A stretch of 64,000 nt of DNA from Paramoeba atlantica (Eukaryota; Protista; Discosea), in assembly GCA_977017575.1 (NCBI GenBank), contig CDRNVI010000020.1, positions 496,001 through 560,000 of the forward strand, written 5' to 3'. Position numbers and translations under genes: made by a program. This document shows, in pieces, positions 1 to 64,000 of the stretch (the stretch's first letter is position 1; each line of letters opens with the position of its first letter). Under the pieces are notes generated by a model. That model was not told the DNA's origin. It worked only from the letters and a program-made list of their open reading frames with translations, and ran no database searches.

Positions 1-12
1 TAAAAAGAATTT

Positions 13-164
13 GGCGCCGCTTCGCGGCGCCTTTTTTACGGACAAACATGTTCATATGCAGAATTAGTTCTATTTAACGAGTGCGTTGTTGAACAAACAC
101 CGCTAATCTCGAGAAAATGGGAATAAAGAACCCGCAAAAAAATGCGGCGCCGCTTCGCGGCGCC
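13..164. repeat. Two GGCGCCGC-TTC-GCGGCGCC hairpins (13-31, 146-164); GCGAAGC mini-hairpin on the minus strand
   Basis: Perfect 8-bp stems with a 3-nt loop, read directly; the same motif recurs across the window. Confidence 0.9.
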
Positions 165-174
165 ATATTTTGTT

Positions 175-221
175 GGGGGGGCACAATAACGGTGGTCGTT
201 TCCACTTATTGTGCCCCCCCC
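175..221. repeat. Back-to-back MITE ends (GGGGGGGCACAA-TA ... TA-TTGTGCCCCCCCC)
   Basis: Matches the TIR family YTGTGMCCCCCC seen at 4624, 5280 and 19686. Confidence 0.6.
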
Positions 222-389
222 TGCACAATAAGTAGCTCTAGGTAAAATAGCCCGGAACAGGGTTTAATTTCAAAATTATTGATTTAAGAAAGATTTTTTT
301 GTAAAATATTTTACCCAGTACAACCAGTGCTACCCAGTGTTACCCATAGAAACTTCTAAAAAGGCGGACTTGCAGAGGGTCCAATAGTG

Positions 390-1211
390 AAACTTGCAAA
401 TGGATCATCGCATGTTGTGCGCAATACGAAAAAGAACGCGCCGCGAAGCGGCGCGAAATTTTTTTTACCCTTTTTGCAAAGCAAAGTTATTATACCTAGG
501 GATACTTATTATACCTAGGGACACTTACAGTGCTCGCAAAACTTAGTAAAACTTTTATTGTAAAATAATAAAAAAGTTTTACTAATTAAAAATTCACTAA
601 TTTTTGTTTTACTAATTTTTGCACTGCCCCCAAAAAAATTGCCAACTTGATAAAATCAATTTTTACAGAAACGGTATTTCTGTCGTTTGAGTGGGCTGTC
701 TCCTCTAAGGTCGGCGTTAGTACCATCTGCAAAATGGTAATGCTAAGGCAGACTGCGAGGAGGTCCCGACCATGCTTCATCATGCTGAGTGTGTCAGGCT
801 TCAGTGAAGCGTATTACAAGGAAAATCCCCCAAAAAGGGATTGACTTCGATGAAATTTCAGCTCAAACTTTCGTCGAACATCTTCGCCCCGAAAAACACC
901 ACGAGTGTGTTCGAATAACCAATTCTTTTGCTCATCTGTTAAGGAAGTTCTGGGGGGCGTCATGTTAGACGAAGCACTTATCAGTTTGCTGAGCAATATC
1001 ATTTCTCCGATGTCGTGCGACATAGTAATCTGAAAACTTTTCGTAAAAAAAATAGAATTCCGAAAAAAAGAAAGTAAGGTGTAAAACCTGAATTTCGTAA
1101 AATGTTTTACTAATTAAAAATTTACTATTTTTTGTTTTACGAATTAATGTTACACTAATAATTGTGTGCACTGTATTATACCTCCTAGGCATAATAACCC
1201 GGACGGTGGTT
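390..1211. mobile_element. Right part of an AACC-TIR MITE, split by the 528-1173 insertion
   Basis: 390-527 plus 1174-1211 align with 26671-26828 (hairpin, TTATTATACCTAGG subterminal repeats, end TAACCCGGACGGTGGTT followed by TA). Confidence 0.8.
528..1173. mobile_element. Internally deleted Tc1/mariner/pogo-type element with CAGTGC ends and TA TSD
   Basis: TA-CAGTGCTCGCAA ... TTGTGTGCACTG-TA. A second copy lies at ~55788-56559. A minus-strand remnant MTPPRTSLTDEQKNWLF resembles a transposase N-terminal HTH. Confidence 0.8.
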
Positions 1212-1685
1212 TAAAAGGGGGCCCCGGTGGTCCAAAACTGAAAACAAAATTCAAAAAATTCAAAACAAATCGAGCGCGGGGAAGTGGTAGAGTAGGCCGC
1301 GACGATGATTTTCCACCCCCCACCTGGGGGTACCCCCTGGTACGCGCAGGAGGGGTTCGACAAGGTCAAAATTTTCCAAAATTTTAGGATGGCCAAAAAA
1401 ACAATTTGACTCAAAAAAAAGTAAAAAAATATTTTCCAAAATCTACTACAGAAATCTATAGGTGAGATGATAATTCATTTTGTATATCTGCGAAACAAGA
1501 CCAATAAGTTCTTTTTTGAGTGCAGTGTTTTTTGAGTGAAGATTTTAGTGGATATTTTTTTCCTATATCACTATTTTTTCGCTTGTCACTCTTTAAATAG
1601 TATTTTTTTCTTTTGCTGTTTTTTGTTGGAAATTCAACAACTCAGTGGAGAGTCTGCAGATGGGCTAGGTTGGGGTTCCAAAAAA

Positions 1686-1735
1686 ACCTACACGAACCTA
1701 CACGGATCTACGCGAATTCACACAGACTTACACAG
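1686..1735 (+). repeat. Degenerate 10-bp tandem repeat ACCTACACGA x5
   Basis: Read directly; same unit as 5041-5140. Confidence 0.75.
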
Positions 1736-1792
1736 AACCACTTTTTTTCCTATTTCTAGTAGTTTTACTTTAGTTCATTTTTAATATTTTTC

Positions 1793-2055
1793 TTTTTTAG
1801 GCTCTTCGGTAAACACGGTGGTTGTTTTCAACTTAGAAGTCACTCATGCTGCGAGCTTCGCGTTGAAAACTACCCCTGCGAAACTAAAACTAAACTTAGG
1901 CCCTGCGAAGAGCCTAAAAAAGAAAAATTGGTTACGAAAGCCGAAAAAAGGGAAGGATTTGAACCAAAAATCACCTATTTTTAGGTAAAAATGGGGGCGT
2001 TTTTGCGTACTTTTGCTCTGAGAGCGCTAAATCCAATATTTTCGTGTAGGAACGA
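1793..2055. mobile_element. Foldback unit (TTTTAGGCTCTTCG...CGAAGAGCCTAAAA) plus shared tail
   Basis: Homologous to 55364-55468, 60769-61130, 62291-62398 and 62493-62880. Confidence 0.8.
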
Positions 2056-2227
2056 TCATTACCATCATAAGGATTATTAGTATTGTGCCTAAACGGGTTT
2101 ATTCCTTCAGTTGTCTAACTGTGAAAGTGATTTTCTTCTCTTTCCTATTTCATTACCAGTCTATTTAACATACCTATACCTTGATAACATACCGGGGGGT
2201 ATGTTAAATGGGGTATGTGGTTTATGT

Positions 2228-2417
2228 TTTTTTCATCAAAATATCAAGCTCCAAGCACACACAAGACTCGAACGAGCACAAGAGCAAAGATCGCGCCGCG
2301 AAGCGGCGCGAAAGAATTTTTGGTCCTTTTCTGCTAATTTTTTTATATTCCTATACCTCGTTATATTCCTATACCCTCTTAATATTCCTACCAGGAATAT
2401 TAACCCGGACAGTGGTT
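2228..2417. mobile_element. AACC-family MITE right part with GCGAAGC hairpin (2291-2311)
   Basis: Ends TAACCCGGACAGTGGTT followed by TA; the interior aligns with 60643-60766. Confidence 0.7.
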
Positions 2418-2604
2418 TAATTCGGTCTACTTTACCTGAGGGGCTGCGGGTTATTATTCCGAAACACCGCGAAACAGCGGTTTGTTTTCCAGTCTTGCGC
2501 AGGTGATGAAAAGTCTGAAAATTCATGTACAAGCTCATAACATGCACTTAATAATGTCCGTTATGTTCCCTTATGCTCTGTGTTAACGTGTATGATGGCA
2601 TATC

Positions 2605-3711
2605 ATGTGCAAAGCTTATAACCACAATAATATTTGGCTTATTTGTGAAAATCTTCGTATCAATATACCTTTCTTGAGCCTTTTAATGTACGGAATAAGC
2701 CATGAACAGGTTAATCAAGTGTATTCCGAGCTACAGCGGGTTCACGGCGCCGTTATAGGGGAAAAAGACATGCGGCGTCTAAAATCTTCCCTATGCATGT
2801 GCGCTTTAAACTGCACATGGGAACAATTGCATGACCTCCAGGGGCTTTGGACGAGCCCGAATGATCCGCCAGTTTCTATCCGCGCCTTGCGTGAAGATTT
2901 CTCGCGCACAGCAAAGTTACTTTCCTCCCCGCACCTGGTGAACCCAAACTTGCGATTTCAGCATGGTATACCGTGGCTTTCGGATGTGACATGTATCGTA
3001 GATGTCACCACGATTCCTTGCCGAGCGCGCAAGAAGCACACTGTTTGGGACAGCACGCGTGGTGAGTACGTGCAAAAAGACGCAACTTACCCTGGAAAGC
3101 ATCATGAGCATTGTTTTAAAGTAGAATTTTGGATGACGTTGGCCGGAGTTCCTTTCTTTTTTCGAGGACCTGTGAATGGAACTATCCATGATGCGAAAAT
3201 TTACAGTACTACTACAACTGACAAGACTTCACTTTTCAGTCATCACAAAGACGAAATGTTTCTTGGAGATCTTGGGTATATAGGTTGCAATCATTGTTTC
3301 GTGCCATATAAAGAGTACAATAAGAAAAAACTCACAGAAGAAGAAAAACAAGTGAACGCACGATTGTCTCTGGTGCGCTCCCGCATAGAAAGATGTTTTT
3401 CTTTTTTTGATAAATTTCGATGTTTTCATGGGACCGATCATGATATCGGATGGGTTAGAAATGCAGTGCAGATTGTTTCAGTAGTGATCTATGGAATACT
3501 AGCATCTGGCCCTCAATATGATGTAGATAACACTGTTGTTAAGTCATTGCAAGTGTTAGATGAGCCATCCGAGTGCTGGTGCAGTCGGGGGTGTGGTGTC
3601 GTGGAGCCGATAGGAACGCGCCGTGATTTTCTTAAGGAGCACATTCATCATGTGCCGTATAACCCAAAGAAGCCAGGTAAAGGTAAGAAGAAGAAGGAGT
3701 TGTCTGAATAG
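2605..3711 (+). CDS. PIF/Harbinger-type DDE transposase (DDE_Tnp_4-like), 368 aa
   Basis: Motifs CIVDVTTIPC, YPGKHH, GTIHDAKIY, FLGDLGYIG and RSRIERCF; basic C-terminal tail. Confidence 0.9.
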   Translation: MCKAYNHNNIWLICENLRINIPFLSLLMYGISHEQVNQVYSELQRVHGAVIGEKDMRRLKSSLCMCALNCTWEQLHDLQGLWTSPNDPPVSIRALREDFSRTAKLLSSPHLVNPNLRFQHGIPWLSDVTCIVDVTTIPCRARKKHTVWDSTRGEYVQKDATYPGKHHEHCFKVEFWMTLAGVPFFFRGPVNGTIHDAKIYSTTTTDKTSLFSHHKDEMFLGDLGYIGCNHCFVPYKEYNKKKLTEEEKQVNARLSLVRSRIERCFSFFDKFRCFHGTDHDIGWVRNAVQIVSVVIYGILASGPQYDVDNTVVKSLQVLDEPSECWCSRGCGVVEPIGTRRDFLKEHIHHVPYNPKKPGKGKKKKELSE

Positions 3712-3742
3712 AAATATGATCGTATTTAAGTTTAATAAGATA

Positions 3743-3869
3743 ACTACACCATACGAATAGATGTCGCTACGAATAAAATAACTACAGCTTACTACACCAT
3801 ACGAATAGATGTCGGCACGAATAAAATAACTACAGCTTACTACACCATACGAATAGATGTCGACACGAA
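3743..3869 (+). repeat. 48-bp tandem repeat x2.6 between the two transposon ORFs
   Basis: Units start at 3743, 3791 and 3839 (ACTACACCATACGAATAGATGTCG...). Confidence 0.9.
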
Positions 3870-3928
3870 AATTTTTATTTTTCACATTTTTTAGCATTCT
3901 TTTTAGTATAATATTCCTTCTGTAGAAT

Positions 3929-4558
3929 ATGGACGCAGAGGACGACAAATCTTTAAAGAAAAGGATCCTTCGTGAATTTGAAGACGACGAGGTGGCAGAA
4001 GATGATATCATTGAGCTCGTCGTTAGCTCGACGAAAAAGGTTTTCACGAAACGCGTAACTGTGCTTGATAAGCCAGTCCTCCTGATTTCTCCTGAAGAGC
4101 TTGGTGAGAAGGTGACAAGCATCATGGAACGGGTAAACAGGGCCCTGGAATGTTTTTCTGTGGGAAAGAGGAGCATTGGTAATGTTCCTGTTGGCTCCTC
4201 TATCCTTCGTCGCACAGTTCTTCTTCTGGTACAGCACCGAGAACATCTCCTACTCGATGTGCGTCCACGTGAACTGTACTTTCTGGGTGAGGTTACCCAA
4301 GACATGGAAAGCTACCTTGAGGAGCAACCATTATATGCTCCGCGACGAAAAGGCGAGGTGGGAGACTTTGTCGAGAGCTTGTGGCGCTCGATCACGGGAC
4401 AACGGTCTCGCGCTTGCGCAGCATGGCGCCAAAAAAGGATGAAAGCTTCCACTTCCCTCGAAGCAAGCGCTGAAAGCAGCCAAGTGGAAAGTGACCAAGT
4501 GGAGAGCCCTGCAAAGGGCCTATCGGGCAGGGTCATTCGATTTCCCGAGCTCGAGTAA
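3929..4558 (+). CDS. Transposon companion protein (ORF2), 209 aa, unrecognised fold
   Basis: Intact ORF inside the TIRs, preceded by a T-rich tract and AG. PHIS elements typically carry a second ORF. Confidence 0.7.
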   Translation: MDAEDDKSLKKRILREFEDDEVAEDDIIELVVSSTKKVFTKRVTVLDKPVLLISPEELGEKVTSIMERVNRALECFSVGKRSIGNVPVGSSILRRTVLLLVQHREHLLLDVRPRELYFLGEVTQDMESYLEEQPLYAPRRKGEVGDFVESLWRSITGQRSRACAAWRQKRMKASTSLEASAESSQVESDQVESPAKGLSGRVIRFPELE

Positions 4559-4623
4559 AACGCTATGGGGCGAAAAAGGGAATACGAAGTGCGAAAGTGT
4601 AAAGATCAGCACTAAGTACAGTA

Positions 4624-4711
4624 CTGTAACCCGCCTTTAATATACACCTCCCCCCCAAACCCCCCTATCATAGAGACAAAACGTATTATTCTACGTTAAA
4701 GGGGGTCACAG
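4624..4711. mobile_element. 88-bp MITE (CTGT..ACAG, TA TSD) nested in the Harbinger-group element
   Basis: TA-CTGTAACCCGCCTTTAA ... TTAAAGGGGGTCACAG-TA. Confidence 0.7.
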
Positions 4712-5040
4712 TATTTGAAATGTGTTCAACTTTTTTAATATTTGCGAATGAGTGCTGAAGATCAGTTTTGAAATGTATAGTACATTAATATCTTAATCTT
4801 TTTTATGCATGGAGATCATCGCGGCATACTCCCGAACTTTGCCCCCCTCGAGTGCCTACTCTGCTTTCATTCATAGGTTATTTCAAATAAAAAATAGCTA
4901 CTATTTCCTTTTTGACTTACCTAGTGTTGAAACGCCGCGAAACAGCGTGAAACAGCGCTTTACGTCATCCGCAGCCCCTCACCTACATGCAATCATCCTA
5001 GCGGCCGAGCCATTGAACCATCTCAAAAAATCTCAAAAAG

Positions 5041-5140
5041 ACCTACACGAGCCTACACGAATCTACACGGATTACCACGAACCTACACGTACCTACACAG
5101 CTCGTCACGGACCAACACGAACTTACACAGACCTACAGCA
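5041..5140 (+). repeat. Degenerate 10-bp tandem repeat ACCTACACGA x10
   Basis: Read directly. Confidence 0.8.
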
Positions 5141-5279
5141 TACTCTCCAGTACAATTGACGAAAACTGTACACTGATGTTAAGAAGCACTTCTTTCTTGC
5201 CCTCTTTAGGTCCATCAAAAAAATTATACTAAAAGTTTTAAGCAGTACAAGGCGGAATGTAGCTTCCATTTCTCTCATA

Positions 5280-5586
5280 CTGTGACCCCCCACTTTATAC
5301 TTCGCTGGTCAGACCCCTCCTTTATACTTTGTTTTCTGTGTGCCCCCCCCCGAAGGGGGGATGTCTTTTTTTTCCGTATTTTTTCAATTTTTTAAAAAAA
5401 ATGCAAGAACGCTCTAAGTCTCCCCTTCTAGGAATGGAAGGTGATATAAAAGGAAAGACAGAAAAACTGGATGAGCCGCGCCGCGAAGCGGCGCGGCTCT
5501 TTTTTACAGCGGAGAAAAAATTCAGGCCCCCCCATTTATACTTCGTTACTGCTCGAAATGGGCGAAGTATAAAGGGGGGGGCACAG
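5280..5586. mobile_element. 307-bp MITE with ~26-bp TIR, TA TSD and a 12-bp-stem GAA hairpin (5473-5499)
   Basis: TA-CTGTGACCCCCCACTTTATACTTCGC ... GCGAAGTATAAAGGGGGGGGCACAG-TA. Confidence 0.9.
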
Positions 5587-5890
5587 TATTAGATTTCTGC
5601 TGTTGATATTCTACTTGTATTAGATTCTACTTTGCCTAAAATGTATTTTTTCTCTTTTCTAGTCTTGCCCCATACAAACTTTTCCTTTGGTTTATTTACA
5701 ATATGAATTTCTAATTCGTGTACTTGGCTGCACAATGTGATGCTTTTTGTAACAAACTATTCCTACGCAGCATAACGGGGGTACGCTTCTAATTATCATT
5801 AGCGATGGTAATTCTTTTTTATTTAAATTTTTACTACTAGAAACCCGTGCAATTGTTCGTTTTCTTTACATTTCCTTTTCATACATTTTC

Positions 5891-7048
5891 ATGCGTTCTC
5901 TCGTATTTATTATCATTGCTCTCTGTACTGGTGTGACGTACACATCCGACGTGGAGACACACATTCGTCAGCGTCTTGAAGCATCGATTAGAGAATTTAC
6001 TACCGACCTGTGTGTTAAAGGTAATTTCGGTACTGGAAAATTTAGTTGCTGTTATTCGTATTTTCAGAACACAACAAGAACTGTGATAGATACTTACACA
6101 GAACACGTTGAATTGTTTTGGGATTCAGCTCGTCCAGGATATCGTACATTTTCTCAATCGTACGAGAGTATTGTCTCTGGTACCCCTCAATGGGGAAAAT
6201 TGCCGCCAACAGTGCAAACCATTTCCCTTGCAGATAACAATTTCAATGGCGCCATTCGGCTTTATAACGCATCCCTCCTGACGAGATTCAATGTCTCAAG
6301 TAATTCCTTTTGTGGAAGTGTAGAGTTCCTCTCCCACGCCCCTAAGCTACAACATGCAGATCTCAGCAACAATAGGTTTAGCGGATCAGTAATTTTTTCA
6401 GAACTTCCAAGCTCGCTGATTTCATTAAATTTGTCAAACAATAGGTTTGTTCGCTCTGTGGACATGACGCTTCTTCCCCAATGTCTTGAATTTTTGGATT
6501 TAAGCCAAAACGAATTCGATGGTTCGATTGAGTTGGATCGCCTTCCTTCTTGTCTTGCTACTGTAATTCTGTCGTCTAATCATTTTACGGGTCCACTGGA
6601 TTTCTCAAATTTGAGTTCGAATATTGCTTTCAACAAGACCCACGAGTGTTGCTTTGCCATCTCAACTTCTCCCAATTCACAATTTGCTACTCTTCCCCCG
6701 ATAATTGAGAAGCTGGACATCAGTAATAATCATTTTTATGGTCCTTTAAACTTACGAAATTTGCCCTCGTCTTTACGATACCTGAATTTGAGTAGCAACC
6801 GCTTTAGCGGAGAGCCCTCGCTTCCTACAACGCTGTCTTCCCTCTCTACGTTAGATATGAGTGAAAATCGAATGCATGGACACGTCAGCTTGCTTGCCTA
6901 TGGTGATGGGACAAAAGTGGACATCTCGAATAATTTTTTTACAGGATACTTGAGTCCTCTTTTTAAGCTTCATGAAGAAACCAAAATTCTTCCTCAAAAT
7001 CATATTCGTAGACTGGCACTGTGTTTTCCGCCATCCATAGAAAAGTGA
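5891..7048 (+). CDS. Secreted/surface leucine-rich repeat protein
   Basis: Hydrophobic signal peptide; repeated LxxLxLSxNxFxGxxxLxxLP. Confidence 0.85.
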   Translation: MRSLVFIIIALCTGVTYTSDVETHIRQRLEASIREFTTDLCVKGNFGTGKFSCCYSYFQNTTRTVIDTYTEHVELFWDSARPGYRTFSQSYESIVSGTPQWGKLPPTVQTISLADNNFNGAIRLYNASLLTRFNVSSNSFCGSVEFLSHAPKLQHADLSNNRFSGSVIFSELPSSLISLNLSNNRFVRSVDMTLLPQCLEFLDLSQNEFDGSIELDRLPSCLATVILSSNHFTGPLDFSNLSSNIAFNKTHECCFAISTSPNSQFATLPPIIEKLDISNNHFYGPLNLRNLPSSLRYLNLSSNRFSGEPSLPTTLSSLSTLDMSENRMHGHVSLLAYGDGTKVDISNNFFTGYLSPLFKLHEETKILPQNHIRRLALCFPPSIEK

Positions 7049-7666
7049 CCGGCATTTCAGTATCCTTATTTTCTTGCCCATTATTCCATAGTCAATTCAG
7101 AGTGCTTTTTCTTGCCGATCTTTCTTTAGATATTTAATTTTTATATTCGCCCTGTTTATTCATTTTCTAATTCGCACTATCCAATCATAGCCATATCATA
7201 TTCATGTGCATATCATATTTTTTTGTCTACACTTGTGTGCTGTGCGGTTTTCGTCTTCAAAGTAAATTTGGTTCAAGTAGTGTAACTCGGCCTTAAACAA
7301 CTCAGCCTTCTTTTATCTTGCCTGAATCCTACTCTTTATTTTAGATATTTTTACATATGTTATGTATACATTACCTTGATATAAAATATCACCTCTACAT
7401 GGAATCAAGGATTACACGATACGCACATTCTCTTTTTTGTTTAAAGTGCTGGCTTTGTGTGCATAAACCCTTGCCTTCGTTCATAATTCTAGATTATGCG
7501 AAGGTGCATTTACGTGCTTTCCTCATCTTCCTGAAGTGCCACAAGATCTACCTTGATTGCTTTGACGCAAGGGGGACATTAGTTCTAAAACAACAGAATT
7601 AAAAACGTGGAGCTGTTGAACTTCACTATTAAATTAATAAATGAATTTAGTATTTCTTTTTTTTAA

Positions 7667-8929
7667 ATGAACACAGACAAAACGCAGAGTCTACTACGCT
7701 CCGCGACTGCTTGCCTTGAGGAGATACGAAAAATTTACATCCCTTCTAAATCTTCTAGTTTGAAATCTACCGACTCTCAACTTCTTGCTTCACAAATTTT
7801 TCGCGTACGTCAAGAACAGCATCGTGTTTACGAACATCTAATCGCACTCTATCAAACAATTATCCCGCATCTTGCTTCCAACTGTCCAGACGAAAAATCT
7901 TATATCGAGGTACTAAAGGCTCTAGGACCCGAACTTTCCGCACAAAATCTATTAAGCAGTGATTTATCAAGACACACAGTCAATGCCGTAATTGTGTGCA
8001 TTCCTACAAAAGAAACAAATGAAGGCGACGCAACCACATGGAGTGAAAGCACAAAATTGCAAACAAATACTTCACAAAATTCTCCCGTAGCTTTCGAGTC
8101 GGTTGCTTCTTTATGGAAAACCGAGATCTTACCCTTTCTGTCCGTTTATGATCAGCTCTTTGAAATCTACCAAAAATTACTGTCTCAGTTCCGACTACAA
8201 GCGGCTCATATTGCCCCCAATCTCTCTTCTCTTTGTGGCAAGCAGGTCACCGGATTACTCCTTGGACTCACGGGAGGTCTATCTGAGCTTGCACGTATGA
8301 CAGGGTCTCAAATTCGTGCACTCAAGACTTCGGTCCCATCGATCACAAATTTACAAGCAGGAAAATTAAATGGGGTAAGAACGCCTACGGTTCTTTCTCA
8401 TGTTTCATGGGTACGGAAGCAATTTCCAGACCCCAGTGAGTACCAAAGTGTTCTTCGGCACTTAGCCAACAAAGTGGTGTTGGCTGCACGATGTGATGCT
8501 TTTCGTACGGTTCAACCCGACCAACAAAGTTTGGAAAGCACAAACGGTACAAAAAATAGAAACGTTTCGAATATCTCTGAAAACGAAAACACAGAAACGG
8601 ATTTTACATCTGAAAGTGAAACCGAAAAAAGTGTTTTGAATCTTTCTGTGCCACAAGAAAGTTTACCTGCGGAAAAGAGTAAACAAAAAGTTTCCTCTTT
8701 AGGAGCATACGGCAAACAACTTCGCCGTGAGCTCTGCGCGACAGAGCTTCGAAGATACACAAAGGAGGAAGAGGAGGAGAGAGCTCTCCCTCGACCAGAG
8801 CCCCCGAAACATCGCGTGAGCCGGGGAGGGTGGAGAGCCCGGCTCCGACGTAAGAGGGAGCGAGAGGTGGCTTATGCGGAAAAACAAACAGAGGAGGTCA
8901 CTCAGAGTTGGGAGGCGGCGGATTGGTAG
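7667..8929 (+). CDS. PRP31: U4/U6.U5 tri-snRNP protein Prp31-like (Nop domain)
   Basis: Nop-domain motifs LLGLTGGLSELARM and NKVVLAARCDAF; C-terminal ALPRP...RGG. Confidence 0.75.
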   Translation: MNTDKTQSLLRSATACLEEIRKIYIPSKSSSLKSTDSQLLASQIFRVRQEQHRVYEHLIALYQTIIPHLASNCPDEKSYIEVLKALGPELSAQNLLSSDLSRHTVNAVIVCIPTKETNEGDATTWSESTKLQTNTSQNSPVAFESVASLWKTEILPFLSVYDQLFEIYQKLLSQFRLQAAHIAPNLSSLCGKQVTGLLLGLTGGLSELARMTGSQIRALKTSVPSITNLQAGKLNGVRTPTVLSHVSWVRKQFPDPSEYQSVLRHLANKVVLAARCDAFRTVQPDQQSLESTNGTKNRNVSNISENENTETDFTSESETEKSVLNLSVPQESLPAEKSKQKVSSLGAYGKQLRRELCATELRRYTKEEEEERALPRPEPPKHRVSRGGWRARLRRKREREVAYAEKQTEEVTQSWEAADW

Positions 8930-9119
8930 AGAGAGGGAATAGAAGAGAAGGGGAAAAAGTGTATTTTGGTGCGGAATTCCATATTTCTGTATTGAATAGG
9001 TATGAAATATGAGATAATGGTCTATTTTTCGTCAATATTTGTAGGTGACAGGGTTAACTTTCTTTTTTGATAAAATTAATACATTTTCTTCATTCTTAAT
9101 TTACACACGGAGAGAAGAC

Positions 9120-9602
9120 ATGGACTATCTTCGTTCCATGAAATTTATGAAGCGGAAAGAGGAAGCTGATCGTTTACGTAGACTTCGGGAGGCCGCGAAG
9201 CGTGGTCCTGCTGCACTGCAGCATGAGGAACAGCAGGAAGGTTCTTCCTCCACCACCCATTCGAAATCCTTTAGCTCTAATGCATCTTATCGTATGGGTG
9301 AAGTCCGCAAACCCGCGATAAGTCTATCTATTGGTTCATCATCTTTGAAATCAAATAGTGACGAACATGTTTCGGGAAGAAATGAGGTCGAAACCGTGCT
9401 GGTTCGATACGATCGTCGATTCTCGGAAACTCTGCATCCTCACGGTCGAAAACAATTCTTAAATTTTTGTTCTCTTCCAACAAATGCGAAGCCAAACACC
9501 GACTCTTCAGATGCTACTCCGCCCACGTCTCCTATGGAAACGTTAGAACTTGGGGACACTCACACTCAGTCTGATGAAATTTCTGATGTAAGCAAAGAGT
9601 AA
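9120..9602 (+). CDS. MPP6-like exosome cofactor (tentative)
   Basis: N-terminal LRSMKFMKR and internal GRKQFLNF resemble the two conserved MPP6 motifs. Confidence 0.45.
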   Translation: MDYLRSMKFMKRKEEADRLRRLREAAKRGPAALQHEEQQEGSSSTTHSKSFSSNASYRMGEVRKPAISLSIGSSSLKSNSDEHVSGRNEVETVLVRYDRRFSETLHPHGRKQFLNFCSLPTNAKPNTDSSDATPPTSPMETLELGDTHTQSDEISDVSKE

Positions 9603-9806
9603 TTTGCAAAGTTTCGTTTCACTATGTATTTCTTCTGTTCTAATTATGAATTGTGTAAATTCTTTAATGTAGTAAACCATTCTATTCTTGTTTGATATAT
9701 TTTTTCTCAAACACTTTACTGTTTTCTTATCTATCCCCTCATAAACCAAGCATGGCGACGGATTAAAGTCATTTTCACTTTCTTCTACCTTCTATTTTCA
9801 CCCGAC

Positions 9807-10715
9807 ATGTTTGATGACCTTTGTGAGGAGTTATGGAATCTCACCTCACTGAATCGTTCCGTTATTGATTCCTTATCCCGACAACTCGCTGTTTTATGTG
9901 CAGAGGACGACGAGTCCGAATCCGGTGCCAACACCTCCACGCTGTGGGACACTTTAAAAAATCTCATGCGGCAAAGAGAGGGGTGCGCACAGCTCGTGCC
10001 CTGGTTTGTTTTGGACCGTTTACTAAAAGAAGACCCAGAACACTGGAGCGAGATCATCCCCGAAGAAGAATTCGTAACCCTTGCCATAGAATACATGCCA
10101 TGGTTCACATCTCATTCTCTCGAAAAACCTGAAAAACAAGACACTGAGGACATCCACACCCCTTCTCTTCTTTCCCAATCTCACGCCCTATTACAAAGTT
10201 TAGGTACTTTTCTACCTTCACCCTGGATTGAACAAATTCGTGAAAAAACAACAAATCCGGAAACCGTGCGTACCAAACGCGAGCTCTCCAAATCGCTGGC
10301 CTTTCCTTCCCTTCCCGAGGATTCTCCTACGGAAAAAGGGGGAGAGCTCGCTCTTCCTCCCCCTATCCCCACCCCTCTACCCCACCCCCAAGCCCTTGGC
10401 ATGTATACCCAGCAACGTGCCCCGAAATTTACAACTTCATCATCATCGACTTCCACTATCTCTTTCGTAGAAAACGAAATCGATGAAAAAAACAGAACCA
10501 ATGCCCTCGAGACGAAACAAACGTTAAATTTATCAGATCACAAACTTTCCGTGCGAAGCTCGGAGAGTTTGTTATCCGTGCGCGCCTTGGGGAGCCTAGC
10601 CCCCCCGGCGCCTCTGGAGGTTCCGGTGGTTCTCCCCGTGCCGGGGTTCGAGGCCCCCCGGGGCATTTGGTCCCGCCCCCGGAGGATCATGCCGCTACCA
10701 CACGTGAAAGTTTAA
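9807..10715 (+). CDS. Hypothetical protein, probable N-terminal part of a frameshifted gene 9807-12445
   Basis: 302-aa ORF overlapping the next ORF by 49 nt; adding one G at ~10670 fuses the frames. Confidence 0.6.
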   Translation: MFDDLCEELWNLTSLNRSVIDSLSRQLAVLCAEDDESESGANTSTLWDTLKNLMRQREGCAQLVPWFVLDRLLKEDPEHWSEIIPEEEFVTLAIEYMPWFTSHSLEKPEKQDTEDIHTPSLLSQSHALLQSLGTFLPSPWIEQIREKTTNPETVRTKRELSKSLAFPSLPEDSPTEKGGELALPPPIPTPLPHPQALGMYTQQRAPKFTTSSSSTSTISFVENEIDEKNRTNALETKQTLNLSDHKLSVRSSESLLSVRALGSLAPPAPLEVPVVLPVPGFEAPRGIWSRPRRIMPLPHVKV

Positions 10716-12445
10716 AAACAAAATTAAAAGCGATCTTTCAACGACAGCGTGAGGAAAAGGAAAAAAAGAGGATAAGTCAGGGCGAAAGAACGACAGAAGA
10801 AAAAGATGAATTTATGTCAAGGCTAAGGGATTCGGATCTGGCATCGGAATTTGCGAGTGCATCGGAGCAGGAAGAGGACACGCTGGAGGATCGAGAAGAT
10901 GAGGGCAATAAACAACCTGTGGTTTCTACCCGTATGCACTCGACCCTGCTCGATTTCACTGACCTTACGTTACCCACGGAATACCCTCGAGACCCTTTAG
11001 GGGTACAAATCGGAAACTACCCGCTCGGGGTGAAATTTCTGCGTGATGCGATTCGACAATGTGGAGGGGCGATTGAACTCTCCCGCATGGAGCGTCGTGT
11101 GGCGCTCACCAAAGATCTCCGGGAGAGTATTGGCGATTTACGACAATTTCTAGAAATTCACAGCGCTACATTTTGGATTCGTCCCGAACTTCGACCTCTT
11201 GAAACAGCCGAAATAGGAAACCGACCCGAGGACGCGGCGCTCACCTCCAAACCGCTACTCGTGGAGAAATCCCCAGCCGGGGGGGTTCTCTCCGAGAAAA
11301 AGATCACGGTGCTTGTGGTTCGTGTGCGAGGGGATGCTCTCCCCTCCCCAGGCCTCGAGGCCACCTATGTCCACATGCGTTGTCCCGAGTGTGATCTCCC
11401 CCTTAACGGCTACACCCTCCCCCGACACCGTAACAGTCGTCTCTGCTGTGGAATTCAACTCATGAAAGGTGCCGAGGGGGAGGAGAAAACCCCCATTATG
11501 TTTCTGGCCAAAACGGCCACCGAGATCGCACAAAAGTACCACGGGGGGAAACCACAACCCCTCGAGGACAGCGATCTGGAAACCTTTGCCTTGGCGCTCG
11601 AGGGGGCCTCGGAAGTTCCCCGTTTTCGCTACGCCAGCAGTTCACAATTTCGTCTCGTGGTGCTTCGTGGGATTATGGCGATCCGCAACCAATGGTGTTC
11701 CGCTCGGGGGGTAAACTACGTTCAAGACATTGTCCCTTTTCGATGGGAGGAGCGCGGGGTTGTCTCGTTTTTCCAAACCCTCGGGGCGAATCTGTCAAGG
11801 CTGCCGGTGCCTTGGATCGAGCTCGGGGAGATGAACGACCTGTGCGGTGCGGTGTGTACGAAACGCAAGAAACCGTTCCCTCCCCCTCCCCGACCTGCGG
11901 ATCCGCGGATTCGCCCTCGAAATGAGTATCCCGGCTTCTTGTTTTGCGAGGAGGGGGAGATGGTGGAGGATGCGAACTCCGAGGCGGAGCTCGAGTACAG
12001 CGATGAGGAGGGGGCGCAGTACGAGTATGCCCCCCCGGTGAGTGTGACGCAAATGGTGCTGGCCGCCGGGAGGACACGGGAGACACGGAAATTGGCCCAT
12101 TTTCTGCGTACCGCCCCGGGACGACCCGCGGCAAGGGTGAAACGGAATAGAGCGATCGAGGAGGAAAAGCGGAGGGTCGTGGAGGCCTGGGAGAGTTACG
12201 GGTTTCATCATCCGGAGGAGTGGAGAGATCAGGAGGGGGAGGTGAATCCGGAGGGGGAAAGCTTTTCGGTGCTTGCGGCGGCAGGAGAGGGGGAAAAGGG
12301 GTATGGGACGGTGCACCGGAATGCGCTCTTTGGGGAGGTGTTTCGTCCGGCGGAAATGGATGTGGATCGGGTAGAGGATGAACAAGGGAGAAAGAATCGA
12401 TTTACGGAGGAGGAAGGGGTGACAGGGAAGGTGACGTTTTTTTGA
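10667..12445 (+). CDS. Hypothetical protein, C-terminal part; CxxC...H...C putative zinc finger
   Basis: Long ORF containing CPECDLPLNGYTLPRHRNSRLC. Confidence 0.7.
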   Translation: MVPPPEDHAATTRESLKTKLKAIFQRQREEKEKKRISQGERTTEEKDEFMSRLRDSDLASEFASASEQEEDTLEDREDEGNKQPVVSTRMHSTLLDFTDLTLPTEYPRDPLGVQIGNYPLGVKFLRDAIRQCGGAIELSRMERRVALTKDLRESIGDLRQFLEIHSATFWIRPELRPLETAEIGNRPEDAALTSKPLLVEKSPAGGVLSEKKITVLVVRVRGDALPSPGLEATYVHMRCPECDLPLNGYTLPRHRNSRLCCGIQLMKGAEGEEKTPIMFLAKTATEIAQKYHGGKPQPLEDSDLETFALALEGASEVPRFRYASSSQFRLVVLRGIMAIRNQWCSARGVNYVQDIVPFRWEERGVVSFFQTLGANLSRLPVPWIELGEMNDLCGAVCTKRKKPFPPPPRPADPRIRPRNEYPGFLFCEEGEMVEDANSEAELEYSDEEGAQYEYAPPVSVTQMVLAAGRTRETRKLAHFLRTAPGRPAARVKRNRAIEEEKRRVVEAWESYGFHHPEEWRDQEGEVNPEGESFSVLAAAGEGEKGYGTVHRNALFGEVFRPAEMDVDRVEDEQGRKNRFTEEEGVTGKVTFF

Positions 12446-12764
12446 GTATGACTTTGTTACGGTGTGTTTATAGGCGGCAATAAGCATGCGGGTGAAGTTT
12501 CTTTGACTTGGTAATCATGATCTCTAGAACTTCTGTCCCTTCGATGAAATGGTACATGGCTAGTATTGTTTCTTCATTTTGTAGTTTTGGTTTTGCTTCA
12601 AAATCTAAGTTGAGGAAAGAAATTGGAAATTTTTACAACCTTCACAAGACCAATGCAAAATCTGTTACACCCACCAAACATGTTCTTCCTACTTTGTATT
12701 CGACTATCCTTCTATTTCCTTATTATCTTTTTTTCTAGATTATAGACTTAGACTCTATCTCCTC

Positions 12765-14738
12765 ATGGGCGCTACACGTGATGCCATTCAACTCTACCAC
12801 CTCCACGGGAAATGTGACTACGTCCCCATCCCCTCCAATCTCCTCTCCCAGTCCTACCGCGCTCAATGCTTCGATATCATAAAGAAACTCAAGCGAGAGG
12901 AGATTCCAGCGCAACGGTCGTTCACCAACCAAAAACAAGACAACACAAGCCCGTCACTTCCATCAAAAAAATCGATATGTACTGAAACAAATATTTCACA
13001 AGAAAATATAGTGTTGTCTTCTTCTGAGTTGTCTTCCGACGAGACGAATGCCTCCGAATCCACTCCGGCTTCCTTTTCCTTCACTCCTGCGGATCTCGAG
13101 CTCTGGAAATCCAAATCTCAATCCGATGGTCCCCAAGAGTGTTCTCTGTCTTCCTCTTTTCGTCTTTTTATCGGGCAAACCGCTCCGTATGTCAGCCCTG
13201 TGGTTCTTCGCTGGGTTCTGTGGACGTTGTCCCAATGTGACCCGTTGCAAATACAAACCATGCGTTCTCAACCCTCCGCACCGTTTATGTTTTGTTTCGT
13301 GTCCACAGAGAGTGAAGGGGTTCGTGTGATCTCTCATTTGCATCGCAAAGTGTTGTTTGATGTTTGTGGGGTGTGGATTGCGCGAAATGCTGAGCAGCAT
13401 GAAAAATTGACGCATTTCGTACGTTCCGAGCGATCGACATTTTTGCCCGCACTTCCGCTTCCTCGAGGCGCGATGGTTGTGGAAATGAGTCGTCCCGATC
13501 GAAACCAACGAGGGGCATATTTGTCCAATGCGAATGCTGTCCCGTTTGGCGTTTCTGCGCCGAACGCTTCGCTCCTTTTGGATGAATCCCAACTTGGAAA
13601 TACTGCGAAAGGCTTATCGTTGAACCATCCTACGGAATTGACATGCCGCAACACTACTGGAATGCAACAAGTGCCTTTTATTGATCCGAATTTCATATCC
13701 CCTGTATTGGGTGTAAAGACATCTTCCCCCTTGGGCTCTTTGTCTTGCGTCGCGCCCATGGGGACAATAGTCTCGTTGAGTCCAAATACTACTCCTTTGA
13801 TTTCTCTACCTCCTGTCTATTGGGTCAACTCGCCCATTGGAGTACCTCCTATTTTTGAAAGTCAAACTCCAATACCTCATAGTATTGCTTGTCAAGACGG
13901 ATTGAACGCGATGCAGCCTCTTGTACAGCCCTCTCCTATGCCATTGGTTTCTTATCCTGGGTTCGTAGCGACACCAATCGCTCCGAGTTTTCATGCTCGA
14001 AGTAATTTTGAATCAAATGCGGGATCTGCTTTTAACATCTCACATTCACAGCCGCAGATACATGCAACTCCATATTCTTCCACCCCGAAAAAAGAAATGA
14101 GGTCCGAACTCAATCTCTGCAACTCTTCGAATTCTGCGCAACGTGCAAAGGGGAAACATATTACTCATCAAAGTATCGATACGTCTATTCTCAACCCAAC
14201 AGCACCGCCGTATAGCCCTGTGAATCAATCTAAAAGCGGAAAGTGTGAAATTCTTTCCTCTTCTCAATCAAGTCAAGACTCCACAAAACTATCCACAATC
14301 TCTTCCTCCTCGATCAGTAATGTAACTGGCTCTTCACCTATTTCTGATGATAAAGGTAACCTTTCTAAGGAGAGTATTTCACAAGATTCGAATACAAAAC
14401 TTTCTGGTCACAAATCCGCACATTTTCCCTCAACTCCTCATCGTCCTGACATCAAGCGGTTTGCATCAAAAGAGGCGAAAACGCAAACGAACTTATCCCC
14501 GTCGCCTCCTTCATCTTCTGCCTTGTCGAACAAAGTTTCTTCCGTTCCCTCTTTTTCGGTAACTCCTAAGAAACGTGTGGCACCCAACGACGAGCCCTCT
14601 ACGCAGTCAAAGGCTACGCGAATGGTCTATAGCAGCTCTCCTCGTCGTATGCGCGTTCTGGAATCTCCTGTGGCCTCTCTTATTGCATTTGGACGGATGA
14701 GGCAAATTTTTATTCCGCCCTCTCCTGTAATACCGTAA
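12765..14738 (+). CDS. Protein with a kinetoplastid-type RRM-like domain and a long S/P-rich disordered tail
   Basis: LFIGQ...LRW...LHRKVLFDVCGVWIA...PRGAMVVE resembles, from memory, a domain recurrent in trypanosomatid hypothetical proteins. Confidence 0.7.
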   Translation: MGATRDAIQLYHLHGKCDYVPIPSNLLSQSYRAQCFDIIKKLKREEIPAQRSFTNQKQDNTSPSLPSKKSICTETNISQENIVLSSSELSSDETNASESTPASFSFTPADLELWKSKSQSDGPQECSLSSSFRLFIGQTAPYVSPVVLRWVLWTLSQCDPLQIQTMRSQPSAPFMFCFVSTESEGVRVISHLHRKVLFDVCGVWIARNAEQHEKLTHFVRSERSTFLPALPLPRGAMVVEMSRPDRNQRGAYLSNANAVPFGVSAPNASLLLDESQLGNTAKGLSLNHPTELTCRNTTGMQQVPFIDPNFISPVLGVKTSSPLGSLSCVAPMGTIVSLSPNTTPLISLPPVYWVNSPIGVPPIFESQTPIPHSIACQDGLNAMQPLVQPSPMPLVSYPGFVATPIAPSFHARSNFESNAGSAFNISHSQPQIHATPYSSTPKKEMRSELNLCNSSNSAQRAKGKHITHQSIDTSILNPTAPPYSPVNQSKSGKCEILSSSQSSQDSTKLSTISSSSISNVTGSSPISDDKGNLSKESISQDSNTKLSGHKSAHFPSTPHRPDIKRFASKEAKTQTNLSPSPPSSSALSNKVSSVPSFSVTPKKRVAPNDEPSTQSKATRMVYSSSPRRMRVLESPVASLIAFGRMRQIFIPPSPVIP

Positions 14739-15325
14739 TTTTATACAGTTTTCGTAATTCTATACAGCATTTTTTTGGATAAAGAGGAGTTTCAAAATAG
14801 CAATTTCGCCTTGTTTATTTTTACTTGCTCTTTGCGCAAATAGTTTCATAGCTCGCAATAAAATAACGGCATCTAGCTCAGCGCCACATTTTTTTCACTT
14901 TCACCCTTTTTCACTTGCATCATCTTATTTTTTTTATTTTTCTTGCGTTTCTATTTTTCATTTTCATTTTTAATGTTTTTAGCGAACTCTATAAGGATGG
15001 GAATATGCACGTCTAAAATTATCAAATGACATTTTTCTTTGCTAGATTCATAATTTTCAAAAATGAAAAAGAAAGATTCAATCTTCAAAAGTGAAAAAAG
15101 GAATCACAAAAAATTATTGCGGTGGTTGTATAGCTACCACATTAAAAAAATGTTGTTTTTCATAATTTTTGTTGTGCCTGGACCCACGTTTTGTACCTGT
15201 AGCTAGTTATGGTACCGGGGGAGTAGATTAACCAGGACATGGTTTGTACCTGTAGCTAGTTATGGGGGAGTACATTAACCCGGACGAGGGTTTAGTTAGT
15301 TTCTCCGTATTTTACAATAAATCTT

Positions 15326-15935
15326 ATGATTCGCGGCTTGCGATGTGAATGCACGTTGTTAGCCTACTCCTTTGATGCAGCGGATGAGTCTCCACAGCAA
15401 CCTCCTCAAAAGCGACGAAAATTTGGGAGCAAAGTTATCTCAGTGACCATGTCTCACGTCGACATGATGCGTCGGCTAGTGCAATATGTCAACCACATCC
15501 CTTCCTCATGGAATCAGTCATCCGCATGTTCTTGAGAAGGAGTGAAGTGCAACGAGGAGTCGCAAGTCACAAACCTCCAGTGGTGTGATTTTGATCTCTC
15601 CGGAAACATTACATGGAAATTTACTTCCTCAGATTGTAGAGATTGACGCACAGTGCTATCCAGATAAAGGACGGCTAACAGGAACACTATCTTCCGCTGA
15701 TCTCACTGCCTATTAGTACATTTTAATGTTGGACATTATGACCATCAAGGAATATTTGATTTCACAACACTTCCTGATGTGATGCGCCATCTTATTCCCA
15801 CGATCAATCGACTGAAAGGTTCCATCGATCTAACTCAACTGCCCCCAAATATATCTGTTATTTATGCTGGCTACAATTTCTTTGAGGGCACCATTGAACT
15901 TTCTACATTATCTGCAACACTATGTTGCAAGAAGG
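15326..15935 (+). pseudogene. Decayed LRR paralogue
   Basis: SWNQSSACS*EGVKCN (Trp codon changed to TGA), frameshifts, and residual RLKGSIDLTQLPP and NFFEGTIELSTL repeats. Confidence 0.75.
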
Positions 15936-16986
15936 AATAAGGAATCGGTGGAAAGAATCGGTGGGCTCTTAAGTAAAGGGACTTTCAGCCTATCATGCAG
16001 ATTTATCCGTTCCTTTCTTTCGTAAATTGTGGGGATTACATAATTATCCCACTTTCCTCGGACGCCAAGACGTTGAAAAATGCGCTGGAAATTTTTGACT
16101 TAGCTGGATTCATTTTTTATAAGAAAAACGTAAGAACTAAATGGGCAACAACACTTACATTCAGGGGTCTGAAAATCTACAAAATCTATAATTATAGTAC
16201 TATATACTCCTCTTCTCATTAATTTCTATAAATGCCATTCCTAATAAATTTTTCAGAATTTCCTAATAAATTTTTCAGAAAAAATTTATAGATTTTCAAA
16301 ACATTATGTTTTTGAAGAAAACAAACAGGAAAAGCTAGGATAGAGGGAGAACACCGCAGAAAAATTTGACCCTTACTTCCGACAAAGGCCTTGGATCTCA
16401 CGTTCCGCGATAGCTTATCGCAGAAAAATAGCGTTTTTCCACCAGGCAGGATCATTTATCAGGACTTTTCGCCTAACCATTCTCATTAATTTCTATAACT
16501 ATAAATATAAATCTTCTTTTTTGTTATAATTTATATTTATAGAAATTAATGAGAGGAGGAGTAGTATTATAATTTTTCAAATACTATATAGTACTATAAT
16601 TATAGATTTTGTAGATTTTTAGACCTCACCCCTTTATACCTAGATTATAATTTTTCAAATATTATGTATAAAAATCTATAATTTTTTGAAGAATTTTTGG
16701 CGGGTTTGGATGATTTTTTCCCTCAAAAGAGAGTCCTTGTAACTTCTTTTCTTCCTTTGGCGGAAGAAGCACAATCACAAAAAATTGAAAAATATGTTTC
16801 CTGCCGCGAAACATAAGGAACTTGACTAAGCCTGTCATAAACTGACTTTGTACTTGGTGCCATTCGTACTAAAAGAGAGCATCAAAACGTTTTTGAGCAT
16901 TTTTTCCTGTTACAGATTTTTATGGATTTATAATACTATATAGTACTATATAGTACTATAATTTTTTTTCAAATACTATAAATATA

Positions 16987-17748
16987 CAGGGGGGGCCACG
17001 AAAACTGACAAGGTCCACATTTTAGCGTCCTGAGGCCATTTGAGCTGATTTTTGTTGCAAACGAGAGATCTCGTTCTGAATATCGTGTCTACGCTATTTG
17101 GAGCCCGTTTCTGCTAATCGAAAAACAATATTACAAAATACTGAAATTTTGGGCAAAATATTTTGCAAAAAGTACCGAATAACGTAAAAAAGTCTATTTT
17201 TTCTTCTTTTTACTTACTATGGGTAAACGGAATAGACTAAACCGTCGCCAGCTATCACCCGAACAGTTTTCATATCCTGTGCGCATTGTCTGCGCACACG
17301 AAAACACTATGGGACAACTATTCCGGATACGGTACGTATGATGAACTGTTCAGAGAGCTCTCTCTCTCAGTACAAAGCTTCTATTCCAACGGCCAAGGAA
17401 TATTTGTTGAATAAATGTCACGAGGCTTCTGTGAACACGCTAAAGAGTCTTCCCACGCGCCTCGCTATACTACGCAGGCGTGGAGGTGGGAATACTGGCT
17501 ATTAAGACCTACTTTCTGGATACTTTTTCGGCCGTGGTACGTAAAAATTACGAATTTTAGACCCGTTTTTCAATTTGTAAAATCTTTAAAATTTCACTTT
17601 TGTAACTCATTGGAAACGTTTTCCGGCGAACGTTTTTGTATTTTAAATAGCGTAGACACGATATTCAGAACGAGATCTCTCGTTTGCAACAAAAATCAGC
17701 TCAAACGGCCTCAGGACGCTAAAATGTCAGTTTTCGTGGCCCCCCCTG
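16987..17748. mobile_element. 762-bp MITE with ~110-bp TIRs (CAGGGGGGG ends), TA TSD
   Basis: Long inverted arms CAGGGGGGGCCACGAAAACTGACA...CGTGTCTACGCTATTT at both ends. Confidence 0.9.
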
Positions 17749-17880
17749 TATATAAATGTTTATAATATATTTTGAGACCCCTGCTTACATTTCTGATTAT
17801 TTTTCCATCAAAAGTGATTTTTATTTACTTTCTATTAAAAAAATAATTTACTTTCTATTTCATTTCTCCTTATAAACTTC

Positions 17881-18867
17881 ATGTACACAATATCTGTATA
17901 CAACGGGCTCACAAAAAAGTGTTTCACAACCCAATCATGCCATTCTACGCGAGCTCAACTTTCCGTCCTTCCCAAAACTAAAGCTGCAGTCTTTGGGAAT
18001 ATTTACGCGCACACCACACGCCCATGCAGTACCCAGATCTCTGCTCCCACAATTTTTTCTTGTGAAAAAAACACGATTATCTTTTCTTCCTTTTCCTCCC
18101 TAGGCGATCACCAGGGCGCGTTTCATCCCTCTCGCTTTCACTTGCACGGGTATGGACGAAAGAACATCTCCGAGCGTCCCATATCCTTTGGGGAGCGCCG
18201 ACAACGTCATATTCGAAACACCAAAGAGGAGAGACGCACCAAAGAGGAGCAACAAGACGACGCCCAGCGCTATTGCTCCGAGGAAATGAAAGAGGAGCTC
18301 AGTGCCATTGTCGACCACGTATTCTCCCAAAGTGAGGAGGCCGCCATGACGCTCACCAATATGCCAGGAGCGTTAGAAAAACTTAAAATTGAGGTTTTAG
18401 GAAAAGCACGGCCGTTGTCGCAGTGTGGGAGTTTTCTTCGCCCTTCCCCGCATGAGCTGATCTTCTCCCCTTCGCTTCCGAATATTCTCAGTGCTGTGTT
18501 AATCAAAGCCTCCAAATTTGATGCCGAGTTAAATCCAACAAAGACAGAGGATAATAAAATGAGGTTTCATCTTCCTAGATTGACGAAAACACGTAGAGAA
18601 TCAATTGCTCGGAAAATGAAAATTATAATGGGACATGCGAAGGAAAAGATTTCACAGCATCGACACGTTGCGCTTGAGACTATAAAAGAACTCTGCCCTC
18701 AGATTGACTATCAAAATCATATTGCACTGGTGAAGCAGATTGATGAAAACATGCATGAGGCAGAGGAGAGGTTGTTTGATGAGATGGAACGGAAGATTGA
18801 GGAAATTCATGTCTGCGCGTTGGATGATGGATTAGAGGATGGCGCAGTGGAGGGGTCCGAAAATTAG
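17881..18867 (+). CDS. Mitochondrial ribosome recycling factor-like protein
   Basis: RRF-domain pattern LEKLKIE...PLSQ...LNP...RFHLPRLTKTRRESI; basic presequence-like N-terminus. Confidence 0.75.
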   Translation: MYTISVYNGLTKKCFTTQSCHSTRAQLSVLPKTKAAVFGNIYAHTTRPCSTQISAPTIFSCEKNTIIFSSFSSLGDHQGAFHPSRFHLHGYGRKNISERPISFGERRQRHIRNTKEERRTKEEQQDDAQRYCSEEMKEELSAIVDHVFSQSEEAAMTLTNMPGALEKLKIEVLGKARPLSQCGSFLRPSPHELIFSPSLPNILSAVLIKASKFDAELNPTKTEDNKMRFHLPRLTKTRRESIARKMKIIMGHAKEKISQHRHVALETIKELCPQIDYQNHIALVKQIDENMHEAEERLFDEMERKIEEIHVCALDDGLEDGAVEGSEN

Positions 18868-19141
18868 ACGAAATCGCAGCTAAAATTTTTATATGGTCTG
18901 TTTTGCAAATTCTTATAAAGGGGCTTTCGGTCGTCGTTGCGTTTGCAAATATTTCATGTGGCAAACGATAAACTTATTGCACATTGATTTCCAGTTACGC
19001 ACATACATTTATTAAAAAGGCGATTTGAATATTTTTTGCTATAGAGGATAGCGTAGAGTTCATAGAATAGAGTTCATAGATTACATAAACAACATAAACA
19101 CTTGATCCACTATAACCAATAATAGTTGCTTCGTCAAAAAG

Positions 19142-19220
19142 CGGTGGTTTGTTGGTAAATGGAGCTTCGCAAATTGCTTCCCACTAACGACGCCGCGTAT
19201 GGCTGAAAATGTAACCACCG
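19142..19220. ncRNA. Candidate structured RNA (multi-stem)
   Basis: Nested stems CGGTGGTT/AACCACCG, GTTGGT/ACTAAC, GGAGC/GCTTCC and GCCG/TGGC; T5 run on the minus strand at 19136-19140. Confidence 0.3.
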
Positions 19221-19253
19221 GGAGCCGAACATGCTAACACCAGATTATGAACG

Positions 19254-19306
19254 GCAGGTCCTACCAAATGGACTACCTGGGTTCGAATCCTGGGACCTGC
19301 GTTTTT
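19254..19306 (+). ncRNA. tRNA-like minihelix lacking an anticodon arm
   Basis: Acceptor-like GCAGGTC/GACCTGC, canonical T-arm CTGGG-TTCGAAT-CCTGG, followed by GTTTTT; only 16 nt between the 5' strand and the T-arm. Confidence 0.5.
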
Positions 19307-20343
19307 GAGCAGAGTAATTTGTGTCCAAATCGAGGATAGGGGGGCTGGTCCCCCTTTTCTCACCCTCCTCTATCCACCCTACCCCGGACACCATAAAGAA
19401 GGGAGAGGCGAAGGTTGTAAACAACCCCCGCAATAAACCAGTCTAGTTTACCATACCTACCGTAATATGCCCCCGTGTGTATACCTCCGTAATATACCGG
19501 GGGGTATATTGCGGTGTCCACTCTGGTTTAATATCCCCCCTCCGACACAAATGTCAAAACTCTCAGAAAAAGTCTGACGAAAAGAGCATTTACAAAAAAA
19601 ATAAAGAATTTACAAAAAATAAAGAACCTCTTTTGCGCTTTTGGATCCAAAACTTGACTTTTAATATACCCATACCCTTGTAATATTGTGACCCCCCCTT
19701 TAATGTAGACGCAATTTCGTTTTTTGTCTCTATTAAAGGGGGGAGATGAAATGAGAGTCCGAAACACGAAAAAAAAATCGGCGTCGCTTCGCGGCGCCTC
19801 AGTTTCAGAAGCCTTTGCATATTTAATGGTCAGTTCGTTTTATTTCTCCTTTCTAGGTGGCGTGGGACACGTGCCTCGTACAATCCTATTAAGGAACAAC
19901 GGACGTTCGAGAGCTGCGGTTGAAATTCCGCACTCTGCCTTCCAAAACATTTTACACCTAAGCCAAAAATTATTATCGCTAAAATTCATGGCACAAAAAT
20001 TACTGTTTCTTTAATTTTTTTTAGTTACAGTGACAGTTAATACGAGTGGATTATATTACGGTTATTTTTAATTAAGATTATTTTTAGCCCCGAGAAAAAA
20101 TACTTCTTTTTCATGTCTATCACTATCGACCTCACTTTCATACGAAACACAAACCTTTATAAAATGATCACAGACGAATCCAGTGGCTTGGGCGCTTAAA
20201 AGTTACTCAAAAAGTGTGTTCAAGAATTATTAATTTACGAGTGGATTATATTACGGTTAATTTAATTAAGATTAATTTTAGCCAAAAATAACCTTAAAAG
20301 TGTAATTAAATAATACCGCAATTAAATATAACACTGTATCTCC

Positions 20344-20633
20344 CCAACCCATTAGCGCACGCCCCTCCGGTACCAATTTTGTACCGCGGCATGCGCTATC
20401 TGGGCGTTCCACTTCTGAATGGCTACCCCGATGGCAAAATGGCTAAGGCAACCATTATTGTCCCCGGTGGCCTTCCGAGCTACCAGGTTTAGACTGGAGG
20501 GTCTCGGGGCCGGGGACAATAATGGTTGCCTCAGCCAGTTTGCCATCGGGGTAGCCATTCAGAAGTGGAACGCCCAGATAGCGCATGCCGCGGTACAAAA
20601 TTGGTACCGGAGGGGCGTGCGCTAATGGGTTGG
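20344..20633. repeat. 124-bp inverted repeat (about 2 mismatches, 42-nt loop) of RT-coding sequence
   Basis: Arms 20344-20467 and 20510-20633; each encodes YRGMRYLGVPLLNG. Confidence 0.92.
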
Positions 20634-20647
20634 TCTTGGGGCGTGCG

Positions 20648-21170
20648 CTAATTGGGTTTTGGTAAGTGGTGAAGGCCAAAGGGAAGAAATCCATCTCCCT
20701 GGCCCCCGCCTTTTTCCTCGTGAGTGCGCCTTTTGAGGCGTTCGCCCTGCCTCACGGTGAAGGAGGGCTCAGCTGCCTCCTTATCCACGTAGGACGGGGT
20801 CAGTGGGTTTACCACAGTCACGTCCACTAGGACCAGTTTCCTCCCCAAAAGGAAACAGATGTCCGGTCCTCGCCCGTTGTCGAACCTCGGTTCGACTATA
20901 GGTCCGGGGTGAACCCATACTGAATCAGTAGGTTCCTGAAGGTTTCCTTAACCCCCTTATGGCGAGAGGCCTGTGTCTTGCCACGAACCTTTTTGCAATC
21001 CATGGCATGGACGCAGAAATCCTCGTTTTTGAGGACGGCGCCACACACACATTGGATCTCAGGTTCGGATGTGGGGACCACCATGTACCGGAGCCTAGCG
21101 GCGGTCTCCCATTCGGGATCCCGCATGTAGTACTCCGTCCTGTTCGGTCACGCGTTCATCGGTGGAGTGG
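20648..21170 (-). pseudogene. CRE-like non-LTR retrotransposon fragment (CCHC finger plus restriction-like endonuclease)
   Basis: ARLRY..CVCG..H..C..RH, GPD, LVDVTVVNP and FFPLAFTTY in successive frames. Confidence 0.85.
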
Positions 21171-21482
21171 ACGACTTGGTGGAGACCGCGCCACGTAATA
21201 GGAAGTATTTTCCTTCCCTTTTTATGAGACAATCCAAAGTTTCTTCTCCACTTTCGCGGCCCCCCCCACAAACAAATTCTTCCCCCAATTTTGTCTTTAT
21301 TAAAGGAGGGTCTGAGGGGTGGTCTCTATTAAAGGGGGGTCACAGTATACCGGGAGGTATGGTAAGCTGGACATTGGTTTAAATTTATGATGAAAAAACC
21401 AACTTTCTTCCCATTTCCCAACTTCCGTCTCCTCCAAACCCCCCTTGTCTTTTCATCTCCTTTTTAAACCCCCCTCCCCACC

Positions 21483-22871
21483 ATGCCCCCCTCTCTCCTC
21501 TCCCTCCTCCCTTTTCTCCTCCTCTCCCTCTCCCCTCCCACCCTCCAATCCCCCCCTCCCCCCCAAAAAACGAAAAAAGCCAAAAAAGCCAAAGCCCTCT
21601 CTTTTGCCTCCAACGCCTCCAGCGCCGTTCTCGACATCCACGGCATCGCCGACTACACCCGACTCGCCCACTCTCTCCGCGAGACCTTTGTGGTTTTATT
21701 CTACGACGACCGCGAGATCCACAGCGCGCCGTTGATTCCCTTGTGGGAGTCTGTGGCAGCGGAGATGGCCGGGTTTGCTACGGCCGCTGCCGTAAACGTA
21801 GCGAACCGGGAAAACACGTTTTTGGTCAATGCCTGGGGGATTGAGACTATTCCCTCGGTGCGCACACTGGGCCCCTATGTGGAGGGGAAGAAGAACGGCA
21901 CGGATGGGAGATTAGCCGCCTTTGCGGGACGGAAGGGGTTGGCGAAATATCAGGGAAGGCTTGGGGGAGGGGAGATTCGAAAGGCTGTGCTTTCCGCGTT
22001 GACCACGGCGTATGTGGGGAAACCGAAGACGCTGGGGGAGTATGAAAGTTTTGTGGAAAACGTGGAAAATGGAAAGGTCCGGAAAGTGGTGTTGTTGACG
22101 GGGAGGAATGAGACGACGGATTTGTATAAAGGTCTGAGTGTGCGGTTTCATCATCGTTTGGATTTTGCGGAAGTGAATTTGACAAGTCCGTTAGGGGTGG
22201 AGTTAGCCCATCGACATGGGGAGCTTGCGACGGAGGAAACGACCCCGTTAAAAACAACGCTGTTTGTGTTAGTGGAAGGAGAGAAGAAGAAACATATTAA
22301 ACACGCGCATCTCTATAATGGGGCGTATAATATGCAGGACATTAGTGCATTTTTAGAGCCCTATGCTCGAGATGAAAAAGAGGCCGAGTCGTGGCGCTGG
22401 CAGGAGTGGGCCAAAGTCATGGAAGCGATGAAGGCCCGCGCCGCAAAGCCTTTCGTTAATATTACCGGCGATCGCGTATTTCGAAGTGAGTTTGTGGAGA
22501 CTACAACGTCTGGTCTCTCGCTTGTCGGGTTCTTTAACGCAACAGCACTGAATGAAAATATGAACCATAAAATTTTGCACTTTTTCTTGTCCCGATACGT
22601 AGGTGGTGAGGCAAAGGAGGAAGGCGTACAGTTGCGAAAGGCAGGTTGGGTTTCAGCAGAGGATAATGAGGAGCTGATGCGGTTTTTGGGTGTGAAAATG
22701 GATTCTGTAGTGGCGTTCAACGCGGAGAAACAGAGTTTTGCTAGCTATGAAGGTGAGATTTCGGAATCTTCGCTTTCAAGCTGGATGGATGACGTGACGG
22801 CAGGTCGTGTGACGCTGCAACCTTTTGATAAGAGTGAGATGCCATCGTGTCAGTACTCTTTTGCGGAGTAA
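21483..22871 (+). CDS. Secretory thioredoxin-fold (PDI-like) protein without CXXC
   Basis: Signal peptide; FVVLFY...W...A..M.G..AAVN...GIETIP thioredoxin pattern; further b-type domains. Confidence 0.75.
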   Translation: MPPSLLSLLPFLLLSLSPPTLQSPPPPQKTKKAKKAKALSFASNASSAVLDIHGIADYTRLAHSLRETFVVLFYDDREIHSAPLIPLWESVAAEMAGFATAAAVNVANRENTFLVNAWGIETIPSVRTLGPYVEGKKNGTDGRLAAFAGRKGLAKYQGRLGGGEIRKAVLSALTTAYVGKPKTLGEYESFVENVENGKVRKVVLLTGRNETTDLYKGLSVRFHHRLDFAEVNLTSPLGVELAHRHGELATEETTPLKTTLFVLVEGEKKKHIKHAHLYNGAYNMQDISAFLEPYARDEKEAESWRWQEWAKVMEAMKARAAKPFVNITGDRVFRSEFVETTTSGLSLVGFFNATALNENMNHKILHFFLSRYVGGEAKEEGVQLRKAGWVSAEDNEELMRFLGVKMDSVVAFNAEKQSFASYEGEISESSLSSWMDDVTAGRVTLQPFDKSEMPSCQYSFAE

Positions 22872-23280
22872 ATAATTTTTCGTATGAAATGGTTCGTCAA
22901 TGAAATATTGTTGTAATGAAATATTGTCAATGTTGTAATGTTGATGTAACATTTTGACGTATCAAATAAATGAGTAATTCGTGATATATGCATCTCACTA
23001 TCCATTGGAAAAGACACAGTTCACATTATAATACATTCGTTCGTTTTAGAAGTTACCAAAGGTTTTGTTCACATCTTAATTTCAGCTTTTTTATCTGAAC
23101 TGTCCAACAACAATCTTCTAAGTGTTTGCTTTGCTTTCTTTCAATTATTATGGCCAGGAGTTCCGCAGTTCTGTTTTGTTTTTAATTCCATTTCGTCCTT
23201 ACTACACCTTACACCTTTTACCATAATCATTTTTTATTTGTACGTATTTTTACACAATTATTCTAACCCATCACTTCAAT

Positions 23281-25374
23281 ATGACATCTTCTTCAGACGA
23301 GGCCCTTCTCTCTCAGCTTCAAGAAATAGGTCTGGACTATAAGAACGCCTCCGATCTTTCCCGTTCGTCAGAAAAAGCCCAACCCATTCTTCAGTTCTTT
23401 CAAAAACACGACGCTTTTAGCGCCCCACGCAAGGCAAGAATGGCTCTGTACCATGTCTACCCCCAGCTAGCCTCTGATACTTTTCGAAACTTTCTTTCTC
23501 CCTATATTTTAAATGGAAAGCTGCACACTTCAACACAAATAGATGCCGCCGTACGCTATTTGAGCTCTTTGCAGCCTGAAGAAGATATCAACGTGTCCCG
23601 CTTTGAAGAAGAATCTGGACTTGGAAAAGAACCCTCACCTGAGCAAATTCAACAACAAGTAGGTGCGAAACTTTTAGAGATCTCAAACGATTCAAAATCT
23701 GCCGCGTACTCCGTAGGTCGCGTACTTCAAGCCATTCGTCGAGATCCGAAGCTGAGTTTGGTCAAATGGGCAGAGCCCTCTGCTCTGCTTCAGGAAATTC
23801 AACAACAGCTTTCAATTGAACCCTTTCGTAGCCATCCCGCTTTTAAAAGTGAAAAGGCGAAAGCCGCAGCAAAACAAACGGATAAGAAAATCAAAACAAC
23901 CTCAAAAGAGTCGAATATCTCCGAAACAATCCCCGAAACATCTCCTTCTGAAAACATCTCTCCTTCCCCTTCAACCTCAGCTTTACAACTCGATCTCCCT
24001 TCCCTCCTCTCCCTGGCACCTCTTTTCACCATTTCCACAGTTTCTGAAACCAACAACCCCATTCTCCTTCGCGGCTGGATTCACCGTATTCGTCGACAAG
24101 CCCATTTAACCTTTATCATGTTACGTGACACCACCGGGTATATTCAGGTCGTGATCCCTGAAGCTCTTCCCCATCTTCATCGTGAGAGTTCGATTGTGGT
24201 TTACGGATCTCTCCAAAACGAACCCAAGGCTCGAGGGAGCGTGCATACCCCGGAACACGCCCTCCTTCCTGCTCTCGAGCTCCAAGTAAAAAAATGGGCG
24301 CTCATTGGGCCCTCTCATGGGGATATTGAAAATGTAGTTCGGGAGGATAGCGCGGTGGATGTGCAGCTCGACCAAAGGCATCTCATGTTAAGAAGCACAA
24401 AAACAAGTGCCGTTATGCGCGTGCGCGCTGCGGCACTCCAAAGTTTTCGAACTCATTTCGCTAAAAAAGGCGTTCTCGAGGTGACCCCTCCGACATTGGT
24501 CCAAACCCAATGTGAGGGCGGGGCTACGCTTTTTTCGTTATCGGATTATTATGGGGAGAGTGCGTTTTTAACGCAAAGCAGCCAATTGTATTTAGAAACC
24601 GTTTTGAGCTCCATCGGGGATTGTTATTGTATCCTCCCCTCCTATCGTGCAGAAAAAAGTAAAACTCGACGACATTTAAGTGAGTTTACCCATATCGAGG
24701 CGGAATATGGAAATCTGACCTTTGAGGAGTTGCAGTGTCACCTGGAGAATTTGCTTGTTGAGGTTTTAAAGGAAATTATTCAAAACTGTGGCCGTTATCT
24801 CGCGCTATGTAATCCTGGAGGTTTAAAGGACCTGGATGCCGATCCGCAAGACCCAAATTCATGGAAATTCGTCCCGGCGTTACCTTTTTTACGTATTCCC
24901 TACGCAAAAGCGATTGAACTGTGCAACCAGCATGGGATTGAGAACCCGGAAACGAACAAACCTTTTGTATTCGGGGAAGATATTACGGATGCCCCAGAGA
25001 GAGCGTTGGTCGCGCTCATCGGACAGCCGGTCTTGCTCACGCATTTTCCAGCCGAAATGAAAAGTTTTTATATGGCACGAGATGAGAAATCTCCGAAACT
25101 TACAGAAAGTGTGGATGTGCTCGTCCCCGGGGTCGGCGAGATTATTGGAGGCTCTATGCGTACCTGGCGCTATGAGGAGCTCATGGCGGGTTACGGAAGA
25201 GAAAAATTAGACCCCAGTCCATATTATTGGTACACGGATTTACGAAAATATGGCAGTGTCCCGCATGGGGGATTTGGGCTCGGGTTGGAGCGGTTTCTGG
25301 CGTGGATTTGTAATCTGGATCATGTGCGCGAGGCGTGCATGTTTCCGAGGTTGATGAATCGCATAAAGCCGTGA
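23281..25374 (+). CDS. asnS: Asparaginyl-tRNA synthetase with a GlnRS-like N-terminal domain
   Basis: OB fold RGWIHRIR..LTFIMLRD; motifs EGGATLF, FLTQSSQLYLE, YRAEKSKTRRHLSEFTHIEAE and HGGFGLGLER. Confidence 0.95.
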   Translation: MTSSSDEALLSQLQEIGLDYKNASDLSRSSEKAQPILQFFQKHDAFSAPRKARMALYHVYPQLASDTFRNFLSPYILNGKLHTSTQIDAAVRYLSSLQPEEDINVSRFEEESGLGKEPSPEQIQQQVGAKLLEISNDSKSAAYSVGRVLQAIRRDPKLSLVKWAEPSALLQEIQQQLSIEPFRSHPAFKSEKAKAAAKQTDKKIKTTSKESNISETIPETSPSENISPSPSTSALQLDLPSLLSLAPLFTISTVSETNNPILLRGWIHRIRRQAHLTFIMLRDTTGYIQVVIPEALPHLHRESSIVVYGSLQNEPKARGSVHTPEHALLPALELQVKKWALIGPSHGDIENVVREDSAVDVQLDQRHLMLRSTKTSAVMRVRAAALQSFRTHFAKKGVLEVTPPTLVQTQCEGGATLFSLSDYYGESAFLTQSSQLYLETVLSSIGDCYCILPSYRAEKSKTRRHLSEFTHIEAEYGNLTFEELQCHLENLLVEVLKEIIQNCGRYLALCNPGGLKDLDADPQDPNSWKFVPALPFLRIPYAKAIELCNQHGIENPETNKPFVFGEDITDAPERALVALIGQPVLLTHFPAEMKSFYMARDEKSPKLTESVDVLVPGVGEIIGGSMRTWRYEELMAGYGREKLDPSPYYWYTDLRKYGSVPHGGFGLGLERFLAWICNLDHVREACMFPRLMNRIKP

Positions 25375-26140
25375 GTGGAAGAGCAGTGGGGGGAAGGCGT
25401 GGGCGCAAAGAGAAAACCATTCGGGAGAGTAGTATCGTAACGTTCGTTCGTGGAGTATCAAGTATCTAATAGATAAGATTCTCTTTGGACATCGTTCGTT
25501 TGCCAGCGTTTTTCATATGAAGTATGAAAATACATTTTTTTTTTGTTTTTTCTTTTCTAAGTGCTTTGATGGCACTCAAGACTCAAAAAAATTTGACTTT
25601 TATGAATACTTTTGAATCTTTTTCGTGCATTTCTTTTAAAAGTTAAATTTCCTACTCATTTTCATCCTTGCATTGGATTTTTTCCCTCTTTTTCTTCCTA
25701 CTCCCATCTCAACTTCTCTATCTCCATCCCAGCATCACACACTCACCCCCTCTCTCCCCAGGTCCTTTAAATTCATCCGCCTCGCTTAACCCTTCCTCTC
25801 TCTTCCCCTGTGTAACCGAGCCCTACACCAAACGAACCGTACCCAAAACAGAGTATATTTTACACCATTATCTCCCTACTCCTCCTTTTAGTCTGCTGTC
25901 AGATTCTCTTATACGGGATCAAACCTGGAAAAGTGCGGCAAAGCTCTTCGCTAGGGGAACGAGGTCTCTCGAATTCCCAAAAATGAGCAAACCCGGAGAA
26001 AGAATCAAACTTTCCGGTAGGGTGTGGGTTAATTTAATAGCTATAGTTTGCGGTGGTTGTATAGCTACCGCTCTACCCTCGATTATTGAAAAAAAAGTGA
26101 ACAAAAACAGTGAAAATATAAAGAGGAACACAGTAATATA

Positions 26141-26828
26141 AACCACCGTCCGGGTTATTATACCTAGGGACACCTATTGTACCTCCTAGGTATAATAAGT
26201 GTCCCTGGGGTCCTTATTATACCTCCCCCCCCTACCTTCAGAGGCAGGTGCAGAACTTACAGGACCGTAAATTTTGATGTTGGAGGGCTCTAAAATTTGT
26301 AAACCTTGGCCCATTTTGGAAAGTTATAGCGCATTCGAGAGCTCTCGAACAGGGCCCGTGAACGCGCAGGCATGGAATCTTCGTTGTTTGGATTTTCGAA
26401 TGCACGTAGATCACTTTGTTTTTTGGTAGACAAAATCTTGCATTTTTCACAATTTCCACTCACTGCGCGTAAATTTCAATGTTGCGTTTGATGGAAGCTT
26501 ACCAAGAAATCAGATTAACGTTGTCAAGAGTTTTGACCAGTTTGGGTATAGTAACCACGAAAATACATGTATTCGTGGCGTTTCATATTCTTTTACCCCT
26601 GAAGCCCCAGAAAACAAACTTACCTCCACACTCGCACACGTTCCCCGAGACGTCCACAGGCGCAAGAGGAAAACTTGCAAATGGATCATAACATGTTGTG
26701 AGCAATACGAAAAAGAACGCGCCGCGAAGCGGCGCGAAATTTCTTTTTACCCTTTTTTCAAAGAAAAGTTATTATACCTCCTAGGACACTTATTATACCT
26801 CCTAGGTATAATAACCCGGACGGTGGTT
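26141..26828. mobile_element. 688-bp AACC-family MITE, TA TSD, hairpin at 26718-26736
   Basis: TA-AACCACCGTCCGGGTTATTATACCTAGG ... CCTAGGTATAATAACCCGGACGGTGGTT-TA; the interior (~26235-26345) carries a piece of the Tc1 TIR seen at 58560. Confidence 0.9.
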
Positions 26829-27089
26829 TAATAGAGGAAAAAAATATCAAAGGGATCCCGGTGGTCCAAAACTGAAAAATCAAAAAAATGGGGGGTCCAG
26901 GGGATGACCACGAATCAGATAAAAGGATAAATCACAAATCGGATAAAAAAGATAATGAGCACAAATCGGTGGTCATTATTTAAAAAAATATTCTTTTTTA
27001 CGAGCACTGTAACGTTTCTTTGGCATGAAACAGAGAAACGAAAACAAAAGAAAAGAAATCCCTATTCTGGTACATTCTCACCTATCTTA

Positions 27090-27514
27090 CCGGTGATGCA
27101 CTTTTTAACGTAATTAAAATGTACGGTTTTTTAATTAACGTAGCACTAATTAACGCACTGATTAATTTTGGTCAAAAAATGGCGAAAAATAATTAATAAT
27201 TTCTTTTTTTATATTTCTAGCAGCCTCAACCTTACGCCTCAAGAATACGCCCCGTTGCCCTTGGAAACTACACCCATAGGCGGTGGAGTATTTCGCTTTA
27301 GGTGGAATTTTGGAAAAGTGTGCAAACTTGGTTCAATCTTGTGGGTTTAAGAATAGTAAACCTCAAATTTTTTGTGGAACTAAATTTTTTACTATCGCGC
27401 CACAACAACATAAATTAACGTAACTTTATTTAACGTAGCATTAATTAACGTAAACATTTTTTTCCTGTCAGAAATTACGTTAATTCATGTTATTCTTCAT
27501 TTAAGTTTCACCGG
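27090..27514. mobile_element. 425-bp MITE-like insert with short CCGGTGA TIR and TTAACGTA internal repeats
   Basis: TA-CCGGTGA ... TCACCGG-TA; lies between ~70-bp direct repeats (26960-27030, 27522-27592). Confidence 0.55.
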
Positions 27515-27661
27515 TAACCCCAACACAAATCGCGGGTCATGATTTAAAAAAATATTCTTTTTTACGACCACCGCAACGTTTCTTTGGCATCACCCCCAAC
27601 CTTTCCTCTCCGTTTTACTTTCTCCACCCCAGTTTTACTTTCTCCCCCCTCCCCTCCCTCC

Positions 27662-29104
27662 ATGGCCTTCAAATTCATCCACCTCGCCCGGCCCTTCCTC
27701 CCCCTCCTCCCCTCCGTCACCCACCCCCCCTCCACCAAACGAGCCGTCCCCATACGCGACCGTCTCCTCTACACCGTCCTCGCCCTCCTGCTCTTCCTGG
27801 TGTGCTGCCAGATTCCCCTCTACGGGATCAACCCCGGGAAGGGCTCCGACCCGTTCTACTGGATGCGTGTGATCCTGGCCTCCAACCGGGGCACGCTGAT
27901 GGAGCTCGGGATCTCCCCGCTGGTGACCTCCTCGCTCGTGATGGAATTACTCAGCGGGGCGAAGATCCTCTCGGTGGAGGAGAGTGACGCGGGGGAGAAG
28001 GCGCTGTACAACGCCGTGCAGAAGTTGCTGGCGCTCGGGATTACGTTTGTGGAGGCGGTGGCCTATGTCGCCAGCGGGATGTATGGGGAGGTGAAACAGA
28101 TGGGGATGGGCACGGCGGGGTTTATTGTGGTGCAGCTGGTGGCGGCGGGGGTGCTGTGTATTCTGCTGGATGATATGTTGAACAAGGGCTGGGGGATTGG
28201 GAGTGGAACCTCGCTGTTTATTTGCTGTAATATTTGTGAAAACTTGCTGTGGAAGAGTTTTAGCCCAACGACGATTAATCAAGGGCGGGGGACGGAGTTT
28301 GAGGGTGCGATTGTGGCGCTGTTTCATTTGTTGGCGGTGCGTCCGGATAAGTTTCGAGCCCTTCAAGAAGCTTTTTATCGTCCCCATCTTCCCAACTTAA
28401 CCAATCTCCTCGCAACCGCGGTAGTTTTACTCATTGTGTTGTTCTTCCAAGGGTTCCGTGTTGATCTCCCGCTTGTGAGCACCAAACAGCGTGGCGCCAC
28501 GAGCACCCACCCGATTCGGCTCTTTTATACCAGCAACATGCCGATTATTTTGCAGGCCGCGTTGGTCTCCAATCTTTATTTCTTCTCCCAGCTCCTCTAC
28601 AAACGATTTCCAAGTAATTTCTTCGTCGGTTTACTCGGTCGCTGGGAGGAACTCGAGTACGGGCAGAGTTATGGACAAAGTATCCCGGTCGGGGGAGTGG
28701 CGTATTACATCACGGCTCCTCAATCGTTTGGGGAGATGTTTGTGGATCCGATTCACGCGATTGTCTATGTGAGTTTTGTGTTAACCACCTGCGCGCTTTT
28801 TAGTAAAGCATGGATTAATGTCAGTGGGACCAGCCCGCGTGATGTGGCCAAGGAGATTAAACAGGCTGAGATGACACTAAAGGGGTTTCGAAGTAATGAG
28901 GAGGAGATGGCGGTACATTTGGATCGGTACATTCCCACAGCAGCGGCGTTTGGCGGGATGTGCATTGGAGCGCTGACAGTACTGGCGGATTTTTTGGGCG
29001 CGATTGGATCCGGAACCGGGATTTTGTTGGCGGTGTCGATCATACAGCAGTATGGGGAGATTTTGGGGAGAGAGGCGAGTGAGTTGGGGTTGGGACAGAT
29101 GTAG
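27662..29104 (+). CDS. SEC61A: Sec61 translocon alpha subunit
   Basis: QIPLYGI, DPFYWMRVILASNRGTLMELGISP, LFYTSNMPIILQ and GSGTGILLAV. Confidence 0.98.
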   Translation: MAFKFIHLARPFLPLLPSVTHPPSTKRAVPIRDRLLYTVLALLLFLVCCQIPLYGINPGKGSDPFYWMRVILASNRGTLMELGISPLVTSSLVMELLSGAKILSVEESDAGEKALYNAVQKLLALGITFVEAVAYVASGMYGEVKQMGMGTAGFIVVQLVAAGVLCILLDDMLNKGWGIGSGTSLFICCNICENLLWKSFSPTTINQGRGTEFEGAIVALFHLLAVRPDKFRALQEAFYRPHLPNLTNLLATAVVLLIVLFFQGFRVDLPLVSTKQRGATSTHPIRLFYTSNMPIILQAALVSNLYFFSQLLYKRFPSNFFVGLLGRWEELEYGQSYGQSIPVGGVAYYITAPQSFGEMFVDPIHAIVYVSFVLTTCALFSKAWINVSGTSPRDVAKEIKQAEMTLKGFRSNEEEMAVHLDRYIPTAAAFGGMCIGALTVLADFLGAIGSGTGILLAVSIIQQYGEILGREASELGLGQM

Positions 29105-29488
29105 AAAGGGGAGATATGGTAAGGAAGACGTTCATTTTCGGACAAATTAACAAATGAATGAAAAAACGCATAGGTTGAAATATTAAGCGTAGATTGGGTT
29201 GAATTTGATGAAATGGGTTGGACGGTAAGTTTTTCTTGTGATTTGAAAAGCGCTTTTGTGTCGGCGCATTAAATGTGCTTTTGTATGACGACAATTGGTT
29301 TGTCTTTTAAAGATTTTACTTTCTGCGTCCGAAAATGCTTTGGTCTTTTGGGGTAAATTTAGAAGTAAATTTTCAAATCAAGCTTATTTTGAACCTAGTC
29401 TTTTCGTATTCCTACATCTATCGTTCCATACCTACCTTTTGTTCTTGACTTTCTACAGCTTCTCTTTCACTATTTTTTTTGATTCCGG

Positions 29489-30046
29489 ATGGTCAATCCA
29501 GTTCACCGTAAACTCAAACACCACGAGCAGCGACTGCTAAGAAAACATGATTTTTTAAGCTACAAATCAGAAAGGCGAAGCCACGAGAGTCTTGTGATTC
29601 GAAAATATGCCTTAGAGGACCGTGAAGACTACACACGGTACAACAAATTAGCCGGAATGGTACGATCACTCGTCAACAACCTACGCTATCTTCCTTCTGA
29701 TAGCAAAATACGTATGGAGATTACCAACCAACTTTTAGGGAAGTTGTATGACATGGGCGTGACCCCTTCGCAGCAAAGCTTGGAGGTTGTGGAGAATCTC
29801 ACCACTTCTGCGTTTTGTAAGCGACGACTTCCGGTCATTTTACTCGCCATGAAATTTGCGCCTCGAGTGGCGCTAGCAAGTCAATTTGTGCGACAAGGGC
29901 ATATTCGTGTGGGGACACATCAAATTACGGATCCTGCATTTTTGGTTCCTCGAGCGTTAGAGGACCATATTCACTGGATGGACAAGAGTAAGATTCGCTC
30001 CCACGTGATGAAGTATAAAAGCCAAGTCGATGATTTTGAGTTGTAG
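29489..30046 (+). CDS. IMP3: U3 snoRNP protein Imp3
   Basis: RKLKHHEQRLL, REDYTRYNKL, AFCKRRLP and GHIRVG (S4 domain). Confidence 0.96.
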   Translation: MVNPVHRKLKHHEQRLLRKHDFLSYKSERRSHESLVIRKYALEDREDYTRYNKLAGMVRSLVNNLRYLPSDSKIRMEITNQLLGKLYDMGVTPSQQSLEVVENLTTSAFCKRRLPVILLAMKFAPRVALASQFVRQGHIRVGTHQITDPAFLVPRALEDHIHWMDKSKIRSHVMKYKSQVDDFEL

Positions 30047-30295
30047 CTTAATGTAAAAAGAGGTCAACCCGTTTTGCATTTCATGATCTTTTGTTAATAT
30101 TTTGATTTCATTATACATTATGATATCAAAATCTCTGAAGCCTTTTCGTGTTTTGCTTTCGTGTATACATTGCTCTTGTGTATGACAGTTCCTTTACCTT
30201 TTTGCTACAAAACAATTTTCCATGATTATTTAAGTTTTTTTCTTTTAAATCTCAATTTTGGATTTTACTGATCCAAAATTTTTTTGGACAAAAAC

Positions 30296-31183
30296 ATGGA
30301 AGTCCCGCCTCAAGCCATACAACCTGGGAGAGTACGCGGAGCGCATTTTCCATTGGAAATTCAGCTCAACTTGTTTTTAAGAAACGTCACAGGTGGGGAC
30401 AAAACTTGGGACACATCCGTACCAGGGTGTACTTGGCGAGGCGTCATGTGTGATGGTAAGCAAAACCTTAAAAGTCTTGATTTTAAAAATTTTGAGTGCT
30501 TTGGAACGCTGAATTGGTCTTATCTTTCTGCGTTTGATTTCATTCATTCCATTGAGCTTTCGAATAATGTGTTTTCCGGATCTTTAGATCTCGACGCGAT
30601 TCCTTCACAAGTGCGCTTTCTTGTTTTGTCGCATAATAAATTCGATGATGTTTTACGCACAGAATTTTTGTCTTCTCGGTTACTCATTTTTAACGTAAAG
30701 CGCAACAAATTTTCTGGTTTTGTACAGGTGCCAACCCAAGCCACGTCCTTAACAGAGCTTGACATTTCTGAAAACTTATTAAGTGGTACATTTCCTTTAG
30801 AAATGCTTCCACCTTCGCTCGTAAATTTGGATATTTCACGAAATTTATTTACAGGATCTTTAAAACTAGTTTCTCTCCCCTGTAAAAATTTAAGTAACTT
30901 GGCTGCTGCTCGAAATCAATTCAGTGGGTCGATCGATCTGCAAGGGCTTCCTGATGCTCTCTCTAGTCTCAATCTTTCTTTTAATTCGCTCAGTGGAAAT
31001 CTTTTGTTAGATCACCTTCCGCAGTATATGTACTTCCTCATACTTAACAATAACAAATTCAGCGGTGACGTGTCTCTTGACCGCCTTCCAGCTTTTTTAG
31101 AATCCGTTTATCTCCAATCAAATTCATTTGACTCTGTTCCTGATGTCCTAAGCTGTCGTCCTGGGCTTAACTTCCGCTTATGA
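30296..31183 (+). CDS. LRR protein (LRRNT cap plus ~9 repeats)
   Basis: WDTSVPGCTWRGVMCD cap; NxFSGSIDLxxLP repeats. An upstream out-of-frame ATG at ~30222 could supply a signal peptide. Confidence 0.85.
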   Translation: MEVPPQAIQPGRVRGAHFPLEIQLNLFLRNVTGGDKTWDTSVPGCTWRGVMCDGKQNLKSLDFKNFECFGTLNWSYLSAFDFIHSIELSNNVFSGSLDLDAIPSQVRFLVLSHNKFDDVLRTEFLSSRLLIFNVKRNKFSGFVQVPTQATSLTELDISENLLSGTFPLEMLPPSLVNLDISRNLFTGSLKLVSLPCKNLSNLAAARNQFSGSIDLQGLPDALSSLNLSFNSLSGNLLLDHLPQYMYFLILNNNKFSGDVSLDRLPAFLESVYLQSNSFDSVPDVLSCRPGLNFRL

Positions 31184-31457
31184 AGAGTCAGGAAACAAAA
31201 ACTTGTCGAAAGATTGGCTCAATTTTTATGAAAATGTTTTTGTTGATAGGGGGCCTTTGTTTTCTAACTGACAGTCATTATTTTATTGTCTTTACTTCTG
31301 GGCGACTACCTTGCTTCATGAAGTAATAACGGATGAAGCATTTCTTGTCCAGTTTTTCCCCTAGATTATATCGTATTTCGTTCAACGTTTTAACACGGAA
31401 CATGCTACATATTGCACACTATTACTATCGTTGAAGAATAAAAGGAACGCGTTTGCC

Positions 31458-33284
31458 ATGCTCTTGCGTATTTCGATTGTGCCCATCCGCCTGACTTTAG
31501 CTGGTCTTCTTCTTTTATGCTCCATTGGCTCTTGTCACGCTCGTTCCTACGTCCCATGTCCCACAGGATGCGACAATCCCAAGGCCTTGTTAGCTTTCTG
31601 TGAGCGTCATTTATTGGCTCCTGCATCTCATTTGCACCATCAGCTATCTCGAGGCACACTTTCGGTTCCTTCTGTACGTGGCGTGGCAGTATACTGCACT
31701 CCTGATTCCTTTCACTGTTTCTGCAATCTCTCGGATGATTTACTTTTAGCGATCGGCGCGACGTTAAACTCGACGAGTACAAGAGAGGCAAATGATTCCA
31801 ATTTCATTTATTCACACAATCAATCTTTTATTGTTTCCGAAAATAAAACAGTTTCTTCTTCCCTTTTTCGTCGCAAGAACGAATCTCAAGCGAGTACTGA
31901 AAATGAGACTTCTGCAGAACGTAATAACGTAGAAGACGATTCAAAAAATGCCACAACACCCGAATCATCGTATCCCTCACCTCACGCATTCCTTTCGATT
32001 AATCGCACACGTTTATTGGATTTTGGCGTTACGATTCATCGTGTAGAACTAAGCACGAGCCTTGGTCGTGCTCTGAAACGTGGCGAAAACAGTACCTCAA
32101 AAATACATGAGCCTTTGTATACAATCTTCAATCAGTCTCATCCCGGTGAGATACACCGCGCACCTTTTCCTGAGAGGAACCCTTCGGGTCGTTCCTCTCC
32201 ACAAGCCATGTGTTTGCTTCCTGAGCCCTCCAGTCGTTTCGGTTTCACAGAGCCCTACTGCACTTCTCGCACGTTACAATGTCCCGAAAACTGTGACATG
32301 GCAATGCAAGATTTCGCACTGGACTGTACGGACACTTTGACGTCCAAAGAAGGGGTCTCACGTGACCAGTGTTTTTCTGTTTTGCTTCACACTTCAAACA
32401 GCACTGCTCTACCCAACTTTTCAAACGAAACGGAACACAACATCTCATCCTCTTCCTCCTTTCACTTTTCATGCTCACGTTGTGATGGAACTATGATCGC
32501 CTATGACTGGGCAACAGGTTCGCCAAAACAGACGCCACTATGTGACATTTCTATCTCTCGTACGATTCGTTCTCAATGTCCCATTCAATGCCAAAGGTCG
32601 CCTCACGCATGTTGTCCCTCCTTTGATTCTTTCTTCACCCATCCATCGACGAAAACCACTACTCTTTTCTCTCCCGTATCTTCCCCATTTTCCTCCTCAC
32701 CGTTCTCAAACAACAACACGAAAATCGACAAAATCCCCAACAACCTCTCTCACCCTTTTTTCTCTCTTTCCACATCGCCCCAGAGCACATCCTCTCCTCT
32801 TCCCCCACTCTCCCACCCCTTCACGCCATCTTCTTTATCTTTTTCTTCTTTATCTTTTTCTTCTTTATCTTCCCCTTCCTCTGCTTTATCGAGTCCCAAC
32901 CACACAAACCCGTGTCCCTGTCACTTTCACCCTACGCTCGGGTACTGGAGAGGTCCGAACTGCTCCGAGTGTGCGCTGGGGTACAAAGGGGCGAACTGCA
33001 CCTCTCCCCCCTCCCGGGTGCGTACCACCGCTCGGCTGATTCTGCGCTCCCTGGCGACCATCACAATGGTCACCCCTTTGGTGGGGTGTCTGGTTGTGTT
33101 TGTTTTTATCTCCTCGCTGCGACGGAGGTGGACGTATGATCGTACCCCTCCCGAGTCCTCGGCCCCCACTTCCTTTCGGAATTATTTTATTGAAGGCACG
33201 TTTCGTGATAAAAGGATTCCCGAAAGGCCGGAGAAAAGTCGAGGGCTGGCGTATGAGCGGGATAGGGCTCGAAAGGAGGGGTAG
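31458..33284 (+). CDS. Type I membrane protein, Cys-rich ectodomain with a laminin-EGF-like module
   Basis: Signal peptide, many N-x-S/T sequons, CPCHFHPTLGYWRGPNCSECALGYKGANC, a TM helix and a short tail. Confidence 0.8.
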   Translation: MLLRISIVPIRLTLAGLLLLCSIGSCHARSYVPCPTGCDNPKALLAFCERHLLAPASHLHHQLSRGTLSVPSVRGVAVYCTPDSFHCFCNLSDDLLLAIGATLNSTSTREANDSNFIYSHNQSFIVSENKTVSSSLFRRKNESQASTENETSAERNNVEDDSKNATTPESSYPSPHAFLSINRTRLLDFGVTIHRVELSTSLGRALKRGENSTSKIHEPLYTIFNQSHPGEIHRAPFPERNPSGRSSPQAMCLLPEPSSRFGFTEPYCTSRTLQCPENCDMAMQDFALDCTDTLTSKEGVSRDQCFSVLLHTSNSTALPNFSNETEHNISSSSSFHFSCSRCDGTMIAYDWATGSPKQTPLCDISISRTIRSQCPIQCQRSPHACCPSFDSFFTHPSTKTTTLFSPVSSPFSSSPFSNNNTKIDKIPNNLSHPFFSLSTSPQSTSSPLPPLSHPFTPSSLSFSSLSFSSLSSPSSALSSPNHTNPCPCHFHPTLGYWRGPNCSECALGYKGANCTSPPSRVRTTARLILRSLATITMVTPLVGCLVVFVFISSLRRRWTYDRTPPESSAPTSFRNYFIEGTFRDKRIPERPEKSRGLAYERDRARKEG

Positions 33285-33425
33285 GAAAGAGGGTGGGTAA
33301 AAAGAGGTCAAGACGAAAAATGGGGCTTGAAATGCTGCTGCAGGTTTTGGCTTTGGTACTAAGTGATTGTATTCATTTAAAATCTAAATCTCTGTTATCC
33401 ATACAAAGAAAAAATCTCTCATGTA

Positions 33426-33767
33426 CAGTGCGGAACGTTATTACGAGACACCTTAATTAAGGGACACCCCCTTTTTGGTCAAAAGTGTCCCGTAATTAAG
33501 TGTCCCTTAGCTTTGTCCTGTGAGATGATCTGTGAAATGTAGTGAGTGATTGTACTGCAGGTTCTGTTATCATATTTTTTGTTATTTTTATACACCGTTT
33601 ATTTGGGCATGTAAAACTTTTTTGCTGAAAATACGGCGGCCTAGTCCGATCCAACACACTTGCCCCAGGCAGTGGAAGCGAAACCCACATCCAAGTGCCC
33701 CTTAATTAAGTGTCCCGTAATTGAGTTGTCCAGTAATTAATGTATCCCGTAATAAAATCCCGCACTG
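33426..33767. mobile_element. 342-bp MITE (CAGTGCGG ends, TA TSD) with TAATTAAGTGTCCC internal repeats
   Basis: TA-CAGTGCGG ... CCGCACTG-TA. Confidence 0.8.
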
Positions 33768-33769
33768 TA

Positions 33770-34267
33770 CAGAGTGGTGCACGAAAATATGGGGGTCAAA
33801 ATTCTTATAACTCGGCCAATTTTGGAAAATAATAGCGCATTCGAGATCTCTCACAGAGTTAGGTGTCATGTGATATTACGTTTTACGTATTTTCCAGGTG
33901 TACGCATTTTCCTGAATACCGTAAAAAGGGCAACTGCAAGTTTTTTTTTCTGGTAAAAAAAGTTAGTGTCCACAATTTCCACCTTTTTTCTCCAACGCAA
34001 TTTTCACGCGCGTTGGAACACTCTTTAAAGTCCTCAAAAATACATCGTATTGTTCCCCTTTTAATTTTTCGACCCATTGTACAATTATCCATAGCAACAA
34101 CTGCCCCCCGATGTCTTTTAAAAAAATTAAAAATGCGGGAGACGCATTATCACGTGACACGTAACTATGTGAGAGCTCTCGAATGCGCTATTATTTTCCA
34201 AAATTGACCGAGTTACATAATGTGTATAATAATTTTGCCCCCCCCCATGTTTTCGTTCACCCCCCTG
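33770..34267. mobile_element. 498-bp MITE with ~105-bp TIRs related to the Tc1 element at 58560
   Basis: Shares TTTTGGAAARTAATAGCGCATTCGAGA with 58615-58645; TA on both sides. Confidence 0.85.
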
Positions 34268-34575
34268 TATTTAGTAGCTTCAAGATACACTGCCGCCAAA
34301 ATTTAATGTTTTTTTAATTAGTGTTGGACCCATGCAAATATTAATTAAAAAAACATTAATTTTTGTCCCACTAATATTTGTATGGCGAAACAAAAAATGC
34401 CAGAGAGCTAGAAAAATTTCGAGAGGAGAAAAAGCATTACAGTATGTCCATAACACGGCGTAAAAAAACCCAAAATAACTAATGAAAGCTCTCTGGAAAT
34501 TCAAAAGTTTACCAATAAAGAAGTAATCATTGCTCATCATTTCTTTCATGACTATATTGAGCGAATCCAGTTTGA

Positions 34576-36075
34576 TCAATTGCGCGGCCCTATTCCATAG
34601 GATGCCAATGGGGCAATGTGCAATTCTTTGGCGTAATTATATTGCTCTCTACGCTTACGTGTCATTCCGCGTAGGCGGTGGCGCAGATTGGCAATATCTT
34701 TGGCTTCGCGTCGCTGCATTTCGAGGTCCCCACTCGATAGTATTTTCCGAGGGCGTCCGCGTTTTCTTCTTTCACTAGGTAAATTGGAGGTAGCTATCTC
34801 GTCGTTTGGTATAGGCAATGGAGTTTGCTCTTGATCATCCGCGTCAACGAATATGTTGTCCCCTGATGATCCTAAGTGAGTTTGTAAGTTTTTATACGCA
34901 TCAAGGCGAGAAGAGCGCGTTTTTACTTCACCAAACAAAACCTTGGGTATCTTTCTGTAACTTCCCAAGAGGCAAGAATTTGCGCAGGAGAAATTTCATT
35001 CATTGCTTGGATGATATAGGAAACCTTTTTTTCGCGACAGAGAGTGCGGGATGTGCTTACCATATTAGATACTGCCGTGCTGTTCTCAGAGCGCGAAAAA
35101 ATACGGGCTATATCACTGTTATAAAGTTGCACAGCACGCTCTTTTAACCCAGAAATAATGAACTGATCCGCTGGCCGAAATACGTGAGTCATATTTTTCG
35201 GGACGCAAACTACTCCACAAGACGCATCCTGAAGGATAGAATCTGTACTACCATGCTGGGTCGCTTCATCAATGATCAGAAGAGCCCGAGCTTCCGGTTT
35301 CTTTTGCGCTTCACGCTCCAAAGAAAGTATTTCTTTAAAACGCGCTAAAAAAGTCGACCAAGTTGAAGAATCTTGGAAATGAGATTCTTTTCTGGCACAT
35401 TGAAGAACGCGTGGGTCATTGCCTGTGTTTACAAATACACGACTTGTTCCTTGGTAAATGAATTGCAACATCTTAACATTTCCTGCCGCAGATGACAAAA
35501 CATTGCAAGTGAATCCCTGTTTTTCTTTACGAACAGATATTGTACGCGATTCTCCGCGATCAATGCGCTCCCATGTCCAAGTAGCGTTCGATCTGCCTAA
35601 TCCAAAAAAAAAATCCAAATCACTCCGGATTGCTCCGGATGGTCACTGGCAAGCCAGACCCTCCACAGACAGATTTGGAGGTTCCGAGGCCGACGTCCTC
35701 TACCAGTTTCCGCTTGTCCAAGGCGGCACCAAAGTGCTGTTGCCAACACGCTGCGTCGACGAATTGTACGTCAACACGGCTCACCCAAGAGGTGTAAGCC
35801 GGGTAAGGGAGCTGGTTCCCTGAGGGGAGTGTCCGGGACGGTCCTCCGAGTACTGGGCCTAGTCGGTTATCAGCCCAGCCTCTCAGAGTGAGGCCGCCGG
35901 GAATATTGCGATGAGCGGGTTTGAACTCGCCATCTGAGCACCACGTGCTTCAAAATCTGCCTAATCCCAAACACACAAAAAATTCGTCAGAATTGAATAC
36001 AAACTCTTTATCGCATATACCTTTGAAGACCTCAAGTTGCGAGAAAAATTTCTTAGATGATTCGATTACTATGCT
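34576..36075 (-). pseudogene. pogo/Tigger-type (DDE_1) transposase, interrupted and frameshifted
   Basis: FVFNSDEF (~35975-36000), LLIIDEATQH and VPKNMTHVFRPADQFII; C-terminal RKRGRPRK AT-hook in another frame. Candidate element end TA-CACTGCCGCCAAAA at 34288. Confidence 0.85.
35604..35954. mobile_element. 351-bp SINE-like insertion with 13-bp TSD
   Basis: ATCTGCCTAATCC at 35591-35603 and 35955-35967; A10 at the left end; removing the insert restores the pogo reading frame. Confidence 0.85.
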
Positions 36076-36079
36076 TTTT

Positions 36080-36166
36080 CATCCGTTTTTGCTCATTTTT
36101 GTTGCAAACGAGAGATCTCGTTCCCTTAACGAAGCAATTTGCAACAAAATTGAGCAAAAACGGATG
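36080..36166. repeat. 87-bp foldback unit with ~29-bp arms
   Basis: CATCCGTTTTTGCTCATTTTTGTTGCAAA / TTTGCAACAAAATTGAGCAAAAACGGATG. Confidence 0.85.
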
Positions 36167-36289
36167 CAAAAATCGAATTTTCACAAGGCGGATTTATTGA
36201 AATCACTACATTTTTCTATCTTTCGTAACATCTTGTTATTTTTTCTTTGTAGTACACTTTTGACACCACAGACAATACCGATACGTTAA

Positions 36290-38140
36290 ATGCTTGGTCA
36301 CACGTCCGGACGTCACTTTCGCTCTACTGGACTAAAATTGTTCTACCCACTAGTCTTCTTTCCTCGTTCTCGAAAACAAAACTCTTTTGTGTCCTCTCTT
36401 CACAGACTCTCTAACATCTCTTGTGCACCTTTCTTGTCTTCTCGTCTGTATTGTGTCAGAAACCCTTCTCCTGGTAACATCCATTCATTGAACCCCTCCT
36501 TCTCTGTACTTTCACCGTCTTCGAGCCACTCGTCAAACAAATCTACCACCTCATTACAGGGCTTTAGCCCGTCCGCTAGCTCGAATCATTGGTCTACTCA
36601 AGCGGTGAACAGCACAACACATGGGTCGAAATATAATCCAACGGATACGATAAAAAATAATCCAGCCAACGCATCTATCAAATTACCAAATCACTCTTTG
36701 GAAAATACCACAACCGATGCATCAAAAAATACCACAACCGATGCATCAAAGAATACCACAAACAATGCATCAAAGAATACCACAAACAATGCATCAAAGA
36801 ATACCACAAACAATGCATCAAAAAATACCACAACCGATGCATCAAAGAATACCACAACCAATGCATCAAAGAATACCACAAACAATGCATCAAAAAATAC
36901 CACAACCGATGCATCAAAGAATACCACAACCAATGCATCAAAGAATACCACAACCGATGCATCAAAGAATACCACAAACAATGCATCAAAAAATACAACA
37001 ACCAATGCATCAAAAAATACCACAACCGATGCATCAAAGAATACCACAAACAATGCAAAAATTACCACAACCAATGCATCAAAAAATACCACAAACGATG
37101 CATCCAAAAACACCACAACCAGCGCATTTAACCACATTTCTACAAACCACAACAACAACGCCCCCACCCCTCCCACCCCCTGTCCCCTCGAGCCCCTCCC
37201 CTCCCCCACCTCCCCTCCCCCCTCCCCCCTCACCCACGCCCTCACCCTCGGCAAGTCCCGTCTCACCCTCTTCGTCGCCCTCACCGCACTCGTAGGCTCC
37301 GTCCTCTCCCTCCCCCCCGGCCCCCCTTTACTTTATTTATTTATCGGAACCACTTTAATGTCGCTGAGTGCCAACAGCGCGAACCAAATCATCGAGGTCG
37401 AGTGCGACCGAAGGATGAAGAGGACGAGACAGCGCCCCCTGGTCACGGGGGGGTTGAGGAGGGGACACGCGAAACTGATGTGTGCGCTCGAGGGGGTGGT
37501 GGGCGCGGGGGTGCTGGCCGGGGGGTACGCCCCGCTGTGTGCGCTGCTGGGGGTAGTGAACTGGGGGATCTACGTAGGGGTGTATACCCCGTTAAAACGC
37601 ATCTCGGTGAGGAATACGGAGGTGGGAGCGGTGGTGGGGGCGATTCCGCCGGTGATGGGGGGAGCGGTTTTTCCGTTAGGGGGGGTGGAGAGTGTGGCGT
37701 GGATGGTGGAGGCCTTGGCGCCGTCGTTGTGGCTTGCGGCGGTTTTGTATGCGTGGCAGATTCCGCATTTTATGGCGCTTTCGTACTTTTGTAGGCGGGA
37801 TTACGCCAATGCGGGGTTTCGGATGCGGGCGTCGGAGGATGTGAAGGGGGCCTCGATCCGCGCGTTTGTGTTCTCTGTGATTCTGCAAACACTGGTGATT
37901 TTAGGACCCATGGCACTGCGGCTTCAGTTTCCACTGGTTTACTATCTTTTCTCGTTGGTGTTGAATTTGATGTTCATGTGGAAAACAGCGCAGTACCACA
38001 TCAGTCCGGATCGGTTTGCACGGGACTGTTTTGTGTTCTCGTATTTGTATTTGGCTCTTCAATTGGGGCTGATCCTTGGGGGCATGTATTGGCACAGGCG
38101 GTGTTTGGCAATTGAAGAGTCAAAGCAAAAGGAACAATGA
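36290..38140 (+). CDS. COX10: Protoheme IX farnesyltransferase (heme O synthase)
   Basis: UbiA motifs SANSANQIIEVECDRRMKRTRQRPL, YTPLKR, NTEVGAVVGAIPP, WQIPHFMAL and DYANAGF. Confidence 0.93.
   Translation: MLGHTSGRHFRSTGLKLFYPLVFFPRSRKQNSFVSSLHRLSNISCAPFLSSRLYCVRNPSPGNIHSLNPSFSVLSPSSSHSSNKSTTSLQGFSPSASSNHWSTQAVNSTTHGSKYNPTDTIKNNPANASIKLPNHSLENTTTDASKNTTTDASKNTTNNASKNTTNNASKNTTNNASKNTTTDASKNTTTNASKNTTNNASKNTTTDASKNTTTNASKNTTTDASKNTTNNASKNTTTNASKNTTTDASKNTTNNAKITTTNASKNTTNDASKNTTTSAFNHISTNHNNNAPTPPTPCPLEPLPSPTSPPPSPLTHALTLGKSRLTLFVALTALVGSVLSLPPGPPLLYLFIGTTLMSLSANSANQIIEVECDRRMKRTRQRPLVTGGLRRGHAKLMCALEGVVGAGVLAGGYAPLCALLGVVNWGIYVGVYTPLKRISVRNTEVGAVVGAIPPVMGGAVFPLGGVESVAWMVEALAPSLWLAAVLYAWQIPHFMALSYFCRRDYANAGFRMRASEDVKGASIRAFVFSVILQTLVILGPMALRLQFPLVYYLFSLVLNLMFMWKTAQYHISPDRFARDCFVFSYLYLALQLGLILGGMYWHRRCLAIEESKQKEQ
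36704..37135 (+). repeat. 24-bp coding minisatellite (NTT[T/N][D/N]ASK) x~18 in COX10
   Basis: Read directly in the DNA and the translation. Confidence 0.95.
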
Positions 38141-38402
38141 AACAGTGCGTAAACATTTTTTGTGTATATTATTATTGTAACAAATGCTGTCAACGTAAAC
38201 TAAAATGTGATCCCTATTTTTTGAGCCTCTTTATTATTAAATTAGACTCTGTATTTTTCTTGGGAAAAATTTTGTTAGGGTTGCATCTATTCTTGGCTCA
38301 CAACCCTTTTTGTGAGCGTTGATTCATTTTTTTCTTTTTTGCGTCCCACTTTTTCGAAAACCACACTTTTTTTATCAAATCAGGCGATTCATCTTTTTTC
38401 TA

Positions 38403-39002
38403 ATGCCTCTTCTCTTTCTGTGTCCTCTTTCTACCGCCGATTCAAAACCTCGCTCATACCCGAACAAAGTTCGCGGCACTTCGGTCCCCGCAGAATTTGA
38501 CCTCCATCGATTTCTGCAAAACGTAGAGAAGTTGGATCCCACATGGGATAGCCGATACAAGGCATGCGTGTGGAAGGGGGTGGAATGTAACGTTTCCTCC
38601 CAGGAAGTCATCGCAATTAATTTTGGGAATTATAAGCTTAAGGGAACCCTGCAATGGGCGTATGTCCCCTCTTCTGTTCATTTGTTAACACTATGGTCTA
38701 ACTATCTATGCGGGACAGTATCTTTTTCTGATCTTCCCTCCAATCTAAAAGCCCTTCGACTGTCCAATAATTTTTTTGAGGGATCGATAAATGTCGAGCA
38801 GCTACCACCTTCTCTGTATCTCTTGAACCTTACGAACAATCTTTTTTCTGGCGTTTTTCATTTTAAGCTTCTGTCTCCCCAGTTAAAACATCTGCATCTC
38901 GATGACAATGAAGAGCTAACAGGTCAAGTGTCTGTCTCGCAGCTTTCACCGCTTCTGAAGTTCCGAAGTTGGCGGAACACAAAAATTGAAAATATTGCAT
39001 AA
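38403..39002 (+). CDS. Short secreted LRR protein
   Basis: WDSRYKACVWKGVECN cap and ~5 LRRs. Confidence 0.85.
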   Translation: MPLLFLCPLSTADSKPRSYPNKVRGTSVPAEFDLHRFLQNVEKLDPTWDSRYKACVWKGVECNVSSQEVIAINFGNYKLKGTLQWAYVPSSVHLLTLWSNYLCGTVSFSDLPSNLKALRLSNNFFEGSINVEQLPPSLYLLNLTNNLFSGVFHFKLLSPQLKHLHLDDNEELTGQVSVSQLSPLLKFRSWRNTKIENIA

Positions 39003-39227
39003 CAGTGCATAACGGTATTGTGTAAAAGAATGTGTAAACCCCCTGTACAGTTATTATTCCACTTTTTTATTATTCCAATTTCCACTTATTATTCCAACTT
39101 CCATTTATTATTCCACTTTTTTGCACCCAAGACAAATGTTATTTTCGCTAAAATTCATGGCACAAAAATTATTACGCATTTATTAACCCGGGGAACGGTA
39201 TATTATTTAATAACGCTATAATATTTA

Positions 39228-39345
39228 ATTGACACTATATTATTTAAATAACACTATATTATTTAAATTAACACTATATTATTTAAATAACACTATATTA
39301 TTTAAATAACACTATATTATTTAAATAACACTATATTATTTAAAT
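39228..39345 (+). repeat. 19-bp AT-rich tandem repeat AACACTATATTATTTAAAT x~6
   Basis: Read directly; more partial units at ~39570-39645. Confidence 0.9.
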
Positions 39346-39925
39346 CGTAAAATTCAGCTCATTTTCCCACTATGGCGGGCCTACTTGTTGAGGAATTCCT
39401 TTGGAAATACCTAGAATTCTTTGGTAATAGCTAGAATTGTAGGCTAAAATCATTTTTACAACTTTATAAGTGCTCTATACCAACTTAGAAGCCCCTTAAA
39501 CTACCGTACGTACTTCTAAAGACCACGTTTTTACTTGCGTTTTTCCCCTATTTAAATATTATAGCGTTAACGCTATATTATTTAAATAAAACTTTAACAC
39601 TATACTATTTAAATAACACTACATTTAAATAATGATTTAAATAATATACCGTTCACCTGGTTATGCACAGAATGTTCGCCATGTAAGTAAAAGTCATAGG
39701 CACTGTACATATGGTCCAACCTGTATACTTACCGCATACATGGCTTGCCTGTAAAAAAACGTTTCTATCCGTTTATTTGCGTTGCAAATTTTGGTCTTCT
39801 GTGGGAATGTACGTTTTTATCTTTATCAGGAAGCCCAGCTTTCGACTTTCGCTTCAAAATAACGCGCTATTTTTTCAGCTCTTTTCTCACAATTTATTAA
39901 CTTTCTTTGTATCCCCCTTTTCCTC

Positions 39926-41537
39926 ATGACCACCCTTGACAACGAAACCAAAATCGAACTCAAACGTGCGGGAACCTACTTTGTCAACAAAGCCCACGTT
40001 CTCGCCACCCGACTCACCCGCGACCTCATCGAGCGCGCCATCTGGAAAACCACCAGCAGTAAAATCAAAACCCCCCAACGAGAAACACCTCAAACGACTC
40101 ATCGCAGCCTCCCATGGAAAACTCGAAGGTCAATCCCCGTCAAAATCCTCCCGCTCACCCTCCACCTCTCTCTACCCCGCAGCCTACCCTACCCGTACCT
40201 CCCCTCCCCGTGCCGCAACCACAACCACCACCCCGAGTACCTCCCCCCCCACCCCCCCCGGCACCCCTCCCCCCCCCCTCCCCCCCGCGACCCTCCACCA
40301 CATCATCACCGGCCTCGAGTCCCGTCTCCACACCCACCAGTGGAGCGTCACACTCAAAACCCTTCTCGTCCTCCACCGCCTCCTCAAGGAGGGCAGCGAC
40401 CCCCTCCACGACGCCCTCCTCCACACCCCCCAGCTGTTTAACGCGACCAAAGCCAAGGACGTCTCCGACACCGGCTACGGCCGTCGCATGGAGCGTCTCG
40501 TGAAACACTACTTCCGCTACCTCGAGGAGCGCACCGCGGTGAGCCGGGAGGCGCTGCGGGCGTGTGCCATCCCGCGACCCGCGGGGGCCCCCCGGGTGAG
40601 TGCGGTGGTGTTCTCCCACACCTACCGCCGCCTCGAGCGCCCGCACTACGGGGAGATGCTCGCGATGCTGGAGGCCCCGGAGCTGGTGGAGCTCACGCGG
40701 AGGTTTCTCGGACAGCTGGAGGTGATGGTGGGGATGGAGGTGGATGTGACGGTGTTGGATAACGCGGTGAGTGTGCTGGTGTGGCGGTATGTGGTGCAGG
40801 ATGCGCGTCAGGTGACGGGGCTGGTCTCGGATCGGTTGCTGTTTCTGATTCAAACGGTGTTTGGTGTCGCGGAGGGGAAAAGGGAAGGGGGTGAGGGGGA
40901 GAGTCCGGAGGTGTTGGGGGATCGAAAAAGAAAGGTGTATGAGCTCGCGTGTCAGTATAATGTGTGTGTGGAGGGGTTGAATAAAACGTTTCGCACGCTG
41001 AAAGGGATTGCGCCGTGTTTTCATGCTTTGCCGACGTTGCGGGTTTTGCCGACAGAGAGTATACAGTCTGCGCTTCAGTCATCAACGAGTGCGCCCTCGA
41101 ACGAAACAGATTCTAGAAAAAGTGCTCAAGCCATACATGATCTTTTTTCTGAAATCTCGAACTCGTACCACGAAGAGGTTATTTCGACCACCGGTGTGGA
41201 TAAGAAACCTACTTCGGATTTATTTTCGGAAAAAAGCACTGAGAGATCCAAGTCTACTTCTCGTGGTTTAGAAAATACTGTGGATGCACTCAGTTCATTA
41301 TTACAGGAGAGTTCAGTTACCGGTGCTCGTCCGCCCTCCCCACCTGATATGCTTGATATGGGTCGCACCAAAACGAGTCAGGAGATCAAATATCCGATGA
41401 AAACGGCACTCCAAAAACAAAACGAAGGACTTGAGAAAGAGCGCGGTATAGGAATGACGTCGTCCATAACACCAATTTCTCGTAAAGTAAAAAATGTTCC
41501 GGCGAGTGCCACCAATTTAGATGATTTGTTTGGATAA
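39926..41537 (+). CDS. ANTH/ENTH-domain (AP180/CALM-like) protein with an apparent +1 frameshift near 40075
   Basis: IERAIWKTTS in one frame; EKHLKRLI, WSVTLKTLLVLHRLLKEG and YFRYLEER in the next. Confidence 0.8.
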
Positions 41538-41917
41538 TTAAATTTTCACATACATGTATAAAACGTGGGATTCTTGTATTATTGTAGAATTGGTAGTTAC
41601 TATATCATGCTCAGTATGATATGAATTCGCAAAGGGGTCGCAAAAATTTTCGCAAAGCCAACAGGTATACTTCATGCGCGAGGAGTTTCAGGTCATTAGT
41701 TTGGTCAAATCGCCGTTCAAAACTCTCTTTTTTTAATTTGGTCATCAAAGCTTCTAAACGAAAAAAATATAGCAGCATTCCTTAGAAGAAAACTTTGACG
41801 TTGTTTACCCATCTCAAATTCTTTTCCTAAGCTAAATTCTCATTTTATTACCCTCTTTTCTTGCTCAATGGTTACACTGTTATTTATAGAAAATCTTCAC
41901 TTTCGTCACGTTTCTTT

Positions 41918-42787
41918 ATGTTATTTCTTCCGACTACTATCACAAGGTCTCTTATCTTAGATGCTGCGGATAGTGCACCTAAGGCGGCTAGGGTACGTGG
42001 GGCTTTCCTTCCGCAGGAATATGATCTCTGTCGCGTCCTTCATAACATCTCTAATCACCATCCCTCATGGACTACAGAGACTCCGGCATGCAGTTGGAAA
42101 GACATAGAGTGTGACCACAATTTGCAAGTCATTAAAATTAAGTGGCACGCTATGAAGCTTCGTGGAACCATATCATGGTGTCGTATTCCATCGAGTGTAC
42201 AAGTTTTGATTTTAGGGAGTTTTTTTAGATCGGCAACGCAGAACATAATTACCGGCGAGCTTCCTGTTTTTGATTTGCCGCCTCGGCTAAGAAATTTTGT
42301 ATTGGATGGCAACAAGATGACGGGAAACATTGACTTGGATCATCTTCCTACAAATTTAACTGCTTTTGAAGCGGCGAAAAATTGCTTTAAGGGAACTGTA
42401 TCCCTGTCATCTCTACCTCGTCATCTAGTTGTGTTAGACCTTCAAGATAATCTGCTTTCAGGGGAGCTCGATCTGACAAGCTTACCTGCGAATTTGGAAA
42501 CAATGTATTTCGCAAATAATAATTTTAGTGGGAGCTTGATTCTTAAAGCTCTGCCGAAATCACTCAAACGACTTGATCTATGCGATAATAAACTAAGTGG
42601 AGAATTACAGTTCGATACGCTTCCGCCGAAAATGAAGTATCTTCTACTGAAGAATAATGAGTTTGACGGGCACCTTGACCTCCGAATGGTGCCAGAACAC
42701 TTTGTTACGCTAGATCTTCGGGGAAACAAAATTTCTTCCATAGTGCCAACTCCCTTCCCACCTGCCCTAAAATATGATCTACAATAA
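41918..42787 (+). CDS. LRR protein
   Basis: WTTETPACSWKDIECD cap and ~8 LRRs. Confidence 0.88.
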   Translation: MLFLPTTITRSLILDAADSAPKAARVRGAFLPQEYDLCRVLHNISNHHPSWTTETPACSWKDIECDHNLQVIKIKWHAMKLRGTISWCRIPSSVQVLILGSFFRSATQNIITGELPVFDLPPRLRNFVLDGNKMTGNIDLDHLPTNLTAFEAAKNCFKGTVSLSSLPRHLVVLDLQDNLLSGELDLTSLPANLETMYFANNNFSGSLILKALPKSLKRLDLCDNKLSGELQFDTLPPKMKYLLLKNNEFDGHLDLRMVPEHFVTLDLRGNKISSIVPTPFPPALKYDLQ

Positions 42788-42987
42788 AGCCATATTACTT
42801 TTAGAACGACGATTTAGATTCCAAATTTTAGAATAACCTCAATTATGTGCTTACAAAGATATCGTAATCCATATAAATGTTTTCTCTCTTTTTTCTATTT
42901 TTTTAACCTTTTCCTTCTCACAACTTTCTCCTATCCACTCTCTTTTCCTTTTCCTATCTCCCACCTCCCAACCCACACAAAACTAAA

Positions 42988-43500
42988 ATGAAAATCTTCA
43001 AATGCATTATCTCAGGAGACGAAGTTCTCTGTGACAACGACCGTCTGCTGCAGGAGGAGGACGATGTGGTCTACGTGGTCGAAGGGAAATACATCAGCGT
43101 CGGGGGCGAAGACTACGGAATCTCGGCCAATGTCGATGAGGACGCTGCAGAGGGCGCCACAGGGGAGGGAACCTCCGATAACAGCTCCAAAGTGGTCGAC
43201 ATTGTCCACACCAACCGTCTTGTGGAGGTCCCCTTCGATAAGAAGAGCTATGGGGCCTATTTGAAGGGTTACATGAAGGCACTGGTCGAAAAAATGCAAG
43301 AAAAGAATCCCGAGCGAGTGGATAAGTTCAAGGCCGGGGCTCAGACCTTTGTGAAAAAGGTTTTGGCGAATTTTGATGAATATCAATTCTTTTTGGGGGA
43401 AAGTATGGACGGGGAGGGTATCACCGTGTTGGCAAAGTGGGAAGGCGAGAAAGCGCTGTTTTATTACTTCAAAGATGGGCTGCGTGGAGAAAAGGTGTAA
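42988..43500 (+). CDS. TCTP: Translationally controlled tumour protein
   Basis: MKIFKCIISGDE, VDIVHTNRL, YLKGYMK, FFLGESMD and FKDGL..EK. Confidence 0.97.
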   Translation: MKIFKCIISGDEVLCDNDRLLQEEDDVVYVVEGKYISVGGEDYGISANVDEDAAEGATGEGTSDNSSKVVDIVHTNRLVEVPFDKKSYGAYLKGYMKALVEKMQEKNPERVDKFKAGAQTFVKKVLANFDEYQFFLGESMDGEGITVLAKWEGEKALFYYFKDGLRGEKV

Positions 43501-43888
43501 ACCTGTATGATCGAAGTAACGAAAACAGGATTTTAAAAATCAAAACAAAAGGAAGGCATAAAGGTAGCTTATTTTGAGTATTTAAAATACATAAATGTGC
43601 GTTCTTTGTAACTGATGCTTCCTTTTGTATTTTTATACTGATCCCGTTACATGCTAACCTTCTGGGCTTTTATGTTTCTCACTAAAATACATGCCGATAA
43701 CATGTAAGTCATAAGCGCAGGGCAATGCGTTATCTATTTGCATATTGGGCCTACATTTATGCCACATTTTTCATCACATCATACGGTTACAAAACATTTT
43801 TTTACGCAGTCCTAACTCTCTTTCCTTTATTTCCACAATTTTTAAAAAAAAGTCTCTCTTGTATTTCGCACTCATTTTTTTTTTCAAA

Positions 43889-44626
43889 ATGAGCACTTCC
43901 CCATCACCGTCTCTTCCCACCCACCCTCGCAAACGCACCAATTCCACCCAAGAACTATGCGCTGCCCCCTCCGACCGATTTCTGACCCGAGCAAAACGAC
44001 AAAACTACTCCTACGCCTCTCCTCTGGCCTCCGTGTCTTCCCTCTCCGCACGCCGACCGATTCGTAGCATTAAAATTCCCCATCATCGGTTTCCTCCGAT
44101 TAGAAGCAAGTGGATGTCAATTTATACCCCGCTGGTGGACCAATGCAAACTGGAAGTCCGGATGAACTTAAAAACCAAAAGCGTTGATTTGCGTTTGGGT
44201 CCGATGGCAGAAGAGAGTGAAAATCAAATTTTGGAATGTGATCACTCCGGGTTACTTCAAAAAGCGGAAGATTTTGTGCGAGCCGTTGTGTTGGGGTTTG
44301 AGGTCGCCGATGCGTTAGCGTTGCTGCGGCTGGATGATATTTATCTCGATGGGTTTGAGGTAAAAGATGTGAAAACACTTCGAGGAGAGAATTTAAGTCG
44401 ATGTATTGGTCGTATGAGTGGAAGTCATGGAAAAACAAAATTTGCGTTGGAAAATATTACCCGCACACGTATCGTTATTGCAGACACCCATTTGCACTTG
44501 ATGGGACATGTGCAAAACATTCGATTCGCAAAAGATGCGTTAGTCGATTTGATTCGGGGAAGTCCAGCAGCAAAGGTCATTGCGAAAACACGTAGGCTTA
44601 TGACACGCGTCAATGAGGTGTTGTAG
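43889..44626 (+). CDS. PNO1: Pre-rRNA processing KH protein Pno1/Dim2
   Basis: IPHHRFPPIRSKWMSIYTPLV, GFEVADALALLRLDDIY and LIRGSP. Confidence 0.95.
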   Translation: MSTSPSPSLPTHPRKRTNSTQELCAAPSDRFLTRAKRQNYSYASPLASVSSLSARRPIRSIKIPHHRFPPIRSKWMSIYTPLVDQCKLEVRMNLKTKSVDLRLGPMAEESENQILECDHSGLLQKAEDFVRAVVLGFEVADALALLRLDDIYLDGFEVKDVKTLRGENLSRCIGRMSGSHGKTKFALENITRTRIVIADTHLHLMGHVQNIRFAKDALVDLIRGSPAAKVIAKTRRLMTRVNEVL

Positions 44627-44847
44627 GAACGAGTTTTTTTATTTCCTTATGGTGTATTTCGTATGTTGTTCGTGCAATATTTTCATTGGGCAAATTGATG
44701 AAAATTTTATCCGTGCGTGTTTGTGTATGCGCTTACTGAACTGCAATAATTCTCTTCATTGCTTTCTGTATTCTTGTTCTCAATTGCACTATATCTGCAC
44801 GAAAATATTCATCTCTTTTACGCAATCTCTTTCTGATTTAAATACTA

Positions 44848-45198
44848 ATGAACTTCGCCCTTCTTCTTCTCTATTTCTTCACTGCTTTTGCTGGAGTATT
44901 CTGCTTAACCTCGCATCCGTTCCTACATACTTTTGCTGCCCGAAAGGTTGAAAAATCGATCAAAGGTAGGAAAATACCAGTCCAGCGAGGAAGCAACTTT
45001 TGGAGTGCTGTTGAAACAGTGGCCGACCGAGTGCACCAATATCGTGGAAAAGCGAAGGCAGGGACCTCGCAACATGCGAAGCCTTACTTACACGTCGATG
45101 CACCAACAGTCTCACAGCTTGCAACTGGTAAATCGTTTGGCCGGTTGAAGAGAGCTCCAGTACAAACGGAGCGCACTGCGACCCTAAAGAAGAAGTAA
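44848..45198 (+). CDS. Small basic hypothetical protein with a signal/anchor peptide
   Basis: 116-aa ORF co-oriented with the cluster, hydrophobic N-terminus; no recognised family. Confidence 0.4.
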   Translation: MNFALLLLYFFTAFAGVFCLTSHPFLHTFAARKVEKSIKGRKIPVQRGSNFWSAVETVADRVHQYRGKAKAGTSQHAKPYLHVDAPTVSQLATGKSFGRLKRAPVQTERTATLKKK

Positions 45199-45568
45199 CT
45201 GGGAATATTTTGTGAACAGAATTACATTTTTTGCTTTTACTTCTTGTGTACAGAATGGAATTCTTGTGTATAGAATAGTTCACGCAGATCGATTTCTTTC
45301 TTATTGTGAAGGATACTGTGTACTTTTCTTGTTTTTTGATTAAATTTCCAGCTTTTACATGCTTTTTGCTCTACAATTTTTTTAGATACATTCATAAACA
45401 TCTCGCACCGGACAGAGTGTACATGGATATGGGGTTGTTTGCCTTTCCAGAGGGCCTATATTTTTGATTCTTTTTAACATCTTTCTTTGTCTGCTTCTTT
45501 GATTTCTAAAAACCGAATCACTAGTACGACTCTATTTTTTATCCCTTCCTACTCCATCTGAACGCATT

Positions 45569-47125
45569 ATGGATTTTCCTTTTCCCGATCTCTTTCGCTC
45601 TGCCTTCTTCGACGCTTTTTCTGCTCCTTATCCCACGAACTCTACAAACGCAAGGCGATCAAATCACCGCAGCACGACCCAGAGGACATCTAGTGGTATT
45701 CCACCTTCTTTTCGGCCCTTCTTTCCTCAATCCGCGCTATCCTCAAGCCCCCCTAGCACCCTTTCACGTGAAATTCATATTCGTTTAGAGGACTGCTTTA
45801 CTGGAACTGTGCTCTCCGTTTCCTATGAACGACAGAAAAAGTGTTCTCATTGCCTCGGCTGTGGTTCACTTGATAATCCAAATGGTGAAAGGAACAATTT
45901 AAACGCTATGCAAACCTCAGGTTCTGCTCCTCACTCTTCTTTCTCTTCTGTATTTCCTAAATGTGATGTTTGCAAGGGAAATGGTCGAATTTTCACCTCG
46001 AATCCAAAGCAAGCACAATCAGAAACCGTAAGAAAAAGAAAATTTGCTCCTTGCCATCATTGTCAAGGCACGGGTGAGAGCTCGATGACTTGTCCCGATT
46101 GTAGGGGAAGTGGAAAACGTTCTTCTGGCGTTTCGTTTGGTACAAACGGTTATCGAGTATCAAGAAACTCACGGCTTGTTCCATGCGACTCTTGCCATGC
46201 GAAAGGTAAAGTTGCAAAACGAGTTGCATGTACCTTTTGTAGTGAAAAGGGTTTAATCTTACAAGAGACCACATTTTCTCTTACGATAGAGCCTGGAGTG
46301 GAAGACGGGGACGAACTTGTTTTCAAAAATCGCGGTCACGAAAGAGTGTTTTACGACGTAAACGCATCCAACACTTCGAATATCTTATCTACGTCTCGCT
46401 TGCTTTGCGGAGATCTGAAAATAATTATTCGCGTGCTTCCGCATTCTTGTTTTCAACGTGTTGGACCGGATTTGTATTTCACAAAAACACTTCCCTTAAG
46501 TCACGCATTGCTTGGGTGCCGCTTTTCGTTTAAGCACTTAGATGGCTCTCCCATTTGCGTTGATACAGAAAATGTGATTCTAAATGGAAAGGAGTCACGA
46601 CGCATAGCAGGAGAGGGGATGCCGAAGCGTGGTTCTTCTTCCAAACGCGAGTCTAAAATCAGACGGATGCAAAACAGGAATATACAGGCACTTTCGACAG
46701 GAGTTCACTCTGATCGTTCCTCGAGGATTTCTGGTAACAAAGAACTCACTGACTCCGAGAGAGGTGATTTAATTTTGAAGTTCAAAGTGGAGTTTCCGGA
46801 ACGTTTGTCGGAGTCAGCACGCGAGCTTCTTGAGAAACAGATTCCTCGCGATGCTCACGAAAACACTTCAAAAGGTCGTTCCCAAGGCCACGCACGTGGA
46901 GCAATTATTTTACCTTGCAAAACGGATACAAATACTGACGATTCCAATGAAACTCTTCATCAGGAATATTGTATCGCGCACAAACAGTCCCGCGAGCGCT
47001 ACCTTTCAGATGTTCAGAATGCCAAAGAGTTTGAATCCTTGAAGGAGGATCCCGAAATTCAAACAGATGACATATTCGAAGCGGAATACGGAATACCTGG
47101 TACTTCGGGGTGTTCTGTTCAATAA
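45569..47125 (+). CDS. DnaJA-like protein lacking a J-domain; six CxxC motifs; CaaX
   Basis: IRLEDCFTG, six CxxCxxxG motifs, DnaJ_C (IEPG, GDLKIII, GEGMP, GDLILKF) and C-terminal CSVQ. Confidence 0.85.
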   Translation: MDFPFPDLFRSAFFDAFSAPYPTNSTNARRSNHRSTTQRTSSGIPPSFRPFFPQSALSSSPPSTLSREIHIRLEDCFTGTVLSVSYERQKKCSHCLGCGSLDNPNGERNNLNAMQTSGSAPHSSFSSVFPKCDVCKGNGRIFTSNPKQAQSETVRKRKFAPCHHCQGTGESSMTCPDCRGSGKRSSGVSFGTNGYRVSRNSRLVPCDSCHAKGKVAKRVACTFCSEKGLILQETTFSLTIEPGVEDGDELVFKNRGHERVFYDVNASNTSNILSTSRLLCGDLKIIIRVLPHSCFQRVGPDLYFTKTLPLSHALLGCRFSFKHLDGSPICVDTENVILNGKESRRIAGEGMPKRGSSSKRESKIRRMQNRNIQALSTGVHSDRSSRISGNKELTDSERGDLILKFKVEFPERLSESARELLEKQIPRDAHENTSKGRSQGHARGAIILPCKTDTNTDDSNETLHQEYCIAHKQSRERYLSDVQNAKEFESLKEDPEIQTDDIFEAEYGIPGTSGCSVQ

Positions 47126-47333
47126 AAGAAATTCAATGTAGTGGGCGGCAAACCCTTGATTTTTTATTTCGTCATCTCATTTTCTTATTTTTCATGTTCC
47201 TTTCAATTTTTCTGTCGTACATGCGCTAATCTGATTTCTTGTTTATTTTCAGCACAGAACACTCTTCAACATCCTTTTTCCTTTACAAAAACAGAATCTC
47301 TACCCTCTTTCACCCTTTTCCCCTCGCTTCCCC

Positions 47334-48029
47334 ATGTCTTTTTCCCTCTTCTTTTCACTCTCTCCTTCCTCCCCCTTCCCCTTACCCCTCCCCTGCTCGG
47401 ATACCCCCGTACGCCGGGGTAAAGTCCGGGCCTCGATTTTCACTCCCGAATACGCGCTCTCTCAATTCATCCAGCATCTTCACCCCCACCACCCGAGTTG
47501 GGTTCAGCACAACCATGGCTGCACGTGGAATGGAATACGCTGCGATGGGTCGCTTGAAATCGTGCTCGGAATCAACTGGTCCGGACTAAAGCTCTGCGGA
47601 GAGCCCTCCTGGGGTTTTCTCCCGGCCAGGGTCCAGGACGTGGACTTGGGGTGTGGATGGTACGAAAGTGTAAACTATCTAACGGGGTCGGTTCCGTTTA
47701 CCGAGCTCCCGGTGAGTTTGCTTTCTTTTGTGCTGCAACGGAATCGGTTTTCCGGTGGGGCGGATCTTACGCAGCTCCCACCGTCCCTTTTTGCGTTGGA
47801 CCTTCGGCGCAATATGTTTGATGGGGAGCTTAATTTGATGTCACTTCCGAAATCACTGACGCATCTGTTTTTAAGTGATAATGATTTTTCGGGAACTGTG
47901 GATTTCTCCGCGCTTCCCAAGGGATTGCTTTCTGTGGAAATGCGTCACTTAAATCTCAGCTGCGTTCAGGGACAAAATGTACCTTCGATTGTATCGGCAA
48001 ACGGTTTTCGCTCAAAACCAGTTTCTTGA
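47334..48029 (+). CDS. LRR protein
   Basis: SWVQHNHGCTWNGIRCD cap and ~5 LRRs. Confidence 0.85.
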   Translation: MSFSLFFSLSPSSPFPLPLPCSDTPVRRGKVRASIFTPEYALSQFIQHLHPHHPSWVQHNHGCTWNGIRCDGSLEIVLGINWSGLKLCGEPSWGFLPARVQDVDLGCGWYESVNYLTGSVPFTELPVSLLSFVLQRNRFSGGADLTQLPPSLFALDLRRNMFDGELNLMSLPKSLTHLFLSDNDFSGTVDFSALPKGLLSVEMRHLNLSCVQGQNVPSIVSANGFRSKPVS

Positions 48030-48242
48030 TCCGTCATTTGTAGTAAAAAACATTTTGAAACCTTATTCTTTTAGTTTAGTTGAAGACTCCTTCATGCGGC
48101 TTATCCGCAGAAAGCCTGTTTTTGACATGCAATTTTTTATAATGGACCATCTCCAAGGCATTTACCCGGAATTTCGTTTACATTTTCCTTCGTTTTAGCT
48201 TCTCGCCCTTTCCCTTCTCTTCGCAACACTCATCATTCACTC

Positions 48243-51200
48243 ATGAAATTCGGCGAGCAAATCAAAGTCCTCACCATCCCCGAGTGGTCCCGCATGTATG
48301 TAGACTATGAGGATGGAAAAAACTTGATCTACACTTTACGCGAGGACTTGGAGGAATATCACACCCTCATCGAGGCGCACCACATCACACTTTCCCAATA
48401 CGAGGTCGACCCGAAACGTCCTGGGACGGGATCCTCCTCTCTTGGATTCATGTGCCCTCGGCGTATTCGAGGCACCTTTCGTTTCTCTCGAGAGAAATCA
48501 CAGCCCCCTTCCTACTACTCCGTAGAGATGCCTGTGGTGGAGGAAACCACCCGAAATTTCGGAGAAAACAGTCCTCTGCCTCCCTCCTCAAAATTTACCT
48601 CCTCCCACCCCTCTCACTTCACCGAGAAACGTCCACGAAGTCTAAGCAAACTCCACGCCATGTCCATTGAACACCTCCCCGAGTTGGACTACTCCCTGTT
48701 TCCTGGTTCCGCCCACCCCGTCCACACCCCCGCCTCAAGTGAGTTACCCCACCTCCCCTCCCCTCCCCCGGAGGAGCTACCCCACCCTCCCTTTGTGGAA
48801 ATTGACCCCGGAAACCCCCGAAATGGCCATCCCCCCAAATGGGAATCTGCCCTCCCCCCCACCCCCTCCACTGTGCTCCACCTAGGGCTCCAGCACAGCC
48901 TGGAAGAGCCCACTACGTTGGAGCCACGACCGCAAAGTTCTGAAACCTCCGAGTCCCCCTCGGTGACCGTCACGGTCCCCCCATCCCCCGGGGCGCTGCT
49001 CCCCACAAAGGCTTCACAAAAAGAGGTGAAGATTTCTTCTTCTGCTTCTTCTGCTGTTTCTTCTTCTGCTTCTTCTGCTGTTTCTTCTTCTCCCTTTTCC
49101 GTTTCGGAGAACACAAGGCGTTTAGCCCCGGTGTCCTCTCCCCCGGGGTGGGTCCCTCCCGCAGGGGAGTCCTCCCCGTTAATTGACATGGAGGTGTTGC
49201 CGTTTTATCCGGCAGAGCGGGGCAGCGCACGGGGTGGTGGTTATGAGACACCGGGGGAGACGCGAGCCCCACTCGCGACGACCCCCATCCGTCGAAGTTT
49301 GTCGAAACTTCGTCCCCCTGCCCAGGCCGTGCTGCTCCCCCCGAGTGCCACCGGGGAAGGGGAAAAAGAGGAACAGGAGCTGGAGGAAAAGCCCGGGGTC
49401 GTTTTCTCGGCGCTCGTGGGTACGCCCCAGGGCTCGGAGGGTATGGAATCGCCTGGGGTGGTGCAAAGGGAAGCGCCTCCACGACAAGGGGTACTCGTGT
49501 CGCCTTTTCTACGTGCGTCGGGGGTGCAGAAAATGTCCGAGATTTCTTGGATTTTACATCGTGTGGCGCATCTCTACCGTTCCATGAATCAGGAAATGGG
49601 AAACTGGATTTTGAGGGAGTGTCGAAAGGTGAATCGGTTTTACATGTCTCGCGCGCAGTTTATAGCGAACCGCGCTGCGTTGTTGCTGGATCGAGCTAAA
49701 ATGGTTGCTACAATGTCCAGTTTGGAGAAACAACGTCTGCGACAGGGTATGGAAGAGGCGTATTTTGCTCTTGATTTGTTGCGCTCCTATTGCACAGTGA
49801 ACTCCATTGCGTTTTGCAAAATTTTAAAGAAGTTTGACAAAAACACGCTTCAAAATTGTCGAGAGGACGTCACGCAGTATCTTTCGTCTAGGTGGTTTTT
49901 CCAAACCACTCACAGCATTGACTCCTCTCCAAATCGAAGACTGAAGGATCTCTTAGTTAAAGTCTACGCTGATCTGTTTTGTCAAGGATCGATGAAAACC
50001 GCGCGAACGTTTCTGCATGTAAAGAAGCACGACGAACGACAAAAGGAGTCACGCTCTCCTTTATTCCTCACGGGTTTCTTTTCCGGAGCCACGCTTGCCA
50101 TCTTTGTGTTGCTCCTTTTCGAGTACTGCTCACATTACTCCGAAATCTCTTCTCTCTCAGAGGCGAGTGTCTCGCGGTCGCAGTTTATTTTCTCTCTCGG
50201 CTACGTCGGGACGTTTCTCCTTCTCTCCTTTGCTTTGGTCGTTCTAATTTGGGAGTCCTACGGCATCAACTATGCCTTTATCTTGGAACTGGACCTACGA
50301 AAGCACTTTACGGCGTTCGGTTTGATGTGCCTTGCCTTCCTGCAACTCCTTATCGGGGTGACGTGCGCTTATGGTTTTCTCCACAGCGCGCTCTTTACCG
50401 AGGGCTATAGCCTCACCCCGAACGCCCCGACCTACGCCTACCTTTTCGCTGCCCTGAGCGTTTTGCTTACGTTTCTTTTTCACCTCCGTCATCGGTTTTC
50501 TTCCCACTGGCTGTGGCATCATTTACTTCGTGCCTTTGCGGCCCCCTGGTACCGGGTTCGATTCGCGGATTTCTTTTTAATGGATTATTTATGCTCCATG
50601 ACCGATGTCCTCGGGGAGCTTCCCACAGCGCTATGTGTGTGGGAATATCCATCTTCCGCAACAAACGCTTTTTGTCTCGGATACCGCACATGGCGAATTC
50701 CGCTGCTCCCGGCGTTGCCTCACATGCTTCGTCTGCTGCAGTGTCTACGTCGGTACCGTGACCAGGAAGGGGATAGCCTTCACCCGAATTTAACAAACGC
50801 GATGAAATACGCTGCTGGGCTTTTACAACTCGTTTTAGGGTTTGTTTTGTTGGTGTGTAAACGAATGTTTGGGATGCAGTCTGTCGCGTTTGCGGTGATG
50901 GAAGGGGTATGGCTGTTTGCGGCTTTTTCCGATGCCTCTTATAAACTTTTATGGGACTATCACATGGATTGGGGTTTGTTGTCATTTTTTCGTAATCGTG
51001 GGTCGCGGGATCCGCTTTTACGGGAACAGCTGTGGTATCCTCGATGGGCGTATTTCTCGAGCGCAGCTGTTAACGCAGTGTTACGCTTTCTGTGGCTCAT
51101 CCGGCATATTTTCTTCCCCAATTGGGGACGATCGTTACTGTTCTCTGGTTGGGGGTGGATTCTGTGGGTAAGTCTTGAGCTCACACGTCGCGCCATGTGG

Positions 51201-51818
51201 GCGGTGCTGCGACTGGAGAACGAGCAGCTCAATAATTTTGAGAACTACCGAGCGGTGAATATTACCCCACCGGATGCAATCTCCTCTTCTTCCTCCTCGC
51301 CGTCTTGTGCGGAGAATGCGAACTCCGATATGCATGCCCCAATTGATTTAATTCTTCGTGAAACTGACAAGGAGATTCAGCGACGGATGGAGGGGTCACA
51401 AGGTCCGGAAAAAAACACCACAAATTCCGGGACCCGTTCCTCTTCTTCTCCCCTGTCTTCTTCCGCCGCAACAGATCTGTTTTATCTCATTCCCAACGTG
51501 AAGCTGAAATACCAAACCAAACTTACATCTTTTTTTGCCCATCTTCCAGAGCACGCAAAAGTTCGCGTGCTACAATATCAGTACCCCGGACAATCGTTTG
51601 CGCTACGAAAGGACACGGGTAAAACGATTCGGTTTGCGACCATGCATGAGGAAGATAAGGTGTGTGCGCTGTACCACTTACTGGGAGGTCTCACGATTGA
51701 GCAGTACTGCCGCTCCCATGGATTGCTTCACTGGCTGCGGCCCTCACGACCGGAGAAGCGCTCACACAGTAGTGTTCGGAGGTCGAAGTCAGTGCCAAGA
51801 CCCTCTCCAAAAACATGA
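48243..51818 (+). CDS. XPR1: SPX-EXS phosphate exporter (XPR1/SYG1/PHO1 family)
   Basis: MKFGEQI..PEWSRMYVDY, KVNRFY, VNSIAFCKILKKFDK; EXS motifs FADFFLMDYLCS, NAMKY, WDYHMDWGL and WAVLRLENEQLNN. Confidence 0.93.
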   Translation: MKFGEQIKVLTIPEWSRMYVDYEDGKNLIYTLREDLEEYHTLIEAHHITLSQYEVDPKRPGTGSSSLGFMCPRRIRGTFRFSREKSQPPSYYSVEMPVVEETTRNFGENSPLPPSSKFTSSHPSHFTEKRPRSLSKLHAMSIEHLPELDYSLFPGSAHPVHTPASSELPHLPSPPPEELPHPPFVEIDPGNPRNGHPPKWESALPPTPSTVLHLGLQHSLEEPTTLEPRPQSSETSESPSVTVTVPPSPGALLPTKASQKEVKISSSASSAVSSSASSAVSSSPFSVSENTRRLAPVSSPPGWVPPAGESSPLIDMEVLPFYPAERGSARGGGYETPGETRAPLATTPIRRSLSKLRPPAQAVLLPPSATGEGEKEEQELEEKPGVVFSALVGTPQGSEGMESPGVVQREAPPRQGVLVSPFLRASGVQKMSEISWILHRVAHLYRSMNQEMGNWILRECRKVNRFYMSRAQFIANRAALLLDRAKMVATMSSLEKQRLRQGMEEAYFALDLLRSYCTVNSIAFCKILKKFDKNTLQNCREDVTQYLSSRWFFQTTHSIDSSPNRRLKDLLVKVYADLFCQGSMKTARTFLHVKKHDERQKESRSPLFLTGFFSGATLAIFVLLLFEYCSHYSEISSLSEASVSRSQFIFSLGYVGTFLLLSFALVVLIWESYGINYAFILELDLRKHFTAFGLMCLAFLQLLIGVTCAYGFLHSALFTEGYSLTPNAPTYAYLFAALSVLLTFLFHLRHRFSSHWLWHHLLRAFAAPWYRVRFADFFLMDYLCSMTDVLGELPTALCVWEYPSSATNAFCLGYRTWRIPLLPALPHMLRLLQCLRRYRDQEGDSLHPNLTNAMKYAAGLLQLVLGFVLLVCKRMFGMQSVAFAVMEGVWLFAAFSDASYKLLWDYHMDWGLLSFFRNRGSRDPLLREQLWYPRWAYFSSAAVNAVLRFLWLIRHIFFPNWGRSLLFSGWGWILWVSLELTRRAMWAVLRLENEQLNNFENYRAVNITPPDAISSSSSSPSCAENANSDMHAPIDLILRETDKEIQRRMEGSQGPEKNTTNSGTRSSSSPLSSSAATDLFYLIPNVKLKYQTKLTSFFAHLPEHAKVRVLQYQYPGQSFALRKDTGKTIRFATMHEEDKVCALYHLLGGLTIEQYCRSHGLLHWLRPSRPEKRSHSSVRRSKSVPRPSPKT

Positions 51819-52521
51819 CTTACTTAGGCGTCTGGTTTTTTGTGCAAATTTTATTTTTGTTTTTTAGCTCACATACACTGTACTTTGTATTCGTTTCATG
51901 ATTTGGTTTTACGACACAAAATTGTGAAGCGAGTTGATTTCTTTGAATCCATCCACGATCTGGACAGCACTGTATGTATGGCGCAACAGTAGAGTAAGTG
52001 CTTCGTACGAGCATGGAAATTATTTTTTATGCACCGGCAAATTATAAATATGAATGCTTTTACATTGCGCGTAAGCATGGATACATGAAGTAGACTTAAT
52101 CTGTGTTTGTGCGCAAACTGGTCTGCAAAGATGATTCTTTGCAGCACTGTATACTTGGGCTCTCTTGCGTTAGGTCGGTGTTTTCTTGCGTTCTTTGTTT
52201 CGTTTCTTTTCTCGTCGGGTTTGTGGACGAAACAAAAGAGGTTCACAATTCACACTACAAAATATCGTATACACCACGGGAAAAGTATCTTCTCAAAAAC
52301 GGTTGGCCTAAAAAGTATTATCTTTTTTGTGGCGACCATTTTTTAATAATTTTAACCTCTTTTTACTTGTTAACGAGTTTCTGATTAATTTTGATTCTAA
52401 ATAGTTCTTTATAATAAGATTTTTGTTAGTATCGACCAAATTTTTGTTGTCGATACCAATAAAGTATAATACTCTTTCCATACAAACTCTTCATTTTACC
52501 TTCTTTGGTGGTTTTCATCTA

Positions 52522-55266
52522 ATGATGCATCCAATCAGACACCCAGGTACGCGCTCTGTTCGGACAAACTTTCAGCACAACGTCCTGCGCTCGATTCAAT
52601 TTTGTACATCTACCACGTGTATTCTACACCTAACTGGTTACCGTTACTGTATTAGCAACACTTCTTGTGATTCTTTATCGGATAAAATGAAGTGTACTCT
52701 TCCTTCAAAGGAACAGCAACGTTCAGTGGAAGTCAAAGACCCCACGTGCGCAAAACCTTTTGAATCTGAATTAGAAGAAAACAAGCCTCGTCGGATATAC
52801 CTAAAGCCTTCCTTCTCCGGACTACCATCCTCTTTTTATTTCTCCCGAGATTACGAGCGCACTCCCCCCAAGGTAAAAGTTATTGAATATTTAGAATCCC
52901 AAAATACTGCCTCCGACCGCACATCTGCGCACCAACTTCCCCTTGCTCCACTGTTTTACAAAGTTCATAAGCAGTGCGAATACTATGCAGTGCGACTCCC
53001 TCTACTAAAAGCTGGCCTGCGGAGGGTTCCGCAGCAACATTTCGTCCCGTGTGCTATGTCATGGAATAGGCCCACTTTTAGTTTAAAAGTATTACAGTCA
53101 CGAATTAAAAGATATCGCAGTCTACGAGATAAACTTCGAAGCCAATTACAAAAGAAACTACTTCAGATATGTGCGTTGCACACTTTGGAGTGTGAACACC
53201 AAGTCATACAAACGATTCAACATTCACCAACATTGAAGTCGCTGGATTGTTGGTTGATATCAAAATTTTCTCGATTGCTTTCGCGTGCCTCTCAGCTTAT
53301 TTCTTTTTTGGGTGGATCAGTACCCAAACACTCCCCGTTGTCATCAAGTTTATCCGGAGCTATTTTGCCTCCTACCACAATACAAAGTGAAGAATACAAC
53401 GCAAGTCCGACAGCATCTACCGAGATGGAATACACTTGTAACGAAATCGAACGTGTTTTAAAACAGCAAACGGAATGCGAACTGCAACTTCTAGGACGTC
53501 CCACCAACCCTCATCACCGTCTGAATCACTTTCCCGGAAGTGCCACAGAGCTGGGATGTAAAAGCGGGTTACAGCGAAACCTTAGCAAAATGCAGCAAAA
53601 ATATGCGAAGAAAACAAGTTTCGAAGGGAAGTCACTTTTTTCATTTTCCCCTTTTACGTGGTGTCTTCCGCGCGATGCTTTATTTCTTCAAAACGAGTTA
53701 AAAATGGAAAACGATAGCATGCGCGCTGCATCAGCGAAACGCAATTTATCTTCTGGTAACTCACATTCTTCTCCGTACGCGCACGTGGAAATGTCGTCTA
53801 TTGAGTCCGCACGCTCAGACACCTCTTTTTCACAAAGCAAAGCCTCTTCATTTTCCGAACGAGTTCCTCGTAAATATATTATCAAACCCTCTCGTGGCTC
53901 CTGTGGTCGTGGCATTAGTGTGGTTACCGCCAACTGCCCGAAACTCACAGCCTTACTTCAACGATATCTTCCTTCCGGTACATGCGACGCGAAAAAAACC
54001 GACTCTATTGAGTTTTCAGATCTTCCAAACAATCCTGATGACTATTCTTCCGGTTCTAGCTCTTCAGAACCCACACCTCCGTATATAGTACAGCAGTACA
54101 TTGATGAACCAATGCTCCTAGAAGGCTTTAAATTTGATGTTCGTCTCTACGTCCTTGTAACCTCGTTGGACCCCCTCGTGATTTACCGGTACGAGGAAGG
54201 GTTAGCTCGTTTCGCAGCTGAGCCTTATGACCCTCAAGCACTCTCCAATCGTTTTAGTCAGCTTACCAATTACAGTGTAGGTCGAAAATATACCGAACAT
54301 ATTAGCTCCTTATTGAATGAGGCCTTTCCAACAAGTCCAACGGATCTTCCGCAAATTTGGAAGCCAAATCTAAAGTCCACCTTGGCTGATCTTAATAAAA
54401 GGCTTCGATCTCAAGGTGTGAACATCACACAGTTGTGGAGAGACGTTGATGACGTGATCTTGCAAACATTGATGGCCACGTGCGAACCACTCTTAGGTCA
54501 TTTGCGGGACGAAGACGTTCCGTTAGAATATTCTTTACCATGTCGTTCCTCCTTTTTCTCCCCTACCGAAGTGTCAACTGATAAAGTCCTAGAGATCACC
54601 CGACGGTCGAAAAAAACGCGATGCGTGCGTCACGGTCTCTCCAATATGGCTTTAAGAAACGACGACTCTTCACTCGCCGAGGACTGTCTAACCCGATCTC
54701 AGATTCTCTCGCTCGGTTGCTTCGAGCTCTATGGGTTTGACATTATGTTCGACCATTTAGGAAAACCCTTGCTACTGGAGGTCAATGTTCTTCCCTCTCT
54801 GGAGAGCAGCAGTAGCCTGGACTATGAATTAAAGTCAAATGTAGTAACAGACATGTTCAACTTGCTTTGTATCACATCACAAGAACTCTTAACTACCAGA
54901 TCGGACCTCTCCTTTTCTTATAAGCCATGTTTGAATCATCAGAAAAAGAAAAATGGTTCCCGAAAAGGACAACATGTCTTACCCACGAAATCCATAAATA
55001 GTTTTTCCTCTCGTGTCGCTGCAAGAAAAAAAAGACTAAGTCGATCTCTCGTGACAAAGTCGAATCTTACATCGTTCATTATGTCGCGTATTCGCGATGA
55101 GGTTGCCTACAAGGGTCGTTTTAAACGAATTTTCCCTACACCGCGACGTGTTTCGGAATTCGGGAAGTATATACTCCCTCTAACTGAGTTCAACGCCTCA
55201 CTCTGGTGTGAAATAAATCAACAGCAAAGGCAGAGGCGAACTGACAAGCTCTTGCCAAAACAGTAG
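52522..55266 (+). CDS. Tubulin-tyrosine-ligase-like (polyglutamylase-type) protein
   Basis: NHFPGS..LGCK, YIIKP...GRGI, QQYIDEPML..KFDVRLYVLVTS, GLARFA, FELYGFDIM and LLEVNVLPSL. Confidence 0.93.
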   Translation: MMHPIRHPGTRSVRTNFQHNVLRSIQFCTSTTCILHLTGYRYCISNTSCDSLSDKMKCTLPSKEQQRSVEVKDPTCAKPFESELEENKPRRIYLKPSFSGLPSSFYFSRDYERTPPKVKVIEYLESQNTASDRTSAHQLPLAPLFYKVHKQCEYYAVRLPLLKAGLRRVPQQHFVPCAMSWNRPTFSLKVLQSRIKRYRSLRDKLRSQLQKKLLQICALHTLECEHQVIQTIQHSPTLKSLDCWLISKFSRLLSRASQLISFLGGSVPKHSPLSSSLSGAILPPTTIQSEEYNASPTASTEMEYTCNEIERVLKQQTECELQLLGRPTNPHHRLNHFPGSATELGCKSGLQRNLSKMQQKYAKKTSFEGKSLFSFSPFTWCLPRDALFLQNELKMENDSMRAASAKRNLSSGNSHSSPYAHVEMSSIESARSDTSFSQSKASSFSERVPRKYIIKPSRGSCGRGISVVTANCPKLTALLQRYLPSGTCDAKKTDSIEFSDLPNNPDDYSSGSSSSEPTPPYIVQQYIDEPMLLEGFKFDVRLYVLVTSLDPLVIYRYEEGLARFAAEPYDPQALSNRFSQLTNYSVGRKYTEHISSLLNEAFPTSPTDLPQIWKPNLKSTLADLNKRLRSQGVNITQLWRDVDDVILQTLMATCEPLLGHLRDEDVPLEYSLPCRSSFFSPTEVSTDKVLEITRRSKKTRCVRHGLSNMALRNDDSSLAEDCLTRSQILSLGCFELYGFDIMFDHLGKPLLLEVNVLPSLESSSSLDYELKSNVVTDMFNLLCITSQELLTTRSDLSFSYKPCLNHQKKKNGSRKGQHVLPTKSINSFSSRVAARKKRLSRSLVTKSNLTSFIMSRIRDEVAYKGRFKRIFPTPRRVSEFGKYILPLTEFNASLWCEINQQQRQRRTDKLLPKQ

Positions 55267-55363
55267 GACGCATATTTCCTCATGCAGCCTATTCTGCATG
55301 CAGTTTTACTTACGAACCATTGCTCCTCCTCTGAATACCGTGGAAACATCAATTAAGAATTTC

Positions 55364-55468
55364 TTTTCTAGTCGTTTCGTTAAACACGGTGGTTCTCAAC
55401 GTAGAAGTCACTGATGCTGCGCGCTTCGCGTTGAAAACTACCTCCACGTTTAACGAAGTGCCTAAAAA
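55364..55468. repeat. Foldback unit, degenerate copy
   Basis: Core TAGAAGTCACTGATGCTGCGCGCTTCGCGTTGAAAACTAC. Confidence 0.8.
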
Positions 55469-55787
55469 GGAAAAATTGTAAAAACATCAAGAATAATTGA
55501 AGAAGGGTTTTCATCTAGGGTTGCGAAAATTACAGCGCTCGCAAAATTTTGTGTGACTTCTAAAATTGTTGCACAATAAATTGAAGTAAATGTCTTCGAA
55601 AAATGGAGTCTTTAAAAAAGGGAAATTCAAAAAAAGGAGGGTCTTCAAAAAGGATTGGATTTCCAAAAAGGAAAGGTCTTCAAAAGAGGAAAGGACTTCG
55701 AAGAAGAGAAACCTCTTCAACAAAGGAAAGGTCTCCGAATTTGGAAATGTGTTTTAAACCAATGTTCAGCTTGCCATACCCCCGGTA

Positions 55788-56559
55788 TAGTACTTTTAGT
55801 ATTAGTAATACTAAAATTAGTAAAACTTTTATTGTAAAATAATAAAAACGTTTTACTAATTAAAAATTCACTAATTTTTGTTTTACTAATTTTTGCACTG
55901 CCCCAAAAAATTTGCCAACTTGATAAAATCAATTTTTACAGAAACGGTATTTCTGTCGTTTGAGTAGGTTGTCTCCTCTAAGGTCGGCGTTAGTACCATC
56001 TGCAAAATGGTAATGCTAGGGAAGACCGAGAGGAGGTCCCGACCATGCTTCCCCATGCTGAGTGTGTCAGGCTTCAGTGAAGCGTATTACAAAGAAAATC
56101 CTTACCAAGAATATCCCCCAAAAAGGGATTGACTTTTACCCCCTCCCACACAATGTCCCTACATCAGTATTTTCTTAAATATGAAAAAAAACTCTTAAAT
56201 ACAAGAGAGCGATGTTTCGCGTTCGCGGAGCGGAGAAAGTCTTTTAAAAATGGGAGTATAACGAACAAGAAAGTCAGAGATTCAGAAAAAGATCAGGAGC
56301 GGGGAAAGTAATATGTGTCTGTAGCACAGAGTAAAAAACACCCCAAAAAAATAATATTAATAAAAATCTTGCTCACAGAAATCTTGCTCGCTTTCGTGCG
56401 ACATAGTAATCTGAAAACTTTTCGTAAAAAAGATAGAATTCCGAAAAAAACAAAAAAATGTAAGGTGTAAAACCTGAATTTCGCAAAATGTTTTACTAAT
56501 TAAAAATTTACTAATTTTTGTTTTACGAATTATTGTTACACTAATAATTGTGTGCACTG
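55788..56559. mobile_element. Second copy of the 528-1173 element with a different interior, preceded by an AACC-family left end (~55757)
   Basis: 55817-56100 aligns with 541-829; 56398-56559 aligns with 1018-1173; right end GTGCACTG-TA. Confidence 0.8.
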
Positions 56560-57145
56560 TATCACCAGTAAAAGTCATAGAAGTGAAAAAACGCGATAAA
56601 TAGTAAAGAAAACAAACGAATAATGCTCTGTAGGGTTATGATCTACGTGGGCCACCTCGAACAAGAAGTCGACATCACATGTTGTCTGTCTGAAAAACCA
56701 GGGGGGGGGTATGCTATCGACCCTGGGTCACGATACCATACCCCTCCCCAGGTATGGTACCAGGTCAAAGGTATGCAAACCGGACCCCCGTTTACATTTG
56801 GACCTCACCTCGGACAAGGGGCTTGGCTTTTATTTTTCCCCGCAGCGCATCGCTGATCAAGAAGAAATTCGTAGAAATCGGCGTATAATAACGTTTGTGG
56901 AGACGAAGGGACAGGAAGAATTTTCTCCAGAAAGTGCAGATCTGCCTTTCGTACCTTAGTCCTCCCTTCATTACTCTATGGGTGCTTAAGCAAATATTTA
57001 TCGTTAACATCTCATAATTGTCATCTTCGTTTACCCGCAATCTATCCTTACAGTGAAACAAATTGGTTCATCCTATCAGCTAAAGTGTTGTATATCACGT
57101 CGTTCCACCTACCCTTTCTCATTAATTTTTATAAATATAAATATA

Positions 57146-57458
57146 CTATCCCCCCCTATTTAATAGGACTCCAATTTTGGGCAAAAGGCCCTAATAAAGG
57201 GGGGGCACATGGAAAATAATATGAAAGAAAAAAATCGGCGCCGCGAAGCGGCGCCTTTTTTATCGTTGTGAAACAAGGTCCTACTCCCTTTTGATACACT
57301 TTTGGTTGTTGGGGTAGAAATGGAAAAACAATCTGCCGCTTCGCGCCGGATTCGACAATTTTTTGGCACTTTCCCTGAAATATTTTTTGTGGCCTTCCAG
57401 ACAAAATGGCCCTATTAAAAGGGGGGTGACACGTAGCCCTATTAAATAGGGGGGATAG
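57146..57458. mobile_element. 313-bp MITE (CTATCCCCCC ends, TA TSD) with hairpin at 57237-57255
   Basis: TA-CTATCCCCCCCTATTTAATAGG ... CCTATTAAATAGGGGGGATAG-TA. Confidence 0.9.
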
Positions 57459-58559
57459 TAATTATAAATTTTCATTTTTGTTATACCGTGGAAACATTAA
57501 TTAAGAGACACATTAAATAAGGGAACATCAATTAAGGGAACACTAATTAAGGGAATAATTGTTTTTCGTCAATTTTTGGCATTTTCAGGCAGTTTATAAC
57601 TAATATTTATTTTTTCCACCCATGGCCCAGGCACCCCCAACCCTCAGGATATATATTGTTTTGAGTAGTGAATTTTTCTTGAAATGAAGTTTACATTGCG
57701 CCCCAAAAAAGGGTTTTCCCAAATAGTAAAGTGTTTTTTAGTAGTTACCTTTTTTTAGAGTTTTTCTCTTTTTCAAGAATTTTTGTCTAAAAGAAATTGA
57801 TTTCATTTCATCTAAAAAAAATCGCATACAGCTTGCATTGGAAAGCGTTGTTCAAGACTCCAGCCCAGTTGTTTTTTGATTATACGTTTTCTTTTTTTCT
57901 CTGTGCTTCAAATACAATTGATTGCCCAGTTAGTAAAGTCCCAAAAAACGGTTTTCCCAAATAGTCAGGCTTCTTTTTAGTAGTTACCCAAAATCTGTGG
58001 TAACTACTAAAACCTTTACTATCTGGGTGCACTGTATATTTTTTGTGCTTTTTGTGCTTTGTAAAAAGAATAATTTTGATATTCAACAGCTGCTTTTCAC
58101 CTCTAAATATGTTTAAAATAAAACTGCAACAATTTACAGTTTACAATTATTCATCGTACTTATCTGATGATCTTGGGCTATTTTCAACTTGATTCTCATA
58201 AAACGATTAAGGGAACATTAAATAAGGGAACACTAATTAAGGGAATAATTCTTTTTGTAAATCATATTCCCTTAATTAGTGTAACCCCCCTTGAAGCGAA
58301 GGTCTTGGGCGACCTAAATTCCATAGAGACCCCAAAGCAGTACCCTTCTTCTCCTAGAGGAAAGGGTCATGATGACACAAATGGCTTGGGTCCGAACAAA
58401 GCTTCTCGCGAATGGGAAAGAGTTCATGGTACGTTTCACTCAATTTTTTTTGTGAAATGAGTGACTAAATGAAACTTTTCTTCAATGGCGTGTTTTTTTG
58501 GCAAACAGTAAGAATTGGCAAAGTTTGGTAAAAAAGTGAACATATGTTGCGGCAACATA

Positions 58560-59811
58560 CAGGGGTGGGCGCCTTCAGAGTGGGGGGGTCTAAAATTCGT
58601 AAAACTTGACCAATTTTGGAAAGTAATAGCGCATTCGAGAGTTCTCAAATAGTCTGGTGTAATGGCAACATCCGTTTCCCGTTTTTAGACATTCGAGATA
58701 AATGACAGAAAAACAAGGAATTTATTTTTCCCCGAAGATGCAATTTTTCAGTTTTTTTGGCTTTTTTTAGTTTTTTTGCGCCGTTAATGCCTCAGAAACG
58801 TGTACGATCGCAAACATCACGGTTTCCCTTCCAGAGAGGGTTTCAGTGTTCCAGACGCACTTTGGCTCGAGCTTTGAAGCCCGATATTATCCTCCGCGTA
58901 GTTCAGCGTAAACCACGACTAACCCAGCAGCATAAAGACGTTAGAGTCCGATTCTGTAAGGACATGTCGGGCTGGAGCGAACACCAGCTTGATAATATTA
59001 TTTGGTGTGATGAGAAAAAGTTTACCTGCAAGAAGTCTACCAAAAACACCTACCTTTGCCGACGGTCCGACCCTGTAAAAGAGCAGCTAGGTGAGCTGGA
59101 AGCGTGGGTAGGGGGCGATGGTATAATGGTGTGGATGGGGGTAAGCATAAAGCATGGATTTCATCTGCACATTTTTCCTAATAGAGATGAGCAGGGAAAT
59201 AGAGTTACTGTGAACGGGGCTGTTTTCGAAGCTGCCATGACCAAGCGTAATGGTCTTTTGAACTACCTACACAGGCACCGTGCAGTTGTTGCTATGGACA
59301 ATTGCCCTGCGCACAACTTGGCAAGGCGTACTTTTCAGCAGCAAAACGTGCGAACGCTCCCCTGGCCCGCAAAGTCACCGGATCTCAACCCCATCGAAAA
59401 CTTGTGGAATATCATGGATCAGCACAAGGATCGCATGCGACCACGCAATCGCACAGATCTCCTCTCTTCTATCGAGAGTGCATACGAGGCACTTCAAACC
59501 GATCTCAAAAGTACTTGCGTGAAGACCATAAAGAGTGTCTCCAAGCGCTTTCAAATCGTTATTGAGAAAAAAGGGGGAAATTGTGGGTACTGAGATTATT
59601 TTTGGAAAAAAAGGACTTTTTCGCTTAAAAAATAAAGTTGCAATTCGTGTTTGGGACCATTCTAGCTTTCTTTGATTCCCGTAAACTTTCGCAGAGTGCT
59701 TTTTACGATTACACCAGACTATTTGAGAGCTCTCGAATGCGCTATTACTTTCCAAAATTGAACAAGTTTTACGAATTTTAGACCCCCCCACTCTGAAGGT
59801 GCCCACCCATG
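58560..59811 (+). mobile_element. Tc1-like DNA transposon, 1252 bp, ~105-bp TIRs, TA TSD
   Basis: TA-CAGGGGTGGGCGCCTTCAGAG ... CTCTGAAGGTGCCCACCCATG-TA enclosing a transposase ORF. Confidence 0.95.
58787..59593 (+). CDS. Tc1/IS630-family transposase, DD32E, short N-terminus
   Basis: KPRLT, IIWCDEKKF, IMVWMG, AMDNCPAH, WPAKSPDLNPIENLW and KGGNCGY. Confidence 0.92.
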   Translation: MPQKRVRSQTSRFPFQRGFQCSRRTLARALKPDIILRVVQRKPRLTQQHKDVRVRFCKDMSGWSEHQLDNIIWCDEKKFTCKKSTKNTYLCRRSDPVKEQLGELEAWVGGDGIMVWMGVSIKHGFHLHIFPNRDEQGNRVTVNGAVFEAAMTKRNGLLNYLHRHRAVVAMDNCPAHNLARRTFQQQNVRTLPWPAKSPDLNPIENLWNIMDQHKDRMRPRNRTDLLSSIESAYEALQTDLKSTCVKTIKSVSKRFQIVIEKKGGNCGY

Positions 59812-59814
59812 TAT

Positions 59815-59873
59815 GTTGTGTCAACAAAAGTCGTGTTAATCCCAGAAATTAACATGACTTTTGTTGACATAAC
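59815..59873. repeat. Hairpin with 22-26-bp arms abutting the Tc1 right end
   Basis: TGTCAACAAAAGTCGTGTTAAT-CCCAGAA-ATTAACATGACTTTTGTTGACA. Confidence 0.85.
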
Positions 59874-60042
59874 TTAATTTCCCCCCTGTATGCCCCCCAT
59901 GGACCCCCCCATGGACCCCCCCATGGACCCTCAACAAAAAAAATCTCCACAAATATTTGTGCAACAAAAATTTGTGAATTTATTATTGTGCAACAATTTC
60001 AAAAGTGGCACAATAAAAAATTCACAAATTTTTGCGAAAGCT

Positions 60043-60372
60043 TTATCTGTTTCTCTTCTTTTTCCCCTTGAAGTAAACGCTCGATGCACGCTTTTCTTCT
60101 TCCGTAGTGCTAAAACACACGTGCGCCAGTCCCTTTTTTGATACGATTGTTATGCAATTGATTTCACCATAAGAAGCGTAATGCTTGGTAAGGTCTTCTT
60201 TAGTCGTAGAGGAGGGAAGGTGTTCTATTGTGATTGAGCGCTCGTCATACTCTTCGCGCGCAGAGCGCACAACGTGCAGTGATTCTAAGTAATCATCTCT
60301 TTTGCGCTTTGTATCTCTTTCCTTGTCGGAAATGTCGTTACCATTGGTTGATTGATTCTCCGCCGAAGTCAT
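60043..60372 (-). CDS. Single-RRM protein or fragment on the minus strand
   Basis: RNP2-like SITIEHLP, TTKEDL..HY..YGEI and RNP1-like KGLAHVCF. Confidence 0.65.
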   Translation of the reverse strand: MTSAENQSTNGNDISDKERDTKRKRDDYLESLHVVRSAREEYDERSITIEHLPSSTTKEDLTKHYASYGEINCITIVSKKGLAHVCFSTTEEEKRASSVYFKGKKKRNR

Positions 60373-60476
60373 AATATACTCGAAGAAAGTTTTCAAAAAA
60401 ATCACTCTAAGTCTAGAAACATTGACCATCGTTTTTTGTAAGACCATGGTTTTTTGTAAGACCATCGTTTTTTGTA

Positions 60477-60766
60477 AACCACTGTCCGGGTTAATATTCC
60501 TATACCCTCGTATTATTCCTACCAGTAATATTAAGTGTCCCAATGGTGCTTAATATTCCTACCCCCCCTCTCCCTGACACCTACCCCGTCTTTGCTTGAG
60601 ATCCACAAAAATGATCCTTCGATATTCCCTTTTTGGGTGATTTTTTCATCAAAATAGCAAGCCCAACGCGCACACAGTTCCTAAAGGACCAAAATCGAGC
60701 ACAAGAGCACAGACCGCGCCGCTTCGCGGCGCGAAAGAATTTTTGGTCCTTTTCTGCTAATTTTTT
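60477..60766. mobile_element. AACC-family left end plus hairpin-bearing interior (hairpin 60715-60733)
   Basis: TA-AACCACTGTCCGGGTTAATATTCCTATACC; interior homologous to 2228-2345. Confidence 0.7.
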
Positions 60767-60768
60767 AA

Positions 60769-61130
60769 TTAGGCTCTTCGATAAACGCGGTGGTTGTCTT
60801 CAACCTAGAAGTCACTCATGCTGCGCGCTTCGCGTTGAAAACTTCCACCGCGTTTAACGAAGAGCCTAAGAAAGAAAAATGGGCCAGGGATGCTGAAGAA
60901 AACGGAAGGATTTGAGCCACAAATAGCCGATTTTTAGGTAATAATGGGGTGCTTTTTGGGTATTTTTCTCTCAGAGCACTAAATCCGACATTTGCGTGTG
61001 GGAAATCACTCGTACGCATGAATGTAAGGCTACGGAACGTAATCGGCAGAGGATGCGACACCAACCACACCATTCTTTCCGAAAAATACTGTCCGAAAAA
61101 TACTTTTTCGCCTTTTTTCGTCAAAAATGG
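60769..61130. mobile_element. Foldback unit plus shared tail
   Basis: Aligns with 1793-2055 and 62493-62860. Confidence 0.8.
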
Positions 61131-61660
61131 GTCAAGACAGAAAATGTTTTTCATAGTATATTACTATTTTTACTATTTCTTTCTATTATAATTAGTTTAT
61201 ATTGGTTAAAGTAAAGGAAAATTCGACTTTTTTGAAAAACATTTGCTTTACACGCTAGTTTACACCCTATCTAGAAATCTACTGTTTCATTTCTTAGTAC
61301 AGTGCCACACACTATCCTCTAATTCCATTTCTTTTGTCGATGAGTGTGTCCTTTTTCCACAGAAAACGCTTCTCGTGACAAGCCCGGGCCTTCGAAGCCA
61401 GTGCTCGCACTGTGCTTCCGACCAGCGTGATATACGGCTGAGGGTGAACTGTCATCGACAAGCGAACCCACGACACCCCTGGCATACCATAGAAAATAAC
61501 GGAAAATGAGTATACAATAGTCATATACAATATTATGTACGTAGATAATGTTCTTTTGTTGAAAAGAAAAATGTCAAGCTAAAAAGTCATAAAAAAGCGA
61601 ATTTTCCTTTACTTTCACCTTTATATTTAACATTTACCATTTTTTCACTTTTTCGCCTTT

Positions 61661-61945
61661 CTATCTTATACACGCTTTGAGGCGAGCATCGAAACTCAAA
61701 ACAGTTTTATCAATCATTTTTTGTGGCAAACGAGACCACCCATTGCGTATGCATCGGATGAATCAAGATTTATCTGATGGGGTCTTCTCGTCCACTACCT
61801 CTTGGAACATAGACCAGACGTTTTCTATGGGGGAAAGGTCTGGTGAATTGGGGAACCAATTTTTCAATAGATCTTTCATTATATTCGTAATATACTCCTT
61901 AGAGGCGCGTGCGGTGTGTGCCGTGGCCCCGTCTTGCTGAAAAAT
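61661..61945 (-). pseudogene. C-terminal fragment of a second Tc1/mariner-type transposase (DD35E)
   Basis: FQQDGATAH...WFPNSPDLSPIENVW; in-frame TGA; then IRNGWSRLPQKMIDKTVLSFDARLKACIR. Confidence 0.85.
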
Positions 61946-62880
61946 ACACAAGGTGAAAAAGTATTTTTCGGACCCCAAGGGGCCTTTTTGTGTCGAAAGA
62001 ATGGTGTGGTTGGAGTCGCATTCTCTACCCAATACGTTCGGTAGGCTCGAATTCATGCCTACGAGTGATTTCCCACACGCAAATGTCGGATTTAGTGCTC
62101 TGAGAGCAAAAATATACAAAAATCACCCCATTATTACCTAAAAATCCCTACGAGTCATTTCTCACACGCATATATCAGATCTAGTGCTCTGAGAGCAAAA
62201 ACACGCAAAAGTCACCCCATTTTTATCCAAAAATCGGCTAATTTTGGCTATCATCTTTGTGTTTTCTTCAGATTTCCAGGCCGAATTTTCTTTTTTAGGC
62301 TCTTCGTTAACCGCGGTGGTAGTTTTCAACGCGAACCGAGCAGCATGAGCGACTTCTAAGTTGAAAACAACCACCGCGTTTAACGAAGAGCCTAAAAACG
62401 AAAATTATATTGAAAAAAAGTGAACCAAAACAGTGAAAATATAAAGAGAAACACAATAATAGAAGAAAAATAATAATAGAAGAAAAAACAATAATTTTCT
62501 TTTTTAGGCTCTTCGTTAAACGCGGTGGTTGTTTTCAACTTAGAAGTCACTCATGCTGCGCGCTTCGCGTTGAAAACTACCGCCGCGTTTAATGAAGAGC
62601 CTAAAAAAGAAAATTTAGCCTGGAAAACGGAAAGATTATAGCCCAAAATATACCCGAATTTCGGGTAAAAATGGGGTGATTTTCGTGTATTTTTGCTCTC
62701 AGAGCACTAAATCCGACATTTGCGTGTGGGAAATCACTCGTAGGAATGAATGGAAGCCTACCGAACGTATTGGATAGAGAATACGACTTCAACCATACCA
62801 TTCTTTCGATACAAAAATGCCCCTTTAGGTCCGAAAAATATTTTTTCACCTTTTTTAGTCAAAAATGGGTCATTTTGAGG
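61935..62880. repeat. Head-to-head pair of foldback-plus-tail elements forming a ~0.95-kb imperfect palindrome
   Basis: 61935-62398 is the reverse complement (with an internal duplication) of 62493-62860. Confidence 0.8.
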
Positions 62881-63020
62881 GGCGCACCACGGTTCGAAGA
62901 AGTGATACCTTGCGAAAACGACTGCGGAGAAAGCTAGTGTAGGTCCCAAACTATCAAAATACAATAGGGGAAACAATTTTGGAAAAATAATTGTTTTGTC
63001 ATTTTTTTCGCCAGGTTCAA

Positions 63021-64000
63021 TTTTTTTTTTTTTTTTTTGCGATGAATAAGGGGGGAGAAACGCGGCATTGCCTCTATATTTTTACCCAATACTTGAACCC
63101 TATAGGTCCATCGGGTGGGGTATACGATTTTAAAACGAGCAATCAAATTAGCAATTTCATATTTTGGAGCCCAAAACTAGCAATTCGATCTCCCGTAAGT
63201 ATGAGAACAATAATAACAATAACAATAAAAACAAGCAATCCAGACCCAATCCATTCGCGCGTTCCGGGCCGGGTCTTTCGACCTCTCCACGGTCTGGCTT
63301 GTGGACCCTTCCCTTGTTATACGGGAGGGCGCGGGCCTGTGTCGACAGCGACACGGTCGCGAAACAGGATGCTGGCCGACGGGGAGGAGATAGACTCTGT
63401 CGACTCGACCAGCACCCGGGCCAGCGGTATGTGGCCCTGCGCATGGCGCCTTCTCCATGCCCCTAAGCGCCTTCAAGTGGGTCGTTAGGGTCACTGACAA
63501 CTATCCTGGAGACCATCATCCGAGCCCGGGAACGCATCAACGTGACATTAAGCTCTTGCAAAAGGATGTTTCGTGCCTGAGTGTCTGTCAAAAGACCGTT
63601 CGACGCGTTGGCACGCAACGCCCCCACCTTCCACAGGACCGTCAAGGCACTTCTGCTCCATGAGCCGAAGGACTCAACAACCATCGCTGTGAACAGTAAC
63701 TGAGCTGCTTCCGCTTCCTGGCGCTGTTTCCCTTTCGTTTCAGAGAAGTGTTCAGCAAAAGACCCCGCAGCCACCCAGCTAGCATTACGGACTGAGCCCA
63801 AATACTTCAATTGCTGTGCGTGGGTGACTTCGAAGTCTAGAACCATGCCACCTCCCAGTTCATAGTTGGGAAGAAAAACATCGCCTGGTCCGGTGAGACC
63901 TCCTCCAGGTCCCCGATTTCCGTGACTTTTTTCCCTTTGAGGAGCCATATTGGCCTTGCTGCAGAAGGAGGTGAACTGTTGGCAGACCGCATTGTGGCGG
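63021..64000 (-). mobile_element. 3' end of a CRE-like RLE non-LTR retrotransposon with a poly(A) tail
   Basis: ORF open from the window edge to 63463: RHNAV, PGDVFLP, LDFEVTH and VVESFGSW; ~420-bp 3' UTR; T18 on + at 63021-63038. Confidence 0.88.

Follow-up and report, generated by a model that had tools for sequence, protein, structure and literature searches.

An internal GC-rich mini-hairpin as a candidate cis-module in the arms of TA-flanked MITEs

The window, by which we mean the whole 64-kb stretch of DNA that was analysed, contains a perfect, GC-rich palindrome of 19 bp that recurs at a density of approximately 1 per 10 kb (Table 1). Its 17-mer GCGCCGCGAAGCGGCGC, in which GCGCCGC and GCGGCGC enclose a GAA loop, has 9 matches in the 64 kb compared to 0.01 expected, and none of 100 shuffled controls of the window reached a count of 9. 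Exact matches start at 14, 147, 438, 2293, 5478, 26719, 57238 and 60716, and the copy starting at 19781 has one mismatch. An earlier note on this DNA had placed the palindrome at 13, 146, 437, 2291, 5473 (with a 12-bp stem), 19780, 26718, 57237 and 60715, and a 17-mer match lies at each of these positions; the degenerate copy that it suspected near 57335 is also real, with approximately 5 of 19 positions altered. When the window was screened for hairpins with a perfect stem of at least 7 bp and a GC content of at least 60%, this palindrome was the sole recurrent sequence. Its predicted stability is approximately -12.5 kcal/mol for an 8-bp stem and -20 kcal/mol for the 12-bp stem. One flank is A-rich (43% A) and the other T-rich (45% T), in agreement with the A/T-tract embedding described earlier. 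With approximately 136 kb of extra loci added, the sample amounts to approximately 200 kb, picked through transposase and repeat-ORF paralogues and hence a non-random part of the genome; it holds 16 independent hairpin copies and 3 further decayed ones. In one copy (L091:15550), the loop is GGA.

The shorter 9-mer CGCGAAGCG has 14 occurrences in the window compared to 0.25 expected. Its proposed location in the spacers of foldback units holds at 55422, 60826 and 62561, but the unit near 1853 has one mismatch. In these spacers, the 9-mer lies within CGCG-CTT-CGCG and the palindrome is absent. A shortened hairpin in the foldback units is not supported, since only the 9-mer is in common, and this within one family; its presence there is probably a coincidence. 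Another 9-mer, at 9194, lies inside the ORF 9045-9602. All copies of the palindrome are intergenic.

Table 1. Hairpin copies and their host elements in the window
Feature	Position	Strand	Description
Hairpin c13	13..31		8-bp stem, TTC on + strand, 8th pair G:C; inner end of left arm of a ~350-bp MITE running off the window start
Hairpin c146	146..164		8-bp stem, TTC on + strand; inner end of right arm of the c13 MITE
AACC-type MITE, right part	1..266		G-run/TTATTGTGCC subfamily; right TIR end 264, TA 265-266
Hairpin c437	437..455		Family I arm, GAA on + strand, 8th pair C:G
Truncated Family I arm	382..528	+	Inner flank, hairpin, T-rich linker, TTATTATACCTAGGG subterminal repeats
Hairpin c2291	2291..2311		9-bp stem, GAA on + strand, Family II arm
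Family II block	2223..2419	+	Right AACC-type end AACCCGGACAGTGGTT, then TA
Hairpin c5473	5473..5499		12-bp stem; loop GAA at 5485-5487
CTGTG/C-run MITE	5278..5588		Element 5280-5586, TA on both sides
Hairpin c19780	19780..19798		One stem mismatch; kept in allelic contig L085
TTGTGA/C7 MITE arm	19684..19800	+	TA 19684-19685, terminal C7...G7 foldback, A-rich linker, hairpin
Hairpin c26718	26718..26736		Family I, GAA on + strand
Family I AACC-TIR element, complete, non-autonomous	26139..26830	+	~690 bp, TA at both ends
Hairpin c57237	57237..57255		GAA on + strand, 8th pair G:C; 91 nt inside left end
Degenerate hairpin	57329..57347		Opposite arm of the c57237 MITE; 111 nt inside right end
CTATC/C7 MITE	57144..57460		Element 57146-57458, TA on both sides, hairpin in each arm
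Hairpin c60715	60715..60733		Family II; loop TTC where c2291 reads GAA, flanks shared
Family II element	60475..60769	+	TA 60475-60476, then AACC-type left end

The repeats that host the hairpin had been taken for unrelated, which they are not: all are TA-flanked TIR MITEs with a common arm plan. They are bounded by TIR pairs, span approximately 310-920 bp and contain no long ORF. TA is present on both sides in L089:5157-5509, 5278-5588, 26139-26830, 57144-57460 and L090:11868-12786, and at the sole visible side at 2418, 19684, 60475, L091:2426, L091:5120 and L091:15483. Read from the outside in, each arm begins with the TA; next comes a TIR that is specific to the family and has subterminal repeats or a foldback of a C-run and a G-run, then an A/T-rich linker, and last the hairpin, which is the innermost conserved module of an arm of roughly 110-125 bp. 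In 11 arms, the hairpin starts 64-108 nt (mostly a near-constant 87-108 nt) inside the TA-flanked end. The individual offsets are 98 nt (c13, from the left end), 99/100 nt (c146, from the TA at 265-266), 108 nt, 106 nt (c2291, from the TA at 2418-2419), 92 nt (26139..26830, inside the right end, the left arm having no hairpin), 91 nt, 89 nt, 88 nt, 87 nt (5280-5586, inside the right end only), 94 nt (the TTGTGA/C7 MITE) and 64 nt. This location, approximately 90-110 bp inside the ends of one superfamily of small TA-inserting MITEs, accounts for the recurrence of the palindrome. There are two arm types, with AACC...CCGGG ends and with CTGTG/CTATC plus C-run ends, whose TIRs defy alignment and which have only the hairpin in common. 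Between families, homology runs from the hairpin outward to the element end, and none is found past its inner edge.

Several of these elements are incomplete in the window. The c13/c146 MITE, whose two arms form a TIR pair, is complete in the allelic contig at L089:5157-5509, and a second full Family I copy lies at L090:11868-12786. The Family I arm at 382..528 is interrupted at approximately 529 by another TA-inserting MITE, and a foldback unit truncates the Family II element at 60475..60769 in its right arm, at 60770. Judged from the paralogue at L092:9909-10120, which joins directly to the equivalent of 4984-5149 without it, the Harbinger element at 2437-4984 is a separate, later insertion beside the Family II block. 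Comparison of the window with its allelic contigs, L085 and L089, revealed no MITE with the hairpin that was present in one and absent from the other; other elements do vary in presence between them. An autonomous element with these TIRs and the hairpin was not found in the approximately 200 kb. The Tc1-like DDE_3 element at L088:15204-16427 has 124-nt TIRs and a G-run end, and its TIR differs from those of the hairpin MITEs.

Across five arm lineages with pairwise arm identities of 33-65%, 14 of 14 stem columns are invariant, whereas in the arm this holds for 18 of 100 columns (p = 1.5e-9, Fisher test), and the hairpin is better conserved across families than the TIRs are. The information content amounts to 2.2 bits on the stem and is approximately 0 beyond +/-15 nt. 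The inner 7 bp of the stem do not vary across families, and at the 8th position all 16 copies have a complementary pair, C:G or G:C, mispairing never being seen. In line with the proposal of the earlier note, the hairpin behaves as a module, far better conserved across arm lineages than the adjacent MITE sequence and the sole link between unalignable arm types; the result that would have refuted the proposal, namely host repeats that align end to end as one ancestral element with a hairpin no better conserved than its surroundings, was thus not obtained. A plain inherited relic, that is, ordinary MITE sequence under no special constraint whose apparent conservation reflects young copies, would account for the findings that the Family II hairpin is conserved no better than its flanks and that 6 of the 10 first copies belong to families with a long right flank common by descent. 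However, the invariance of the stem in such divergent arms, its excess over TIR conservation and the consistently compensated 8th-pair changes make this reading quite improbable.

Within a family, the copies decay like their flanks. The variable columns of Family II number 3 of 14 in the stem and 13 of 89 in the flanks (p = 0.45), and individual copies decay after insertion, as in the half-deleted hairpin of a TTGTGA/C7 family member (L091:16765) and the degenerate one at 57329. A stem that is fixed from lineage to lineage, together with family members whose hairpins decay as fast as their flanks, points to a constraint that would act on the transposon lineage rather than on each host locus. 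A host function at each locus, such as an origin, nucleosome signal or terminator, is consequently a poor fit.

Another line of evidence concerns the loop. In c5473, the loop reads GAA in the window and TTC in the allelic contig; 108 of 111 columns of the allele alignment of these two assembled haplotype contigs are identical, and the inverted loop is the sole difference. Logan unitigs stop at 5484 and resume at 5488, which is consistent with a bubble at the loop. The same inversion separates the Family II paralogues c2291 (GAA) and c60715 (TTC), and the loops of c13 and c146 both read TTC on the + strand, although the symmetry of their arms would give them opposite orientations. On the basis of the two assemblies and, indirectly, of the unitigs, the allelic inversion fits a palindrome that folds, or that provokes template switching, in vivo within the nuclear genome.

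Such events raise the possibility that the hairpin and its A/T linker form a selfish or passively shuffled module that travels from one MITE family to another when excision gaps are repaired, through template switching or gene conversion, with G/C and A/T runs as microhomology. The module would then benefit neither MITE nor host, and its identity across families would reflect recent exchange. Loop inversions do indicate template switching or cruciform processing at the hairpin, homopolymer runs lie at the junctions, the hairpin is all that the arm types with unalignable TIRs have in common, and only about one third of the arms carry it. On the other hand, the offset from the end is near-constant in both arm types, which random exchange would not obviously preserve, and an inner 7 bp that is invariant in arms 33-65% identical would require exchange to be both very recent and very frequent. 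In addition, no hairpin-minus arm with the same outer flank was found in the 200 kb. For the same reason, the mini-element inserting into MITEs that the earlier note suggested is not supported. We regard passive shuffling as unlikely, although it deserves some weight.

A GC hairpin followed by a U-run also resembles a signal in RNA. It could be a terminator-like, pausing or processing element in polycistronic transcripts or, in a variant of this idea, a polypyrimidine tract plus AG for the trans-splicing or polyadenylation of neighbouring genes. Among the sites that resemble terminators (GC stem, then T-run), the hairpins rank first on both strands, and the outer flank is pyrimidine-rich (45% T). 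In bacterial metagenome contigs, the identical 17-mer is the stem of perfect bidirectional terminator-like palindromes. The hairpins here share with bacterial intrinsic (bidirectional) terminators this stem and the flanking A-run and T-run, but they lie in a eukaryotic nuclear genome, their A/T extensions are imperfect, and they lack a strand bias, being divided 5 vs 4 by loop orientation relative to the + strand genes. Moreover, the loop flips freely, decay within a family equals the flank rate, and no Rfam family matches the hairpin. The conserved side is also the wrong one: what the families share follows the hairpin downstream, in the direction of the MITE end, whereas the terminator of a conserved transcript would have it upstream. 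An RNA signal is therefore improbable.

The earlier note had further suggested a site of the HUH, REP or Helitron kind, in which the hairpin would be the target or recognition structure of an HUH nuclease in a REP/RAYT-like or Helitron-like system acting on ssDNA. The hairpin is short and GC-rich with one sharp boundary, and the search for RAYT, HUH and Helitron genes did yield a Helitron_like_N plus PIF1 protein (Rep/Hel, L087:2491-6366); a RAYT-like gene was absent in the approximately 200 kb (a weak negative), and no Y1 HUH (RAYT) gene was among those called in the approximately 136 kb of extra loci. However, the elements that carry the hairpin bear both TIRs and TA duplications, hallmarks of cut-and-paste transposition. 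The hairpin is followed by GAAA/CGA and a T-run, with homology running on for approximately 90-108 nt to the TIR and TA, and there is neither a CTRR end nor the signature of insertion between A and T. The Helitron-bearing 20.7-kb locus and two TE-rich loci (53.5 kb in total) contain 0 copies, where approximately 7 would be expected at the window density. A GC hairpin does lie downstream of the ORF for Rep/Hel, at L087:922-946, but it differs in sequence. This reading is very unlikely. Like REP/BIME and REPIN-RAYT sequences, the copies are short, extragenic, GC-rich palindromes of high copy number, dispersed and sometimes paired; unlike them, they are not free-standing but hold a fixed offset inside TA-flanked TIR MITEs, and a GTAG-type head was not found here. 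In prokaryotes, the exact 17-mer is single in all but one of at least 120 stretches, among the matches listed. Like the 3' subterminal hairpin of Helitrons, the palindrome is GC-rich and bounds what dissimilar non-autonomous elements have in common, but it differs in its lack of a CTRR terminus or insertion between A and T and in hosts with TIRs and TA duplications. A eukaryotic counterpart of REP would be something of a long shot. In this case, a protein devoted to the module, be it an HUH nuclease, a domesticated transposase or a cruciform-binding factor of the host, would recognise the hairpin-forming sequence, and the module, exchanged and kept among otherwise unrelated MITE families, would be the unit of selection.

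Based on the results presented above, we favour, at a probability of roughly one half, the reading that the palindrome is a structure-prone subterminal cis-module in the arms of one Tc1/mariner-like MITE superfamily, kept by selection on the transposon lineage. Source copies that are still amplifying would retain the hairpin, which would make it a DNA element that acts in cis within the arm. Its role could, by analogy, be architectural, or it could be a docking site for a cofactor or the transposase where a long inverted repeat has its inner limit. Extrusion or folding of the hairpin may also provoke template switching, which would explain the loop inversions as well as the deletion and chimeric derivatives that keep the arm exactly up to the hairpin. 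The hairpin is present at approximately 10 of approximately 32 credible superfamily ends, several elements have it in a single arm, and hairpin-less arms contain no substitute hairpin; therefore, it is not generally required, and the module may be dispensable for some families.

These observations matter in several respects. The best-conserved part of the MITE arm is an internal GC mini-hairpin, common to two differently ended arm types, and not the terminal repeat, which provides a concrete candidate cis-element for transposition assays and protein pull-downs. Setting the invariance across lineages beside the decay inside a family allows constraint on the transposon to be told apart from constraint on the host, and no experiment is needed for this. 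The allelic loop inversion is a ready marker for the rate of folding or template-switch events, and, in practice, short-read graphs break at the hairpin, which could also lead variant callers astray. DNA transposons of kinetoplastids were first reported in 2021 (PMC8101967). No description of kinetoplastid MITEs was found.

The hairpin and its behaviour may finally be compared with known systems. Hairpin-loop inversions and quasipalindrome template-switch mutations occur in chloroplast non-coding DNA, in bacteria and in human mutation clusters; a short spacer between perfect inverted repeats flips while the stem is untouched, and imperfect stems are perfected by compensation. The present case is alike in the flip of the spacer with an intact stem, and its mechanism is not different; what is new is only that it separates two alleles of a nuclear MITE, in a kinetoplastid-like protist. 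The d(GCGAAGC) mini-hairpin is found in phage and plasmid single-strand origins and in the promoters of the N4 virion RNA polymerase (PMC13037366). The GCGAAGC core and the GAA loop are shared here (GGA in the one copy), but those are single functional ssDNA sites, whereas the present core caps an 8-12-bp stem in transposon arms and its loop orientation is not fixed.

Further parallels lie among transposons with inner repeats. Long-inverted-repeat Tc1/mariner elements of the IR-DR type (in Sleeping Beauty, for example, HMGB1 is a cofactor) have inner repeats or enhancer sites, and the Drosophila P element has 11-bp internal inverted repeats. As in those systems, a conserved cis-sequence lies approximately 100-200 bp inside the ends and apart from the terminal repeat, and non-autonomous derivatives keep it; the elements described here have TA target duplications. 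Unlike in those systems, the putative inner module is a perfect GC palindrome with a 3-nt loop, common to families with different TIRs and often present in a single arm.

Within the window, the 17-mer GCGCCGC-GAA-GCGGCGC occurs in eight exact copies and one copy with a single mismatch, compared to 0.01 expected by chance, and all of the full-hairpin coordinates given in the earlier note agree with these match positions. Once the flanking complementary pair is added, the stem is 8 bp long, and it extends to 9 bp in the copy at 2291 and 12 bp in the copy at 5473. The predicted DNA folding energy is approximately -12.5 kcal/mol with an 8-bp stem and -20 kcal/mol with a 12-bp stem, and the A/T flanks contribute approximately 1 kcal/mol. 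Since a scan of all perfect GC-rich hairpins found that only the 17-mer palindrome recurs in the window, the hairpin represents a sequence family rather than several stems without relation to one another. The same note had seen no copy in a housekeeping CDS, and all full copies in the window are intergenic; the window genes form a run on the + strand (table). Searches of the entire window with Rfam at gathering thresholds and with ARAGORN gave no matches.

Exact look-up showed that two of ten window ORFs are on record, and the extra loci were drawn from the ENA assembly holding two window proteins. Two of these loci, L085 and L089, were both cut from contig ctg3765l and are allelic to the window, with identities of 99.66% for L085 and 96.7-99.0% for the blocks of L089; seven more were found through paralogues of the Harbinger transposase and a small ORF spanning one hairpin-bearing repeat. 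The window and the extra loci, the latter a small and non-random sample, amount to 199,586 bp, in which there are 16 independent hairpin copies (at most two mismatches) and three decayed copies.

In an initial self-comparison, most copies seemed alike over just 30-37 bp or so; a fuller picture of the hosts was obtained by anchored extension and alignment. Ten copies have one hairpin-side flank in common, which consists, in order, of GAAA, a T-run, ACCC or GGTCC, a T-run, and subterminal repeats of the TTATTATACC, TTATATTCC or TTATTGTGCC type, and which terminates in AACCCGGAC(A/G)GTGGTT followed by TA. The other copies are located inside MITEs whose ends read TA and then CTGTG, CTATC or TTGTG plus a C-run, and each such end continues into a terminal C-run...G-run foldback. 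Wherever the MITE end is identifiable, its distance from the start of the hairpin is 64-108 nt (87-108 nt for 10 of 11 values). The view that the host repeats are unrelated is thus contradicted: they belong to one TA-flanked superfamily, the arms of which follow a shared plan and are of two types, AACC and C-run. The eighth stem pair mostly tracks arm type, C:G in AACC arms and G:C in C-run arms, with one exception each way. The hairpin is present in approximately 10 of approximately 32 credible superfamily ends; neither substitute hairpins in the hairpin-less superfamily arms nor hairpin-minus copies of the outer-flank type R1 were found when searched for. A search of the surroundings of the pogo, Tc1 and DDE_1 genes for an autonomous element bounded by TIRs of the AACC or CTGTG/C-run type was negative. 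A candidate 2.9-kb element bounded by L091:2319 and L091:5211 was rejected; the ORF between these positions resembles, by eye, a leucine-rich-repeat host gene and is unrelated to the ORF that neighbours the Helitron protein. The window pogo transposase is itself interrupted by a 351-bp SINE-like insert (35609-35954), a second copy of which is at L087:400-745 (95% identity).

Coordinates and composition of the features (positions without a locus name are those of the window)
Feature	Location	Description
Window genes		+ strand, including: Sec61/SecY homologue; class II aminoacyl-tRNA synthetase; SPX-EXS protein; tubulin-tyrosine-ligase-family protein
Complete element	26139-26830	20-bp TIRs, TA both sides
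Complete element	L090:11868-12786	20-bp TIRs, TA both sides
MITE	L089:5157-5509 (right part = window 1-266)	hairpins 98 nt and 99 nt inside its two ends
MITE	57144-57460	intact hairpin at 91 nt, degenerate hairpin at 111 nt
Foldback units	1790-1890, 55360-55477, 60770-60880, 62286-62404, 62495-62616	~100 nt, TAGGCTCTTCGTTAAACGCGG... and its inverse
Low-GC phage contigs	L003, L005, L007, L011, L014, L016, L017, L019, L021-L023, L027, L030, L031, L033, L040-L043, L045, L047	17-mer with the phage-type adjoining sequence

Over 11 independent contexts, information content reaches its maximum, 2.2 bits, over the 14 positions of the stem, is approximately 1 bit at the eighth pair and in the A-run/T-run, and is approximately zero past +/-15 nt. 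Among five lineages with the AACC arm type, arm identity is just 33-65%, and the stem is invariant in 14 of 14 columns versus 18 of 100 for the arm (Fisher p = 1.5e-9). The conservation of the hairpin exceeds even that of the TIR. That the hairpin is a plain relic is contradicted by this invariance and is quite unlikely. Within families, on the other hand, the pattern is not the same: variable columns in Family II (to which window copies 2291 and 60715 belong) number 3 of 14 in the stem versus 13 of 89 in the flank (p = 0.45), and those in Family I (window copies 437 and 26718 among its members) number 0 of 14 versus 24 of 69 (p = 0.008, a value that indels inflate). The copy at 57329 is badly degenerate, and an 11-nt deletion at L091:16840-16880 took the left arm of a hairpin, leaving TTC-GCGGCGCC and then T8; this half-hairpin belongs to the MITE family of window 19684-19800 and exemplifies one-arm loss of a palindrome. 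An invariant stem across lineages combined with normal decay of inserted copies points to a constraint on the propagating transposon lineage, a pattern that selection at each host locus would not give. In addition, the eighth pair is complementary in 16 of 16 copies, as either C:G or G:C. This favours pairing or self-templated correction over the possibility that the position is simply one left uncontacted within a protein-binding site. An arm-swapped palindrome, GCGGCGC-TTC-GCGCCGT, was also observed at L093:9120-9150.

The loop behaves differently from the stem. Around 5473-5499, the window and the allelic contig are identical over 111 nt apart from a GAA to TTC change, and Logan unitigs in two independent short-read runs stop at 5484 and resume at 5488, as expected of a bubble exactly at the loop. 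The loop is likewise inverted within homologous flanks between paralogues 2291 and 60715. Oriented toward the MITE end, the loops comprise 11 GAA, 4 TTC and 1 TCC (GGA on the other strand), which implies at least five independent inversions. Inversion of this kind is known from perfect inverted repeats that are separated by short spacers, via template switching or cruciform processing, and, judged from sequence, it indicates that the palindrome is probably structurally active in vivo. Template switching might also have exchanged the hairpin between families as a module, although we consider this somewhat unlikely. No joints skipping a hairpin are listed among the Logan contigs for window 1-6000. 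Because the loop inverts, strand-specific information cannot reside in its orientation. This bears on an RNA or terminator role, to which the resemblance to intrinsic terminators points; such a role is unlikely, given the free inversion of the loop, the lack of strand bias, the decay of copies within families and the conserved flank on the downstream side.

Two proposed relatives of the hairpin did not hold up. The supposed shorter version in the foldback units is just the 9-mer CGCGAAGCG, part of CGCG-CTT-CGCG at the spacer/arm junction of a single high-copy family; in total, the 9-mer occurs 14 times in the window versus 0.25 expected, and since a chance 9-mer multiplied by family copy number suffices, these units are not counted as relatives. 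The foldback units are present in very high numbers: for bin 1801-2000, the summed Logan word depth is approximately 800x that of single-copy contigs. The Harbinger motif CCGC-GAAACA-GCGG (2467 and 4935; 4-bp stem, 6-nt loop) has no alignable relation to the 19-mer and is treated as unrelated. As to the Harbinger element itself (2437-4984), its subterminal CCGCGAAACAGCGG at 2467-2480 and 4935-4948, near both ends, is (+) in both cases and not inverted as TIR symmetry predicts. One allele has an internal deletion (window 3197-4510 missing; L089:10593|10588), a paralogous empty site is found in L092 (L092:10120|10123), Logan contigs also link 2433 straight to 4981, and a further copy of the left end is at L091:10225.

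Matches outside this genome were also considered. The 48 viral-contig matches to the 17-mer, all singletons in unrelated phage contexts and without A/T-run flanks, were rejected as relatives, as were 36 metagenome contigs with A/T-run flanks, nearly all of which carry single perfect terminator-like palindromes. When compared with the window by BLAST and tblastx, the metagenome contigs showed no homology outside the hairpin. Among the matches listed for prokaryote genomes, the 17-mer occurs as singletons with one exception. In approximately 20 low-GC phage contigs (table), the 17-mer is followed by ACAACCT-RY-RRTTG-like sequence, and in some of them another GAA-loop hairpin (CGCGCGAAGCGCGCG) lies immediately upstream; these sites are possibly N4-type hairpin promoters. 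In the low-GC, eukaryotic-looking metagenome contig JAAUXV010201344.1 (L065:1110-1170), the hairpin adjoins CCCTATTATTGCCCCC, a stretch similar to the TTATTGTGCC/C-run arm motif, and this contig may represent an environmental relative with the same MITE arm.

A role in an HUH, REP or Helitron system is very improbable, as the host elements have TIR and TA hallmarks and the one Helitron-like gene has no hairpin copy in its surroundings. There are zero hairpin copies in three TE-rich contig ends (53.5 kb), one of which encodes that Helitron-like protein: at L087:2491-6366 (- strand), a 1291-aa ORF matches Helitron_like_N and PIF1, and its neighbour matches DUF6570. The element around this ORF apparently possesses TIRs and a TSD, which would be unusual for a Helitron. 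A separate GC hairpin at L087:922-946 (11-bp stem, GAAGGGCCCGC-ccg-...), adjoining a T8 run, was rejected as a Helitron 3' hairpin counterpart, its sequence being different and the surrounding element having TIRs and a TSD. A 2.2-kb insertion in the allelic contig (L089:6653-8843), absent from the window at approximately 1436, carries GAGGGAGATACG / CGTATCTCCCTC as subterminal inverted repeats, together with what looks like a duplication of AATCTA; it resembles a deletion derivative of the L087 element, and their shared ends, 98% identical, imply a recent insertion polymorphism.

Based on the results presented here, the hairpin is a subterminal module of TA-flanked MITE arms that is conserved at the level of lineages and probably structurally active. 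From its pattern of conservation and by analogy, we infer that it is probably a cis-acting DNA element favouring mobilisation; it could, for example, have an architectural function or provide a docking site where a long inverted repeat ends internally. Its propensity to fold might likewise yield derivatives that retain the arm exactly up to the hairpin, via abortive or template-switching gap repair. Its absence from most superfamily arms, and that of an autonomous partner from the loci searched, speak against a general requirement. A comparable arrangement is seen in a Tc1-like (DDE_3) element at L088:15204-16427, whose 124-nt TIRs, starting TA-(TA)CAG-G9, are similar in length to a MITE arm plus hairpin. 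This element has its own 7-bp palindrome, AACGAGA-GA-TCTCGTT, approximately 80 nt inside each end (chance probability approximately 0.04), a position that may be, as a lead only, the structural analogue of that of the hairpin.
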